Below, in pieces: positions 1-33,689 of a DNA stretch of 33,689 nucleotides (position 1 is the first letter of the stretch; the number at the start of each line of letters is the position of its first letter). This DNA comes from an uncultured Caldilineaceae bacterium. GTDB lineage: Bacteria > Chloroflexota > Anaerolineae > 4572-78 > J111. The stretch lies in the NCBI GenBank assembly GCA_964505845.1, contig CAZDMM010000003.1:2139-35827 (forward strand). The letters run 5' to 3'. Under the pieces are notes generated by a model. It did not search any database, had not been told where the DNA came from, and saw only the letters and a list, made by a program, of their open reading frames with translations. The position numbers and the translations under genes were made by a program.

Positions 1-39
1 TTTTCCAATTGGCGACCTCAGGGCATGTTCAAAGTTCCA

Positions 40-85
40 CCTTCCCGGAAGCTGCATGCAAGCTTATTTGGAGCTTCCGGGAAGG
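40..85. repeat. Hairpin-forming inverted repeat, perfect 14-bp arms CCTTCCCGGAAGCT (40-53) and AGCTTCCGGGAAGG (72-85)
   Basis: Arms checked by hand as exact reverse complements. The core resembles AGCTTCCCGGAGGCT of the element at 22460-22474. Flanked by an 18-nt direct repeat, TTTTCCAATTGGCGACCT at 1-18 and TTTTCTAATTGGCGACCT at 109-126. Confidence 0.6.
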
Positions 86-135
86 TTTGCCAAATGGTCT
101 CTCAAAAATTTTCTAATTGGCGACCTTGCCAGAAA

Positions 136-164
136 TTGACATTTTTAGTATATTATAGTATATG
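136..164 (+). promoter_or_regulatory. Candidate sigma70-type promoter TTGACA-17 nt-TATATG upstream of the first THI5-like gene
   Basis: Perfect -35 hexamer at 136-141. A 4/6 -10 hexamer lies at 159-164 after a 17-nt spacer, inside an AT-rich island about 95 nt before the ATG at 258. Confidence 0.35.
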
Positions 165-189
165 TTATAAAATATATTTTATAACATAT
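160..189. promoter_or_regulatory. 30-bp perfect palindrome ATATGTTATAAAATATATTTTATAACATAT, candidate operator overlapping the -10 region
   Basis: All 15 base pairs of dyad symmetry verified by hand. Each half also reads as an extended -10-like TGTTATAAA. Confidence 0.6.
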
Positions 190-257
190 CAGTTGTCGTT
201 TAGCTTCTCTTCGTTCGTGCATCCAGAAACTTTCATTGATCGGAGCAAACTCTACGC

Positions 258-1175
258 ATGACCGCGCTCAAACTGCAGTTGGATTGGAAACCTAACGCTC
301 AATTTGCCGGGATTCTGCTGGCCCACCACCTGAACTGGTACAGAGAAGCCGGGATTGAGCTGGAGGTTGCGCCCTGGCAAAGCCACACCAACCCGGTGGC
401 TGCGCTTGACGCCCCGGGCAACGTCATTGCCAGCACCGAGGACAACCTGCTAATCCGGGCGCGGGCGGCCGGCCAGCCAGTCAAAGCCATTGGGGTGATG
501 ATGCAGTATTCGGCGATTGGCTGGATGGCGCTCAAAACGTCGGGTATCCGCCAGATGAGCGACCTGCGGGACAAACGGCTGGGTATCCACGGCGACGGCG
601 AGACGGTGGTGGATGTTGTGCTGGCCGGCCTGGGGATGAGCCGGAACGACCTGGACGTGGTGGAAGTGGGGTATGATTACGCCGGCCTGCTGCGCAGCGG
701 CGCTTTTGACGCCGTGCAATGCCTGGTGATGGTGGAGCCGCTGGAACTGGCCGAGCTGGGTTTTGAGCTGCAGGTGCTGCCGGCGTATGAGTCTGGCTAT
801 CAGGTTTACTCCCAGGTTTTAGCCACCACCGAGCGGCTTCTGGCCGCCGAACCGGAAGCGCTCACCCGTTTTCTGCGGGTTACGTTTGAGGGCTGGCGGC
901 AAGCTTTTTGGGAACCGCAGGAGGCCGGCCGGATCATTGCCGCTCACTACCTGCCGGAAACCAAGGCCGAATTGGAAACCCGCATGCTCCAGGCCATGCA
1001 GCCGGTCTTTGAAGGCAAGGTGGGGCTGGGCAGGCTCGGCTGGATGGAAAAAGCGCGTTGGGAGCAGAGCATCCGCTATCTGGCGCAGCACCGGCTGCTT
1101 GAGCGGCCGGTTTCGGCGGAAGAGGTGATGACGAACAGGTTGATGGAAGCGGTGTATGGGGGGCGTGGTGCGTAG
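258..1175 (+). CDS. NMT1/THI5-like (NitT/TauT-type binding-protein fold) protein without signal peptide
   Basis: 305-aa ORF. The N-terminus LKLQLDWKPNAQFAGILLAHHLNWYREAGIELEV is typical of the NMT1/THI5 family. No hydrophobic leader. GGAG lies 11 nt upstream of the ATG. Confidence 0.7.
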   Translation: MTALKLQLDWKPNAQFAGILLAHHLNWYREAGIELEVAPWQSHTNPVAALDAPGNVIASTEDNLLIRARAAGQPVKAIGVMMQYSAIGWMALKTSGIRQMSDLRDKRLGIHGDGETVVDVVLAGLGMSRNDLDVVEVGYDYAGLLRSGAFDAVQCLVMVEPLELAELGFELQVLPAYESGYQVYSQVLATTERLLAAEPEALTRFLRVTFEGWRQAFWEPQEAGRIIAAHYLPETKAELETRMLQAMQPVFEGKVGLGRLGWMEKARWEQSIRYLAQHRLLERPVSAEEVMTNRLMEAVYGGRGA

Positions 1176-1188
1176 TGCGTGGTGCGTA
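1163..1188. repeat. Short tandem GGTGCGTA/GTGCGT low-complexity repeat spanning the stop codon of the first gene
   Basis: GCGTGGTGCGTAGTGCGTGGTGCGTA followed by an A7 run. It supplies the last codons (GGRGA-stop) that are absent from the paralog, which ends VYQN. Confidence 0.5.
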
Positions 1189-1261
1189 AAAAAACGGAAT
1201 AGAGCCGCAGGCCCCCTGGTGGCGCAACACGCCAAAGGTATTAGCTTTGGTTTGAGGCAGA

Positions 1262-2170
1262 ATGATTACCCTTAAACTCCAACTCGATTGGAAACCGAAC
1301 GCCCAATTTGCCGGGATTCTGCTGGCGCATTACCTGGGGCGATACCAACAGGCCGGCATCAACCTGGTGATTACACCGGGGCCGCTGCCGGCGAGTCCCT
1401 TGAGGGGGCTTGAGTCCGCCGAGAACGTGATTATTTGCGCCGACGACAATTTAATCATCCAGGCGCGGGCCGCCGGGCAGCCGGTCAAAGCGGTTGCGGC
1501 CATGCTGCAATACTCAGCCCTGGGCTGGATGGCCCTTGCCGAGTCAGGCATTAAGACGATGACGGATCTCAAAGGCAAGCGGCTGGGCATCCACAAAGAT
1601 GGTGAGATAGCTTTGGACATCGCCCTGGCTCATTTTGGCCTCAGCCGGGCCGAGGTGGAAACCGTAGACTTTGGCCTGAATTACGCCGAGGTTCTGCGCA
1701 GCGGCCAGTGTGACGCTATCCAGGGCTTTGTCATCGCCGAGCCGCTGGAATTGGAGGAAATGGGGCTGGAGCTGCAAGTTTTCCCGGCTTATGAGTGGAG
1801 TTATGAGGCTTATGCCCAGGTGTTGGTCACCACCGAGCGATTACTCGCCACCCAACCAGACATTCTCAGGTGTTTTCTACAGATTACTTTCGATGGCTGG
1901 CGGCGCGCGTTACACAATCCGCTTGAGGCCGGCCGGATTATTGCGGCCCACTATTTAAGCGGAACCAGAGCGGAGTTAGAGATGCTCAGTCTGCTGGCGC
2001 TGCGACCATTTTTGGAAGGGAAAGTGGGCCAGGCCCGGTTAGGCTGGATGGAAAAAAGTAGATGGGAACGGAGCATTGGCTATCTACTTGATTACGGGGT
2101 GCTTGACAAACGCCTGGCGGCGGAAGAAGTAATGACCAACGCCCTGATGGAGGCAGTGTATCAAAATTAA
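1262..2170 (+). CDS. NMT1/THI5-like protein, tandem paralog of 258..1175
   Basis: 302-aa ORF collinear with the upstream gene (LKLQLDWKPNAQFAGILLAH..., ...EEVMTNxLMEAVY). No signal peptide. GAGG lies upstream of the ATG. Confidence 0.7.
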   Translation: MITLKLQLDWKPNAQFAGILLAHYLGRYQQAGINLVITPGPLPASPLRGLESAENVIICADDNLIIQARAAGQPVKAVAAMLQYSALGWMALAESGIKTMTDLKGKRLGIHKDGEIALDIALAHFGLSRAEVETVDFGLNYAEVLRSGQCDAIQGFVIAEPLELEEMGLELQVFPAYEWSYEAYAQVLVTTERLLATQPDILRCFLQITFDGWRRALHNPLEAGRIIAAHYLSGTRAELEMLSLLALRPFLEGKVGQARLGWMEKSRWERSIGYLLDYGVLDKRLAAEEVMTNALMEAVYQN

Positions 2171-2269
2171 TTCACAGCCGGGAAAGGAGGGGTAGTTTCC
2201 ACATAGCGTTAAGCATCTATGTTTGCCCGATCTAAAATTACTCACCCATTAAAAATAACAGGAGGAACG

Positions 2270-4162
2270 ATGAAGAAACTAAATAGGGTTGTTCTTTTGC
2301 TGGCCTTGATGCTGGCGCTGTTGTTCCTAAACCAGGCTGTTTTAGCTGCTCCACCGGCGCAGGGCGGCGGTCAGGAGTACACCGTTCAGGCGGATGACTG
2401 GCTGAGCAAACTGGCCGAGAAATTTTACGGCGATGTGACCGCCTGGCCGGCCATTTGGGAAGCCACCAACGCCAAAGCCGGCGAAGATGCCACATTTAGC
2501 AAAATTGAAGACCCCAACATTATCGAAGTAGGCCAAAAGTTGTGGGTTCCCGAATCGCAAGAAGCCGCAGCAACGCTGGCCAAGGTCGGAGCGCAAGCGC
2601 CGGGACCAAAGGGTGAAGTTATTGCCTCGCCGGGCACGCTGCAAAAGATCTTGCAGCAGGGATTCTTTACCTTTGGCCTGGAAGCCCAATATCGCCCCTT
2701 TGAATTCCGCGATGAGAACGAAAACATCGTGGGCTATGATATTGACATTGCCAACGAGATGGGCAAGCGGCTGGGGGTTGAGGCGCGGGCGGTGGATACC
2801 AGTTGGCCCACCGTCATCCAGACCCTGTACGATGGCGGCTTTGACTTTATTTTGGGCGGCATGACGGCGACCGAAGAGCGGTACAAGCGGGTCAACTTTT
2901 CGGTACCGTATATGGATGCTGCCTCAGGTTTGATCGTGCGGGCCGGCGAAGGCATCAAAGACCGCCCGGATTTGAACGGCAAGATTGTCGGCGCGGGCGA
3001 GGGCACGCCTTCGGTGCAGCAGTTGGAGATCACCGCCGAGGAGCTGGGCATCCAGTACGCCGAAGACATCAAAACCTACGACGATGACGCTGCCGCCTAC
3101 GAAGCCATGAAGGCCAAGCGGGTGGACGCCTACGCCAGTTCGATGGTCAGCCTGCTGGAGTTTGCCAAAGCCAACCCCGGCTACGAGGTCATCCCCTTTA
3201 AATCGGAGAAGTGGGCCGCCGAGTGGAGCGTGGCTGCTTTTCGCAAGGAAGATGAGCCGCTGCGGGCGGTGTTCAACGACTTGATGGTGCAGATGAAGGC
3301 GGACGGCAGCCTGGGCCAGCTCCAGGAAAAGTGGTTTGGCCGCACCTTTGACACGCCCAACGCCCCGCCCACCTGGCCCAGCGGCCTGGAGCCGGAGGTG
3401 AAGGCTTCGCCCGGCACGCTGGAAAAAATTCTGCGGGAAAAGAAGTTCACCTTTGGCCTGGAAGCCCAGTATCGCCCCTTTGAATTCCGCGATGAGAACG
3501 AAAACATCGTGGGCTACGATATTGACATTGCCAATGAAATTGGGGCGCGCCTGGGCGGAGTGCAGGCCCAGCCGGTGGATACCAGTTGGCCCACCGTCAT
3601 CCAGACCCTGTACGATGGCGGCTTTGACTTTATTTTGGGCGGCATGACGGCGACCGAAGAGCGGTACAAGCGGGTCAACTTTTCGGTACCGTATATGGAT
3701 GCTGCCTCAGGTTTGATCGTGCGGGCCGGCGAAGGCATCAAAGACCGCCCGGATTTGAACGGCAAGATTGTCGGCGCGGGCGAGGGCACGCCTTCGGTGC
3801 AGCAGTTGGAGATCACCGCCGAGGAGCTGGGCATCCAGTACGCCGAAGACATCAAAACCTACGACGATGACGCTGCCGCCTACGAAGCCATGAAGGCCAA
3901 GCGGGTGGACGCCTACGCCAGTTCGATGGTCAGCCTGCTGGAGTTTGCCAAAGCCAACCCCGGCTACGAGGTCATCCCCTTTAAATCCAGCCGGTGGGCG
4001 GCCGAGTACAGCGCTGCGGCCTTCCGCAAAGAGGATATTCCGCTGCGGGCCGTCTTTAATGATATTCTGGTGCAAATGAAGGCGGACGGTACCCTGGCCA
4101 AGCTGCAAGAAAAGTGGTTCGGCCAGTCGTTCGAGACGCCGAACGTGCCGCCGGCGTGGTGA
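2270..4162 (+). CDS. Secreted LysM-domain protein fused to two tandem polar-amino-acid ABC substrate-binding domains (SBP_bac_3 type)
   Basis: Start moved to the ATG at 2270 (MKKLNRVVLLLALM...) with AGGAGG at 2260-2265. The signal peptide ends LAAPPA. LysM motif YTVQADDWLSKLAEKFYGD...IIEVGQKLWVP at about 2378-2551. It is followed by two roughly 255-aa binding domains (FTFGLEAQYRPFEFRDENENIVGYDIDIANE...). Confidence 0.8.
   Translation: MKKLNRVVLLLALMLALLFLNQAVLAAPPAQGGGQEYTVQADDWLSKLAEKFYGDVTAWPAIWEATNAKAGEDATFSKIEDPNIIEVGQKLWVPESQEAAATLAKVGAQAPGPKGEVIASPGTLQKILQQGFFTFGLEAQYRPFEFRDENENIVGYDIDIANEMGKRLGVEARAVDTSWPTVIQTLYDGGFDFILGGMTATEERYKRVNFSVPYMDAASGLIVRAGEGIKDRPDLNGKIVGAGEGTPSVQQLEITAEELGIQYAEDIKTYDDDAAAYEAMKAKRVDAYASSMVSLLEFAKANPGYEVIPFKSEKWAAEWSVAAFRKEDEPLRAVFNDLMVQMKADGSLGQLQEKWFGRTFDTPNAPPTWPSGLEPEVKASPGTLEKILREKKFTFGLEAQYRPFEFRDENENIVGYDIDIANEIGARLGGVQAQPVDTSWPTVIQTLYDGGFDFILGGMTATEERYKRVNFSVPYMDAASGLIVRAGEGIKDRPDLNGKIVGAGEGTPSVQQLEITAEELGIQYAEDIKTYDDDAAAYEAMKAKRVDAYASSMVSLLEFAKANPGYEVIPFKSSRWAAEYSAAAFRKEDIPLRAVFNDILVQMKADGTLAKLQEKWFGQSFETPNVPPAW
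2791..3204 (+). repeat. Copy 1 of a 414-bp exactly duplicated segment inside the binding-protein gene
   Basis: Identical base for base to 3574-3987 by direct comparison. The flanking parts of the two domains are diverged, with a one-codon indel upstream (offset 780 becomes 783). Confidence 0.85.
3574..3987 (+). repeat. Copy 2 of the 414-bp exactly duplicated segment
   Basis: See 2791-3204. Confidence 0.85.
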
Positions 4163-4231
4163 GATAAGGGTAGCAGGTTGCAGGGTAACAAGTGACATAC
4201 GAGATGCTATAAGTTAGCCAGAAAAGTTTTC

Positions 4232-4296
4232 GCCGGGATTTGGGGATTAGGGGATTAAAAATAAAGAGAAAAATCCCCAAATCTCCTAATCCCGGC
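4232..4296. repeat. Intergenic hairpin, 25-nt arms (GCCGGGATTTGGGGATTAGGGGATT / AATCCCCAAATCTCCTAATCCCGGC) with a 15-nt A-rich loop
   Basis: Hand pairing gives 22 Watson-Crick pairs, 1 G-U and 2 mismatches. It sits between the binding-protein gene and the first permease gene. Confidence 0.7.
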
Positions 4297-4371
4297 TCAC
4301 CAAGTGTTGGAAAAAATTTATCTGGATGAGTATAACTGTGACTTGCTACCTATTTAGAGGAAAGGGATATT

Positions 4372-5073
4372 ATGGATTTTCCTTTCATGCTTGAGATACT
4401 GCCCCGGCTGCTGCGTGGCCTGGTGCTGACCATCCAGGTGAGCGTGCTGGCCCTGCTGCTGGGCACGGTGATTGGCATCGCCCTGGGGATTGTGCGGATC
4501 ATCGGCCCGCGCCCGGTGCGGCTGGGGATAAGCTGGTACGTAACGCTCATCCGGGGCACGCCGGCCATCTTCCATATTTACGCGGCCTCGTTGTTATTAC
4601 CCAAAATTGGCGTTGACCTGTCGGTGTTTTGGGTGGGCCTGATTGCCCTGACCTTTAACACGGTTGGCTACCAGGTTGAGATTGTCCGGGCGGCCCTGGA
4701 ATCCATTGATTACGGCCAGCGGGAGGCGGCGGCCTCCATCGGCATGACCAATTGGGCGGCCATGCGCCTGATTATTCTACCCCAGGCCGCCCGGCGTATG
4801 ATCCCGCCCCTGACCAACGAGCTGGCTAACCTGATCAAAGCCTCTTCGGCTTTGTCGGTGATTGCGGTGCTGGAGATGACCAAGATTGCCAACTCCATTC
4901 GGGCGGCCACCTTCAAATCGCCGGAGGTTTACGTGTTGGTGGCAATTTTGTACTTCATCGTCATTCAACTGTTGATCTGGGGGGCCAATTACCTGGAGCA
5001 GAATGTTTTCAACTACCAGCGAGCCGAACGAAGGGCCGCTGCGGCCGGTACGGCTCCAATCCAGGCCAGATGA
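4372..5073 (+). CDS. Polar amino-acid ABC transporter permease (His/Glu/Gln/Arg/opine family)
   Basis: 233-aa multi-TM ORF with the EAA-loop motif IDYGQREAAASIGMTNWAAMRLIILPQA. Confidence 0.85.
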   Translation: MDFPFMLEILPRLLRGLVLTIQVSVLALLLGTVIGIALGIVRIIGPRPVRLGISWYVTLIRGTPAIFHIYAASLLLPKIGVDLSVFWVGLIALTFNTVGYQVEIVRAALESIDYGQREAAASIGMTNWAAMRLIILPQAARRMIPPLTNELANLIKASSALSVIAVLEMTKIANSIRAATFKSPEVYVLVAILYFIVIQLLIWGANYLEQNVFNYQRAERRAAAAGTAPIQAR

Positions 5074-5080
5074 GGTCGTT

Positions 5081-5863
5081 ATGCCTGAAAATAACACCAT
5101 TCTCAGAATTGAACATCTCTCCAAAAGTTTTAGTACCACCCAGGCCCTGATTGACGCCAACCTGGAGGTAAAAGCCGGTGAAGTAGTGGTGTTGATCGGC
5201 CCATCCGGCTCCGGCAAGAGCACGCTGCTGCGCTGCATCAACTACCTGGAGACGCCCACCCAGGGCCGCATCTGGCTGGACGGCGAGTATATCGGCGGGC
5301 GGCTGGGTGGGGATAGCCGCTGGGTGGAAGATAACTCCAGCGAATTGGCCCGCAAGCGGCAAAAGGTCGGCATGGTCTTCCAACTGTTCAATTTGTTTGC
5401 CCACCTGAGCGCGCTCGATAACATCGCCATCGGGCCGCACAAGGTTTTGGGCAGGCCCAAAGCGGAATGTCGAGAATTGGCCCAGCAGCTTCTCAAAAAA
5501 GTTCACCTGGCCGAACACGGCCACAAGTTACCCTTCCAGATGTCGGGCGGGCAGCAGCAGCGGGTAGCCATTGCCCGCGCCCTGGCGATGAACCCCAAGC
5601 TGATGCTCTTTGACGAGCCGACCTCGGCCCTCGACCCCAAGCTGACCCACGAAGTGCTGGAAGTGATCCAGGATTTGGCCGAGGAAGGCATGACCATGCT
5701 GGTGGTGACGCACGAGCTTAATTTTGCCCGCAAGGTGGCCGATACCGTAGTTTACCTGGAAGAGGCCCGGATTGTGCAGGCCGGCGGCCCGGAAGAAATC
5801 TTTGCCCACTCGACCAACGAGCAGGTGCGTAAATTTTTGTCGTACTATATGTGGGAGAGTTGA
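5081..5863 (+). CDS. Polar amino-acid ABC transporter ATP-binding protein
   Basis: Start moved to the ATG at 5081 ([17 protein letters not shown]), 8 nt after the permease stop. Walker [10 protein letters not shown], signature [15 protein letters not shown], Walker [13 protein letters not shown]. Confidence 0.9.
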
Positions 5864-5896
5864 GGGGAAGGATGGAGGGTTGGAGGGTTGGAAGAT

Positions 5897-5925
5897 TGGA
5901 AGGCTGGGTTTTTTCCAGCCTTCCA
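5897..5925. repeat. Intergenic hairpin, perfect 11-bp stem TGGAAGGCTGG / CCAGCCTTCCA with loop GTTTTTT, embedded in a GGTTGGAGGG/GGAAGG low-complexity repeat (about 5866-5940)
   Basis: Arms verified as exact reverse complements. It lies directly after the ATPase stop codon. Confidence 0.65.
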
Positions 5926-5973
5926 GCCTTCCCTTCTTCCTATTTAATTACGTTGCAAATGGATAACTGACAC

Positions 5974-6657
5974 ATGCTTGACTTCACGTTCATGCTCGAC
6001 ATTATCCCCAACCTGCTGCGGGCGGTGTGGGTAACGATTGAGATCAGCTTTCTGGCCGTTATTTTTGGCACGGTAGCCGGGGTTTTCCTGGGCAGTGTGC
6101 GGGTGCTCGGCCCGCGCCCGGTGCAGCTTTTGATCCAGGGGCTGGTCAACTTTATTCGCGGCGTGCCGCAATTGGTCATCATTCTCATCGTTTACTACGT
6201 GCTGCCCAACTTTGGCCTGGTGTTTGACGAATTTTGGACGGGCGTGATTGCGCTGACCATCATCGCCGCCGGCTATGAGGTAGAAATTGTGCGGGCCGCA
6301 GTCGAATCCATTGACAAAGGGCAGCGCGAGGCGGCGCTGTCCATCGGCATGAACCCGACCATGACCTTTACCCAAATCGTCTTGCCCCAGGCCGCCCGGC
6401 GCATGATCCCGCCCATCACCAACGAACTGGCCAACACGGTCAAAAGTTCGGCCCTGCTGTCGGTGATTGCCGTTAATGAGCTGCTGAAGATTGGCAACGG
6501 TATCATCACCCGCACCTTTTACGTGTACGAGGTGCTGATTGAAATGGCTATTTTGTACCTCCTGGTCATCGGCTTTTTGCTGTGGATTTCAAATTACCTG
6601 GAAAACCGGGTTTTTGCTTTTGGCCGGAGCGCAGTCTTAAGCCAGGAGGCCAGGTAG
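5974..6657 (+). CDS. Second polar amino-acid ABC transporter permease
   Basis: 227-aa multi-TM ORF, paralogous to 4372..5073. EAA-loop motif IDKGQREAALSIGMNPTMTFTQIVLPQA. Confidence 0.85.
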   Translation: MLDFTFMLDIIPNLLRAVWVTIEISFLAVIFGTVAGVFLGSVRVLGPRPVQLLIQGLVNFIRGVPQLVIILIVYYVLPNFGLVFDEFWTGVIALTIIAAGYEVEIVRAAVESIDKGQREAALSIGMNPTMTFTQIVLPQAARRMIPPITNELANTVKSSALLSVIAVNELLKIGNGIITRTFYVYEVLIEMAILYLLVIGFLLWISNYLENRVFAFGRSAVLSQEAR

Positions 6658-6692
6658 TCGCTGTATCAAATCTCTATTTTCTCAGGAGGGGT

Positions 6693-7562
6693 ATGAGCCT
6701 AAACCAACTCAATAACGGTATTCAAAGTAAACCTATCGAGGGCTTCACCTGGCCCGAAGGGAAACGTTGTGCGGTGGCCATTGGCTGGCATGTGGATGCG
6801 GAGTCTGGCCCCCTGGCCAGCGACCCGCGCAACAAAGACCATCTCAATGCCTTATCCGAAGGGGCCTACGGCATCTCAACCGCGATTCCGCGCATTTTAG
6901 CCATGCACGCCGCGTTGGAAATACCGGGTACCTTTTTTGTGCCCGGCTATGTGGCCGACCTCCACCCAACCGCCGTCAAAGCCATCACCGACGCCGGGCA
7001 CGAGGTGGGGCATCATGGCTACTTGCATGAAAACGTCCTCTCTTTGAGTGTGAAGGATGAGAGAAACGTTTTTCAACAGGGTTACGAGGCGCTGCAGCGG
7101 GCGACCGGCCGGGCGCCTGTAGGGTGGAGCGCGCCCTGGTGGGGCGTCCGCCAGAATACAGTAGAATTATTGAGCGAGCGCGGCCTCCTGTACGATTGCA
7201 GCTTGATGGAATTTGATACCCCCTACCTCCTTTCCACCAAAGCCGGCGACTTAATCGAGCTGCCCATCAGCCCGGTGTTGGATGACTGGGCTTTGTACGG
7301 CATGTCGCTATCGCCTGATGGCGGGGGCGGGGTCAACACGACGGCGGAGGTAGCCTATCAAACCTGGAAAGAAGAGTTTGACGGCATGCGCCGCTTTGGC
7401 TGCTTTTTTACCACCACCTTTCATCCCAACCTCACCGGCCGGCCGGGGCGGCTGAATATGATGTATCGTTTAATTGAATATATGAAATCTTTTGATGATG
7501 TGTGGTGGGCCACCTGTGAACAGGTAGCGCGGCATGTTCAGGCCACCCTGTCCAAAAGGTAA
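6693..7562 (+). CDS. Polysaccharide deacetylase (NodB homology) family protein, cytoplasmic
   Basis: Start moved to the ATG at 6693 (MSLNQLNN...) with AGGAGG at 6684-6689. Motifs WHVDAES and HEVGHHGYLH plus general similarity to NodB/PuuE-like deacetylases. No signal peptide. Confidence 0.7.
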   Translation: MSLNQLNNGIQSKPIEGFTWPEGKRCAVAIGWHVDAESGPLASDPRNKDHLNALSEGAYGISTAIPRILAMHAALEIPGTFFVPGYVADLHPTAVKAITDAGHEVGHHGYLHENVLSLSVKDERNVFQQGYEALQRATGRAPVGWSAPWWGVRQNTVELLSERGLLYDCSLMEFDTPYLLSTKAGDLIELPISPVLDDWALYGMSLSPDGGGGVNTTAEVAYQTWKEEFDGMRRFGCFFTTTFHPNLTGRPGRLNMMYRLIEYMKSFDDVWWATCEQVARHVQATLSKR

Positions 7563-7603
7563 GGAACGTTCACGAGCCTGTGGCACGCCACCAGCGATAA
7601 AAG

Positions 7604-7680
7604 TGTCATTGCGAGGCCGTAGGCCGAAGCAATCTCCGCTCCGAGGTGGGAGACTGCTTCGCCTGCGGCTCGCAGTGACA
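7604..7680. repeat. Long imperfect intergenic hairpin with arms of about 33 nt (TGTCATTGCGAGGCCGTAGGCCGAAGCAATCTCC / GGAGACTGCTTCGCCTGCGGCTCGCAGTGACA)
   Basis: Hand alignment of arm 1 to the reverse complement of arm 2 gives about 30 pairs including 2 G-U, 2 single-nt bulges and 1 mismatch. It sits between the deacetylase and the next operon. Confidence 0.7.
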
Positions 7681-7725
7681 TGATAGCTATTTTCATAGCA
7701 GATTTTTAAAGTCAGGAGGAGAAAT

Positions 7726-8901
7726 ATGTCTTACGTACCAAAAAATTCAAACAAACCGAATAATGGATTAACCCGGCGCGATTTTTTGAAGTTTTCGGCG
7801 GCGGGATTAATGGCCGGCGCCTCGGGCAGTTTGCTGGCCGCTTGTGGCGCCCAACCTACCGCCGCCCCGGCCGCCAAGGCCCCGGCTCAAGCCGCCGCTG
7901 AAGAGGAGAAAATTCTTAATGTGCTGGCCTTTTCCGGTTACGAGGAGCCGGGGATGTTGGAGTCATTTGAAAAGTCTACCGGCATCAAAGTCAACCTGAA
8001 GATTCATGACGGCTCTGATGATGAGATGATTGCCCTCATCCAAACCTCTCCGGCCGGCGCCTGGGATATTATGACCCCCACCAGCGCCTATGTGCCCAAC
8101 CTGGCCAAGCAAAAGCAGGTGCTTGAACTCAACCCGGCCGACTATCCCCTGGCTGATTACCTCAAGCCGATGGATAGCTGGCCCACCTGCTTTGTGGACG
8201 GCAAAATGTACGGCCTACTGAATCGCTTTGGCTATTACGGCCTCACCTACAACTCCGAAAAATTGACCGCCACCGATGTCCAATCCTACGATATTCTGAT
8301 GGATCCAAAGATGAAGGGCAAAGTAGCTTTGTTTGACTGGTTCTTGCCCAACATGGGCGCTATCTCCAAGTGGCTCGGCTTCAATCCGCCCTATCAACTC
8401 AGCGCCGACCAACTGGCCCAGGTAAAGGACAAACTTTTTGCCCTGCGCCCGCAGGTGGGTCTCATCGGCAGTACGGCCCAAACCACCCAGGGCCTGGCCT
8501 CCGGCGAATTCTGGCTAACGATTGCCGGCGAGTTCATTCAAGCCGGGCTGTTTGTGGAAGGCCATCCCTACCTGGCCGCCGTGCCCAAAGAGGGCGGCGT
8601 CACCTGGGATCAGGCCGTAATTATCCTGGCCAACACCCCGCGCCCCCAGAACGCCGTCAAATTTTTGCAGTACGTGGCCGGGCCGGAGTTCCAGGCCAAG
8701 CTGGCCGTGGCTCGCACCTACTACAGCATGATTCCCAACGGCAAAGCCGCCGAACTGCTCACCGCCGACCAGCGCAAACTGCTCAACCTTGATGACACCG
8801 CCAATTTTGCCAAGAATTTCCTGACCAACCTCTCCCCCCGCGAGCGCCCGGATAATATTGATGACTGGTCAAAGATTTGGGAAGAATTTAAGAAGCTTTA
8901 G
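7726..8901 (+). CDS. PotD/PotF-family (polyamine-type) ABC substrate-binding lipoprotein with a twin-arginine signal
   Basis: 391 aa. Tat motif TRRDFLKF, lipobox LLAAC. Overall PotD-family look and genomic context with PotA/B/C-like genes. AGGAGG lies upstream of the ATG. Confidence 0.75.
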   Translation: MSYVPKNSNKPNNGLTRRDFLKFSAAGLMAGASGSLLAACGAQPTAAPAAKAPAQAAAEEEKILNVLAFSGYEEPGMLESFEKSTGIKVNLKIHDGSDDEMIALIQTSPAGAWDIMTPTSAYVPNLAKQKQVLELNPADYPLADYLKPMDSWPTCFVDGKMYGLLNRFGYYGLTYNSEKLTATDVQSYDILMDPKMKGKVALFDWFLPNMGAISKWLGFNPPYQLSADQLAQVKDKLFALRPQVGLIGSTAQTTQGLASGEFWLTIAGEFIQAGLFVEGHPYLAAVPKEGGVTWDQAVIILANTPRPQNAVKFLQYVAGPEFQAKLAVARTYYSMIPNGKAAELLTADQRKLLNLDDTANFAKNFLTNLSPRERPDNIDDWSKIWEEFKKL

Positions 8902-8939
8902 CCAGCCGAAAATTACTGCCTTTGCACTTCTTAAATAGA

Positions 8940-9018
8940 ACGCAGATTAACGCTGATTTTCGCTGACTGTAGGCGCAGAGAAATAAAAAAGATCAGCGAA
9001 AATCAGTCGAATCTGCGT
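8940..9018. repeat. Imperfect intergenic hairpin (ACGCAGATTAACGCTGATTTTCGCTGA / TCAGCGAAAATCAGTCGAATCTGCGT) followed by the direct repeat AATCTGCGTAATCTGCGTA
   Basis: The arms are reverse complements except for a 3-nt patch. It sits between the binding-protein gene and the ATPase gene. Confidence 0.65.
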
Positions 9019-9050
9019 AATCTGCGTACTGGTTTGAGCCGATTACAAAA

Positions 9051-10163
9051 ATGATATCCACCGATTATATTGTCGAACTACGGAACGTCACCAAACAATT
9101 CAGCGAAAGCTTTGTGGCCGTCAATAATATCTCGCTTCAGGTGCAGAAGGGCGAGTTTTTGACCCTGCTGGGGCCATCGGGCTGCGGCAAAACCACCACG
9201 CTGCGCATGATTGCCGGGCTGGAGTCCGTTTCTGCGGGCCAGATTTTTATCGCCGGCCGTGATGTCAGTTATGATCCGCCCTATGCTCGCGCAACCAGCA
9301 TGATGTTTCAAGATTACGCCCTTTTCCCGCACATGACTATCGAGGACAACATTGCCTTTGGGTTGAAGATGCGCGGGGTGGGGCGGGAAGCGCGGCGGCG
9401 CAAAGCCCAGGAGATGCTGGAGTTTATCCAGTTGCCGCACATTGCCAAACGCAAGCCGGGCCAGCTTTCCGGTGGGCAGCGGCAGCGAGTCGCCCTGGCC
9501 CGCTCCTTAATTTTGCAGCCGGCGGTATTGCTGCTGGATGAGCCGCTGGGCGCGCTCGACGCGGAGCTGCGTCGCCAGATGCAGGTAGAGCTAAAGCGGA
9601 TTCAGCGGCAGGTAGGCATCACCTTTATCTATGTGACTCACGACCAGGAAGAAGCCCTGACCATGAGCGACCGGATTGTGGTGATGCACAATGGCCTGGT
9701 GGAGCAAATTGCTCCACCACGCGCCATCTACGAGCAGCCCGGCACCATCTTTGTGGCCCGCTTTATCGGGCAGTGCAACTTTAGAGCAGGGCCAATCGTC
9801 AAGCTGAACGGCTCTAGCCTGACCATCTCCGACCCAGTTTTTGGGAGGCTCCAGGCCAAAAAGGGCGAGAGCGCCCGGCTCAACAGCCAGGGGCAGCTTG
9901 CCACCGTCGCCATCCGGCCGGAAAAGATTAAGCTTGGGCCGGAGGCGCAGCCATGCGCCAACCAGGCCCAGGGCGTGCTCAAGGATATGGTTTATAGCGG
10001 CGCGACCGTGCGCTACCTGATCGAAGTCGCCCCCGGCGACGAGATGATTGCCGAAAGCCATACCATTCTGGATGTCGCAGCCGGTTCGGCCATTGATCTG
10101 GGCTGGCATGCGGCTGACGCCATTGCCCTGCCCGGTTCGGTCAACGGTGAAGGCAAAGCATGA
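9051..10163 (+). CDS. PotA-like ABC transporter ATP-binding protein with a C-terminal TOBE-like domain
   Basis: 370 aa. Walker [10 protein letters not shown], signature [15 protein letters not shown], Walker [12 protein letters not shown]. Confidence 0.85.
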
Positions 10164-11068
10164 GTCAGTCGGCCTCTATCCCTGCGCCAAAATCGGCGAC
10201 GCTCACCCGCCGTTCCACCCACTTGATGGGCAACCCCTGGTATGGACTGGTTCCCGTATTAGGCTATTTACTGCTATTCTACCTCATTCCCTTGCTGTAT
10301 CTGCTCTCCCTCAGCTTTCGGGTGGGGCAAGGCAGTGGGCTTCAATTTTCCTCCACCCTCACGCTGGCCAATTATGGAGAGTTTTTTGCCAGCCAGGCCA
10401 ACTGGATTGCCTGGGCCCGTTCTTTTGGGGTGGCCTTTGCGGTCGTGATCCTCTCTATTCTGTGCGCCTACCCGCTGGCTTACACCATTGCCTTTATCAT
10501 GCCCAAAAAATACCAGCAGGTAACGCTGCTGTTGATTATTGCCCCCTTTTGGACCAGCTTTGTCATCCGCGCCTTTGCCTGGCAGCTTCTCCTGGCCGAC
10601 GCCGGCCCCATCAATACCTGGTTCCAGCAGGTCGGGCTGCCGCCTTTTAAAATCCTCTATACCCACGCCGCCACCATCGCCGGTTTGACCGTCTTTGGGA
10701 CTATGCTGATTACCCTGAACCTCTACGCCACGATGGAAAATATCAACCCGAATCTCCTGGCCGCCGCCGCCGATTTGGGAGCGCGCCGCTGGCAGGGCTT
10801 CCGCGAAGTGATCCTGCCCCTCTCTTTTCCGGGCATGATTATTGGGGCCACGCTGGCCTTTATCACCGCCTTTGGCGATTTTATTGTCCCGGCCCTGCTG
10901 GGTGGGGGCATCCGCCTGCTGCTGGCTCAGGCCATGGTCGGGGCCATCACCACCAATTTTAATATTCCTCGGGCCGCCACTTATGCCATGATCATGCTCC
11001 TGTCCATCCTGATCATCACCCTGCCCATGCTGCGGCTGGCCCGGCGCGGCCTCAACGAGGAGGTTTAG
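10160..11068 (+). CDS. PotB-like ABC transporter permease
   Basis: 302-aa multi-TM ORF. ATGA start/stop overlap with the ATPase gene. EAA-loop LLAAAADLGARRWQGFREVILPLSFPG. Confidence 0.85.
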   Translation: MSQSASIPAPKSATLTRRSTHLMGNPWYGLVPVLGYLLLFYLIPLLYLLSLSFRVGQGSGLQFSSTLTLANYGEFFASQANWIAWARSFGVAFAVVILSILCAYPLAYTIAFIMPKKYQQVTLLLIIAPFWTSFVIRAFAWQLLLADAGPINTWFQQVGLPPFKILYTHAATIAGLTVFGTMLITLNLYATMENINPNLLAAAADLGARRWQGFREVILPLSFPGMIIGATLAFITAFGDFIVPALLGGGIRLLLAQAMVGAITTNFNIPRAATYAMIMLLSILIITLPMLRLARRGLNEEV

Positions 11069-11073
11069 GCGTT

Positions 11074-11883
11074 ATGGTTGAAGGTTCGCAAGAGCGCCTG
11101 AGCCGGTATCCGCTGTACCTCAGCCTGATCCTGGCTTTTGTCATCATCTACACCCCTATCATCCTGGTGGTGATTTTCTCTTTTAACGCCGGGCGCTTTC
11201 AGGTTTTTCCGCTGCGGGGCTTTACCCTGGAGTGGTATCAAAAAATGTTCCTGGATTCGGCCTTTATGGAGGCGCTGCAAAACAGCCTGCTTGTTTCCTT
11301 TGGGGTCAGCCTGGTTTCAACCCTGCTCGGCTTTTTGGGAGCCTATTCACTGGTCAAGGCATCCTTTCCTTTTAAAGATGTGATTTCTAGCTTTTTGATT
11401 ACCCCGCTGGCCGTCCCCGGCGTTTTGCTGGCGATTGCGCTGCGGGTCTATTTCTTTAACCTGGGCAGCAACTTCTCACTGGTAACCGTCTTTCTGGGTC
11501 ACTTGATTTTCGACATCCCCCTGGCCGTCCTCATTCTGCGGGCGCGGCTGCTGCAAATCCCCATCAGCCTGGAAGAGGCGGCCTGGGATTTGGGGGCGGG
11601 GCGCTGGCGTTCGCTGTGGGAAGTCATCCTGCCTATGACCCTGCCGGGTATTCTGGTTTCGATTTTGCTCACCTTTACCTTTTCTTTTGACGAGTTCATC
11701 ATTGCCTACTTCTTAACCCAATTTGAGCTGACCTTACCGATCAAAATCTGGGCCAACCTGATTACCGGTTTTGACCCGACAGTCAATGCCATCGGCAGCA
11801 TCGTGTTTGTCATGTCGCTGCTGATCGCCATCATCGCCCAAAATATCCTGTGGCGCAAACCGGCTGAGAAATCACTTCGCTAA
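11074..11883 (+). CDS. PotC-like ABC transporter permease
   Basis: 269-aa multi-TM ORF. GAGGAGG lies upstream of the ATG. EAA-loop LEEAAWDLGAGRWRSLWEVILPMTLPG. Confidence 0.85.
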   Translation: MVEGSQERLSRYPLYLSLILAFVIIYTPIILVVIFSFNAGRFQVFPLRGFTLEWYQKMFLDSAFMEALQNSLLVSFGVSLVSTLLGFLGAYSLVKASFPFKDVISSFLITPLAVPGVLLAIALRVYFFNLGSNFSLVTVFLGHLIFDIPLAVLILRARLLQIPISLEEAAWDLGAGRWRSLWEVILPMTLPGILVSILLTFTFSFDEFIIAYFLTQFELTLPIKIWANLITGFDPTVNAIGSIVFVMSLLIAIIAQNILWRKPAEKSLR

Positions 11884-11924
11884 GTATTGAGGCGCTGCGT
11901 TGAAACGGTGCAAGGATTTGAGAG

Positions 11925-11946
11925 TAATGTTATAATGTTAACAAAG
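11925..11946 (+). promoter_or_regulatory. Extended -10 promoter element TGTTATAAT (11928-11936) inside tandem TAATGTTA x2 and the 8-bp palindrome TGTTAACA, upstream of the GntR gene
   Basis: Read directly from the sequence, 35 nt upstream of the ATG at 11972. It shares the 9-mer ATGTTATAA with the palindrome at 160-189. Confidence 0.4.
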
Positions 11947-11971
11947 ATTCAAGGGGAGTGAGAGGAGTATT

Positions 11972-12649
11972 ATGGCGCTGCCACCACTGTTGGAAATCGA
12001 AGGGTATACCCTCACCGAAAAGGTTTACGAGACCCTCAAAAAAGGTATTTTATCGTTAAAGATCAAGCCCAGAGAGTACCTGGTCATTGGCGACGTGGCC
12101 AAAGAGTACGGCATCAGCCGCACCCCGGTCCGAGAAGCCCTGATTATGCTGGAGCGGGATGGTTGGGTTGAGAGCGATGGGCGCCGGGGGGCCAGGGTAA
12201 CGGCCCCATCGGTGCAGGCCATTATGGAGTTGATTGAAATTCAGGGGGTGCTGGAAGGCTATGTGGCCCGGCGGGCGGCCGAGCAGTTTTCTGAGGCCGA
12301 CCTTCAATACGCGCAGGCCGTGCTGGATGAAGCCGACCAGGCGCTGCAGGCCGGCGACCACCCACGCAGCCGGCAGTTAGGGGTAAAGTTTCACAACTTG
12401 TTGGCCGAAAAAGTGGGCAACCAGCGTCTGCGGGCCACCATTGAGCAGTTGGAAGAGCATGTGCGGCGCATCCGCCCGCTCATCTGGCATAAAGGCGAAG
12501 CCCCCATTGAGCAATCGGCGCAGCACCACCGGGCCGTGCTGGAGGCCATCCAGTCCCGCGATGGCCTCAAAGCGGAAAAATTGATGTTTCACCACACGGT
12601 CTGGTTTGAAGAAGAGCTGGCCGCTACCTTGCAGCGGGTGCTGGGATAA
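11972..12649 (+). CDS. GntR-family transcriptional regulator (FadR/FCD subfamily)
   Basis: 225 aa. N-terminal winged-helix motif GDVAKEYGISRTPVREALIMLERDGWV followed by a helical FCD-like C-terminal domain. Confidence 0.85.
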   Translation: MALPPLLEIEGYTLTEKVYETLKKGILSLKIKPREYLVIGDVAKEYGISRTPVREALIMLERDGWVESDGRRGARVTAPSVQAIMELIEIQGVLEGYVARRAAEQFSEADLQYAQAVLDEADQALQAGDHPRSRQLGVKFHNLLAEKVGNQRLRATIEQLEEHVRRIRPLIWHKGEAPIEQSAQHHRAVLEAIQSRDGLKAEKLMFHHTVWFEEELAATLQRVLG

Positions 12650-12674
12650 ACCGGGCGCTCGCCCACCGTCAGGC

Positions 12675-13361
12675 TTAACGGACTTTGGCGGCCAGTCCGG
12701 CCCGGTCCAAAATAACAATCTGGCGGCGTTTTACCTGGATCAGCCCCTCCTCGTCCAAACTGCGCAGCGCCCGATGAATCACGTCAGGCACCGTCCCCAG
12801 GCGCGCAGCCATCTCAGCCTGGGTAGCCCACTGGTAACGCTCGATCACGGTTTGCTGATTATCCCCCAATTGCAGCAGCAGCAGCTTGGCTAACCGGGCC
12901 GTCACCGAACGGAGCGACAGGTCTTCGATGAGTGAGATGGTATGGAGCAGGCGCCCGGCCAGCGCCCGGATAATCAGCCGGGCCATCGCCGGATACCGGT
13001 CCAGCAGCTCCAGCAAGGTTGACTGCTGAATGGCCCACAACTCGCACGCTTCCTGGGCAATAAGGGTGGCGGGATGAGGCTGCTCGGCAAAGACAGGGGC
13101 AATATTGACCGGCTGGCCCGGGCCGATAAAGTCAAGAATCTGCTCGCGCCCTTCGGCCGATAATTTAACCGCTTTGACCCAGCCTCGATGAACCAGGTAT
13201 AAGGCTTCGGGCAGGTCGCCTTCTAAAAAAACAACCTCACCGGGGTTATAACTGCGCAACTGAGTCGCCGCGCGCAGTTCATTCCAGCCGCTTTGATCCA
13301 ATACCTTAAGCCAGGGAATCTGGCTCAAATCTGCCAACGGGTCGGGTATATTGCCGGGCAT
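12675..13361 (-). CDS. Crp/Fnr-family regulator (cNMP-binding domain plus C-terminal HTH), no N-terminal Cys cluster
   Basis: Start moved to the ATG at 13361 (MPGNIPDPL...) with GGAGGAG immediately upstream. The longer ORF to 13667 would overlap the cytochrome gene. HTH motif ATQAEMAARLGTVPDVIHRALRSLDEEGLI. Confidence 0.8.
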   Translation of the reverse strand: MPGNIPDPLADLSQIPWLKVLDQSGWNELRAATQLRSYNPGEVVFLEGDLPEALYLVHRGWVKAVKLSAEGREQILDFIGPGQPVNIAPVFAEQPHPATLIAQEACELWAIQQSTLLELLDRYPAMARLIIRALAGRLLHTISLIEDLSLRSVTARLAKLLLLQLGDNQQTVIERYQWATQAEMAARLGTVPDVIHRALRSLDEEGLIQVKRRQIVILDRAGLAAKVR

Positions 13362-13437
13362 TAAAACTCCTCCACCGGCCCTCATGATAGCCCTGTCCGG
13401 CCGCTTCCGCAAAGAAGGTTGGGCAGCCCACCGGCGC

Positions 13438-14484
13438 TCAATCATCCTCCGCCTCAGCCGGCTCATCATCCTTATGCTCGCGTCCGGTGGGGTGGCAAGC
13501 GGCGCAGTTTTGAAAATTACGAAGACCTTCTTCCAGATGTTTGGACGCGATTTCGGCCGGATTGTGCTCGTGGCAGCCGTAGCAACTATACCGGGTAAAG
13601 GCGTCTGGGTGGCAAACTGCACAGGCCAGCGGCCGGCCCTCATTTTTGTGAGCCAGGGGAAAAACATGGCTGGCCAGGTTCAGCCTCACCTGGGCCCAGC
13701 TTGAAGGCCGGTGGCAGGCGTCGCAGGCGGTTCCGGGCCGACTCTGATGCACATCATCGGCGCGGTGGCAACTGTAGCAAGCACGCGGGGTATGGGTAAA
13801 CTGCCGCCCCGTATGACATTCCAGGCAGCCGGCCGCCGCATGGGCCCCTTCCAGGGGGAAGAAAGCCGCATGGCCAGCCGCATCCAGGCTCCCCCGGCCC
13901 CGGTGGCAAACAAGGCAGTCGGCCCCAAAGCCGGCCTGGTGCGCAGCCATAAAATCGGGCCGGGCCGCCGTATGACACTCCACGCAGCCGGACGCTTCAA
14001 AATCATAACCGGCCTGGGGATGGCAGGCCGCACAGGATATGGGCCGGCCGGCATAATCCACCGAATGTTGAATCAGGGAAAAATTGGTAGCGGCCTCATG
14101 CGAAAAGCTCAGGCTGTTAAGGCGGGTAATCCTGACCTCGCGCCCCAAATGGTCCGGGTGACAGGCCAGGCAGTGATCAACCTCTTGAAAAACCCCATGC
14201 AGTTTTACCGCCTGCTGTATCTGGCCGGCCACACTGGTATGACAGGCCAGGCACAGGCCGGCCATTGGCCCTTGCAGCGGTTGGTGGCAGCGGTTACATT
14301 CAGCCTCAAAATCGGCGTGATGTTTAAAGCCTTGCAGCGGCCTGTTTTGGGGGTGAACGGCGGTTAGCGGGCCGGGGCTGAACATTTGCGCCCCCACTCC
14401 CACCAGCGCCGCCGCTACGCCCAGGATCAGGATCAGGGTCAGGCCACAGCTCCAGGAGGAAAAGAATAGGTCGCGTTTTGACAT
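13438..14484 (-). CDS. Dodecaheme c-type cytochrome with an N-terminal signal/anchor and an acidic C-terminal tail
   Basis: Twelve CxxCH motifs counted by hand (CNRCH, CLACH x2, CAACH x2, CVECH, CLVCH, CLECH, CYSCH, CDACH, CAVCH, CYGCH) in about 350 aa. Hydrophobic segment LTLILILGVAAALVGVGA. ATG at 14484 is preferred over the GTG at 14502. Confidence 0.85.
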   Translation of the reverse strand: MSKRDLFFSSWSCGLTLILILGVAAALVGVGAQMFSPGPLTAVHPQNRPLQGFKHHADFEAECNRCHQPLQGPMAGLCLACHTSVAGQIQQAVKLHGVFQEVDHCLACHPDHLGREVRITRLNSLSFSHEAATNFSLIQHSVDYAGRPISCAACHPQAGYDFEASGCVECHTAARPDFMAAHQAGFGADCLVCHRGRGSLDAAGHAAFFPLEGAHAAAGCLECHTGRQFTHTPRACYSCHRADDVHQSRPGTACDACHRPSSWAQVRLNLASHVFPLAHKNEGRPLACAVCHPDAFTRYSCYGCHEHNPAEIASKHLEEGLRNFQNCAACHPTGREHKDDEPAEAEDD

Positions 14485-14531
14485 GGCCGGCTCCCCAGCC
14501 ACAACCTGCTTCTGGCTGGATAAAGCCCCGG

Positions 14532-14556
14532 CAGGTTTTTGAAACCTGTCAGGTTT
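14532..14556. other. Three 7-mers CAGGTTT / AAACCTG / CAGGTTT able to form two mutually exclusive small hairpins
   Basis: 7-mers at 14532-14538, 14542-14548 and 14550-14556, read directly. They lie in the 64-nt gap between the membrane-protein gene and the cytochrome gene. Confidence 0.4.
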
Positions 14557-14566
14557 AGATTAGCGG

Positions 14567-15295
14567 TTAAGGGGGCCAGCCGCCATAATAGAGGGCGGCC
14601 CCAATGTGGATAGCAATTGTGGTGAACATGGTCAACCCCAGGGGCACGTGGAGGCGCCGCCACAACCTCAGCAGCCGTTGGGCGGTTTTGAGCGAGGCCA
14701 TCTGCCGCTCTAGCTCCTGGCGGCGCTGCAGCAGGCGCTCCAACTCTGGCGCATGGCGGCGCTCCGTTGGCTGCCCCCAGCAGGTCAGCCGCACCAGGGG
14801 GTTGGCCGGGGGCCTGCCAGTCTGAGCAGAAGCAACCGGGGCCGAATCCTCCAGTTTGGCTTGCAGTTGAGCCAGGCGGGCCGCTAATTCGTCGCGGCTC
14901 AGGGCGACTCCGGCCAGGGTGCGCGGCACGGCGGTATAAATGTAACGTCCCACAAAACCGCTCACCGTCACCAGCGCCGTCAGAGCCATAGCCAATCCGG
15001 CTAAACCGTTAAAGGTAAAGCCGGTATGGAGCAGCGCCAGCCAGGGGCCGACAATCCCGGTCACAATATGGCATGAGAGCCACAGTCGCACCGGCCCAAA
15101 GCGCAGCCAGCCCAGCCGCTTACGCAGAGAGTACAGCGTTTCGGTCAGCGCCATGCACAGCAGGCCCAGGCTGCCCAGGGCCAGACCGACCGGATGCCCC
15201 CCGGACGGCTCTGCCGCCAGCGCGTACACGGCATACCCCCCCAGCAGGAGAACAGCCTCGACAAAACTGATGAGAAGCTCAAGGCGTTCAATCAT
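14567..15295 (-). CDS. Integral membrane protein (about 5 TM) with two H-x13-H helices; candidate diheme b-type cytochrome
   Basis: 242 aa. His76/His90 in SCHIVTGIVGPWLALLH and His216/His230 in LHVPLGLTMFTTIAIH, both with 13 intervening residues. A charged coiled segment of about 90 aa precedes the last TM. No family name is assigned with confidence. Confidence 0.55.
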   Translation of the reverse strand: MIERLELLISFVEAVLLLGGYAVYALAAEPSGGHPVGLALGSLGLLCMALTETLYSLRKRLGWLRFGPVRLWLSCHIVTGIVGPWLALLHTGFTFNGLAGLAMALTALVTVSGFVGRYIYTAVPRTLAGVALSRDELAARLAQLQAKLEDSAPVASAQTGRPPANPLVRLTCWGQPTERRHAPELERLLQRRQELERQMASLKTAQRLLRLWRRLHVPLGLTMFTTIAIHIGAALYYGGWPP

Positions 15296-15325
15296 ACTGA
15301 CAATAAAAAATACGGCGCGATCAAG

Positions 15326-17326
15326 CTATTTTCTAAAGAGCGCAGCCACCACTATGGCTACCAGCAACAGGGCCAGGCTAAAGCCTATCCAACCCGGGCC
15401 AAATAACCCAACAGCCCGGCGGCCTGTCTCCGGCAGGAACACCACCGGCAAAACGCTCGTGGCCGCCGGCTGAACTGCGGCCACCGGCGTGGCCGGGATG
15501 GGGGTAGGCGGTGGAGGCCGGTTGTCGTCGTCATCATCATCCTGGTCAGAGGGGGTTGGGGTGGGCGTCGGCAGGGGGGTAGAGGTAGGCGCGGCCGCCG
15601 GCACCAGGACCTGTACTTGATTCGAGAGCCGGTCTACCCCCTGGTCAAAGTGCAGCACGGCCTGGTTAAAAATGGTCAACGGCGGCGGGTTGGCCGCGTT
15701 AACCTGAGCGCGCATGGTCATAACCCGCACATCGGCCGGGGCCAGCACCGGGATGATCCAGGTGACTACCTGGCCCGCCACCTGGGTAAAGCCGGCGTTA
15801 ACCTCCGGCGGGCCGAGGAGATTGACCTCAGGGGGCAGAGCATCCACCACCTGGACATTGGTGGCATTGCCGTTGCTTGACTGCGCCTGCGACAGGGTGA
15901 GGGTGAAGGTAAGCGCCTGTCCTACCTGGGCCTGATTGGTATTGACCCCTTTGGTTACCAGGGGGTCAATCATTGGGGTATTAACCGGGGTAAAGGTGGC
16001 GGCGGTATCGGTTAATCCCTGGCTGCTGGTAACCCAGCCGGTGTTGGTGATGACCGCGCCCAGCGGCGTGGCGCTGTCTACCTGCACCAGCATGGTCACG
16101 CTGGCCGAACTATTTGGGTTGAGCGCGCCCAGCGGCCAACTCACCACCCCGTTGGCGTCGGGGCCAAAGAAGGGCGCGCTGGCGCTGACAAAGATAGTAC
16201 CGGGCGGGGTCGTATCGGTGATGAGTACGTTGGTTAACAGGGTTGCGGAATTATTGGCGGCGGTTAAGGTATAAGTCAACAATCCCCCGGCCTGAACCGG
16301 GTTGGGTGCAGCCAGCTTGGTCAGGGCCAGGCTGCCACAGCCGCTTAACCAGGCCACCGCCTGGCGGGCTACCCTGGCGTTATCTTGTTTAAAATAGCCG
16401 GCCACCGCGCCGACCACTGAGTTCCAGTTGCTATCGGCAAAAAGGGCCACACAGCCGGCCCCATCATTAAAGGCCGCTGCCACCGGCGCCAGCAGCGGGT
16501 TCGCGTCGGCGTCGCTGGTAACAAGGGCATTGCTGGTGGGGGCTAAGGAGGAACTGGCCAGCAGTTCTACCCCATTCACTCCGCTGAGGATCGGGTGGCC
16601 GGCAAAGTTGTCGGCTTGATAAATTACCCAGGAGTTGGCCGGGCCGGGCGGGTCAAAATCAGTCGGGTCGCTGAGGGCCACGCCGCCCTGCTGGCTGTAG
16701 CCGTAAGCCTGGAACAAGGCTTCGGCGCCGGCCCTGAACGAGCCAAACTCACCCGAAAGCATTAAACCGTGACCGCTGCTGGTCCAGGCCCGGAGCACAG
16801 CGCCGTCGGCCGCCGTATAAGGAGAAGCCAGGGCAAAGCCTCGGGTTGACCCCTGCACGATCAAAACGGCCACACAAGGCGGAATCGCACCGGCGCTTAT
16901 GTCAATGGTTCCAACACTAAAACCGTTGACGGCCAGGTCGTTGACAAAATCGGCAATGTCGGTGGGGTCCTGGCCCCGGGAAATCTCAAAACCAACCACA
17001 GGGGGACTCATCGTCGTGCAGTCCACCGCCGTTACGGCCATGGGGGAGACTTCGCCGGCCGGAGCCAGCGCCCCCACCTCCAGCCAACCGGCGGTGGTTA
17101 GCTCCAGGGCCGGGGTGGCCGGAGGCTCCGATGTTGGGGGAGGGGGCATATTTTCCGGCGGCGGGGGTAAGGGCGTAACCGATGGCTCTGACGTGGCCGG
17201 CGGGGCCGGGGTAGAGGCCGATTCCTCTCCTGCCTGGTCGGGCGCTTGAGCGCCTACCGGCCCAACCATGAGGCCGAGGGTCAATAAAATAACCGGTAGG
17301 ATTAAACACAGCCGCTTGTTAATCAC
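15326..17326 (-). CDS. LPXTG-anchored surface protein with DUF11-type repeats and a Pro/Thr/Asp-rich stalk
   Basis: The C-terminus LPETG plus hydrophobic segment plus RK tail is a sortase signal. DUF11-like repeats (LTKLAAPNPVQAGGLLTYTLTAANNS...). The GTG at 17326 is proposed as start (M/VINKRLCLILPVILLTLGLMVGPVGAQA) with GGAGGAG just upstream. The ORF track instead starts at a TTG at 17386. Confidence 0.7.
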   Translation of the reverse strand: MINKRLCLILPVILLTLGLMVGPVGAQAPDQAGEESASTPAPPATSEPSVTPLPPPPENMPPPPTSEPPATPALELTTAGWLEVGALAPAGEVSPMAVTAVDCTTMSPPVVGFEISRGQDPTDIADFVNDLAVNGFSVGTIDISAGAIPPCVAVLIVQGSTRGFALASPYTAADGAVLRAWTSSGHGLMLSGEFGSFRAGAEALFQAYGYSQQGGVALSDPTDFDPPGPANSWVIYQADNFAGHPILSGVNGVELLASSSLAPTSNALVTSDADANPLLAPVAAAFNDGAGCVALFADSNWNSVVGAVAGYFKQDNARVARQAVAWLSGCGSLALTKLAAPNPVQAGGLLTYTLTAANNSATLLTNVLITDTTPPGTIFVSASAPFFGPDANGVVSWPLGALNPNSSASVTMLVQVDSATPLGAVITNTGWVTSSQGLTDTAATFTPVNTPMIDPLVTKGVNTNQAQVGQALTFTLTLSQAQSSNGNATNVQVVDALPPEVNLLGPPEVNAGFTQVAGQVVTWIIPVLAPADVRVMTMRAQVNAANPPPLTIFNQAVLHFDQGVDRLSNQVQVLVPAAAPTSTPLPTPTPTPSDQDDDDDDNRPPPPTPIPATPVAAVQPAATSVLPVVFLPETGRRAVGLFGPGWIGFSLALLLVAIVVAALFRK

Positions 17327-17382
17327 CCCACTCCTCCCCTCCCCAAAGATTTGGGGGCTTTCATGGCGCCTCTCCAATCTTG

Positions 17383-18504
17383 TCAATAACCTACCGCTCT
17401 AAACTCGTGGCGTGCAATCTGCTGGTTTAACGGGTCAATACAAATCTCAAAGGGCGTAGTCTGACTCCCCACGATGACTTCAGGATAGGCCGGGGCATAT
17501 TCGCCAAAACCGGCTACCTGCCCCTGGTCATCATAAGTAGTGGCCATGATAACCAAATAATCCGCCAGCGGAGAGCCTGTGTTTTGAACCTGGCCGCTCA
17601 GACAATACATGTTCGATTCACCGGCCCATTGGTTGATATTGGCAAATTGAAAATCCTGGCGGGGGAAATCGGTAGCCGGGGCCGATAGGGCCACCAGGTC
17701 AAGACGATAGATGGGCTGAGGGCTTTCGACTGTCAGCTCAAAGGGCACATGCGCGCCCGGCGGGATCACCTCGACCGGCACATAACTCAGGGTATCAATT
17801 TCATCTTCGATGACCTGGTCCTGGGCATCGTAAAAAATGCCAGACACTTCAACCGCCTGTTGGGGGCTGCCGGTACTGTTGATGAGTTCGCCCACCACCA
17901 CGGCGTTGCCTTCCTCAAGCGAGGTGTGAACCGCTCTAAAAGACCATCCAGGGACTTCGGAGTTGGGCTCTGGCTCAGAGTCTGGCGGCGGGGGAAGGGT
18001 GGCGGTAGGATTCGGCTCGATGGGCGGCAGGGCCGTTGGCTGCACCGGGAACGTGGGCGTAACTGCAACGGTGGGAGGCGCGGCCAGGGTGGGCTGGCCG
18101 GCGTCTGGCGAGGCCACTATCACCGGCTGGGCTGGGGCCTCGCTGCCCGGCTGCGGTATGGGGGTGGGGGTCAAGGTGGGCAGGTGTAAGGGGGGGGCGG
18201 CCCTGGCCGTCGCCGTTGGGGTAGCCGGGGCCGGTTGAGCCGGCGGCAGCGCGCCGGGCAAGGCGGCCGCCGGCTTTGCCTGGGCCACAGCAGCCGTGGT
18301 GGGGGTAAAAGTGGGCAAAAGGTTCTTAATGCGAACGGCCCCGGAGGGCGCCGCCCCACCCCACGAGCAGGCCAGCGAAACCAGGGCCGCCAGGGTGATG
18401 AAGACCGGCGACGGCAGCCATGCAGCGCCTCGCTCCGGGCCGGCGGCCTGAGAGTCGCTGTCGCCAGGGTTTTGAGCACCACAATTTTGACGATGGTTGA
18501 ACAT
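17383..18504 (-). CDS. Membrane-anchored Pro/Ala/Thr-rich protein with two C-terminal FxLYD-like beta domains
   Basis: 373 aa. TM segment VFITLAALVSLACSWGG, then a low-complexity linker of about 140 aa. Two related roughly 90-aa modules follow (GELINSTGSPQQAVEVSGIFYDAQDQVI; GQVQNTGSPLADYLVIMATTYDDQGQVA). The FxLYD assignment is tentative. Confidence 0.55.
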   Translation of the reverse strand: MFNHRQNCGAQNPGDSDSQAAGPERGAAWLPSPVFITLAALVSLACSWGGAAPSGAVRIKNLLPTFTPTTAAVAQAKPAAALPGALPPAQPAPATPTATARAAPPLHLPTLTPTPIPQPGSEAPAQPVIVASPDAGQPTLAAPPTVAVTPTFPVQPTALPPIEPNPTATLPPPPDSEPEPNSEVPGWSFRAVHTSLEEGNAVVVGELINSTGSPQQAVEVSGIFYDAQDQVIEDEIDTLSYVPVEVIPPGAHVPFELTVESPQPIYRLDLVALSAPATDFPRQDFQFANINQWAGESNMYCLSGQVQNTGSPLADYLVIMATTYDDQGQVAGFGEYAPAYPEVIVGSQTTPFEICIDPLNQQIARHEFRAVGY

Positions 18505-18534
18505 ATTGGCGTTCCCCCGTTAATTTAAGATGAA

Positions 18535-20409
18535 CTATTTCACAATGAGCGGTAGAAATACCTGGCCCAGCACCGCTGTCCCGGCGGCCGCCGCATCGTT
18601 GGCCGGGTTAAGGTCGGGTCTGGCGGCGCTTACGGCAACCGTGTTGGTGATCGTTCCCGCCTGGGTAGGGGTGGTCGCCAGGGTGACCACTGCCCCCGCG
18701 CCCTGGGTGAGGTCGCCCAGCGTGCAGGTGATGATACCTCCGGCGGGCCAACCGCAACTGCCCTGGCTGGGTACAATTGAAGCGATGCTTAAACCGGGCG
18801 GCAGGGTATCGCTGAGGGTAACGGCGGTGGCCGTAAAAGGGCCGGTATTCGTTACCAGCAGGGTGTAAGTTAAGGGTTGGCCGGCCAGGATAGAACCAGA
18901 CGAGGCGACCGGAGTCACCGACAGGTCAAAGAGCGATTGGAAACCGGCCAAAGCGTCAATCCGGCCATTGCCATAGGTATTATCTGCGCCCGCTGCACCC
19001 AAATCTACCACACTGTTCAACAGGGCCGTCTCCTGCTGGGCTACCGTCAGCGACGGAGCGGCATTCAAGAGCAAAGCCAGCACCCCGGCCACGTGCGGCG
19101 CGGCAAAAGAGGTGCCGGTGGCATTGGTATATGCTTCAAAACGGTCGGTGGTATGAACGCTGACCCCCGGCGCCACCACCTCTGGAAAAACCGTCCCCTC
19201 ATTACAGCCGGGGGGTGAGGTGGGGCGCGGCCCGCGGCTGCTGCCGGTATAAATGACGCTGCTGTTATTGATAGCGCCTACGGCAAAAGCTTCTGGATAG
19301 TTGGCCGGGCTATAACTGGTTGAACTGGTGGGGCCGCTGTTGCCGGCGGCAAAAATGGGCAAGATGCCGGCGGCGCGCAGGGCTTGCAGGTCGGGCTGAA
19401 ATTCCAGGTTGCACCCGTTGGGGTTGCCATAGGTCCAGGAGTTATTGACCACCTGCGGCGCGTCTGCGGTAGCCGGGTTGTCATCCGGGTCAAGCAGCCA
19501 TTGAAAGCCCTGGTGAAAGGCGGCGGTTGTGCCCGTTCCATCATCTTTAAAGACTTTAACCGCAATCCAGTGGGCCTGGGGAGCAATGCCAAAGGCAACG
19601 CCGCCATCTTCTCCGCCCACCATCAGGCCCATAGTGCGGGTGCCGTGGCCGCTGCTGCTCCCGGCCAGGTCGGTGGGTGTGGATGGATGCTGGTTGTACG
19701 GGTCGTACCAGCTATTGGAGCCGCCCCGCCACTTGGGGCCAAGGTCTGGGTGAGCGCCGTCTACCCCGGTATCCATGTTGGCTATGACCAGGCCCTGCCC
19801 TTGATAGCCCAAATCCCACAACGCCTGAACATTAATAAGCGTTAGATTGGGTTGGGCGGCCTGGGCGCCGATTTGCCCCGGCTCTGCCGGCAAGAGCGGC
19901 GGGGCCTGGATCGTTTCATTGAGGCTGATCTTGAGCACCTCGGGCCGGGCCGCCAACTCTTGAATCACGCCCGGAGGGGCTGAAACGGCCAGGCCGTTGA
20001 AAATCCAAAAATACGTGGCCGGGCCGGCCTGTCCCTGGGCCTGCCGTTGGGCAAGCCAGGCCCTGAGCGCCCGCTGGCTGAGAGCGGCTTTGGCCTGCAG
20101 GGTTTCTACCACCCGGTTAAGCCGGGCCGCCCGGTTGAGCCGGGCCGCGTCGGAGGCCAACCGGGGCAAATCTACCTGCTCTTTGAGGGTAACAATCACG
20201 CTCAACTGCTCACCGGCCTTGAGCGCCCGCAGCGCCGCCTGCACCGGGGGCGTTAGAGTGGCCGCCTCCGCAGGAGCGCCCCCGGCGGTGAAGGCCGGCA
20301 GCGCAGCCTGAACCTGGGCGGCCGGCCGGTGAAGCGGCAGGAGCACAAACAGCAAAGCCAGCACTACGCCCCCCACGAGGGCCTTCTCGCCCAGGCTGCC
20401 ACCGGTCAT
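18535..20409 (-). CDS. Secreted subtilisin-like serine protease (S8) with an I9-type propeptide and a C-terminal DUF11 repeat
   Basis: Catalytic triad contexts NMDTGVD, HGTRTMG and GTSFAAPHVAG. DUF11-like LTYTLLVTNTGPFTATAVTLSDTLPPGL...SQGSC. The start codon lies 3 nt after the copCD-like stop. Confidence 0.85.
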   Translation of the reverse strand: MTGGSLGEKALVGGVVLALLFVLLPLHRPAAQVQAALPAFTAGGAPAEAATLTPPVQAALRALKAGEQLSVIVTLKEQVDLPRLASDAARLNRAARLNRVVETLQAKAALSQRALRAWLAQRQAQGQAGPATYFWIFNGLAVSAPPGVIQELAARPEVLKISLNETIQAPPLLPAEPGQIGAQAAQPNLTLINVQALWDLGYQGQGLVIANMDTGVDGAHPDLGPKWRGGSNSWYDPYNQHPSTPTDLAGSSSGHGTRTMGLMVGGEDGGVAFGIAPQAHWIAVKVFKDDGTGTTAAFHQGFQWLLDPDDNPATADAPQVVNNSWTYGNPNGCNLEFQPDLQALRAAGILPIFAAGNSGPTSSTSYSPANYPEAFAVGAINNSSVIYTGSSRGPRPTSPPGCNEGTVFPEVVAPGVSVHTTDRFEAYTNATGTSFAAPHVAGVLALLLNAAPSLTVAQQETALLNSVVDLGAAGADNTYGNGRIDALAGFQSLFDLSVTPVASSGSILAGQPLTYTLLVTNTGPFTATAVTLSDTLPPGLSIASIVPSQGSCGWPAGGIITCTLGDLTQGAGAVVTLATTPTQAGTITNTVAVSAARPDLNPANDAAAAGTAVLGQVFLPLIVK

Positions 20410-20412
20410 GCC

Positions 20413-22584
20413 CTATAACCTGTTTCCAGGCGCCGCCACCCGCTCTGCTTCATCGGCTACCCCTCGCAGCTCTGGCATGGGTGCAGGCCAGGAGCGCGCC
20501 CAACGCCGGCGCCCCAGCCACAGCCCGGCCGCCAACATCAGCCCCAAGCCGAGTATCCCGGCGGCTGCGGTGAGGGTCGGCTCCAGAGGCCGCTTAGAAA
20601 TAATGACCGGGCGGGCCGGACCTGCCGGGGCCACCAGCCACGTGAAGCGAGCCACGCTGTCTTCAAGGCCCTGCCGCCGGACCACTACCTGCACCTGCCA
20701 GGCCCCGGCCAGGCTGAGGTTGCCGCCGCCCACCTGGTAGAGTCCCGGCTCAAGCTCAAGCGCGTCGGCGGAGGTGCGGCCTAAATCCTGGTCCAAAAAG
20801 GTAAAGTGCAGGATAACCCGCATCACCTCGGCCGGGGGTGGACGCCGGGTGCTCACCGCCCGCACGGTGAAGATATTTTGGCCGGGCCGGTTGGGCTTGG
20901 CCGAGAAGGTGACCAGCATATCATCGGCCATCTGGTCAAGCATGGCCGGAATTTCTTCCGCCGCCACCTCAAACTCCGCCCCACGCGCCGGCGGAGCCGC
21001 CGTGACCAGGCCCGTAACCAGCAAGACCACCAACCCTACCCCGGCTTCGGCTAAAAGCAGGGCCGGCAGGCGGCAGAGGGGGAGAGGCGTCCACCCCGGC
21101 GGGCGATGCAGCCAACGCGCCAGCGGTGCGGCCAGGGAGGGATGCAGCAGCAGCACATTCAACAGGCCCAGCACGCCGGCCAGCAGGAACAAGCTAATTT
21201 TGCCCAGGAGGGCCTGCCCGTACAGGGTAGCCAGCAAAGCATCAAACGAGGCCGCCTGCCGGCCGGTGTTGTACAACCCGGTAGCCAGCAGCAGCCCCAC
21301 GCTGAGGGCAGCCAGGCCGCTAAAAGCCCCCCAGCCGGCCCGCGCCAGGGCAGCCCCATCAGCTTGATGCTGGTTCCGCCTCAGCAGCGGCAATCCGGCC
21401 AGCAGCAGGGCCAGCAGCCCACCCAGCCACAAGCCGGCCGCCAGCAGGTGGAGCGTATCTACGGCCACCGCCACAGCCGTGTTTGGGGTGAGGGCCGCCG
21501 CATGCCCGGTCAAAGCCTGCACCGCCAGCAGAGCCAGCAGCAGCAGGCCGGTCAGCGCCAAAAGCGATTTGTGGTTCAACAGAGAAGCAGCGGTCAGGAA
21601 TTTAACTCCTGCTGCGTTGCCCTGGCCCTTCTCAAGCGTCAAGGATTGTACCGGCCCGCGCTGCAGCCGGAACAGCCCGGCCAGCAGCGCCGCCAAAATC
21701 CCCTGGCGCAGCAGCCACAGCAGGCCCCAACGAGTTTGGCCAAGCAAAGGCCAGATTATGCCGGCCGGGGAGGCGCTCTCCGGCAGCGTTTCTAGCAGCA
21801 GCATCATCTGCCACAACAGCAGGCCGAACCCTGCCGCCAGGGCCAGGCCGGCGCAGGCGGCCGCCAGGGCCAAAACCCGGCTTTGGGCGGCAATCCGCAG
21901 CGCCTTAAGCGGCGGAGCTTCGCCGGGCGAGGGGCGGGTAAAGCCCAAAACCCAATAAGCCACCCCCACACTGCCGGCCAGGGTCAGCAGAAAAGAATAG
22001 TTAAGCCAGCGCAGCAGCACCTCCAGCGCCGGGATCTGGGTTTCGGCCTGGAACGCTGCGGCGCCGGACAGGTCTGCCTTAGCCCCTACCCCAACCCCCC
22101 GCAGGCCCTGGGTAAAATGGCCGTCAGCCTCCGACAGCACCCGCCAGCGCACGCTGTAAAGGCCAGGCGGCAGAGGGGGCAGCTTCAAGAGCAAAAGCTT
22201 CTCGGCCGGCTCAACCCGGAGCTTGTGAAGCCGCACTACCCGGCCCTGGGCGTCTAAAATTTGGGCGCTGCTAAACTGGGAAGAAATGGCTTCGCTGAAC
22301 CAAAGGCGCACCTCAGACGGCGCCTTGGCCAGGATAGCGTTGTCGGCCGGGTCGGAGCGCACCAGGATAGCATGAGCCGCAGCACTGGTGGGAATTACAG
22401 CCGCCGCCAGAAGGGCCAGCAGGGCCGCTAACCAGCTTCTTCTAAAAGCCTGTCTGAAAAGCTTCCCGGAGGCTCGATCCTGAGGAAGACCGGCTGTTAA
22501 CGCCAGAGATTGTCTCTGGAAACCAGCCTCCGGGAAGCTAAACCACCGGCTTTTCAGACAGTTTTTAAGGATTAGGTTGACCAT
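20413..22584 (-). CDS. CopC-CopD fusion protein (YcnJ-like) with an extra C-terminal YtkA/FixH-like domain and a terminal TM
   Basis: Mature N-terminus HAILVRSDPADN... with SEADGH (CopC D-x-H). A poly-TM CopD-like region of about 340 aa follows, then a beta-rich roughly 110-aa domain and a final TM. The start is uncertain because the first about 45 codons run through a nested inverted repeat. Confidence 0.75.
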   Translation of the reverse strand: MVNLILKNCLKSRWFSFPEAGFQRQSLALTAGLPQDRASGKLFRQAFRRSWLAALLALLAAAVIPTSAAAHAILVRSDPADNAILAKAPSEVRLWFSEAISSQFSSAQILDAQGRVVRLHKLRVEPAEKLLLLKLPPLPPGLYSVRWRVLSEADGHFTQGLRGVGVGAKADLSGAAAFQAETQIPALEVLLRWLNYSFLLTLAGSVGVAYWVLGFTRPSPGEAPPLKALRIAAQSRVLALAAACAGLALAAGFGLLLWQMMLLLETLPESASPAGIIWPLLGQTRWGLLWLLRQGILAALLAGLFRLQRGPVQSLTLEKGQGNAAGVKFLTAASLLNHKSLLALTGLLLLALLAVQALTGHAAALTPNTAVAVAVDTLHLLAAGLWLGGLLALLLAGLPLLRRNQHQADGAALARAGWGAFSGLAALSVGLLLATGLYNTGRQAASFDALLATLYGQALLGKISLFLLAGVLGLLNVLLLHPSLAAPLARWLHRPPGWTPLPLCRLPALLLAEAGVGLVVLLVTGLVTAAPPARGAEFEVAAEEIPAMLDQMADDMLVTFSAKPNRPGQNIFTVRAVSTRRPPPAEVMRVILHFTFLDQDLGRTSADALELEPGLYQVGGGNLSLAGAWQVQVVVRRQGLEDSVARFTWLVAPAGPARPVIISKRPLEPTLTAAAGILGLGLMLAAGLWLGRRRWARSWPAPMPELRGVADEAERVAAPGNRL
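22450..22561 (-). repeat. 112-nt nested inverted-repeat element (MITE-like or structured leader) inside the annotated 5' end of the copCD-like ORF
   Basis: AGCTTCCCGGAGGCT (22460-22474) pairs perfectly with AGCCTCCGGGAAGCT (22525-22539). The outer arms CTGTCTGAAAAGC (22450-22462) and GCTTTTCAGACAG (22549-22561) also pair. An inner 7-bp hairpin CCAGAGA-TTG-TCTCTGG lies at 22503-22519. Confidence 0.7.
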
Positions 22585-22605
22585 GATAGTATGGGAGACA
22601 TACCT

Positions 22606-22634
22606 ATTATATGAAAAGGTCTCCTGGGTGTTAA
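22606..22634 (-). promoter_or_regulatory. Candidate promoter TTAACA-17 nt-TATAAT for the copCD-like unit, bracketed by the dyad GGAGAC (22594-22599) / GTCTCC (22619-22624)
   Basis: Read on the minus strand: -35 at 22634-22629, a perfect -10 at 22611-22606, with an exact 17-nt spacer. It lies in an AT-rich island about 21 nt upstream of the ATG at 22584. Confidence 0.45.
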
Positions 22635-22692
22635 TGACCCTGCCCCACCCTTAAAGAACTAAAAAAGGACTATCATCAGACCGGTTCTGGCG

Positions 22693-22710
22693 AAAAGAAC
22701 TAGTTCTTTT
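22693..22710. promoter_or_regulatory. 18-bp perfect palindrome AAAAGAACTAGTTCTTTT, with an extra half-site AAAGAACTA at 22653-22661
   Basis: Verified by hand. It lies in the 153-nt AT-rich gap between the small secreted protein gene and the copCD-like promoter. Confidence 0.5.
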
Positions 22711-22737
22711 AACACAAAAAAGACTATTTACAGCCGG

Positions 22738-23337
22738 CTATGGCTTGAAGATGACCGGCAAAAAAATCTGGCGCACCCTGCCCACCAACTCGCCATGGCT
22801 ATCAAACATAGGTAGTTTGGCCATGAAGGTGGGAGTAATAGCGCCGGGTTGGAGGAGTTGAGCGGTGCAAATCACCTGGGTATGCTCTTTGACCAGCACC
22901 CGGCCCGACCCCTGCTCGATGCCGGCCGTGTTCAACGGAAATTCGGTAAACAGGGTCGCTTGGGTGGAATAGGTGCCTGTCTCGTGGGCCGACAAAATGT
23001 CGGTGAAGGGCGACGCCAACGCCGACCCTCCCCCACTCTGAAAAAATTGCACCTCCACCGTCACCGCCGTCAACCCAAAGTTGGTGCAGTGAACCGAGGT
23101 CGCTATCTGATCCTCCCCCGTGCTGTCGTTGGCTACCCCCGTGAACATATACAACACCGTAAAGCCCGGCGACGGCGCATCCCCCAACCCTGACCCTTCC
23201 AGACTGCGCTGCTCTGCCGCCACCCCCTCTTCCCCGCTCTCTCGCCCCGGCCCCTGCGCCAACACCACAGCCAGGCTTACCACCAGCCCCAATCCCAAAG
23301 CCAGACCCAACGTGACAACCGTTTTTATCCTCCGCAT
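22738..23337 (-). CDS. Small secreted protein of unknown function (full-length copy)
   Basis: ATG at 23337 (MRRIKTVVTLGLALGLGLVVSLAVVLAQG) with GGAG 8 nt upstream. Signal peptide, beta-rich body with 2 Cys, and C-terminus ...RQIFLPVIFKP. No family recognised. Confidence 0.65.
   Translation of the reverse strand: MRRIKTVVTLGLALGLGLVVSLAVVLAQGPGRESGEEGVAAEQRSLEGSGLGDAPSPGFTVLYMFTGVANDSTGEDQIATSVHCTNFGLTAVTVEVQFFQSGGGSALASPFTDILSAHETGTYSTQATLFTEFPLNTAGIEQGSGRVLVKEHTQVICTAQLLQPGAITPTFMAKLPMFDSHGELVGRVRQIFLPVIFKP
22826..23320. repeat. Copy 1 of a 495-bp exact tandem duplication (period 584 bp)
   Basis: ORF translations in all three frames are identical between the copies, and the junction bases were checked by hand (identity 22826-23320 = 23410-23904). 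Confidence 0.85.
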
Positions 23338-23378
23338 CAAACCATCTCCGGCAGGCCAGCCTACTTTTCAGACAGTTT

Positions 23379-23918
23379 TTAAGGCTTGTACATTTCCAAC
23401 TCTGAGACAAAGGTGGGAGTAATAGCGCCGGGTTGGAGGAGTTGAGCGGTGCAAATCACCTGGGTATGCTCTTTGACCAGCACCCGGCCCGACCCCTGCT
23501 CGATGCCGGCCGTGTTCAACGGAAATTCGGTAAACAGGGTCGCTTGGGTGGAATAGGTGCCTGTCTCGTGGGCCGACAAAATGTCGGTGAAGGGCGACGC
23601 CAACGCCGACCCTCCCCCACTCTGAAAAAATTGCACCTCCACCGTCACCGCCGTCAACCCAAAGTTGGTGCAGTGAACCGAGGTCGCTATCTGATCCTCC
23701 CCCGTGCTGTCGTTGGCTACCCCCGTGAACATATACAACACCGTAAAGCCCGGCGACGGCGCATCCCCCAACCCTGACCCTTCCAGACTGCGCTGCTCTG
23801 CCGCCACCCCCTCTTCCCCGCTCTCTCGCCCCGGCCCCTGCGCCAACACCACAGCCAGGCTTACCACCAGCCCCAATCCCAAAGCCAGACCCAACGTGAC
23901 AACCAGCTTCTTTTGCAT
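23379..23918 (-). CDS. C-terminally truncated paralog of the small secreted protein (possible duplication remnant or pseudogene)
   Basis: It has its own ATG at 23918 with AAGGAGG upstream and a different N-terminus (MQKKLVV). It is identical to the full-length copy through ...AITPTF, then diverges to VSELEMYKP-stop at the duplication junction and lacks the last 28 aa. Confidence 0.5.
   Translation of the reverse strand: MQKKLVVTLGLALGLGLVVSLAVVLAQGPGRESGEEGVAAEQRSLEGSGLGDAPSPGFTVLYMFTGVANDSTGEDQIATSVHCTNFGLTAVTVEVQFFQSGGGSALASPFTDILSAHETGTYSTQATLFTEFPLNTAGIEQGSGRVLVKEHTQVICTAQLLQPGAITPTFVSELEMYKP
23410..23904. repeat. Copy 2 of the 495-bp exact tandem duplication
   Basis: See 22826-23320. 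Confidence 0.85.
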
Positions 23919-23945
23919 GCGCTTCCTGCCTCCTTTCGCCGCAGC

Positions 23946-24503
23946 TTACCGCCATGACCAGCAGCCGGCCTTAACCCGGCGCCGCAGCGCCGCTGCCAGC
24001 CCCACCAGGCAGACAAGCCCCAACCCGGCCGCCAGCCAGCCGAGCGACCTGGCCCTGGCCCTGCCGGGGATTGTGGCCGGGGTTGAAACCTGGTTGGCGT
24101 CAGCCCGGCCTACGGAAAAGCTAAATTCACCGGCGGTGGTATCGCCATCATCGGCGCTGACGGCCGTCCAGAGGACCCGGTAAGCGCCGGTGGGCAGCGC
24201 AGCCGGCAGGGTAACTTGCATGGAGGCATGCGCCGGGTCACTAAGGTCCACCTCGCCATCGCCGTTATCAACCGGCTGCCCGCCGGCATCCACCACTTGC
24301 AGCGCGCTCAGATGGGTGTCAAGCTCCTGGCTAAACCAGGCTGTTACCTGCCTGGGTGGTTGAGCCAACACGGCTTCATTTTCAGGCATGGATTTGAGCA
24401 GCAGCGCATGAGCGGCGGCTGCGGCCGCCAGCCACAGGCAGGCCAACCCACTCACCAGAAGGAAGGCCAGCCGGGCCGCGGCAGAACCTTGAGGCCGTCT
24501 CAT
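23946..24503 (-). CDS. copC: CopC-domain protein with a C-terminal transmembrane anchor
   Basis: The signal peptide ends AAAAA|HALLLKSMPEN, giving an N-terminal His as in CopC/YobA. Body VLWTAVSADDGDTTAGEFSFSV. C-terminal hydrophobic segment LGWLAAGLGLVCLVGLAAAL followed by RRR. Confidence 0.75.
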   Translation of the reverse strand: MRRPQGSAAARLAFLLVSGLACLWLAAAAAAHALLLKSMPENEAVLAQPPRQVTAWFSQELDTHLSALQVVDAGGQPVDNGDGEVDLSDPAHASMQVTLPAALPTGAYRVLWTAVSADDGDTTAGEFSFSVGRADANQVSTPATIPGRARARSLGWLAAGLGLVCLVGLAAALRRRVKAGCWSWR

Positions 24504-24506
24504 AGA

Positions 24507-25013
24507 CTACTGCACCGGCACGTGCTCAAGGCGCGCTGCGCCAACCCGCACTGTGACCAGATCCCCCGGCCTGATCACCCCACCCTCGTTGACCAGGATT
24601 TCATTGTAAATGACGCCGGCCTTAAGCTGGCTCTTGGAGGAGTGATCGTGAAAGGGCCGGTCAACAATCCGCCCGGTGGCCTCGTTCATCAAGGCAGGCG
24701 GGGTTTTGGTGTCATGCACAATCACGGCTTTGTCCGGGTCTACCACCCGGTAGCGCATATCAATCATCCCACCCCCGGCGGTGCTGCTGACGCGAATGAG
24801 GCGCAGGCCGGTTTCAGCGGTAAAGAGGGTTTGCGAGAGGCCCTGCAGCGGGTCATGCGCCGCTGCATCATGCCTGAAGCTAACCAGGCTGGGCCAGGTC
24901 AGGATCATGCCGATGATCAACCCGGTCAGGCAGAAGATTGCGCCTGCCAGGCCGATTAAACCCCACAAGTCGCGGGGCGGCTCAGAGGGCTTGGTAAAAG
25001 TATTCGAGGCCAT
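24507..25013 (-). CDS. Membrane-anchored hypothetical protein
   Basis: 168 aa. GGAGG lies 6 nt upstream of the ATG. One N-terminal TM (LWGLIGLAGAIFCLTGLIIGMIL), then an extracytoplasmic domain of about 120 aa. The stop is 3 nt before the CopC start. Confidence 0.6.
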   Translation of the reverse strand: MASNTFTKPSEPPRDLWGLIGLAGAIFCLTGLIIGMILTWPSLVSFRHDAAAHDPLQGLSQTLFTAETGLRLIRVSSTAGGGMIDMRYRVVDPDKAVIVHDTKTPPALMNEATGRIVDRPFHDHSSKSQLKAGVIYNEILVNEGGVIRPGDLVTVRVGAARLEHVPVQ

Positions 25014-25058
25014 GATTTACCTCCATACGATTTAGGGCTGACGCCGTGAAGCTTAATA

Positions 25059-26873
25059 TCAGGGCCGGGCAATGGTGATGCTGGTACCGTTGCTGGCCTG
25101 GGTTCCGCTGTCGGGGTCGTGGTTGTTGGCCGGCATGTATGGCCCGGCCCCGGCTGCGCCGGTAACACCGCTGACCGTGAAGGTGACGCTGGCGACAGAG
25201 TCAGGAAACCCTCTGGTGATCAAGCATGTCCCGCCGGACGATGTGCCAAAGGCGCAGGTGTTTAAGATGGCGGTTCCCCCCGGACTCCACGCGCCGGCCG
25301 GAACTGCCCCGGCGACAGGGCCATGCGTTGCGTTGTCAACCCGGATGACCACGGTAGCAAACCAGCCAATGAGGGGAGGGTTGCTGGCGGATTGGTCCAG
25401 ATCGCCAATGTGTTTGTTAGGGGCCGGATTAACGGTAGTGCTCTGGCTGGCGCTCTCATTGCCGGGGCTTGGATCGCCGGTGGTAGAGACAACACTGGCG
25501 GTGTTAGACAAGGAGCCGGCCGCGCCGGGAGTGACCACAATGGTAACGGTGGCGCTGCCGGGGAAGGGGATGCTCCCCAGGTTACAGGTGATGGTGGTAT
25601 CGCAGGAACCTTGAGAGGGCGTTGCCGAAACCAGCGTGACCCCGCCGGGCAGGGTATTGGATAAGACCACATTATCGGCCTGGTCAGGCCCGTTGTTGGT
25701 AACAGTGACCAGGTAAGTCACATTCGTTCCGGCCGTCGCCGGGTCGGGCGAGTCGGTCATGGCAACGGCCAGGTCGGCCTGGGCCGGCGGTGTGGCCACG
25801 CCGGTCGCCGTTAAAAAGGTCAACATGCCCCCGCCGGGAAAGTAATGCCCGGGGCCGGGGCTGCCGTTGGTAAGATGAAGCTGGCGGTTGAAGAGGGGAA
25901 AGTTGCCGGCGGCGGTGGGGCTGATGAGCACGTCGGTGGTGTGACCGGAGGGAATGGTCTCGGCGACGGCGTCAAAAGCCTGCCCGCTGCCCAGAAAATC
26001 TGCATCTCTGGCAATAACCCGCTGATACTCGCCAAGCAGCAGCATGGTGTGGTGGGTACCCCCGGCGTTCAGATAACGCACCAGGATGGTATTCTGGCCC
26101 GCGCTCAGGTCGGCGTTGATGGCCGAGGAGTAAGGCTGCGAGGCGCCGGGAGCGTCGGGGTCAAGCACATCGGGGTTGGCGTTGCTGCCGGCCGGGCCGC
26201 CAAAGGCCCGCCCGTTGAGCAGCCAGTAGGTGGGGTTGTAATCCAGCAGGTTAAAACCAGACGGGTCGGCGTTTAGGGCTGGGTCAAGCTCGCTCAGCAC
26301 CAGCACTTGCTCCACATCGTAGGCGGTTGAGGCGTCATCATAAGCCTGACCTGGCGCAGCCGGGTCAACCATGAAAGCGCCGTACAGGCCCATTGCCGTC
26401 TGCGGCTGGTCAGACGTGCCGCTTTCATACAGGTAAGTGCCGGCCGCTACATTATTAAACTGGTAGGTTACGGTATCGCCGGGGTTGGCTTCTTGGGTAA
26501 AAGTACCGGCCGATCCGCCGCTGACCCCGCTGAGCACCTGCCCCGGCAGGCTGAAGGAGGTTGGGACCGGCAGATTGTTGTGCAGGATAATGGTGACATC
26601 ATCGCCGGCGTTAACCCGCAGTTCAGGGCCGGGCAGTTGGGCCGGCAGGGAGCAGTCGTTGCTGGTGGAGATGGGGGCAAAGCCCCAAATGGGCACGGAG
26701 AGGCCATCGGGCATGGTGACGCTGCCCACGTTGGCGCACAGTTCCAGGGTAACAGCGGCTGCAGCCGGAGCCGCGGCCAGGGCCGGGGCGCTGTTGAGCG
26801 AGGCGGCCCACACAAGCGCCGCCAGCAGCGGAACGAAACCCAATCCGGTGATTCTACTCTTTCTTGTCAGCAT
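25059..26873 (-). CDS. Two-domain cupredoxin (multicopper-oxidase-like) protein A lacking canonical copper ligands, fused to a DUF11 repeat and a further C-terminal beta domain
   Basis: ATG at 26873 (MLTRKSRITG...) preferred because AAGGAG lies 9 nt upstream; the ORF track starts at 26894. Sec-type signal. Paralogous to B (GTYLYESGT, LYGAFMV), but the His motifs are replaced (SFSLPG, YLYESG, HHTMLLLG). DUF11-like LVTVTNNGPDQADNVVLSNTLPGGVTLVSATPSQGSC. Confidence 0.7.
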   Translation of the reverse strand: MLTRKSRITGLGFVPLLAALVWAASLNSAPALAAAPAAAAVTLELCANVGSVTMPDGLSVPIWGFAPISTSNDCSLPAQLPGPELRVNAGDDVTIILHNNLPVPTSFSLPGQVLSGVSGGSAGTFTQEANPGDTVTYQFNNVAAGTYLYESGTSDQPQTAMGLYGAFMVDPAAPGQAYDDASTAYDVEQVLVLSELDPALNADPSGFNLLDYNPTYWLLNGRAFGGPAGSNANPDVLDPDAPGASQPYSSAINADLSAGQNTILVRYLNAGGTHHTMLLLGEYQRVIARDADFLGSGQAFDAVAETIPSGHTTDVLISPTAAGNFPLFNRQLHLTNGSPGPGHYFPGGGMLTFLTATGVATPPAQADLAVAMTDSPDPATAGTNVTYLVTVTNNGPDQADNVVLSNTLPGGVTLVSATPSQGSCDTTITCNLGSIPFPGSATVTIVVTPGAAGSLSNTASVVSTTGDPSPGNESASQSTTVNPAPNKHIGDLDQSASNPPLIGWFATVVIRVDNATHGPVAGAVPAGAWSPGGTAILNTCAFGTSSGGTCLITRGFPDSVASVTFTVSGVTGAAGAGPYMPANNHDPDSGTQASNGTSITIARP

Positions 26874-26912
26874 AGTCTGTATCTCCTTCTGCATAGGGAT
26901 CGTTCCCGGCGT

Positions 26913-28196
26913 TTATTGACCACAGCTTCCCGGCGGGTCAACCCTAACCAGGGTTGCCAGGCCGCCAAAGCCTTCGTCAAAGTTTTGAAACTCGTTGAGG
27001 GCGTGGCTGTGCCAGGGAAAGTAGAACTCACCGCACTCGTTGAGCAGGGTATTGCCGGGTGGAAAATCGGCCTGCACGCCCAGGTCGGGGTCGCCGCTGA
27101 ACCAGGTTAACCCATCTTTGAAGACCAGGTTCAGCAAACCCGGATAAGTGACCTGGTCTCTAATCCGGGGAGGATTGCCGTTAGCGCCCCATTGTTCCAC
27201 ATTGATCCAGCGAAAGAGCAAATCATAGGTTTGGCCCGCGCCGATGGTGGTGCTGAAATTTTCATAGGGCAGGCTTAACAGCCGGCCATCCCGGCCGATG
27301 ACCCGCATGTGGTTGCCGTGCGGGTGAAAGGGGTGGTTCTCCAGGCCGGCGTTGATATAGCGAATGAGGGCAGGGCGGCCCAAATTGTTGGGGTCAACAT
27401 CTGCCTTCACCTCCACCAAGGCTCCGTAAGGTTGGTGGGGCAGCCAGGGTGCATGATTGGGGGCGATAGAATCGGGGAAGGAGCGCCCGTTGACGGTCCA
27501 GTAGTGGTCTTTGCGGTGGGTCACATCAAAGGTTTGGTTTCGCTCCACGGCCTGATGCAGGGCCGGGTCCAAATCGTGGATCAGCAGCAAAAATTCTCGC
27601 CCCGGTTCAAACTCGGTGGAGGCGTTGTTGTAGGCAAAGTTAGCCCCCATGGCCGGGCGCACAATTAAAGCGCCGTACAGGCCCATCTCTACCTGCTTGT
27701 GGGGATCGGTGCCGCTTTCATAAAGATAGGTGCCCGGCCGGTTGGCGGTAAAGGTGTAGCTGGCCGAGCCACCGGCGGCGTTAGCCTCGGCGGTAAAAAG
27801 CCCGGCGGCATCGCCGCTGGCTGTAACCCCGATTTGCCCCGGAAAAATAATGGAGGTGGCTTCGGGCAGGTGGTTGGTGAGGTTGATGGTGACGGTATCG
27901 CCTTCATTGACGCACAACACCGGGCTGGGCACCTGAAAATTTCCCCCGGCATCGCTGTTGGCAAATGTCCACATAAAGAGGCTGTTGCCGTCGGGGGTTT
28001 GCATGTGGCCGGTTTGGGTTTCAAGGTTAAAGGTAGGGCCGGTGGTGCAGATGTCGGACAGGGTGGCCGGGGCAGCCGCCGGAGCCAGCCGGGTCCGGCC
28101 GGCGGCCAGAGCGGGCCAGAGCGTTACGCCCAGCACGCCGATGAGCAGCACCAAGCCCAACCTGACTTTTTTAAGGCGCATCTTATGAAGCATCAT
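26913..28196 (-). CDS. Two-domain multicopper-oxidase-like protein B: domain 1 has no ligands; domain 2 has HPFHPHG and HSH (T1 Cys replaced by Ser)
   Basis: 427 aa. Sec-type signal. AAGGAG upstream; start is 28196 or 28193. Motifs and their codons verified on the sequence (27318-27335; 27003-27011). Confidence 0.75.
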   Translation of the reverse strand: MMLHKMRLKKVRLGLVLLIGVLGVTLWPALAAGRTRLAPAAAPATLSDICTTGPTFNLETQTGHMQTPDGNSLFMWTFANSDAGGNFQVPSPVLCVNEGDTVTINLTNHLPEATSIIFPGQIGVTASGDAAGLFTAEANAAGGSASYTFTANRPGTYLYESGTDPHKQVEMGLYGALIVRPAMGANFAYNNASTEFEPGREFLLLIHDLDPALHQAVERNQTFDVTHRKDHYWTVNGRSFPDSIAPNHAPWLPHQPYGALVEVKADVDPNNLGRPALIRYINAGLENHPFHPHGNHMRVIGRDGRLLSLPYENFSTTIGAGQTYDLLFRWINVEQWGANGNPPRIRDQVTYPGLLNLVFKDGLTWFSGDPDLGVQADFPPGNTLLNECGEFYFPWHSHALNEFQNFDEGFGGLATLVRVDPPGSCGQ

Positions 28197-28231
28197 CTTT
28201 CTCCTTTCAGTGAGATTCAGCTAACTCGGCG

Positions 28232-29608
28232 TTATGGGCGCGTCCGCCCAAAGGTTTGATTGGGCCTGGTTTGCGGGGCAAGCGTGTCTGCGCCCTGGTA
28301 CACCCGCACCTGGGTAATCTGGCCGCCCAGGGCCACGGCATTGCCATCAATATCTTCCAGAGACCCCGCCTGGGCCAGGTTATCGTTTTCAACTGCGCCG
28401 TTGACCAGCCGCTGGGGGTGATGGTTTTTGAACCAGTACACGTTGTAAGGCCCGTTGCTGTCGCTGCCTCCCGGCAAGCTGGAATTATAGCCCGGCGCTT
28501 CAAACAGAATATCGCGGGCCTCACCCGGCCCAATGTAAATGGTGTGGGTTTGGTAGGCCAGCGGGCCTAAGAAGGTAGCATCGTGGCCGACCACCCTCAT
28601 GTGCAAACCCTGCATTTGCATAGTTTGCTGCTCGTAGCCCAAGTTAGCCATGCGCAGCAAAATGGTCTCGCCCTCGTTGGCCTGGATCAGCGAGGAGACC
28701 GGCTGCCGGCCTGCCAGCTCGGTGCCAACAATGTCATCGTCGGTTAAGAGCGTATCGGGGTAAGAGCGGCTGTTGATCACCCAGTAGTTGGGGTCGTAGT
28801 TAGACCAGACAAACTCTTGCACGTTGATCAGATTATCGTGCGGGGTGGTATCAATTTCATTCAGCAGCAGGGTGTACTCCCGGTCAAAGGCGGTGCTGCC
28901 GTCGGCATAAGCCTGGTTGGGCGCACCGGCCGGCCGGATAAAAACAATGCCATCCATGCCCATCTGCACATGCTCCGAGTCTTCAAAGTGGCAGTGGTAC
29001 ATGTAAGTGCCCGGCACTTTGGGCCGGAAGAAGTAAGGAAATTCGCGGGACGGGGGTACGGCAATAGACACTTCCGGCACCCCGTCAAAAACGGCGTTGG
29101 GGTTGCGGAAACCGTGCCAGTGGATGGTGTGGGAGTCATCCAGGTCTGGCCGCCCCACCAGGCCGGCGTTGAGCACGGTAATGTACAGGGTGTCGTTCTC
29201 GTTCACCCCGATAATAGGGGCCGGGCCTCGCACTTTGCCTTTAACCCGATTAATGGCCTCGGCAATAGTATCTGACAGCGGTACCTCCACAAAGCCAAAA
29301 GCATACAAACCATTATGCTCATCCGGTGTGGCAAAGGGATCACCCCCGGTGTTGCCGGGGTCAGGAAAAATGCGCCGGCCCGGCAAAGAGATGTAACCGT
29401 CGGTGGCCGCCAGGCGCAAATTAAGCGTGGCGGCGGCCGGCCGGGCCGGGGGGAGCGCCGGCCCGGCCATGCCGGCCGGCCGGGCCAGGGCGGCCTGAGC
29501 GGGCGGCAGGTGGCTCATGGCCGACAGGACAGCCAGCAGCGTCCCTTTGGCCCCCAATTTAAGAAAGTCGCGCCGGCTAAATCTGCGAGGGGTAAATTTC
29601 TCAGTCAT
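28232..29608 (-). CDS. Tat-exported two-domain multicopper-oxidase-like protein C: domain 1 has HTIHWHG and HCHx5Hx4M; the domain 2 His motif is replaced by QTMQMQG
   Basis: 458 aa. AGGAGG upstream of the ATG. Twin-arginine signal SRRDFLKLG. Motif codons verified on the sequence (29114-29131; 28955-28996; 28610-28627). Confidence 0.8.
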   Translation of the reverse strand: MTEKFTPRRFSRRDFLKLGAKGTLLAVLSAMSHLPPAQAALARPAGMAGPALPPARPAAATLNLRLAATDGYISLPGRRIFPDPGNTGGDPFATPDEHNGLYAFGFVEVPLSDTIAEAINRVKGKVRGPAPIIGVNENDTLYITVLNAGLVGRPDLDDSHTIHWHGFRNPNAVFDGVPEVSIAVPPSREFPYFFRPKVPGTYMYHCHFEDSEHVQMGMDGIVFIRPAGAPNQAYADGSTAFDREYTLLLNEIDTTPHDNLINVQEFVWSNYDPNYWVINSRSYPDTLLTDDDIVGTELAGRQPVSSLIQANEGETILLRMANLGYEQQTMQMQGLHMRVVGHDATFLGPLAYQTHTIYIGPGEARDILFEAPGYNSSLPGGSDSNGPYNVYWFKNHHPQRLVNGAVENDNLAQAGSLEDIDGNAVALGGQITQVRVYQGADTLAPQTRPNQTFGRTRP

Positions 29609-29651
29609 CGTAAGCTTCCTCCTGTAGCTGCTTGTTTAGAGCGACCATTTG

Positions 29652-29692
29652 CCCTCCCCCGTCCCCGCCCCTGAAGGGGCAGGGGGGAGAGG
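29652..29692. repeat. GC-rich imperfect hairpin (CCCTCCCCCGTCCCCGCCCC TGAA GGGGCAGGGGGGAGAGG) downstream of the giant gene
   Basis: Core GCCCC-TGAA-GGGGC extended by C-run/G-run pairing with bulges. There is no adjacent U-tract on the minus strand, so a terminator role is unproven. Confidence 0.4.
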
Positions 29693-29741
29693 TAAGCCTC
29701 GCTTAAGTCCCTATCCAGAGACCTCTGTAGGTGGATAGGCT

Positions 29742-32700
29742 CTAAGGCCGGTCAATTCCGTCTATATCGTTACCACCCAGGCCAAAGGCGGCGCCGTCAA
29801 AGTAGAGGCTGCCCGAGGTGCAGGCGGTATTCGGCCCGGTGGTAGGCGCAGCGCAGATAAAGACATCGTCATTCTGGGCGTCTACCCCAGGATTGGGCGG
29901 GATAAAAGGCGCCGCAACGTCGCCGGTGGTGCTCAGGTAAATATCGCCGCCAAAACTGGAGACGGCGTCAATATTCTCACCGGCCGCGCCCAGCCCCACG
30001 TCAGAGCCATCAAAGTACATGCCCCAGGCCCCGCTGGTGTAGAAGTTGGGCGTGGCGGGGGTAAAGGCCAGAATATCCTGGCCCACGCCAGACACGCCGC
30101 CGGGCACAGTTACCGGCCCTCTGGTAGAGATCAACAGCGTGCCGTCAGGGAGCAGGTCTATAGCGTCCACATCCTCGCTGGGGGTGGTCAGGCCGACGTC
30201 CACCCCTCGCAGGAACATGCTGAAGGTTCCGGCCGTAGTCGCGCCATAGGCGCTGCCGGTAAATTTAACAATATCGGAGTCATCCACCGGGTCCAGGATG
30301 TTATCGCCGTTGAGATCAAGGCTGGCCGCCGACTCAAAGGAGATGAGGATGGCGCTGCCGCCGTCAACGATATCGAAGGCGTCCAAATCCTGCCCGCCGT
30401 TGATACCTACGTCAGAGCCATCAAAGACCATCATGAAGGTATCGGTGGCATCGTTAAAGCCGAGGATGTCTTCATCACGCACGCCGCTGACCGCGCCAAC
30501 CGTATAACCGGCCACGCCGCCGTTGTTGACCAGCGAGAGATAGAGATCGGCCACCGGTAAGCTGCCAGCCGGGTTGACCGTGACCGTGACCAGGTCGCTG
30601 GCGGTAAGCTGGCCATCATAGGCCGTCAGGGTGAGGGTGTAGAGACCGGCGGCGGCAAAGGTGGCGGTAGGGGTGATAACGTTGGGGTTAGGGGCAAAGG
30701 TAACTGCCCCCGGCCCGCCGGTTACCGTCCAGGTGATGATGAGGGTGGGGTTGACCAGGCCGTCGTCGTTGACGGTCCCGCTCAGATTGACTGCCGCCGG
30801 CAGGGTAATAGTTTGGGCCAGGCCGGCCTCAACCACCGGGGCCAGGTTAAACGAGCCGCCGGCGCTGCAGCCGGGAGCCGGGGCCAAGCCGGGCTGCTCA
30901 TCCGCCCCGATGTCGTACAGATCGTTGAAAGGCCGCCCGTCGTGGTCATAATCATCACAGGCCGCCGCCGCGCCGCTGCCCAGGGGGTCTAGCGCAGCTC
31001 CGGTATCAACGGCCGGCGCCGCCGCCTGAGTATGATAGTTGCCCTGCAAGGTGATTGGCTGCGGAACGGTGACCATGATGACGGTAATAAAGTCGGGTTC
31101 CATGCGGAAGGGCACGGCGCTGAGCTGGGTAACGTAATGGCTGGGGAACAGGGCGTTCAGATCACCGCAGGCCAGATTGGTGGCATGCGGGGCAAAGCTT
31201 TCGGTCACATCGTTAGGGTCGGTTAGCAGCGAGGCGGTGGGGTGCAGCACCTGGCCCGCGCCGCCGGCAAAAACCTGCAAATCAAAGATGCTGTTGAACA
31301 GCAGGTTGGCCCCATCCCAGGTGTAAGCCTGATTCTCACAGATGATATTGTTGAACATCACCGGGTCTACGTAACCGCCCGGCCCGATGCCAAGATAAGC
31401 CTCAAAACCGGCGCTGTAGGTTTCAACGGCCACGCCGGCCCCGTTGGGAATATGGTGGCGGCCATTGGCGTCTTCGGAGGTGGAGGTATTGGCGTTGCGG
31501 GCGATGGTGTTGTTAACAATGGTCACGGCCGAGGCGTCGTCCAGGGCAATGCCGCCGCCAAAATCGGTGGAGACGTTGTTGACGATGATGTTGTTGCTGA
31601 TGTTGATGGCAAAGTCGAGCGGCTGCAGCAGCCTGACCCCGCCGCCGTCGTCGTTGGACATGTTGCCCTGGATCAGGTTGTGGTCAATGTCAACCTCGCC
31701 CGCGCCGGCGGTGAAAGTGGCCGGGGCTACCGGCTGCTCGCCGGCAATCATCACCCCGCCGCCTTCGTCAAAGGCGTTGTTAAAATAGACCAGGTTGTGG
31801 TGGATGCGGCCGCGCCGGCTCAGGCCAAAGTGGGAGATACCGCCGCCGTATTCGCCGGAGTAGTTGCCGCAGATTTCGTTGTGGGCAATTTCGTAATCGT
31901 TGGCGCCATTAAAGATACCGATGCCGCCGGCCAGGCTGAAGCCGCCGTTGTTGAGGATGCGGTTGTGATGGATGCGAATGTTATCGTTATTGTTGTCACC
32001 CCGGTACGGTTCACCCAGGGTAATACCGCCGCCGAAGTTGCCGCCGTTGCTCTGGATGACGTTGTTGCTAATTACCGCAAACTCGCCGTTGAGGTCCACG
32101 TGGACGCCGCCGCCAACATCCTGCTCGTCGCGGGCGTTGGAGATGCGGAAGCCGTCAATTTGCGGGTGCAGGAGTGCAGTAAACTGGCCGGGTGCGCCGC
32201 CGACGATATTGATGCCGACAGGGTCGAGGATAAAGCGCTGATCGAGCACGGAACCGCCGGTACCAAACCCGTCGTTTACGCCCGGACCGTAGCCTTGCAG
32301 GGTAACGGCCTTGTTCAAGTTGACCGCGCCAAAGTGCTGACCGGGGGTCAGGACAATCAGGTCGCCCGGGGCGGCTGCGTCAATCGCGGCCTGGATCGAG
32401 TCGCCGGGGTCAACGATAAAGTCAGGCGTCGCCCCGACGTGGAAGGTGATGCCGGTCTGGCTGATCTTGCCGTTGCCGGCAGTCACCAGCAGTTGGCCGG
32501 GGCCGTTGGCAAAGCCGGGCGGAATGGTCACCTGAATGGATGTATCCGACCAACTGGATACCGCCAGCGGGCTGCCGTTAATCGTCACCGCGCCGCTGCC
32601 CTGAGTGGCCCCAAAGCCGGCGCCGGTGATGGCAATGAGGGAGGGGCTGCCGGCATTGCCGTAGGGTGGGTCCACCACAAAGACCTGCGGCTGGTCGGCG

Positions 32701-33689
32701 GCCGGCAGGCACAGGGCCGGCTGGCCAAACTGGGAACCAGGGAAGGCGGTAAAGGCGGTAATGGGGAAGAGGGCCACGTCGGCGAAGGTGGTTTTGCCCG
32801 GCCAGACGTCAAAGACAAAGGTGATGGTCTGGTAGTTAGGGTTGAAGTTAGGGCTGGGATTGTCCGGGTCACCGGGGTCGTTGCCGATCACCCGGTACAT
32901 CCCCGGGCAAACGCCGGAGGGGATGGGACAATTAGCCGTGTAAGTGGAAGGCAGCACGACTTCAAAAATACCGTTCTGGTCGGTGGTGAGCATGGTGATC
33001 AAGCGGCCGCTAAAGTCGCGGATGCCGACGGAGGTGTTGGGGATGCCCCGCTTCTCGCCGTAGTAGATCAGGCCGGGGTCGGTCTCGATGTTGAGATCGT
33101 CCAGCAGGAAGCCGTAGATGCGGCCAGCCGTCGGCACGGCTTCGCTGGTGGTCCAGTTGCGGGTCGCCGCGTCCCCATCGTCGTCACTATCGCTGAAGAG
33201 GAAGAAATCGGCGGCCGCGTTCTGCTGGTCTTGCAGAGTGACCAGCCTTTTGTTACACAGCGGCATGTTCTGACCGTCATAGGGGTTGCGCGAATCGCTG
33301 ACCAGGTGGAGCGGGCCAACACATTCCGCCGGCGGGAAGGCCGGGATAAATTCGTTGCCTTCGTCGGTGTTCTGGTCTTCTTCTTTGAGGATTTGGTAAT
33401 AGGGCGGCGTCACCACCTCGACGACGTAGTCGCCAGCAGGCAAGCCATCTTCTTCCACCGCTCCCTCTGCGCCCAAGAAGGGGGTCCAGTAACTCTCAAA
33501 GGCGTAGCCGCCATCAAAGACGCCATCCTTAACCTCGTTAGAGATGTTGGGGACTTCGATACAGTTGGGGCCTAAGTTCAACGGGTCGGGCAGCGGCGCA
33601 CCGTTGGAATCAAGCGCGTCACAGCCAGTGGGATGTTCCCAGGAGTCCGTCTGGACTTCATTCAGGAGAACATCATCGCTCGACGGTGT
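29742..33689 (-). CDS. Giant secreted/surface protein, 5'-truncated by the window edge: SdrD/Cna-B-like and IPT/TIG domains, parallel beta-helix (PbH1) repeats, a PKD-like domain and four C-terminal repeat modules of about 65 aa
   Basis: I translated 33582-33689 by hand. The frame stays open to the window edge (TPSSDDVLLNEVQTDSWEHPTGCDALDSNGAPLPDP-LNLGPN...), so the TTG at 33581 is not the start. PbH1-like repeats NxIxxNxxxxxGGG(I/V) occur at least 6 times. IPT-like motif SLIAITGAGFG...VTINGSPL...VTIPPG. Confidence 0.8.
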   Translation of the reverse strand, partial: TPSSDDVLLNEVQTDSWEHPTGCDALDSNGAPLPDPLNLGPNCIEVPNISNEVKDGVFDGGYAFESYWTPFLGAEGAVEEDGLPAGDYVVEVVTPPYYQILKEEDQNTDEGNEFIPAFPPAECVGPLHLVSDSRNPYDGQNMPLCNKRLVTLQDQQNAAADFFLFSDSDDDGDAATRNWTTSEAVPTAGRIYGFLLDDLNIETDPGLIYYGEKRGIPNTSVGIRDFSGRLITMLTTDQNGIFEVVLPSTYTANCPIPSGVCPGMYRVIGNDPGDPDNPSPNFNPNYQTITFVFDVWPGKTTFADVALFPITAFTAFPGSQFGQPALCLPAADQPQVFVVDPPYGNAGSPSLIAITGAGFGATQGSGAVTINGSPLAVSSWSDTSIQVTIPPGFANGPGQLLVTAGNGKISQTGITFHVGATPDFIVDPGDSIQAAIDAAAPGDLIVLTPGQHFGAVNLNKAVTLQGYGPGVNDGFGTGGSVLDQRFILDPVGINIVGGAPGQFTALLHPQIDGFRISNARDEQDVGGGVHVDLNGEFAVISNNVIQSNGGNFGGGITLGEPYRGDNNNDNIRIHHNRILNNGGFSLAGGIGIFNGANDYEIAHNEICGNYSGEYGGGISHFGLSRRGRIHHNLVYFNNAFDEGGGVMIAGEQPVAPATFTAGAGEVDIDHNLIQGNMSNDDGGGVRLLQPLDFAINISNNIIVNNVSTDFGGGIALDDASAVTIVNNTIARNANTSTSEDANGRHHIPNGAGVAVETYSAGFEAYLGIGPGGYVDPVMFNNIICENQAYTWDGANLLFNSIFDLQVFAGGAGQVLHPTASLLTDPNDVTESFAPHATNLACGDLNALFPSHYVTQLSAVPFRMEPDFITVIMVTVPQPITLQGNYHTQAAAPAVDTGAALDPLGSGAAAACDDYDHDGRPFNDLYDIGADEQPGLAPAPGCSAGGSFNLAPVVEAGLAQTITLPAAVNLSGTVNDDGLVNPTLIITWTVTGGPGAVTFAPNPNVITPTATFAAAGLYTLTLTAYDGQLTASDLVTVTVNPAGSLPVADLYLSLVNNGGVAGYTVGAVSGVRDEDILGFNDATDTFMMVFDGSDVGINGGQDLDAFDIVDGGSAILISFESAASLDLNGDNILDPVDDSDIVKFTGSAYGATTAGTFSMFLRGVDVGLTTPSEDVDAIDLLPDGTLLISTRGPVTVPGGVSGVGQDILAFTPATPNFYTSGAWGMYFDGSDVGLGAAGENIDAVSSFGGDIYLSTTGDVAAPFIPPNPGVDAQNDDVFICAAPTTGPNTACTSGSLYFDGAAFGLGGNDIDGIDRP

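Follow-up and report, generated by a model that had tools for sequence, protein, structure and literature searches.

A cell-envelope copper-oxidase cassette conserved across Chloroflexota and Actinomycetota, with copper ligands split between paralogs of a predicted heterotrimer

Within the 33,689-nucleotide stretch of DNA analysed here (the window), a minus-strand gene cluster carries a cell-envelope copper oxidase together with a dedicated copper-handling set, and this combination is a real, inherited unit, because its gene order is kept across two phyla. We consider it fairly probable that the core of the cluster, from the giant surface-protein gene (29742-33689) down to position 18535, is a cell-envelope multicopper oxidase (MCO) cassette whose product would be an obligate heterotrimer, built of three two-domain paralogs designated MCO1, MCO2 and MCO3 (Table 1). 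No description of a split-ligand oxidase made of three paralogs was found in the searched literature.

From position 12675 to the end of the window, the ORF listing shows an unbroken run of 15 minus-strand open reading frames, all of them co-directional. The original prediction had described fourteen consecutive minus-strand genes; the co-directional run stands, and the number does not. With the preferred starts, the spacers from the Crp end to the giant-protein end measure 76, 82, 30, 56, 30, 3, 153, 41, 27, 3, 45, 18, 35 and 133 nt. If a TTG start is used, the 56-nt DUF11/FxLYD junction becomes a 4-nt overlap, and the 82-nt spacer between the cytochrome and the membrane protein shrinks to 64 nt with a GTG start. 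The tight junctions pointed out earlier at 20409/20413 and 24503/24507 are indeed both 3 nt. Pfam and NCBIfam also agree with the domains originally predicted, namely CopC, CopC plus CopD, Cu-oxidase_3/_2 in three oxidases, Peptidase_S8 in the subtilase, DUF11 in three proteins, and cNMP_binding plus HTH_Crp_2 in the Crp regulator. ABC-transporter genes of the plus strand together with a GntR/FCD regulator make up the remainder of the window.

Table 1. Features of the minus-strand cluster, listed from the giant-protein end to the Crp end.
Feature	Position	Strand	Basis and remarks
Giant secreted/surface protein	29742..33689 and beyond the window end	-	Pfam + NCBIfam
Spacer giant gene/MCO1, 133 nt	29609..29741	-	RNA fold
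MCO1	28232..29608	-	Proposed catalytic subunit; two cupredoxin domains; Pfam
MCO2	26913..28196	-	Proposed partner subunit; Sec-type signal
MCO3	25059..26894	-	Proposed copper-free third subunit; Pfam Cu-oxidase_3 + DUF11
p168 (168-aa protein)	24507..25013	-	Single-pass membrane protein; cassette marker
CopC (stand-alone)	23946..24503	-	Pfam CopC, 67.9 bits
dupA, small secreted-protein ORF	23379-23918	-	Truncated copy; repeat analysis
dupB, small secreted-protein ORF	22738-23340	-	Full length, ends IFLPVIFKP; repeat analysis
Spacer upstream of CopC-CopD, 153 nt	22585..22737	-	Promoter scan, palindrome
CopC-CopD fusion membrane protein	20413..22584	-	Pfam CopC + CopD
S8 subtilase with DUF11	18535..20409	-	Pfam; conserved cassette member
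FxLYD-domain protein	17383..18504	-	NCBIfam NF038353; proline-rich linker
DUF11x2-LPETG protein	15326..17386	-	Pfam + TIGR01451
Membrane protein, putative di-heme cytochrome b	14567..15295	-	TM + His spacing
12-heme c-type cytochrome, N-terminal membrane anchor	13438..14502	-	Pfam Cytochrome_C7 + CIII
Crp/Fnr-family regulator	12675..13361	-	Pfam cNMP_binding + HTH_Crp_2

The core order (giant Ig/beta-helix surface protein, MCO1, MCO2, MCO3, p168, CopC, CopC-CopD, S8 protease, the stand-alone CopC being optional) was found in almost every one of 46 loci of Chloroflexota and Actinomycetota, distinct at the species level, whose hosts include cultured Cellulomonas and Nocardioides. When conservation of the neighbourhood was checked for the cluster as a whole, it held for this part and failed for the Crp gene and the cytochrome pair. 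MCO1, MCO2 and MCO3 follow one another in this order in nearly all 46 loci, with short gaps that in the window measure 35 and 18 nt, and the trio is not broken up in any case where the contig is long enough. MCO2 and MCO3 form a single ORF only in locus L032, which may reflect a sequencing indel, as the sister genome (L036) has two genes in different frames. Adjacency of paralogs, even when conserved, is also compatible with separate functions.

The three oxidases divide the copper ligands in a complementary manner. MCO1 carries in its N-terminal domain a type-1 site (H160, C206, H213 and either M218 or M216) and four trinuclear-cluster histidines (H163, H165, H205 and H207), and the alignment shows these ligands to be kept in 44 of 45 orthologs. 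Its C-terminal domain has no copper ligands at all, the domain-2 positions being Q, T or S in the orthologs. MCO2 has lost every ligand of its N-terminal domain and retains in the C-terminal domain H291 and H293 (PFHPHG) as well as H396 and H398 (H-S/N-H, lacking the Cys); these four histidines are present in 46 of 47 orthologs. MCO3, in which a two-cupredoxin core is followed by a DUF11 domain and then a C-terminal domain, has neither cluster ligands nor a type-1 Cys, and the corresponding columns are empty in 48 orthologs save for a vestigial His at 282. No single protein of the trio possesses the eight cluster histidines, and MCO1 and MCO2 summed have exactly eight. About 45 orthologs of each MCO show the same division, and the earlier term "split oxidase paralogs" proved to be apt.

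By both sequence and fold, the nearest solved structures are two trimeric MCOs of the two-domain type C class, PDB 3g5w (the blue copper oxidase of Nitrosomonas europaea) and PDB 2zwn (the metagenomic mgLAC). The AF2 model of MCO1 (pLDDT 82) has 3g5w_A as its top PDB match (E 1e-23, TM 0.77) followed by 2zwn, and 2zwn and 3g5w are also the best PDB sequence matches of MCO2. The motifs HTIHWHG and YHCH..EH of domain 1, and HxxHxH/H-x-H of domain 2, align with those of the two structures. The type C enzymes likewise consist of two cupredoxin domains. Their N-terminal domain, with a type-1 site and HxxHxH/HCH, corresponds to that of MCO1, and their C-terminal domain, with HxxHxH/H-x-H and no Cys, to that of MCO2. 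Two-domain MCOs are trimers in which neighbouring protomers share the cluster, one contributing its domain 1 and the next its domain 2, so that it is expected at the subunit interface, and the type-1 site of type C enzymes resides in the N-terminal domain (PMC13151041). Such interfacial clusters, combined with the split ligands, make an obligate mixed trimer with a single active site the best reading, and exactly three paralogs fit a three-membered ring. The assembly is thus predicted from sequence and by analogy.

Several features set the trio apart from its closest relatives. The known type C enzymes are homotrimers, assembled from a single gene product and holding three type-1 sites along with three clusters. 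In the trio, however, the half-sites are on different gene products and the third paralog has none, so that a cluster could form only in a mixed ring, which would have one active site. The trio subunits are also 100-300 residues longer, one of them carries DUF11 or Ig-like tails, and the export signals differ among them. Ceruloplasmin has six cupredoxin domains and just one trinuclear cluster, located where two of the domains meet, and the predicted ring of the trio would likewise have six cupredoxin domains and one cluster at one interface. Six-domain MCOs are listed as a class (PMC13151041, PMC7036934). Unlike the trio, with its three chains and one type-1 site, ceruloplasmin and MnxG of the Bacillus Mnx complex, both six-domain MCOs, are single polypeptides with several type-1 sites, and we found no sequence relationship of the trio to either of them closer than the general MCO fold.

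In the proposed enzyme, MCO1, MCO2 and MCO3 would close a six-domain ring analogous to that of the homotrimers, with copper at only one of the three subunit interfaces. The substrate would be oxidised at the single type-1 site in domain 1 of MCO1 (H160, C206, H213 and the Met), and the electrons would pass through the H205-C206-H207 triad to the trinuclear cluster, where O2 would be reduced to water. This cluster would be held by H163, H165, H205 and H207 of MCO1 and H291, H293, H396 and H398 of MCO2. MCO3 would serve as a copper-free structural subunit that completes the ring, its DUF11 or Ig-like tail keeping the complex at the cell surface. MCO1 has a twin-arginine signal (RRDFLK, R12 and R13 being nearly invariant in the orthologs) that is missing from the translations of MCO2 and MCO3. 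Hence, MCO1 would be exported folded via Tat and the other two via Sec, which would imply that the interfacial cluster is assembled and metallated outside the cell. The two routes complicate the assembly of a heterotrimer without forbidding it.

Extracellular metallation would explain why the trio is so constantly accompanied by CopC, CopC-CopD and the His-rich p168, which would capture and deliver copper. The CopC-CopD fusion, present in nearly all loci, probably imports or handles copper; it has about 12 or more TM segments, and its CopC domain carries the Cu(II) site in canonical form, an N-terminal His plus D-G-H. The stand-alone CopC has a C-terminal membrane anchor (TM segment 151-175) and an N-terminal His following an AxA cleavage site, and in the ortholog alignment a conserved D-G-D replaces the canonical D-G-H. 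p168, which in nearly all loci separates MCO3 from CopC/CopCD, has a small extracytoplasmic beta-sandwich and three invariant histidines, H100, H124 and H164. The protein has no match in Pfam or NCBIfam and is one of an uncharacterised family with 1899 representatives; its AF2 model (pLDDT 86) has no PDB match at E < 0.01. The Bacillus subtilis copper-acquisition locus ycnKJI encodes a CopC-CopD fusion (YcnJ) and a membrane-anchored Cu(II) protein (YcnI). The cassette resembles it in the fusion with a canonical N-terminal His / D-x-H site and in the adjoining small single-pass membrane protein with conserved His, whose topology is YcnI-like. However, p168 has no DUF1775/YcnI match or structural relative, there is no YcnK-type regulator, and the locus is tied to the oxidase trio.

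Co-occurrence also suggests roles for the S8 protease as a maturation or processing factor and for the giant Ig/beta-helix protein as a surface partner, and it is on the same grounds that a role is proposed for p168. The protease has an intact triad (D213/H255/S434) and a C-terminal tail VFLPLIVK; its orthologs occur in most loci, and in L061, L013 and L015, which represent two phyla, it is fused with CopC-CopD into one ORF. The giant protein is the first gene of the cassette, upstream of MCO1 in nearly all loci, and its orthologs are 1300-2500 aa long. More than 1315 aa lie inside the window, with no in-frame stop upstream of 33581 and the N-terminus past the window end. Its domains are SdrD_B/CarboxypepD_reg-like Ig folds, TIG, a right-handed beta-helix, PKD and C-terminal repeats.

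An oxidase clustered with CopC and CopD is the core of classical cop/pco operons, and this triad is thus also seen in copper resistance. The cassette could accordingly be read as a copper homeostasis or resistance island similar to copABCD/pcoABCD, in which one or more of the oxidases would convert Cu(I) to Cu(II) outside the cell, CopC would bind and CopD would move Cu(II), and the other genes would be envelope accessories. Among the NCBIfam models, copper_res_A (TIGR01480) scores highest with all three oxidases, although at 53-60 bits the matches lie far below the cut-off of 479. CopB is an outer-membrane protein and may be dispensable in these lineages. However, the oxidases are of the two-domain type C-like kind and not three-domain CopA/PcoA, none of the three has a Met-rich segment, CopC and CopD are fused, PcoE is missing, and the constant giant protein, S8 protease and p168 are without cop/pco counterparts. 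We found no P-type ATPase, CsoR, CopY, CueR, CopRS or CopB in the window, in line with the original statement that the hallmarks of copper resistance are absent from it, and the regulators in the neighbours examined are of the LuxR/GerE type. We consider homeostasis or resistance a possible but less likely role. It concerns the role only and is compatible with the heterotrimer architecture.

The other end of the cluster invites a broader reading, in which the entire 21 kb would be one extracellular respiratory module. The cytochrome b and the 12-heme cytochrome would link the surface oxidase to the membrane quinone pool or to a donor in the cytoplasm. Outside the cell, the module would either reduce O2 or draw electrons from Mn(II), Fe(II) or organic substrates. 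The genes themselves are as originally predicted: the cytochrome has exactly 12 CxxCH motifs, and the putative diheme-b membrane protein has about 5 TM segments with two His pairs (H76/H90 and H216/H230), each 14 residues apart, its homolog in L081 matching cytochrome b561 (PF01292, E 1.9e-5, below the curated cut-off). Every gene is co-directional with short spacers. In three related contigs (L060-L062), the pair lies downstream of CopCD-S8-FxLYD-DUF11 as in the window, with cytochromes only 53-57% identical to that of the window, so the adjacency has outlasted considerable divergence.

The pair is nevertheless an independent, widespread two-gene electron-transfer module. The 12-heme cytochrome has 2229 homologs, mostly without a source name, the named ones being Chloroflexota/Anaerolineales, and among about 50 metagenome loci with both genes, that of the membrane protein in most cases lies directly upstream of the cytochrome gene. 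In about 50 metagenome loci apart from L060-L062, the pair occurs without any cassette gene, and in the two of these that were inspected, L081 and L104, the gene before it encodes a pyridine-nucleotide oxidoreductase. Conversely, no ORF with at least 3 CxxCH lies within 10 kb of p168 in any of the 46 cassette loci, which span both phyla; the window cytochrome, at 10.5 kb, is at the edge of this reach. Oxidase type-1 copper sites usually draw electrons from small substrates, and we know of no case of a multiheme donor to such a site. The Crp regulator (longest ORF 12675-13667, likely start M103) lacks an N-terminal Cys cluster, and none of the related loci has an ortholog of it.

Of all promoter-like sites in the region, the best (TTAACA-17-TATAAT, 22634-22606, 11/12 in a promoter scan) lies in the 153-nt spacer upstream of CopC-CopD, as does a palindrome, AAAAGAACTAGTTCTTTT, at 22693-22710 that occurs once in the window. 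Judged by consensus matches, the spacer is probably an internal transcription start with an operator, and this site suggests more than one transcript. Taken together, these observations make a single respiratory module improbable in our view. The wiring of the oxidase to the multiheme cytochrome, put forward earlier, does not hold as a general property, as the pair is found in more than 50 metagenome loci and, of these, only the three closest, L060-L062, place it next to cassette genes as in the window. It would have become a neighbour of the cassette in an Anaerolineae-like sub-lineage, in which a functional link is possible but secondary. The N-terminally anchored cytochrome next to a putative di-heme cytochrome b resembles the multiheme conduits of monoderms as well as MtrC/OmcA-type cytochromes, and it matches MtrC/OmcA and cytochrome c7/c3 models weakly. 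However, the MtrC/OmcA score is far below the cut-off (19 bits versus 209), and the pair lies outside the conserved copper cassette.

Least probable of all is that the trio is not one enzyme, MCO1 alone being a blue-copper electron carrier or NirK-like, and MCO2 and MCO3 copper-poor binding or structural envelope proteins adjacent by chance: copper-free cupredoxin-fold proteins do exist (FtsP/SufI, for instance, is among the weak NCBIfam and PDB matches) and nitrite reductases are among the structural neighbours, but MCO1 has the full oxidase HxxHxH and HCH set and not the NirK pattern, its four histidines would be partnerless in a homotrimer, domain 2 having none, the exactly four complementary histidines of MCO2, kept across two phyla, are hard to explain without a metal site, and the trio is never split on contigs of sufficient length.

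Around the conserved cassette, the window contains genes of narrower distribution. The FxLYD protein, with orthologs limited to L002/L008, L009, L010 and L060-L062, and the DUF11x2-LPETG protein, with orthologs in Chloroflexota loci only, are Chloroflexota-specific extensions. The latter ends in an LPETG sortase signal, a hydrophobic/TM stretch and an RK tail, which agrees with the LPXTG module noted originally and predicts anchoring to the cell wall. The small ORFs dupA and dupB, which have no Pfam or NCBIfam match, stem from a perfect 495-nt tandem duplication (22826-23320 and 23410-23904, 100% identity). The only ortholog found is in L006 (62% identity), and they are accessory, outside the conserved core. 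Finally, the spacer between the giant gene and MCO1 folds into a G+C-rich hairpin of ~17 bp without a U-tail (-58.5 kcal/mol, z = -2.9 versus shuffles), which may be a processing or attenuation element.

Matches to Cu-oxidase_3, Cu-oxidase_2 and Cu-oxidase were found in the three adjacent oxidase paralogs MCO1, MCO2 and MCO3, and each chain has two cupredoxin domains. Among solved structures, 3g5w and 2zwn, both trimeric two-domain oxidases of type C, come nearest by sequence and, in the case of MCO1, also by fold. The AF2 model of MCO1 (pLDDT 82) has 3g5w_A as its closest fold (E 1e-23, TM 0.77), and the sequence of MCO2 matches both 2zwn and 3g5w. The domain-1 motifs of these structures align to domain 1 of MCO1 and their domain-2 motifs to domain 2 of MCO2. 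We aligned the window proteins with their orthologs and then compared 44-48 orthologs of each paralog from 46 loci, and the copper ligands turned out to be split between the chains (see the table). The type-1 site of type C two-domain oxidases lies in the N-terminal domain (PMC13151041). MCO1 has this site, and MCO2 and MCO3 carry non-ligand residues at the equivalent positions. None of the three chains contains all eight His of a trinuclear cluster (four per domain); the set is complete only when MCO1 and MCO2 are combined.

Two-domain multicopper oxidases are trimers, in which the trinuclear cluster takes its ligands from domain 1 of one protomer and from domain 2 of the adjoining one (PMC13151041). 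Because the ligand sets are split and the cluster is interfacial, a cluster would be out of reach for MCO1, MCO2 or MCO3 by itself, and also for a homotrimer of any of them. MCO1 and MCO2 together supply exactly eight His, and closing the ring takes a third subunit; we therefore propose that the three paralogs form an obligate alpha-beta-gamma heterotrimer that has a single type-1 site and a single cluster. The proposal builds on four observations: the split of the ligands, its conservation, the fold class and the fixed gene order. Such an enzyme would work in the manner of a type C two-domain oxidase, from which it differs in that no single chain holds the eight His. With the ceruloplasmin-type six-domain oxidases it would share the predicted six-domain ring and the single cluster, but here on three chains. 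The twin-arginine signal of MCO1 is nearly invariant, and MCO2 and MCO3 have ordinary signal peptides. Since the export signals differ, the interfacial cluster would have to be finished outside the cell.

Features of the window and of homologous loci (L numbers) in other genomes, with coordinates or residues
Feature	Position or residues	Strand	Observation	Conservation or source
Giant protein		minus	Ig-like, TIG, beta-helix and PKD parts	Pfam/NCBIfam
Three Cu-oxidase proteins (MCO1; MCO2; MCO3)	28232..29608; 26913..28196; 25059..26894	minus		Pfam/NCBIfam
MCO1 N-terminal domain			HTxHWHG, YHCH..EH..M	pattern kept in 44/45 orthologs
MCO1 type-1 ligands	H160, C206, H213, M216/M218
MCO1 cluster ligands	H163, H165, H205, H207
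MCO1 C-terminal domain			Gln, Thr or Ser replace His
MCO2 N-terminal domain			no ligand
MCO2 C-terminal domain	H291, H293, H396, H398		PFHPHG, H-(S/N)-H	kept in 46/47 orthologs
MCO3	His282 (C-terminal domain)		no ligand in either domain save this vestigial His	H282 in 42 of 48 orthologs examined
p168		minus	168-aa membrane protein	no family match
Stand-alone CopC	23946-24503	minus	separate from the fusion	Pfam/NCBIfam
Stand-alone CopC orthologs	L002:15215-15715; L003:15134-15685; L006:14950-17058
CopC-CopD fusion		minus		Pfam/NCBIfam
S8 subtilase		minus	DUF11; catalytic triad intact	Pfam/NCBIfam
CopC-CopD and S8 in one ORF	L061:888-4445; L013:10263-14318; L015:10188-14315			L061, Chloroflexota; L013 and L015, Solirubrobacteraceae
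MCO2 and MCO3 in one ORF	L032:5420-9820		1466 aa	Actinomycetota MAG
FxLYD protein		minus		Pfam/NCBIfam
DUF11-LPETG protein		minus	two DUF11 domains, LPETG signal	Pfam/NCBIfam
Cytochrome-b-like membrane protein	14567..15295	minus	about five helices, two His pairs spaced 14 residues
12-heme cytochrome	13438..14502	minus	12 CxxCH motifs
Cytochrome pair after Pyr_redox_2 gene	L081:8082-11203; L104:7758-11392
Crp-type regulator		minus		Pfam/NCBIfam
Tandem duplication	22826-23320 = 23410-23904		perfect, 495 nt, spacing 584
Small secreted protein, upstream copy	23379-23918		truncated, C-terminal tail missing
Small secreted protein, downstream copy (dupB)	22738-23340		full-length
C-terminal tail, window	18535-18560; 22738-22765		S8 C-terminus; dupB C-terminus
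C-terminal tail, other loci	L002/L008, L009, L010, L061, L062, L006:17181-17786
Spacer before CopC-CopD	22585-22737		153 nt
Sigma-70-like site in this spacer	22634-22606	minus	TTAACA-17-TATAAT	score 11 of 12
Palindrome in this spacer	22693-22710		AAAAGAACTAGTTCTTTT, 18 nt
Giant-MCO1 spacer	29609-29741		G+C-rich hairpin
Tandem NMT1/THI5-like binding proteins and 647-aa protein	258-4162	plus	head of ABC-transporter region
Heme genes	L002:1-1216		fused cytochrome b (776 aa, EB_dh domain) and c-type cytochrome	closest long contig

MCO1 homologs are numerous, and those whose source is named come from Chloroflexota MAGs. Their neighbourhoods share one order: giant protein, MCO1, MCO2, MCO3, a protein of about 166 aa, CopC, CopC-CopD, and then an S8 or DUF11 protein. 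With the 168-aa membrane protein p168 as the central probe and one genome per species, 52 loci were collected, of which 46 are distinct. They belong to Anaerolineae, Caldilineaceae, Thermoflexus, Chloroflexia, Solirubrobacteraceae, Nocardioidaceae and cultured strains of Cellulomonas and Nocardioides. According to tblastn and ORF mapping, the order of the cassette is kept in nearly all loci with a long enough contig. The stand-alone CopC is frequently absent from the actinomycetotal loci, the FxLYD and DUF11-LPETG proteins are confined to Chloroflexota, and Crp was not found in any related locus.

The CopC domain of the CopC-CopD fusion has the canonical Cu(II) site of the C0-1 type, an N-terminal His freed when the signal peptide is cut off (AAAH|A) and a D-x-H motif (DGH), which is kept in the orthologs. 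The stand-alone CopC also has the N-terminal His, and a conserved His in an earlier loop, but it is a variant because a conserved D-G-D takes the place of the canonical D-G-H; in L006 and L060 it is fused with LysM and CAP domains. p168 spans the membrane once; it has a small beta-sandwich, and three of its His are invariant. It has no Pfam or NCBIfam match, and comparison of its confident AF2 model with the PDB returned only generic Ig-like matches (E >= 0.01) and no structural relative; its family comprises about 1900 sequence clusters that lack a Pfam or NCBIfam model. The S8 protease, a constant member of the cassette, matches PF00082 with 170.6 bits and has its triad motifs at DTG 213, HGT 255 and GTS 432. 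The CopC-CopD and S8 genes are 3 nt apart in the window and form a single ORF in members of two phyla, and these fusions argue that the two proteins act together on the surface of the membrane. DUF11 domains are common to MCO3, S8 and the LPETG protein of the window, and in L032, the actinomycetotal locus examined, what MCO3 and S8 share instead is a C-terminal domain akin to the end of the giant protein in the window. Tails shared by MCO3 and S8 in this manner suggest a common anchoring site. On the basis of co-occurrence and of established knowledge of CopC and CopD, we read p168, CopC, CopC-CopD and S8 as factors of copper capture, delivery and maturation for the oxidase. To our knowledge, the extracellular loading of such copper clusters is poorly understood, and this reading, if true, would link the p168 family, CopC/CopCD and a subtilase to their assembly.

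A role in copper homeostasis, with a cuprous oxidase acting alongside CopC and CopD, is possible because the triad of oxidase, CopC and CopD is the core of cop/pco operons. CopC and CopD are both present, and the matches to PF04234 and PF05425 exceed their cut-offs. Several features speak against such a role. The oxidases have two domains and not the three of CopA/PcoA, they reach only 53-60 bits against TIGR01480 (CopA family), for which the cut-off is 479, and they have no Met-rich segment (at most 4 Met per 40-residue window). As the original prediction had stated, no copper ATPase, copper sensor (CueR, CsoR, CopY) or CopB/PcoB was found among the window ORFs, and neither was CopRS/PcoRS. 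As regulators, the orthologous cassettes have LuxR/GerE response regulators and histidine kinases nearby. Furthermore, the constant partners in the cassette are foreign to cop/pco.

The original prediction had joined all 21 kb into a single extracellular redox module, in which metal or organic substrate oxidation or oxygen reduction is wired to the membrane. The 12-heme cytochrome, with an N-terminal hydrophobic segment at residues 5-37, is a multiheme c-type protein, and all 12 of its CxxCH motifs are invariant in 9 orthologs. The His pairs of its membrane partner, H76/H90 and H216/H230, lie within predicted helices; this protein has no Pfam match, and its L081 homolog scores 24.9 bits against the 30.1 cut-off of PF01292 (cytochrome b561). 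No ORF with at least three CxxCH motifs was found within 10 kb of p168 in the 46 loci. This check reached only to the edge, as the window cytochrome is 10.5 kb away, and we therefore also searched from the cytochrome side. Neither the cytochrome nor its membrane partner was found in any of the 46 cassette loci, and the two genes adjoin in about 50 metagenome loci; the pair is therefore a separate module, and we rejected it as part of the cassette core. Only in the three closest relatives, L060-L062, where the cytochrome is 53-57% identical, does it lie downstream of CopCD-S8-FxLYD-DUF11 as in the window. In L081 and L104, the two more distant loci that were examined, this pair comes after a gene for a Pyr_redox_2 flavoprotein (pyridine-nucleotide oxidoreductase). 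This arrangement suggests a three-gene electron module of uncultured, probably Chloroflexota, bacteria, which would carry electrons from a nucleotide donor in the cytoplasm to a multiheme cytochrome outside it. Our reading is that, in one sub-lineage, this electron-transfer module came to lie beside the copper cassette, and that it does not belong to the system in general. The fully integrated respiratory module is thus weakened, but may hold in this sub-lineage. The observed gene run is real and the order of the oxidase and copper genes is conserved, but the cytochrome pair and Crp fall outside the set conserved in the 46 loci. A neighbouring multiheme cytochrome should not be assigned to such an oxidase system by default.

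Separate action of the three paralogs would leave unexplained the exactly complementary four His of MCO2 across two phyla.

A step between homotrimeric two-domain and single-chain six-domain oxidases has been proposed on evolutionary grounds. The heterotrimer may be a living form of it, a three-chain counterpart of the six-domain ceruloplasmin-like oxidase. In its full extent, this proposal holds that an obligate alpha-beta-gamma ring that has a single type-1 site and, at an interface, a single trinuclear cluster is assembled and loaded with copper outside the cell by a dedicated set of CopC, CopC-CopD, p168 and S8, is widespread in Chloroflexota and Actinomycetota, and in the window's lineage perhaps exchanges electrons with the cytochrome b/12-heme conduit. 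Taken jointly, these statements are tentative, with a slightly less than even chance of all being right. If true, they would describe a new quaternary design, as two-domain oxidases are otherwise only homotrimers in the literature searched, with an active site common to two different subunits and one subunit free of copper. They would also provide an experimentally accessible model of how six-domain single-cluster oxidases could have arisen from trimeric two-domain ancestors. The presence of the cassette in cultured Cellulomonas and Nocardioides makes the proposal directly testable, and those who annotate genomes should not tally homologs of MCO2 and MCO3 as independent laccases. Searches of the open literature, with subscription papers outside their reach, turned up no account of a heterotrimer of this kind or of the cassette. 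The proteolytic alpha-alpha-alpha' trimer of Nmar_1354 (PMC11761707) and the small subunits of fungal laccases (PMC10443355) are not heterotrimers of paralogs.

Two long reading frames were set aside. The single MCO2-MCO3 ORF of L032 was given no weight as evidence of interaction, as the two genes are in different frames in its relative L036 and the joined frame may be a true fusion or the result of a sequencing indel. The giant protein and MCO1 share one stop-to-stop frame in L055, which we do not trust; it comes from a high-GC MAG labelled Pseudomonadota.

The ORF listing shows the right-hand 21 kb of the window as an uninterrupted series of minus-strand ORFs. There are 15 of them and not the 14 counted originally, because a perfect 495-nt tandem duplication yields two copies of a small secreted protein. 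The reading frame of the giant gene stays open up to the window end, which is a further correction. With start codons picked by ribosome-binding sites, the spacers are 76, 82, 30, 56, 30, 3, 153, 41, 27, 3, 45, 18, 35 and 133 nt; the fourth (56 nt) becomes a 4-nt overlap with a TTG start. Both 3-nt junctions had been read correctly, and Pfam and NCBIfam bear out the original domain calls. The remainder of the window consists of plus-strand ABC-transporter genes and a GntR/FCD regulator, and an Rfam scan of the window gave no family match. After the two tandem NMT1/THI5-like proteins comes a 647-aa protein in which the SBP_bac_3 domain is doubled; these genes are unrelated to the copper finding. 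In L002, the heme genes stand upstream of the giant gene, about 1 kb ahead of the small gene that comes before it, and this heme neighbour differs from that of the window.

The duplication is either a very recent event or an artefact of MAG assembly. The only ortholog of the small protein among the cassette loci is in L006. The small protein shares with S8 orthologs a tail of the form [VIL][FY]LP[VLIM][VI]x[KR] at the extreme C-terminus (for example, VFLPLIVK or IFLPVIFKP), beyond which there is no hydrophobic anchor. A regular-expression scan of the 6507 ORFs of all collected loci gave 11 matches, 10 of which are S8 or small-protein orthologs. In Chloroflexota, the tail may serve as an undescribed tag for sorting or processing.

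The sigma-70-like site in the 153-nt spacer before CopC-CopD is the top-scoring one of the region. The palindrome lies beside it and has no second copy in the window, and the spacer is possibly an internal promoter with an operator. The hairpin in the giant-MCO1 spacer has a stem of about 17 bp, a folding energy of -58.5 kcal/mol (z = -2.9) and no U-tail. It may act in RNA processing or stability and so set the giant protein and the oxidase subunits at different levels. Together, the consensus match and the folding results argue that the 21 kb are probably transcribed as more than one unit.

Follow-up and report, generated by a model that had tools for sequence, protein, structure and literature searches.

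Genes at the locus and the dodecahaem cytochrome

The window, which is the whole 33,689-nucleotide stretch of DNA that was analysed, carries a gene for a dodecahaem cytochrome c and, immediately upstream of it, a gene for a membrane protein with five transmembrane (TM) helices, referred to here as the 5-TM protein. They close a conserved YcnJ-like copper operon, in which the order is YcnJ-like CopC-CopD, S8 protease, FxLYD protein, LPXTG DUF11 protein, 5-TM protein and 12-haem cytochrome. The features are as follows.

22606..22634, minus strand: promoter-like site TTAACA-17-TATAAT (11/12) upstream of the CopC-CopD gene, a consensus match only
20413..22584, minus strand: opening gene of the operon, encoding a YcnJ-like CopC-CopD protein that ends in an extracytoplasmic domain
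18535..20409, minus strand: S8 protease of the subtilisin type that carries a DUF11 domain at its C-terminus
17383..18504, minus strand: FxLYD-domain (DUF3426-like) protein, secreted or anchored, conserved in the operon
15326..17386, minus strand: surface protein of DUF11/CLIPPER repeats that ends in an LPETG sortase signal
14567..15295, minus strand: 5-TM membrane protein, 242 aa, candidate dihaem cytochrome b
13438..14502, minus strand: membrane-anchored dodecahaem cytochrome c with 12 CxxCH motifs, likely start ATG 14484
12675..13385, minus strand: regulator of the Crp/Fnr family, next gene downstream of the cytochrome, starting probably at 13385 or 13361

The cytochrome ORF encodes 354 aa when counted from the GTG codon. 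The ATG at 14484, which gives a protein of 348 aa, is the likelier start; GGGGAG sits 6 nt upstream of it, and the 348-aa form is identical to the database protein P0121. A preliminary description of the locus had claimed 12 CxxCH motifs in about 350 aa and an N-terminal hydrophobic anchor or signal, and both claims held. Exactly 12 motifs were counted (residues 69, 84, 111, 157, 173, 196, 226, 242, 260, 294, 307, and 333), and the single hydrophobic segment, at about residues 20–38, is an N-terminal anchor helix followed by a conserved FSPGPLT motif. The protein contains 30 His and only 4 Met residues. Beyond the His residues of the CxxCH motifs, 12 further His residues are invariant, so the sequence is consistent with bis-His ligation of all twelve c haems.

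The window cytochrome is a full-length orthologue (35–45% identity) of the 12-haem partner conserved in related loci. It belongs to the class III/c7-type cytochromes, scoring 37.3 bits against PF14522 (cut-off 24.8) and 37.2 bits against PF02085 (cut-off 22.9). The profile of the cytochrome family matched HmcA, ActA, GSU1996, and OcwA in the PDB, and its nearest solved relatives were the HmcA 16-haem cytochromes (E 1.8e-5). The AlphaFold model was of low confidence (pLDDT 63, pTM 0.38), and Foldseek with this model gave no usable match.

The five-helix membrane protein and its family

The preliminary description had assigned five TM helices and the His pairs H76/H90 and H216/H230 to the product of the upstream gene, and the ORF translation, the hydropathy profile and the AlphaFold model (pLDDT 81.6) agree on this. 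The protein has His residues at positions 34, 76, 90, 181, 216, and 230, among which H76/H90 on TM3 and H216/H230 on TM5 form two H-x13-H pairs. In the model, H76 and H90 lie within the helix 69–94, and H216 and H230 lie at the membrane end of the helix 176–239. On the cytoplasmic side, TM4 and TM5 continue as a long helical hairpin; that of the window protein is about 27 aa shorter than those of its homologues.

The four TM His residues are invariant in 51 close homologues and conserved in 81–86 of 86 loci. Among 86 diverse representatives, with identities down to about 25%, only eight columns are invariant and four of them are these His residues; H34 and H181 are not conserved. Lys and Arg residues are concentrated in loop 2–3 (5.5 per loop) and in the 4–5 hairpin (21), with values of 0.7 or less in loops 1–2 and 3–4 and at the C-terminus. 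Under the positive-inside rule, this strong pattern gives TM3 and TM5 the same in-to-out orientation, and we propose that the N-terminus is cytoplasmic. The i to i+14 spacing (320 degrees) places both His residues of a helix on one face, about 21 Å apart as estimated from a rise of 1.5 Å per residue. The spacing and geometry resemble those of cytochrome b and of ferric-reductase domains. These features point to a protein that would bind two b haems, for which we propose H76 and H216 as the inner ligands and H90 and H230 as the outer ligands.

The 5-TM protein belongs to a large unannotated family that has no Pfam domain and forms at least 4,345 clusters when grouped at 50% identity. In species-representative genomes 536 loci were found, nearly all in Chloroflexota (Anaerolineae). 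Two database entries of the family carry the automatic name "signal transduction histidine kinase". The recurrent Pfam matches of the 86 members all fell below the gathering scores and were limited to DUF4405 (17/86 members, best E 1.6e-5), Ni_hydr_CYTB (11/86, best E 9.9e-5), and Ferric_reduct (6/86, best E 3.6e-4), all three of which are dihaem-b families. No unrelated family recurred in these HMM searches. The window protein itself gave E 0.02 and 15.1 bits against Ni_hydr_CYTB (PF01292, gathering score 30.1), E 0.19 and 12.3 bits against Ferric_reduct (PF01794, cut-off 28), and E 0.32 against DUF4405 (PF14358), where the gathering score of 26.7 bits was not reached. The DUF4405 matches are suggestive of kinship within a superfamily rather than of membership.

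Other searches for relatives gave the following results. In hhalign comparisons with single-sequence templates, the family profile showed no detectable relation to Escherichia coli MsrQ (probability 0.5%) or YodB (probability 0.1%). Foldseek with the AlphaFold model gave no match at E<0.001, and a PDB sequence search with the family profile returned coiled-coil proteins and noise only (E above 0.1). Sequence and fold searches place the 5-TM protein in no known family.

The arrangement of the His residues is shared with the DUF4405, MsrQ (YedZ), PepSY-like FoxB, and FezC proteins and with NOX/FRE/STEAP proteins, which likewise have four TM His residues on two parallel helices. The likeness extends to two stacked b haems leading from the cytoplasmic side to an extracytoplasmic partner, those of the 5-TM protein being proposed from sequence. 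Haem b binding has been demonstrated for DUF4405 and FezC (PMC11334425). As in ferric-reductase domains, the 5-TM protein carries its invariant His pairs on the co-oriented helices TM3 and TM5 with a spacing of 13 residues. However, in both the hydropathy profile and the AlphaFold model, five TM helices and a cytoplasmic hairpin take the place of the six-TM core of PF01794. The DUF4405, MsrQ, and ferric-reductase proteins have six TM helices, and the family also differs from them in the 90–120 aa of its TM4–TM5 hairpin. Its partner is a multihaem cytochrome c in place of a flavinylated protein or a molybdo-protein. Furthermore, the donor in its relatives would be a separate ferredoxin and flavoprotein, in contrast to a fused FAD/NADPH domain.

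Gene linkage and the proposed electron path

Co-occurrence of the two genes in other genomes, which the preliminary description had proposed as a check, was confirmed, and the pairing is found across hundreds of Chloroflexota genomes. Among 80 species-representative loci, a multihaem cytochrome gene lies within 2 kb of the 5-TM gene in 74, and in 66 it lies on the same strand at a distance of up to 100 bp. The partner cytochromes with full-length ORFs carry 6–51 haems. A search of metagenomes with the clade alignment as the query recovered further loci where a single-protein query had found nothing; a multihaem cytochrome gene was present within 5 kb in 22 of the 23 loci that show 1.5 kb or more of sequence on either side. 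Two distant family members also adjoin multihaem cytochromes. For one of these, L091, a neighbouring gene encodes a T9SS tail, suggesting a lineage outside Chloroflexota. Both genes of the pair are transcribed in situ, as metatranscriptome contigs match them exactly and two contigs bridge the gene junction.

In 71 of 86 loci, genes for a 2[4Fe-4S] ferredoxin and an NADH:ferredoxin-reductase-like flavoprotein (PadH/NorW/HcaD-like, Pyr_redox_2) are adjacent, and the gap between the flavoprotein gene and the 5-TM gene is often only 11–50 bp. One family member has an N-terminal fusion to a 2Fe-2S domain. Two MAGs have two loci each (L013/L057 and L014/L055), and each locus has its own set of cytochromes. 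The gene adjacency suggests a cytoplasmic, quinone-independent donor in the relatives. This module, and the copper-operon position of the pair in the window, lie beyond what the preliminary description covered.

We consider it probable that the products of the two genes form a transmembrane electron conduit of two subunits. The idea of a route from haem b to multihaem c, put forward in the preliminary description, is supported by the invariant His residues, the co-oriented TM3 and TM5 and the gene linkage, from which haem binding and electron transfer are inferred. Of the observations that the preliminary description had named as grounds for rejection, none was made. The 5-TM protein would hold two stacked b haems on the parallel helices TM3 and TM5, the inner haem near the cytoplasmic face and the outer haem near the outer face. 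The cytochrome, tethered by its single N-terminal helix, would display twelve bis-His c haems outside and be reduced by the outer b haem. In most relatives, NAD(P)H would supply the electrons, which would travel through the FAD flavoprotein and the 2[4Fe-4S] ferredoxin to the b haems, and the donor proteins probably dock on the Arg/Lys-rich cytoplasmic face or on the helical hairpin. The resulting export would be quinone-independent and non-energy-conserving, following the logic of a "split NOX/ferric reductase". We infer from sequence and gene context which way the electrons flow, and between which donor and which acceptor.

Sludge, sediments, and aquifers are rich in Anaerolineae and related Chloroflexota, organisms that are known to carry very large multihaem cytochromes (PMC7399161; bioRxiv 10.1101/2021.08.23.457424). 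We found no description in the searchable literature of the electron route to these cytochromes across the monoderm Chloroflexota membrane. The 5-TM family, whose protein is small and occurs in hundreds of species, is a specific and testable candidate for the membrane step. If the proposed donor is correct, these organisms would be able to unload electrons from NAD(P)H to the exterior without quinones, and this would bear on models of fermentation, of the reduction of iron and humics and of bioelectrochemistry in these communities.

The proposed path follows the same logic as the Hmc and Tmc complexes of sulfate reducers, which combine an outer c3-type multihaem cytochrome with a cytochrome b in the membrane and an iron-sulfur protein in the cytoplasm. 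However, the membrane subunit of Hmc/Tmc is a NarI/HdrE-type cytochrome b to which the 5-TM protein is unrelated, and neither NarI/HdrE-type nor HdrD-like domains were found in the window or the related loci. The NrfD-like and HdrD-like subunits are absent, and the relatives have the 2[4Fe-4S] ferredoxin and the NADH-type flavoprotein instead. The host of the 5-TM protein also differs in being monoderm, with the cytochrome facing the wall or the outside. The Geobacter proteins CbcL, CbcBA, and ImcH have the same pathway role, in which a membrane b-type or NapC-type module feeds multihaem c outward. These systems are quinol-dependent, of HydC/FdnI or NapC type and diderm, whereas the 5-TM family has no such match and the genes conserved beside it suggest that NAD(P)H/ferredoxin donates electrons from the cytoplasm.

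A quinol-dependent role is nevertheless the best-placed alternative, although we regard it as improbable. The pair would then be a menaquinol:cytochrome c oxidoreductase in which the 5-TM dihaem b protein oxidises quinol in the manner of NarI, CybB, CbcL, and CbcB, and the ferredoxin and flavoprotein genes of the relatives would serve another purpose. The inner-membrane proteins known to feed electrons into multihaem cytochromes are quinol oxidases (CbcL, ImcH, and CymA). The sub-threshold Ni_hydr_CYTB matches also agree with this reading, as does the window clade, which has no ferredoxin or reductase gene within 10–18 kb. However, the close adjacency of the ferredoxin and flavoprotein genes in most loci and the Fe-S domain fused at the cytoplasmic N-terminus of one member argue against it. 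Moreover, the large conserved cytoplasmic hairpin and the invariant basic face make a protein partner more likely than a substrate from the lipid phase, and no quinone-site motif was identified in the 5-TM protein.

Inward flow is very unlikely. In this reading an extracellular donor, which could be Fe(II), Cu(I), a cathode or a partner cell, would reduce the cytochrome, and the electrons would reach the cytoplasmic side through the b haems. The wiring itself is direction-neutral, multicopper-oxidase-like proteins are encoded nearby in the window, and the cultured relative Ardenticatena maritima performs both anodic and cathodic electron transfer (PMC5808234). On the other hand, the reduction of ferredoxin or NAD(P)+ from bis-His haems would be uphill and no coupling module is present, while a His distal ligand on all 12 c haems is typical of low-potential export wires. 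Most source organisms of the family are sludge Anaerolineae with a fermentative or organotrophic metabolism, and it is simpler to suppose that they need an electron sink.

Ranking after inward flow, and likewise very unlikely, is a role in cytochrome maturation, in which the 5-TM protein would assist haem attachment, by handling or reducing haem or by supplying reductant, and would stand outside the working electron path. CcsBA and CcmF use TM His-bound haem, the conserved TM His residues and the strict adjacency to multihaem cytochrome genes would also fit a biogenesis factor, and the ferredoxin/flavoprotein reductant could keep haem or the CxxCH thiols reduced. However, the 5-TM protein has neither a WWD/Trp-rich haem-handling motif of the CcsA type nor external His pairs (H34 is not conserved), and its two H-x13-H pairs are the layout of electron-transfer dihaem proteins. 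The two MAGs whose paired loci each have their own cytochromes are also unlike a general maturation system.

The least credible explanation is that the four His residues bind Cu or Fe in a transporter or sensor whose coiled-coil hairpin signals or oligomerises, which would suit the copper operon of the window and the histidine-kinase names of two entries, but most members have no copper context and have cytochrome, ferredoxin, and flavoprotein neighbours, the distance between the His residues of one helix exceeds a single metal site, and no kinase or transporter domain was found with Pfam in the 5-TM protein or its family members.

The copper operon of the window clade

The window belongs to a distinct clade without ferredoxin or reductase genes in the operon, and no such gene was found on the contig of the window. 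The CopC-CopD protein that opens the operon resembles Bacillus subtilis YcnJ (CopC-CopD-YtkA). It matched Pfam CopC (2.1e-18) and CopD (7.2e-14) and, with scores below the equivalog cut-offs, the NCBIfam models for CopD and CopC. Its signal peptide ends at AAA|H (AAA|HAIL...), and its CopC domain contains a D-G-H motif (...EADGH...) of the Cu(II)-site type. We know of no YcnJ operon that includes cytochromes.

The link to copper is one of gene order and was counted at seven loci, among them the window, L001, L004, L086, L087, and L093. The order CopC-CopD, S8, FxLYD, DUF11, 5-TM, and 12-haem cytochrome (MHC12) repeats in L001, L086, L087, and L093 and is varied in L004; L094 adjoins MHC12, and its upstream side lies outside the visible sequence. 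The DUF11 protein keeps its place in the CopC-CopD-linked loci with a visible upstream side (the window and six relatives counted), with the exception of L004, in which a PKD/VWA protein occupies its position. The window and three other linked loci group together in a 100/100 clade, from which L004 stands apart, so there were at least two origins or retentions of the link to CopC-CopD.

Because the pair ends a conserved copper operon, the likeliest acceptor in the window clade would be extracellular Cu(II), free or bound to CopC. Surface reduction of Cu(II) by the pair is plausible, and either CopD or the cupredoxin proteins encoded nearby may then receive the Cu(I). In Firmicutes, the lack of a localised cupric reductase for YcnJ-type importers has been discussed, and the existence of an enzyme-catalysed Cu(II) reduction in the copper import of Gram-positive bacteria is still an open question (PMC13344008). 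The copper-operon variant of the pair is a concrete candidate for this step. The cupric reductase CcoG is a 4Fe-4S membrane protein unrelated to the pair, for which a cupric-reductase role is proposed from gene order only. The combined proposal, in which the family is an unrecognised class of quinone-independent conduits and the pair of the window clade is a dedicated extracytoplasmic cupric reductase that feeds a YcnJ-type CopC-CopD importer with Cu(I), is rather doubtful.

The neighbours of the pair in the window include multicopper-oxidase-like and cupredoxin proteins. A NirK-type nitrite reductase was considered among the latter as an acceptor for the cytochrome, but the matches were weak and partial only. 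An Rfam scan of the window detected no RNA family. The Crp/Fnr-family regulator is not conserved at the related loci. In L087, the S8 domain and CopC-CopD are fused in one ORF.

The 5-TM membrane protein and its family

The pair under study consists of two ORFs:
14567-15295, minus strand, 5-TM membrane protein (ORF of 242 aa)
13438-14502, minus strand, 12-haem cytochrome (ORF of 354 aa from GTG)

A script placed the His residues of the 5-TM protein at positions 34, 76, 90, 181, 216, and 230, which confirmed all four positions of the H76/H90 and H216/H230 pairs named in the preliminary description. These four His were invariant in close homologues (alignments of n = 20 and n = 51) and in every locus translation covering them (81–86); H34 and H181 were variable. 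Among 86 diverse representatives, to ~25% identity, only eight columns were invariant: G44, K59, H76, G83, H90, G113, H216, and H230. Lack of His conservation in homologues, named there as a refutation, is not seen for the paired His.

In a word-indexed search, relatives of ~268 aa numbered more than 3,575; all were named "hypothetical", none had a Pfam domain, and Chloroflexota MAGs were the main source. By exhaustive profile search, the family comprised 4,345 clusters (50% identity) at E up to 1e-3 and 2,569 at E up to 1e-10. A scan of one genome per species gave 536 loci, 80 of which were retained for analysis; these belong to Chloroflexota (Ardenticatenaceae, Promineifilaceae, Caldilineaceae, Anaerolineales) save one contig binned as Zixibacteria. 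Locus L049, on a contig binned as Zixiibacteriota, has the same gene order as L007 (Promineifilaceae) and a sister protein on the tree, a likeness that suggests mis-binning or recent transfer.

The AlphaFold model (built on 51 sequences, mean pLDDT 81.6) contained helices at 2–27, 35–60, 69–94, 98–157, 166–172, and 176–239, which means that the protein is predicted to have five TM helices, with TM4 and TM5 extending as a long cytoplasmic helical hairpin. The hairpin tip of the window copy is ~27 residues shorter than in all homologues. This shortening is not an assembly error, because almost identical DNA turns up in many independent runs from bioreactors and sludge. Counted on the alignment, mean K+R values were 5.5 for loop 2–3 (0 acidic), 21 for the hairpin (loop 4–5), 0.04 for loop 1–2, 0.7 for loop 3–4, and 0.6 for the C-terminus. 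By the positive-inside rule, the N-terminus, loop 2–3, and the hairpin are predicted to be cytoplasmic, with TM3 and TM5 sharing an inside-to-outside orientation. H76 and H216 would therefore lie near the inner face at matching depth, and the outer face would be close to H90 and H230, so that the charge counts and the model predict His pairs on two parallel helices. The i to i+14 spacing puts both His of one helix on the same face, ~21 Å apart, an arrangement shared with bis-His dihaem proteins, for example cytochrome b and ferric-reductase domains. In occasional family members, a 2Fe-2S ferredoxin domain, zinc ribbons, or GYF domains are fused to the N-terminus; these fusions fit the predicted cytoplasmic N-terminus, and the 2Fe-2S fusion would additionally fit a redox role. 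In the members P0253, P0262, and P0257, N-terminal zinc-ribbon and GYF_2 domains precede the 5-TM core.

The window protein gave sub-threshold Pfam matches to Ni_hydr_CYTB (E 0.02), Ferric_reduct (0.19), and DUF4405 (0.32), and no match in NCBIfam. Comparison of the 86 diverse members with 24,736 Pfam models gave no match at gathering score; below that score, DUF4405 was matched by 17 members (best 1.6e-5), Ni_hydr_CYTB by 11 (best 9.9e-5), and Ferric_reduct by 6 (best 3.6e-4), and all other families appeared once or twice. Such recurrence of three dihaem-b families is hard to explain by chance and points to distant kinship; the suggested HMM searches thus returned affinity, below threshold, to exactly the dihaem-b families. 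The family profile found nothing among PDB sequences, Foldseek found nothing at E<0.001 with the model, and hhalign of the family against E. coli MsrQ and YodB gave a probability under 1%. Because of these empty searches and the lack of a match at gathering score, we place the 5-TM protein in none of these families. It would work like them.

The cytochrome partner and linked redox genes

The likelier start of the cytochrome is ATG 14484, with GGGGAG 6 nt upstream; from there the product has 348 aa and equals the public-collection protein P0121. The script counted exactly 12 CxxCH, 30 His, and 4 Met, and a single hydrophobic segment at the N-terminus, in agreement with the cytochrome first described. 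The cytochrome scored above the Pfam thresholds for the c7 and class III families. Thirty aligned relatives shared, besides the 12 CxxCH, exactly 12 further invariant His, which is consistent with twelve bis-His haems, and a conserved FSPGPLT motif directly after the N-terminal helix suggests a fixed juxtamembrane docking geometry. The closest solved relatives of the family profile were the 16-haem HmcA cytochromes (E ~2e-5), followed by ActA of alternative complex III, the Geobacter dodecahaem GSU1996, and Thermincola OcwA. Structure prediction gave a low-confidence model of the cytochrome (pLDDT 63), with which a fold search was empty. The window cytochrome is a full-length orthologue (35–45% identity) of the conserved 12-haem partner, and the 18-haem partner forms are internal expansions of it.

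Of the 80 species-representative loci, 66 had a same-strand ORF with 6–51 CxxCH within 100 bp of the 5-TM gene, and the number rose to 74 at 2 kb; contig ends interrupted most of the remaining cases. In a second, independent metagenome set, limited to loci with at least 1.5 kb visible on both sides, 22 of 23 had a multihaem cytochrome within 5 kb. These results indicate that the two genes co-occur well beyond the window. Two distant members of ~290 aa also adjoin multihaem cytochromes (587 and 709 aa), and a neighbour gene with a T9SS tail suggests that the lineage of one, in locus L091, is outside Chloroflexota. Giant cytochromes in these clusters carry 51 (L075, 6324-9926), 50 (L076, 14214-17792), and 44 CxxCH (L050, 13880-17203).

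Clustering of all neighbouring ORFs showed that a small 2[4Fe-4S] ferredoxin (Fd) and a ~450-aa flavoprotein (FNR) adjoin the 5-TM gene in most loci; by tblastn, 71/86 loci had both as same-strand genes no more than 6 kb away. The gap between flavoprotein and 5-TM genes is often merely 11–50 bp. The flavoprotein is of the NADH:ferredoxin/rubredoxin-reductase type (best NCBIfam matches PadH, the N-terminal part of NirB, HcaD, and NorW) with a Rubredoxin_C-like end. Typical orders, with MHC denoting a multihaem cytochrome and its haem number, are MHC12-MHC(20-33)-5TM-Fd-FNR, 5TM-MHC18-Fd-FNR-MHC(16-30), and MHC18-MHC(16-42)-Fd-FNR-5TM.

Proposed electron path and known systems

The comparative evidence supports the originally proposed membrane conduit from haem b to multihaem c, with haem b binding inferred. 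In the simplest reading of gene content, from which donor and direction of flow are taken, electrons would pass in relatives from NAD(P)H through FAD to Fe-S (flavoprotein and ferredoxin), then to the inner and outer b haems of the 5-TM protein, and from the outer b haem through the c haems to the outside. Such a chain would be quinone-independent and not energy-conserving, and would therefore act as an electron sink.

In system logic, the proposed conduit most resembles the Hmc/Tmc complexes and the CbcL/CbcBA/ImcH entry points of Geobacter. The mechanism is closest to that of 4-His dihaem membrane cytochromes: the ferric-reductase domain, MsrQ, PepSY-like FoxB, DUF4405, and FezC. Haem b binding by DUF4405 and FezC was recently shown (PMC11334425). 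Papers on Chloroflexota report that very large multihaem cytochromes are abundant, from which extracellular electron transfer is deduced, with no membrane partner described (PMC7399161; 10.1101/2021.08.23.457424; PMC5808234). A full-text literature search of incomplete coverage found no description of the 5-TM family or the four-gene module. Transmembrane conduits in which dihaem b feeds a multihaem cytochrome, as predicted here, are a known kind; the family, architecture, and putative wiring are new.

The copper operon of the window's clade

The window pair had no ferredoxin or flavoprotein gene in the 18 kb upstream or the 14 kb downstream, and it forms the end of a tightly spaced operon (gaps −4 to 64 nt):
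20413-22584, minus strand, gene 1, CopC-CopD protein
18535-20409, minus strand, gene 2, S8 protease with DUF11
17383-18504, minus strand, gene 3, FxLYD-domain protein
15326-17386, minus strand, gene 4, DUF11 protein with LPETG end
operon end, minus strand, gene 5 (5-TM protein) and gene 6 (12-haem cytochrome)

A strong promoter-like site lies directly upstream of the CopC-CopD gene, whose product resembles Bacillus YcnJ (signal peptide ending AAA|H, CopC with a D-G-H motif, C-terminal extracytoplasmic domain). Farther upstream are a second CopC, small unknown genes, and three multicopper-oxidase-like cupredoxin proteins. The order CopCD, S8, ~350-aa unknown, DUF11, 5-TM, MHC12 is repeated in L001, L086, L087, and L093 (55–60% identical), and in L004 (40% identical) with a PKD/VWA protein replacing DUF11. 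In the metagenome locus L087 (1737-5294), a single 1,185-aa ORF encodes CopC, CopD, and the S8 protease as a fusion that connects protease and copper importer functionally. The maximum-likelihood tree groups the window with L001, L086, and L087 in a 100/100 clade within the ferredoxin-linked family; L004 lies elsewhere, beside a ferredoxin-linked locus, which means that two or more changes on the tree are needed to explain the copper link. The window holds a copper-operon variant of the proposed conduit family.

Judged from gene order only, copper reduction at the cell surface by the window clade is a tentative and rather doubtful proposal: electrons would be delivered to copper, and the Cu(I) formed from Cu(II) would be imported by CopD or loaded into the neighbouring cupredoxins. 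According to a recent study on YcnJ, it is unknown if an enzyme catalyses Cu(II) reduction, and Firmicutes have no homologue of a localised cupric reductase such as CcoG (PMC13344008).

The host organism is present in bioreactor and sludge metagenomes. Small contigs with 0–1 mismatches on both the 5-TM and cytochrome genes in metatranscriptomes X26 and X28 show low-level in situ transcription. Contigs 14232-14620 and 14443-14593 (two runs, type less certain) cross the junction, which is compatible with co-transcription; they may be DNA carry-over.

The stand-alone CopC paralogue (23946-24503) has D-G-D in place of the D-G-H Cu(II) ligand motif of CopC-CopD and may bind copper differently or not at all. 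Between the two genes, part of a gene for a small secreted protein is duplicated by a direct repeat (22826-23125/23410-23709, period 584 nt) with 100% identity across 300 nt or more. Nested inverted repeats (22442-22569; 21-nt arms 86%, 15-nt arms 100%) occupy the first codons/leader of the CopC-CopD ORF, and the 24-nt motif CTTTTCAGACAGTTTTTAAGG recurs at 23364-23387, upstream of a 195-aa gene; together they may form a shared operator or leader structure, and Rfam gave no match for them. The DUF11 protein (15326-17386) ends in a sortase signal (LPETG, hydrophobic stretch, RK), and the window showed no sortase gene. The tree tool flagged the window 5-TM protein for unusual composition. At ~12000, the G+C content rises from ~0.55–0.57 (ABC transporter region, 1–12 kb) to 0.60–0.68 across the copper/cytochrome cluster.

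Follow-up and report, generated by a model that had tools for sequence, protein, structure and literature searches.

Copper ligands of a single oxidase site divided between paralogous genes: a probable heterotrimeric two-domain multicopper oxidase in Chloroflexota and Actinomycetota

In trimeric two-domain multicopper oxidases (2dMCOs) each trinuclear cluster (TNC) is coordinated by residues of two protomers, and in those of type C the T1 copper lies in the N-terminal domain (PMC13151041). The window analysed here, a stretch of 33,689 nucleotides from an uncultured Caldilineaceae bacterium, carries three such genes in tandem on its minus strand, here called C, B and A, which raises the question of whether each encodes an oxidase of its own or whether all three contribute to one. 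The three open reading frames were confirmed and are listed with their motifs and neighbors in Table 1.

Table 1. Positions of the three subunit genes, their motifs and neighboring genes in the window
Feature	Position	Strand	Remarks
Subunit C, 458 aa	28232..29608	(-)	PF07732 7.6e-18; predicted Tat-exported two-domain cupredoxin protein
C, Tat signal motif RFSRRDFLK	29558..29584	(-)	R12, R13 invariant in 34-sequence alignment; coordinates checked
C, domain-1 motif HTIHWHG	29111..29131	(-)	T1 His and two cluster His; translation checked
C, domain-1 motif HCHFEDSEHVQMGM	28955..28996	(-)	two cluster His flanking T1 Cys, then T1 His and axial Met
C, domain-2 ex-ligand motif EQQTMQMQG	28607..28633	(-)	translation checked
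Subunit B, 427 aa	26913..28196	(-)	PF07732 1.1e-14; Sec-type signal, two conserved Cys pairs
B, domain-1 ex-ligand region, SIIFPG ... YLYESG..KQVEMGL	27711..27854	(-)	fixed non-ligand residues
B, SIIFPG	27837-27854	(-)	translation checked
B, YLYESG	27711-27728	(-)	translation checked
B, domain-2 motif HPFHPHG	27315..27335	(-)	two cluster His and vestigial T1-His position
B, domain-2 motif WHSH	27003..27014	(-)	two cluster His
Subunit A	25059..26873	(-)	PF07732 1.5e-15, DUF11 2.2e-26; Sec-type signal; ligand-free cupredoxin core
A, two-domain cupredoxin core	25779-26762	(-)	no copper ligands
A, DUF11 module	25440-25775	(-)	aa 374-485, Pfam 2.2e-26
168-aa partner	24507..25013	(-)	N-terminal transmembrane helix and beta-sandwich; invariant H100, H124, H164
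CopC copper-binding protein	23946..24503	(-)	PF04234 1.6e-18
CopC-CopD fusion membrane protein	20413..22584	(-)	PF04234 2.1e-18, PF05425 7.2e-14
Giant secreted protein, 3' part	29742..33689	(-)	immediately upstream of C; cut by window edge

That the genes are three tandem two-domain cupredoxin paralogs, as a sequence-only reading of this DNA had claimed, was borne out by Pfam, where the PF07732 (Cu-oxidase_3) match falls in domain 1 of each protein. The best PDB sequence matches were 3G5W and 2ZWN, both of the two-domain type C layout; 3G5W was the best solved relative of C (HMMER, 1.5e-13, with the motifs aligned), and 2ZWN and 3G5W matched B about equally well (both ~7e-14). The same two entries headed the Foldseek matches of the B model (E ~1e-15, TM 0.62–0.64 on target). 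Judged by these sequence matches, C, B and A are 2dMCO paralogs closest to type C. For A, the start at 26873 is the better choice, with a Shine-Dalgarno AAGGAG upstream, and the proposed fusion to DUF11 was confirmed by Pfam; a further C-terminal domain lies beyond that module, and elsewhere in the family A carries repeat modules in place of DUF11, pointing to variable surface modules.

To follow the copper ligands through the family, we fetched 80 species-representative genomes, out of 496 loci encoding a C relative, from Chloroflexota and Actinomycetota. HMMER aligned the HTIHWHG and HCH..H..M motifs of C with HTIHWHG and HCHVNVNEHVTM of 3G5W, and the residues H160, H163, H165, H205, C206, H207, H213, M216 and M218 were invariant in 81/81 sequences (80 loci and the window), confirming that C keeps a complete domain-1 half. 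The T1 set among them (H160, C206, H213, M218, 81/81) places a T1 site in the N-terminal domain of C and of no other subunit. Identical C motifs were found in 120/120 database homologs. In domain 2 of C no cluster His is conserved across the 81 sequences. At its EQQTMQMQG motif, where Gln had been noted in place of His, the profile-profile alignment sets the Gln residues directly under the ENHPFHPHG motif of B; the family consensus is QQHAMQLPG, with the two cluster positions Gln and Gln/Pro. One His is present at a vestigial domain-2 position in 72/81 C-family members and is missing from the window's own C. This C also reads WFKNHH opposite the WHSH of B, but its His are not conserved, since the family consensus at that place is N-R-D.

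Subunit B had been described as the mirror image of C, and the family alignment agrees. Its HPFHPHG motif was aligned by HMMER with HAIHTHG of 3G5W and HAMHSHG of 2ZWN, with H288, H291 and H293 invariant (76/76) and H396 and H398 of WHSH present in 75/76. In domain 1 both ligand motifs are gone, and S115, F118, P119, G120, E160, S161, G162 and Q168 are near-invariant in their place. The C-family and B-family profiles aligned at E 2.7e-38, with a Prob of 100.0 by the hit table and 99.95 by the alignment header, pairing SIIFPG of B with HTIHWHG of C, YESG..Q..M of B with HCH..H..M of C, and EQQTMQMQG of C with ENHPFHPHG of B. The WHSH motif lies outside the reach of every sequence alignment, and its position was taken from secondary structure and spacing: in the AlphaFold2 model it comes right after the penultimate strand (390–395), as HCH does in domain 1 of C, and, judged by eye, its 12-residue spacing to the C-terminal GG strand is that of IHDH in 3G5W. 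In the AlphaFold2 monomer model, pLDDT is <50 in the loops of B domain 2 that carry its His. Together the HMMER alignments to 3G5W and 2ZWN, the profile alignment and the strand placement uphold the positional homology of the motifs. The suggestion that the T1 Cys of B was replaced by Ser stands as far as the residue goes; as a loss it does not, since domain 2 of type-C enzymes lacks a T1 site anyway, and 3G5W reads HDH there.

The T1 positions in B are Thr/Ser, Ser, Gln and Leu, and neither B nor A has a T1 set; the former T1 positions are fixed as Ser and Gln in both, with no drift. Subunit A reads SFSLPG, YLYESG and THHTMLLLG at the motif positions by translation and still has both domains of the core in full, the C-terminal GGML strand included. 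Family alignments showed no conserved cluster His in domain 1 of B or anywhere in A, in agreement with the claim that A keeps neither ligand half.

No chain thus holds all eight cluster His: C keeps four, all in domain 1, with none conserved in domain 2; B lacks them in domain 1 and carries four in domain 2; and A has none. By these counts, which are invariant within the families, the full set is obtained solely from C and B, and C domain 1 with B domain 2 is the only pairing that gives eight, as had been proposed. Ligand loss is complementary rather than random across the orthologs (C 81/81, B 76/76 and 75/76, no conserved cluster His elsewhere), which argues that a homotrimer of any single subunit would have no TNC.

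The three-gene cluster sought in other genomes was present in all 80 of those fetched, in the order C-B-A wherever the contig is intact, with a B ortholog found in 75/80 and an A ortholog in 71/80. The genes mostly overlap start-to-stop, the C-B overlap being exactly -8 in 43/74 and the B-A overlap exactly -4 in 38/71, and A follows B in 71/80 loci. In a few relatives B and A are fused: P0282 and P0283/P0432 each consist of a B module and an A module, with no signal peptide ahead of the A module. These fusions come from two or three independent assemblies, and at the P0283 locus (giant protein, C, B-A fusion, 168-aa protein, CopCD) the fusion replaces the separate B and A genes. The L083 locus carries C, B and a tandem A-A fusion, giving four two-domain modules, a misfit with a plain 1:1:1 trimer.

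From the ligand pattern we consider it quite likely that C, B and A form an obligate heterotrimeric 2dMCO, with one T1 site and one TNC at the interface of C domain 1 and B domain 2. The chains would assemble 1:1:1 into a ring of six cupredoxin domains like that of the known homotrimers, with one catalytic center instead of three. From domain 1 of C would come the T1 copper site together with the His-Cys-His path for electrons and four of the cluster His, from domain 2 of B the other four, and the single TNC, at which O2 would be reduced to water, would form solely between them. A, free of copper, would complete the ring as its third subunit, with contacts running from C to B, B to A and A back to C, and in this organism also brings a DUF11 surface module.

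Export may differ between the subunits. C carries a Tat signal, no conserved Tat consensus was seen in the N-termini of the B and A families, and both of these show Sec-type signals along with conserved Cys pairs (C50, C95, C388 and C425 in B). C would accordingly cross the membrane folded via Tat, and B and A via Sec, with disulfides formed outside the cell; such mixed export would imply that the interface cluster is assembled and loaded with copper outside the cytoplasm, plausibly assisted by CopC, CopC-CopD and the membrane-anchored 168-aa His protein. Somewhat less firmly, the whole is probably a widespread family of C/B/A heterotrimers with a single T1 site and TNC, differing export routes and extracellular assembly, acting as a surface machine with the giant protein; it would then be the first heteromeric 2dMCO and an unfused counterpart of the postulated six-domain intermediate.

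Other explanations of the split ligands were weighed. The loss of canonical ligands and the lower AlphaFold2 confidence for B domain 2 would suit B and A being degenerating copies of an oxidase gene that was formerly complete, but we give such pseudo-enzymes scarcely any credence: orthologs are kept in 75 (B) and 71 (A) of 80 species genomes over two phyla, the former ligand positions are filled by invariant non-ligand residues, and the domain-2 His of B are themselves invariant. All three genes are under purifying selection (median dN/dS of 0.17 for C, 0.18 for B and 0.29 for A, no pair >0.40), contradicting the pseudogene-like decay that had been considered for A and B. It is also very unlikely that the proteins act separately, C as a T1-only or otherwise unusual homotrimeric copper protein and B and A as non-catalytic copper-binding, chaperone or structural paralogs. 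The differing export signals and the vestigial domain-2 His of most C-family members would fit, and the linker carries an invariant His (C H257, B H214) that could serve another site; yet a T1-only protein would have no reason to retain HxH and HCH, the vestigial His is absent from the window's C, and the four His of C domain 1 and four of B domain 2 are exact TNC halves, invariant over two phyla. A nitrite-reductase-like enzyme, with a mononuclear interface copper rather than an O2-reducing site, has very little chance of being correct. Copper nitrite reductases, which are also trimers with interface copper, appear among the runner-up matches by sequence and by structure, but the top matches are oxidases, and H-x-x-H-x-H and H-C-H in C with two H-x-H pairs in B make eight His, against three at a type-2 site, of which domain 1 gives two and domain 2 of the neighboring chain one. 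The NirK model (TIGR02376) scored 32–40 bits against a cutoff of 296, and C has H-C-H where NirK has His-Cys.

The place of A is a separate matter, as the ligand logic would be satisfied by any ring with one C-to-B junction. C and B could be the catalytic pair of another assembly (a C-B-B or C-C-B ring, or a higher oligomer), with A outside it as a separate cupredoxin-fold surface or anchoring protein; its faster evolution (dN/dS 0.29), its variable surface modules (DUF11 here, repeats elsewhere) and the two A modules in one chain at L083 would be consistent with this. We nevertheless think it unlikely, given that A follows B in 71/80 loci, usually with a 4-nt overlap, retains the full two-domain core down to the GGML strand, and is joined to B in fusions that replace the separate genes inside the operon. 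Synteny, selection and these B-A fusions point to A as a probable member of the ring.

The putative C/B/A heterotrimer is best compared with the type-C 2dMCOs, the Nitrosomonas europaea blue copper oxidase (3G5W) and the metagenomic mgLAC (2ZWN). These share with C the two cupredoxin domains and N-terminal T1 site, and carry the same four ligand motifs, at the same positions, as C and B combined, with the TNC between domain 1 of one chain and domain 2 of its neighbor. In them one gene supplies all ligands, and the homotrimer has three T1 sites and three clusters, whereas the C/B/A ligands are split over two of three paralogous genes and a ring would hold at most one T1 site and one cluster; unlike type-C chains, B and A would be non-catalytic on their own. 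Six-domain enzymes (ceruloplasmin, hephaestin, and MnxG of the Bacillus Mnx complex) likewise have a six-cupredoxin ring with a single TNC at one interface, the other clusters having been lost, but each consists of one polypeptide, and in ceruloplasmin three T1-type sites persist. C/B/A, with a presumed layout of one cluster per six domains, has one T1 site and three chains from three genes with their own signal peptides, only B and A being fused in a few relatives. It looks like the unfused "triplicated and specialized" stage implied by the scheme leading from trimers to six-domain enzymes. A conceptual analogue, unrelated in fold and chemistry, is yeast Hal3/Vhs3/Cab3, where an ancestral homotrimer with three interface sites became a paralog heterotrimer with complementary loss of catalytic residues and one competent interface. 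This enzyme is a phosphopantothenoylcysteine decarboxylase described as a heterotrimer (PMC4626798).

Searches of full-text literature found no description of a heteromeric 2dMCO, as the sequence-only reading had supposed, and as far as we found no characterized 2dMCO departs from a trimer built of identical chains. For each of the solved relatives that turned up, a 2021 dodecamer entry among them, the description names a single molecule, and as late as 2026 the type B class was given as homotrimeric (PMC13151041). The two-domain trimer of Nitrosopumilus maritimus Nmar_1354 (PDB 9CCK) has been called a "heterotrimer", but is described as alpha-alpha-alpha-prime, with two subunits that have a dangling cupredoxin domain and one without it, and a fragmentation pattern by SDS-PAGE is also mentioned; its copper sites are the standard T1 and interface trinuclear ones (PMC11761707).

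A TNC that can form only between two gene products would change what counts as a functional oxidase gene. The family covers at least 80, probably ~500, species of Chloroflexota and Actinomycetota, and in ~500 species genomes three genes are annotated "multicopper oxidase domain-containing protein", none of which would be expected to work alone; in laccase mining, heterologous expression of single genes would fail for such systems. C/B/A may also offer a natural, experimentally tractable example of the proposed route to ceruloplasmin-like enzymes by triplication, complementary site loss and then fusion, the last step being already seen in the B-A fusions of some lineages. It could further serve as a clear-cut example of a metal cluster at a subunit interface that has to be put together extracellularly from Tat- and Sec-exported subunits, beside candidate assembly factors (CopC, CopD and the 168-aa protein).

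The neighboring genes bear on the possible function. The 168-aa gene lies directly downstream of A in 70/80 loci; its product was modeled by AlphaFold2 with pLDDT 85.9, had no Pfam or NCBIfam match and no significant Foldseek match, and may be a copper-handling or assembly factor. A CopC-CopD homolog lies <=8 kb from C in 53/80 loci. In the copABCD operons of Pseudomonas syringae a secreted multicopper oxidase is likewise encoded with CopC and CopD, CopA being a single three-domain, Met-rich oxidase. The locus differs in having no CopB and in adding the giant surface protein and the anchored 168-aa protein. The CopA model (TIGR01480) scored 53–60 bits against a cutoff of 479, over domain 1 only, in proteins of two domains; no Met-rich segments were seen in the oxidase subunits. 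A nearby OmpR-type two-component system weakly resembles CopRS, its regulator scoring 181 bits against the heavy-metal subfamily (below the cutoff of 279) and 166 against PhoB. Our leading, and tentative, guess at the substrate is a copper-homeostasis role, as a cuprous oxidase in the place of CopA within copABCD; the next guess is that the oxidase acts on or with the giant surface protein.

A homolog of that giant protein lies immediately upstream of C, on the same strand, in 77/80 loci, suggesting that the oxidase belongs to a conserved cell-surface operon headed by it. Such a surface system would be shared by filamentous soil and wastewater bacteria, with cultured genera including Kribbella, Micromonospora, Actinoplanes and Cellulomonas. 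The giant reading frame is open to the window end; Pfam and NCBIfam showed TIG, PKD and SdrD_B-like domains and a weak NosD-like beta-helix start, and the conserved core corresponds to window residues ~1–900.

A single string of minus-strand genes spans positions 20413-33689 of the window, and the three paralogous two-domain multicopper oxidase (2dMCO) subunits C, B and A are encoded within it (see table). Pfam placed a Cu-oxidase_3 domain in the N-terminal half of each; C and B gave further, weaker Cu-oxidase matches in their C-terminal halves. Pairwise identity among the three was 29-31%. Good Shine-Dalgarno sequences were seen for C and B. In A it is the second ATG that has a Shine-Dalgarno sequence ahead of it, which makes the start at 26873, adopted in the sequence-only reading, the right one.

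Genes of the oxidase string and of its surroundings (window positions unless a related locus is named)
Feature	Position	Strand	Remarks
Giant secreted protein	29742 to window edge	-	Frame still open at 33689
C	28232-29608	-	Two-domain cupredoxin; Cu-oxidase_3 E 7.6e-18 (Pfam)
B	26913-28196	-	Two-domain cupredoxin; Cu-oxidase_3 E 1.1e-14 (Pfam)
A	25059-26873 (longest ORF: 26894)	-	Cu-oxidase_3 E 1.5e-15 and DUF11 (Pfam)
168-aa protein	24507-25013	-	Between A and CopC
CopC	23946-24503	-	Downstream of 168-aa gene
Two near-identical ORFs, 179/200 aa	Between CopC and CopC-CopD fusion	-	
CopC-CopD fusion	20413-22584	-	Last in string
Subtilase with DUF11 module	18535-20409	-	Downstream of CopCD
DUF3426-like protein	Within 12675-20409	-	Downstream of CopCD
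DUF11 protein	15326-17386	-	Downstream of CopCD
Multihaem cytochrome c	13438-14502	-	Downstream of CopCD
Crp-family regulator	12675-13667	-	Downstream of CopCD
OmpR-type regulator/HisKA sensor, examples	L053 539-1279; L072 12578-13672		

It had been claimed from the window alone that the copper-ligand sets of these subunits are complementary, and this held in HMMER and profile-profile alignments and, for the WHSH motif, in an AlphaFold2 model. Among solved structures, none is closer to C and B than the type-C 2dMCOs 3G5W (Nitrosomonas europaea blue copper oxidase) and 2ZWN (metagenomic mgLAC), at E ~1e-13 to 1e-14. By HMMER, HTIHWHG and HCHFEDSEHVQM of C pair with HTIHWHG and HCHVNVNEHVTM of 3G5W, while HPFHPHG of B pairs with HAIHTHG of 3G5W and HAMHSHG of 2ZWN. 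Alignment of the C and B family profiles (E 2.7e-38; probability 100.0 as listed among the hits, 99.95 as given with the alignment) set HTIHWHG of C over SIIFPG of B, HCH...H..M of C over YESG...Q..M of B, and ENHPFHPHG of B over EQQTMQMQG of C. The fourth motif, WHSH of B, sits past an insertion of ~55 residues, beyond the reach of sequence alignment, and a short C-terminal fragment of B matched none of the PDB sequences, so WHSH was placed by secondary structure and spacing instead of residue by residue. In the B model each domain ends with a strand, the ligand position, a short helix and a last strand; WHSH comes after strand 390-395, as the HCH position comes after strand 155-160, and, judged by eye, it lies as far from the C-terminal GG strand as IHDH does in 3G5W. 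Top structural matches of this model were 2ZWN and 3G5W (E ~1e-15), with further trimeric two-domain copper enzymes next in rank. Taken together, the alignments and the model placement give C a type-1 copper site (T1; His160, Cys206, His213 and Met218) and four His of the trinuclear cluster (TNC; 163, 165, 205 and 207), give B four cluster His (291, 293, 396 and 398), and give A no cluster or T1 ligand.

In 2dMCO trimers each TNC is coordinated by residues of two protomers, and type-C enzymes have T1 in the N-terminal domain (PMC13151041). Since the cluster is shared by two protomers, these ligand sets leave only one junction with eight His, that between domain 1 of C and domain 2 of B. Because C holds both T1 and the His-Cys-His bridge, electrons keep an unbroken route from T1 to the cluster; the copper logic is satisfied without A. 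We infer from the sequences a C-B-A ring, closed by A, that would hold four Cu (one T1 and the three Cu of one TNC) in place of twelve. Every C carries a canonical twin-arginine (Tat) motif, with R12 and R13 invariant; B and A have Sec-type signals as well as conserved Cys pairs (C50/C95 and C388/C425 in B, C53/C81 in A). This combination suggests that the ring and its interface cluster would be completed outside the cytoplasm.

Scanning a single genome for each GTDB species gave 496 loci with a relative of C, and the best 80 of the 496 were fetched. Among these, Chloroflexota carriers were found in Anaerolineae, Caldilineaceae, Roseiflexaceae, Thermoflexus and Chloroflexia, and Actinomycetota carriers in Kribbella, Micromonospora, Actinoplanes, Dactylosporangium and Cellulomonas, with further ones in Solirubrobacter, Streptosporangium, Nonomuraea, Gaiellales and Acidimicrobiales. 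Every one of the best 80 loci that was free of a contig-end cut or frameshift has the gene order C, B, A, and the C, B and A of each such locus scored highest against their own counterparts in the window. The orthologous three-gene clusters that the sequence-only reading had proposed to search for therefore exist, in fixed order and with the complementary ligand pattern conserved. All nine ligand or motif residues of C were found in 81/81 sequences; its domain-2 cluster positions read Gln in 70/81 and Pro in 65/81, and the family has N-R-D at the position of H-S-H in B. Both domain-1 motifs were kept in all 120 of the database matches listed for C (48-100% identity), and the domain-2 H-x-H pair was absent from all of the same 120. 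Domain 1 of B reads S-I-V-F-P-G and Y-L-Y-E-S-G, both near-invariant. In domain 2 of B, His288/291/293 were present in 76/76 and His396/398 in 75/76 sequences. The A family alignment held no conserved His. Where T1 ligands once stood, B and A have fixed Ser and Gln, a pattern that indicates a loss both old and stabilised. As judged from these alignments, the ligand pattern is a property of three ancient families, beyond the window's own genome. A further His in the interdomain linker, C His257 (28838-28840) and B His214 (27555-27557), occupies one alignment column and is invariant in both families (81/81 for C, 76/76 for B). A has Asn there and 3G5W a residue other than His; this linker His is no canonical copper ligand.

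Decay of B and A as copies free of purifying selection had been named as an outcome that would speak against a heteromeric enzyme. We estimated dN/dS for 13 closely related genome pairs over homologous cores only, the cores being defined by homology because several A ORF calls extend upstream through B in another frame, where omega is ~1. Median dN/dS was 0.17 for C, 0.18 for B and 0.29 for A, with every one of the 13 pairs at or below 0.40, and these low values rule out B and A as decaying copies. Counted from the C stop, the first in-frame start of B was exactly at -8 in 43/74 loci; counted from the B stop, the start of A was at -4 in 38/71. Translationally coupled subunits typically show such a start-stop layout.

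An exhaustive search with B against 1.84 billion representative proteins turned up B-A fusions: P0282, of 1156 aa, and P0283, of 884 aa. In each, the family-B module (691 and 682 bits, respectively) keeps HPFHPHG and WHSH and is followed by a spacer domain and a family-A module (412 and 441 bits), which has a Pro-rich linker in front and lacks a signal peptide. P0283 has an independent JGI cluster member (P0432). On the P0283 contig the fusion gene lies between C, itself preceded by the tail of the giant protein, and the 168-aa gene, itself followed by CopCD; the fusion stands in for separate B and A genes within the same operon. Three other candidates (P0305, P0314 and P0329) were discarded, having out-of-frame low-complexity stretches or a retained B signal peptide, and look like frameshift or read-through artefacts. 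Locus L083, without the giant protein, encodes C (1453-2736), B (2746-4098) and a tandem A-A fusion (4112-6202), four two-domain modules in all, which is at odds with a plain C-B-A ring. Related architectures vary, as the distant protein P0413 shows: in it a complete type-C module is fused with a B-like module and one more cupredoxin at the C-terminus. Lineage-specific surface modules are carried by A in the window and by B in Actinomycetota. B of the Actinomycetota loci (L029-L080) is 650-700 aa long and their A 300-350 aa; the Chloroflexota lengths are ~420-450 aa for B and 410-920 aa for A, the extra C-terminal modules swapping subunit between the two phyla.

No heteromeric 2dMCO, whether described as a heterotrimeric, heteromeric or split oxidase or laccase, was found in the full-text literature searched. 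Papers on a "multicopper oxidase complex" all dealt with manganese oxidation or related matters, presumably the Bacillus Mnx manganese oxidase. Database names of homologs were all generic. The only "heterotrimer" in the searched literature was the alpha-alpha-alpha-prime trimer of Nmar_1354, whose asymmetry is one subunit without the extra cupredoxin domain (PMC11761707). C, B and A share fold and copper sites with the type-C 2dMCOs, and would share their ring, but depart from the defining feature of that class, that every chain carries all ligands. By analogy, the nearest conceptual parallels are the six-domain ceruloplasmin-type oxidases, which have one cluster per six domains within a single chain, and yeast Hal3/Vhs3/Cab3 decarboxylase, with its complementary loss of interface residues among paralogs.

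A giant-protein homolog lies directly upstream in 77/80 loci, the 168-aa protein directly downstream of A in 70/80, and a CopC-CopD protein at most 8 kb away in 53/80. The 168-aa protein has a transmembrane helix, a confident beta-sandwich (AlphaFold2 pLDDT 85.9), invariant His100, His124 and His164, and a D-P-D-K motif. It gave no Pfam, NCBIfam or significant Foldseek match beyond a generic Ig-like sandwich. Its word-indexed homologs number only 41, and it seems to represent an unnamed family linked to the oxidase operon; copper delivery or assembly is our guess for its role. The conserved core of the giant protein (window residues ~1-900) has only adhesin-like domains and the weak start of a NosD-like beta-helix (45 residues, sub-threshold), and matched none of the PDB sequences. 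Its C-terminal ~270 aa (~29742-30550) form an "FDGSDVG...DIDA" repeat module. This module recurs in the B-A fusion spacer (P0282 aa 508-767, E 3e-37), in P0427 (aa 677-923), in some A tails (L003, L025, L027 and L033, E 3e-34) and in ORFs beside CopCD (L020 and L026); its shuffling among operon proteins suggests that it may share a docking or anchoring role.

ORFs of the loci were grouped by single linkage, using clearly coding clusters only, as antisense shadow ORFs had polluted the clustering. In ~40 loci, mostly Actinomycetota, the operon has as neighbours a response regulator of OmpR type and a HisKA sensor kinase. The regulator's top NCBIfam model is the heavy-metal CopR/CztR/SilR subfamily, below cutoff and barely above PhoB, which is at most suggestive of a CopRS system. 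With these regulator and copper-handling neighbours, a copper-linked role, as a CopA-like cuprous oxidase, is plausible. The genes at 12675-20409 were not among the ORF clusters conserved in related loci, and a tie to the oxidase operon is possible at most as a locus-specific one. An exact tandem duplication occupies 22738-23918, where 22826-23125 equals 23410-23709 (100% over at least 300 nt, spacing 584 nt). It yields two secreted ORFs of 200 and 179 aa without a family match, and reflects a recent duplication event or else a misassembly; homologs of these ORFs occur in locus L005 only, likewise in two copies.
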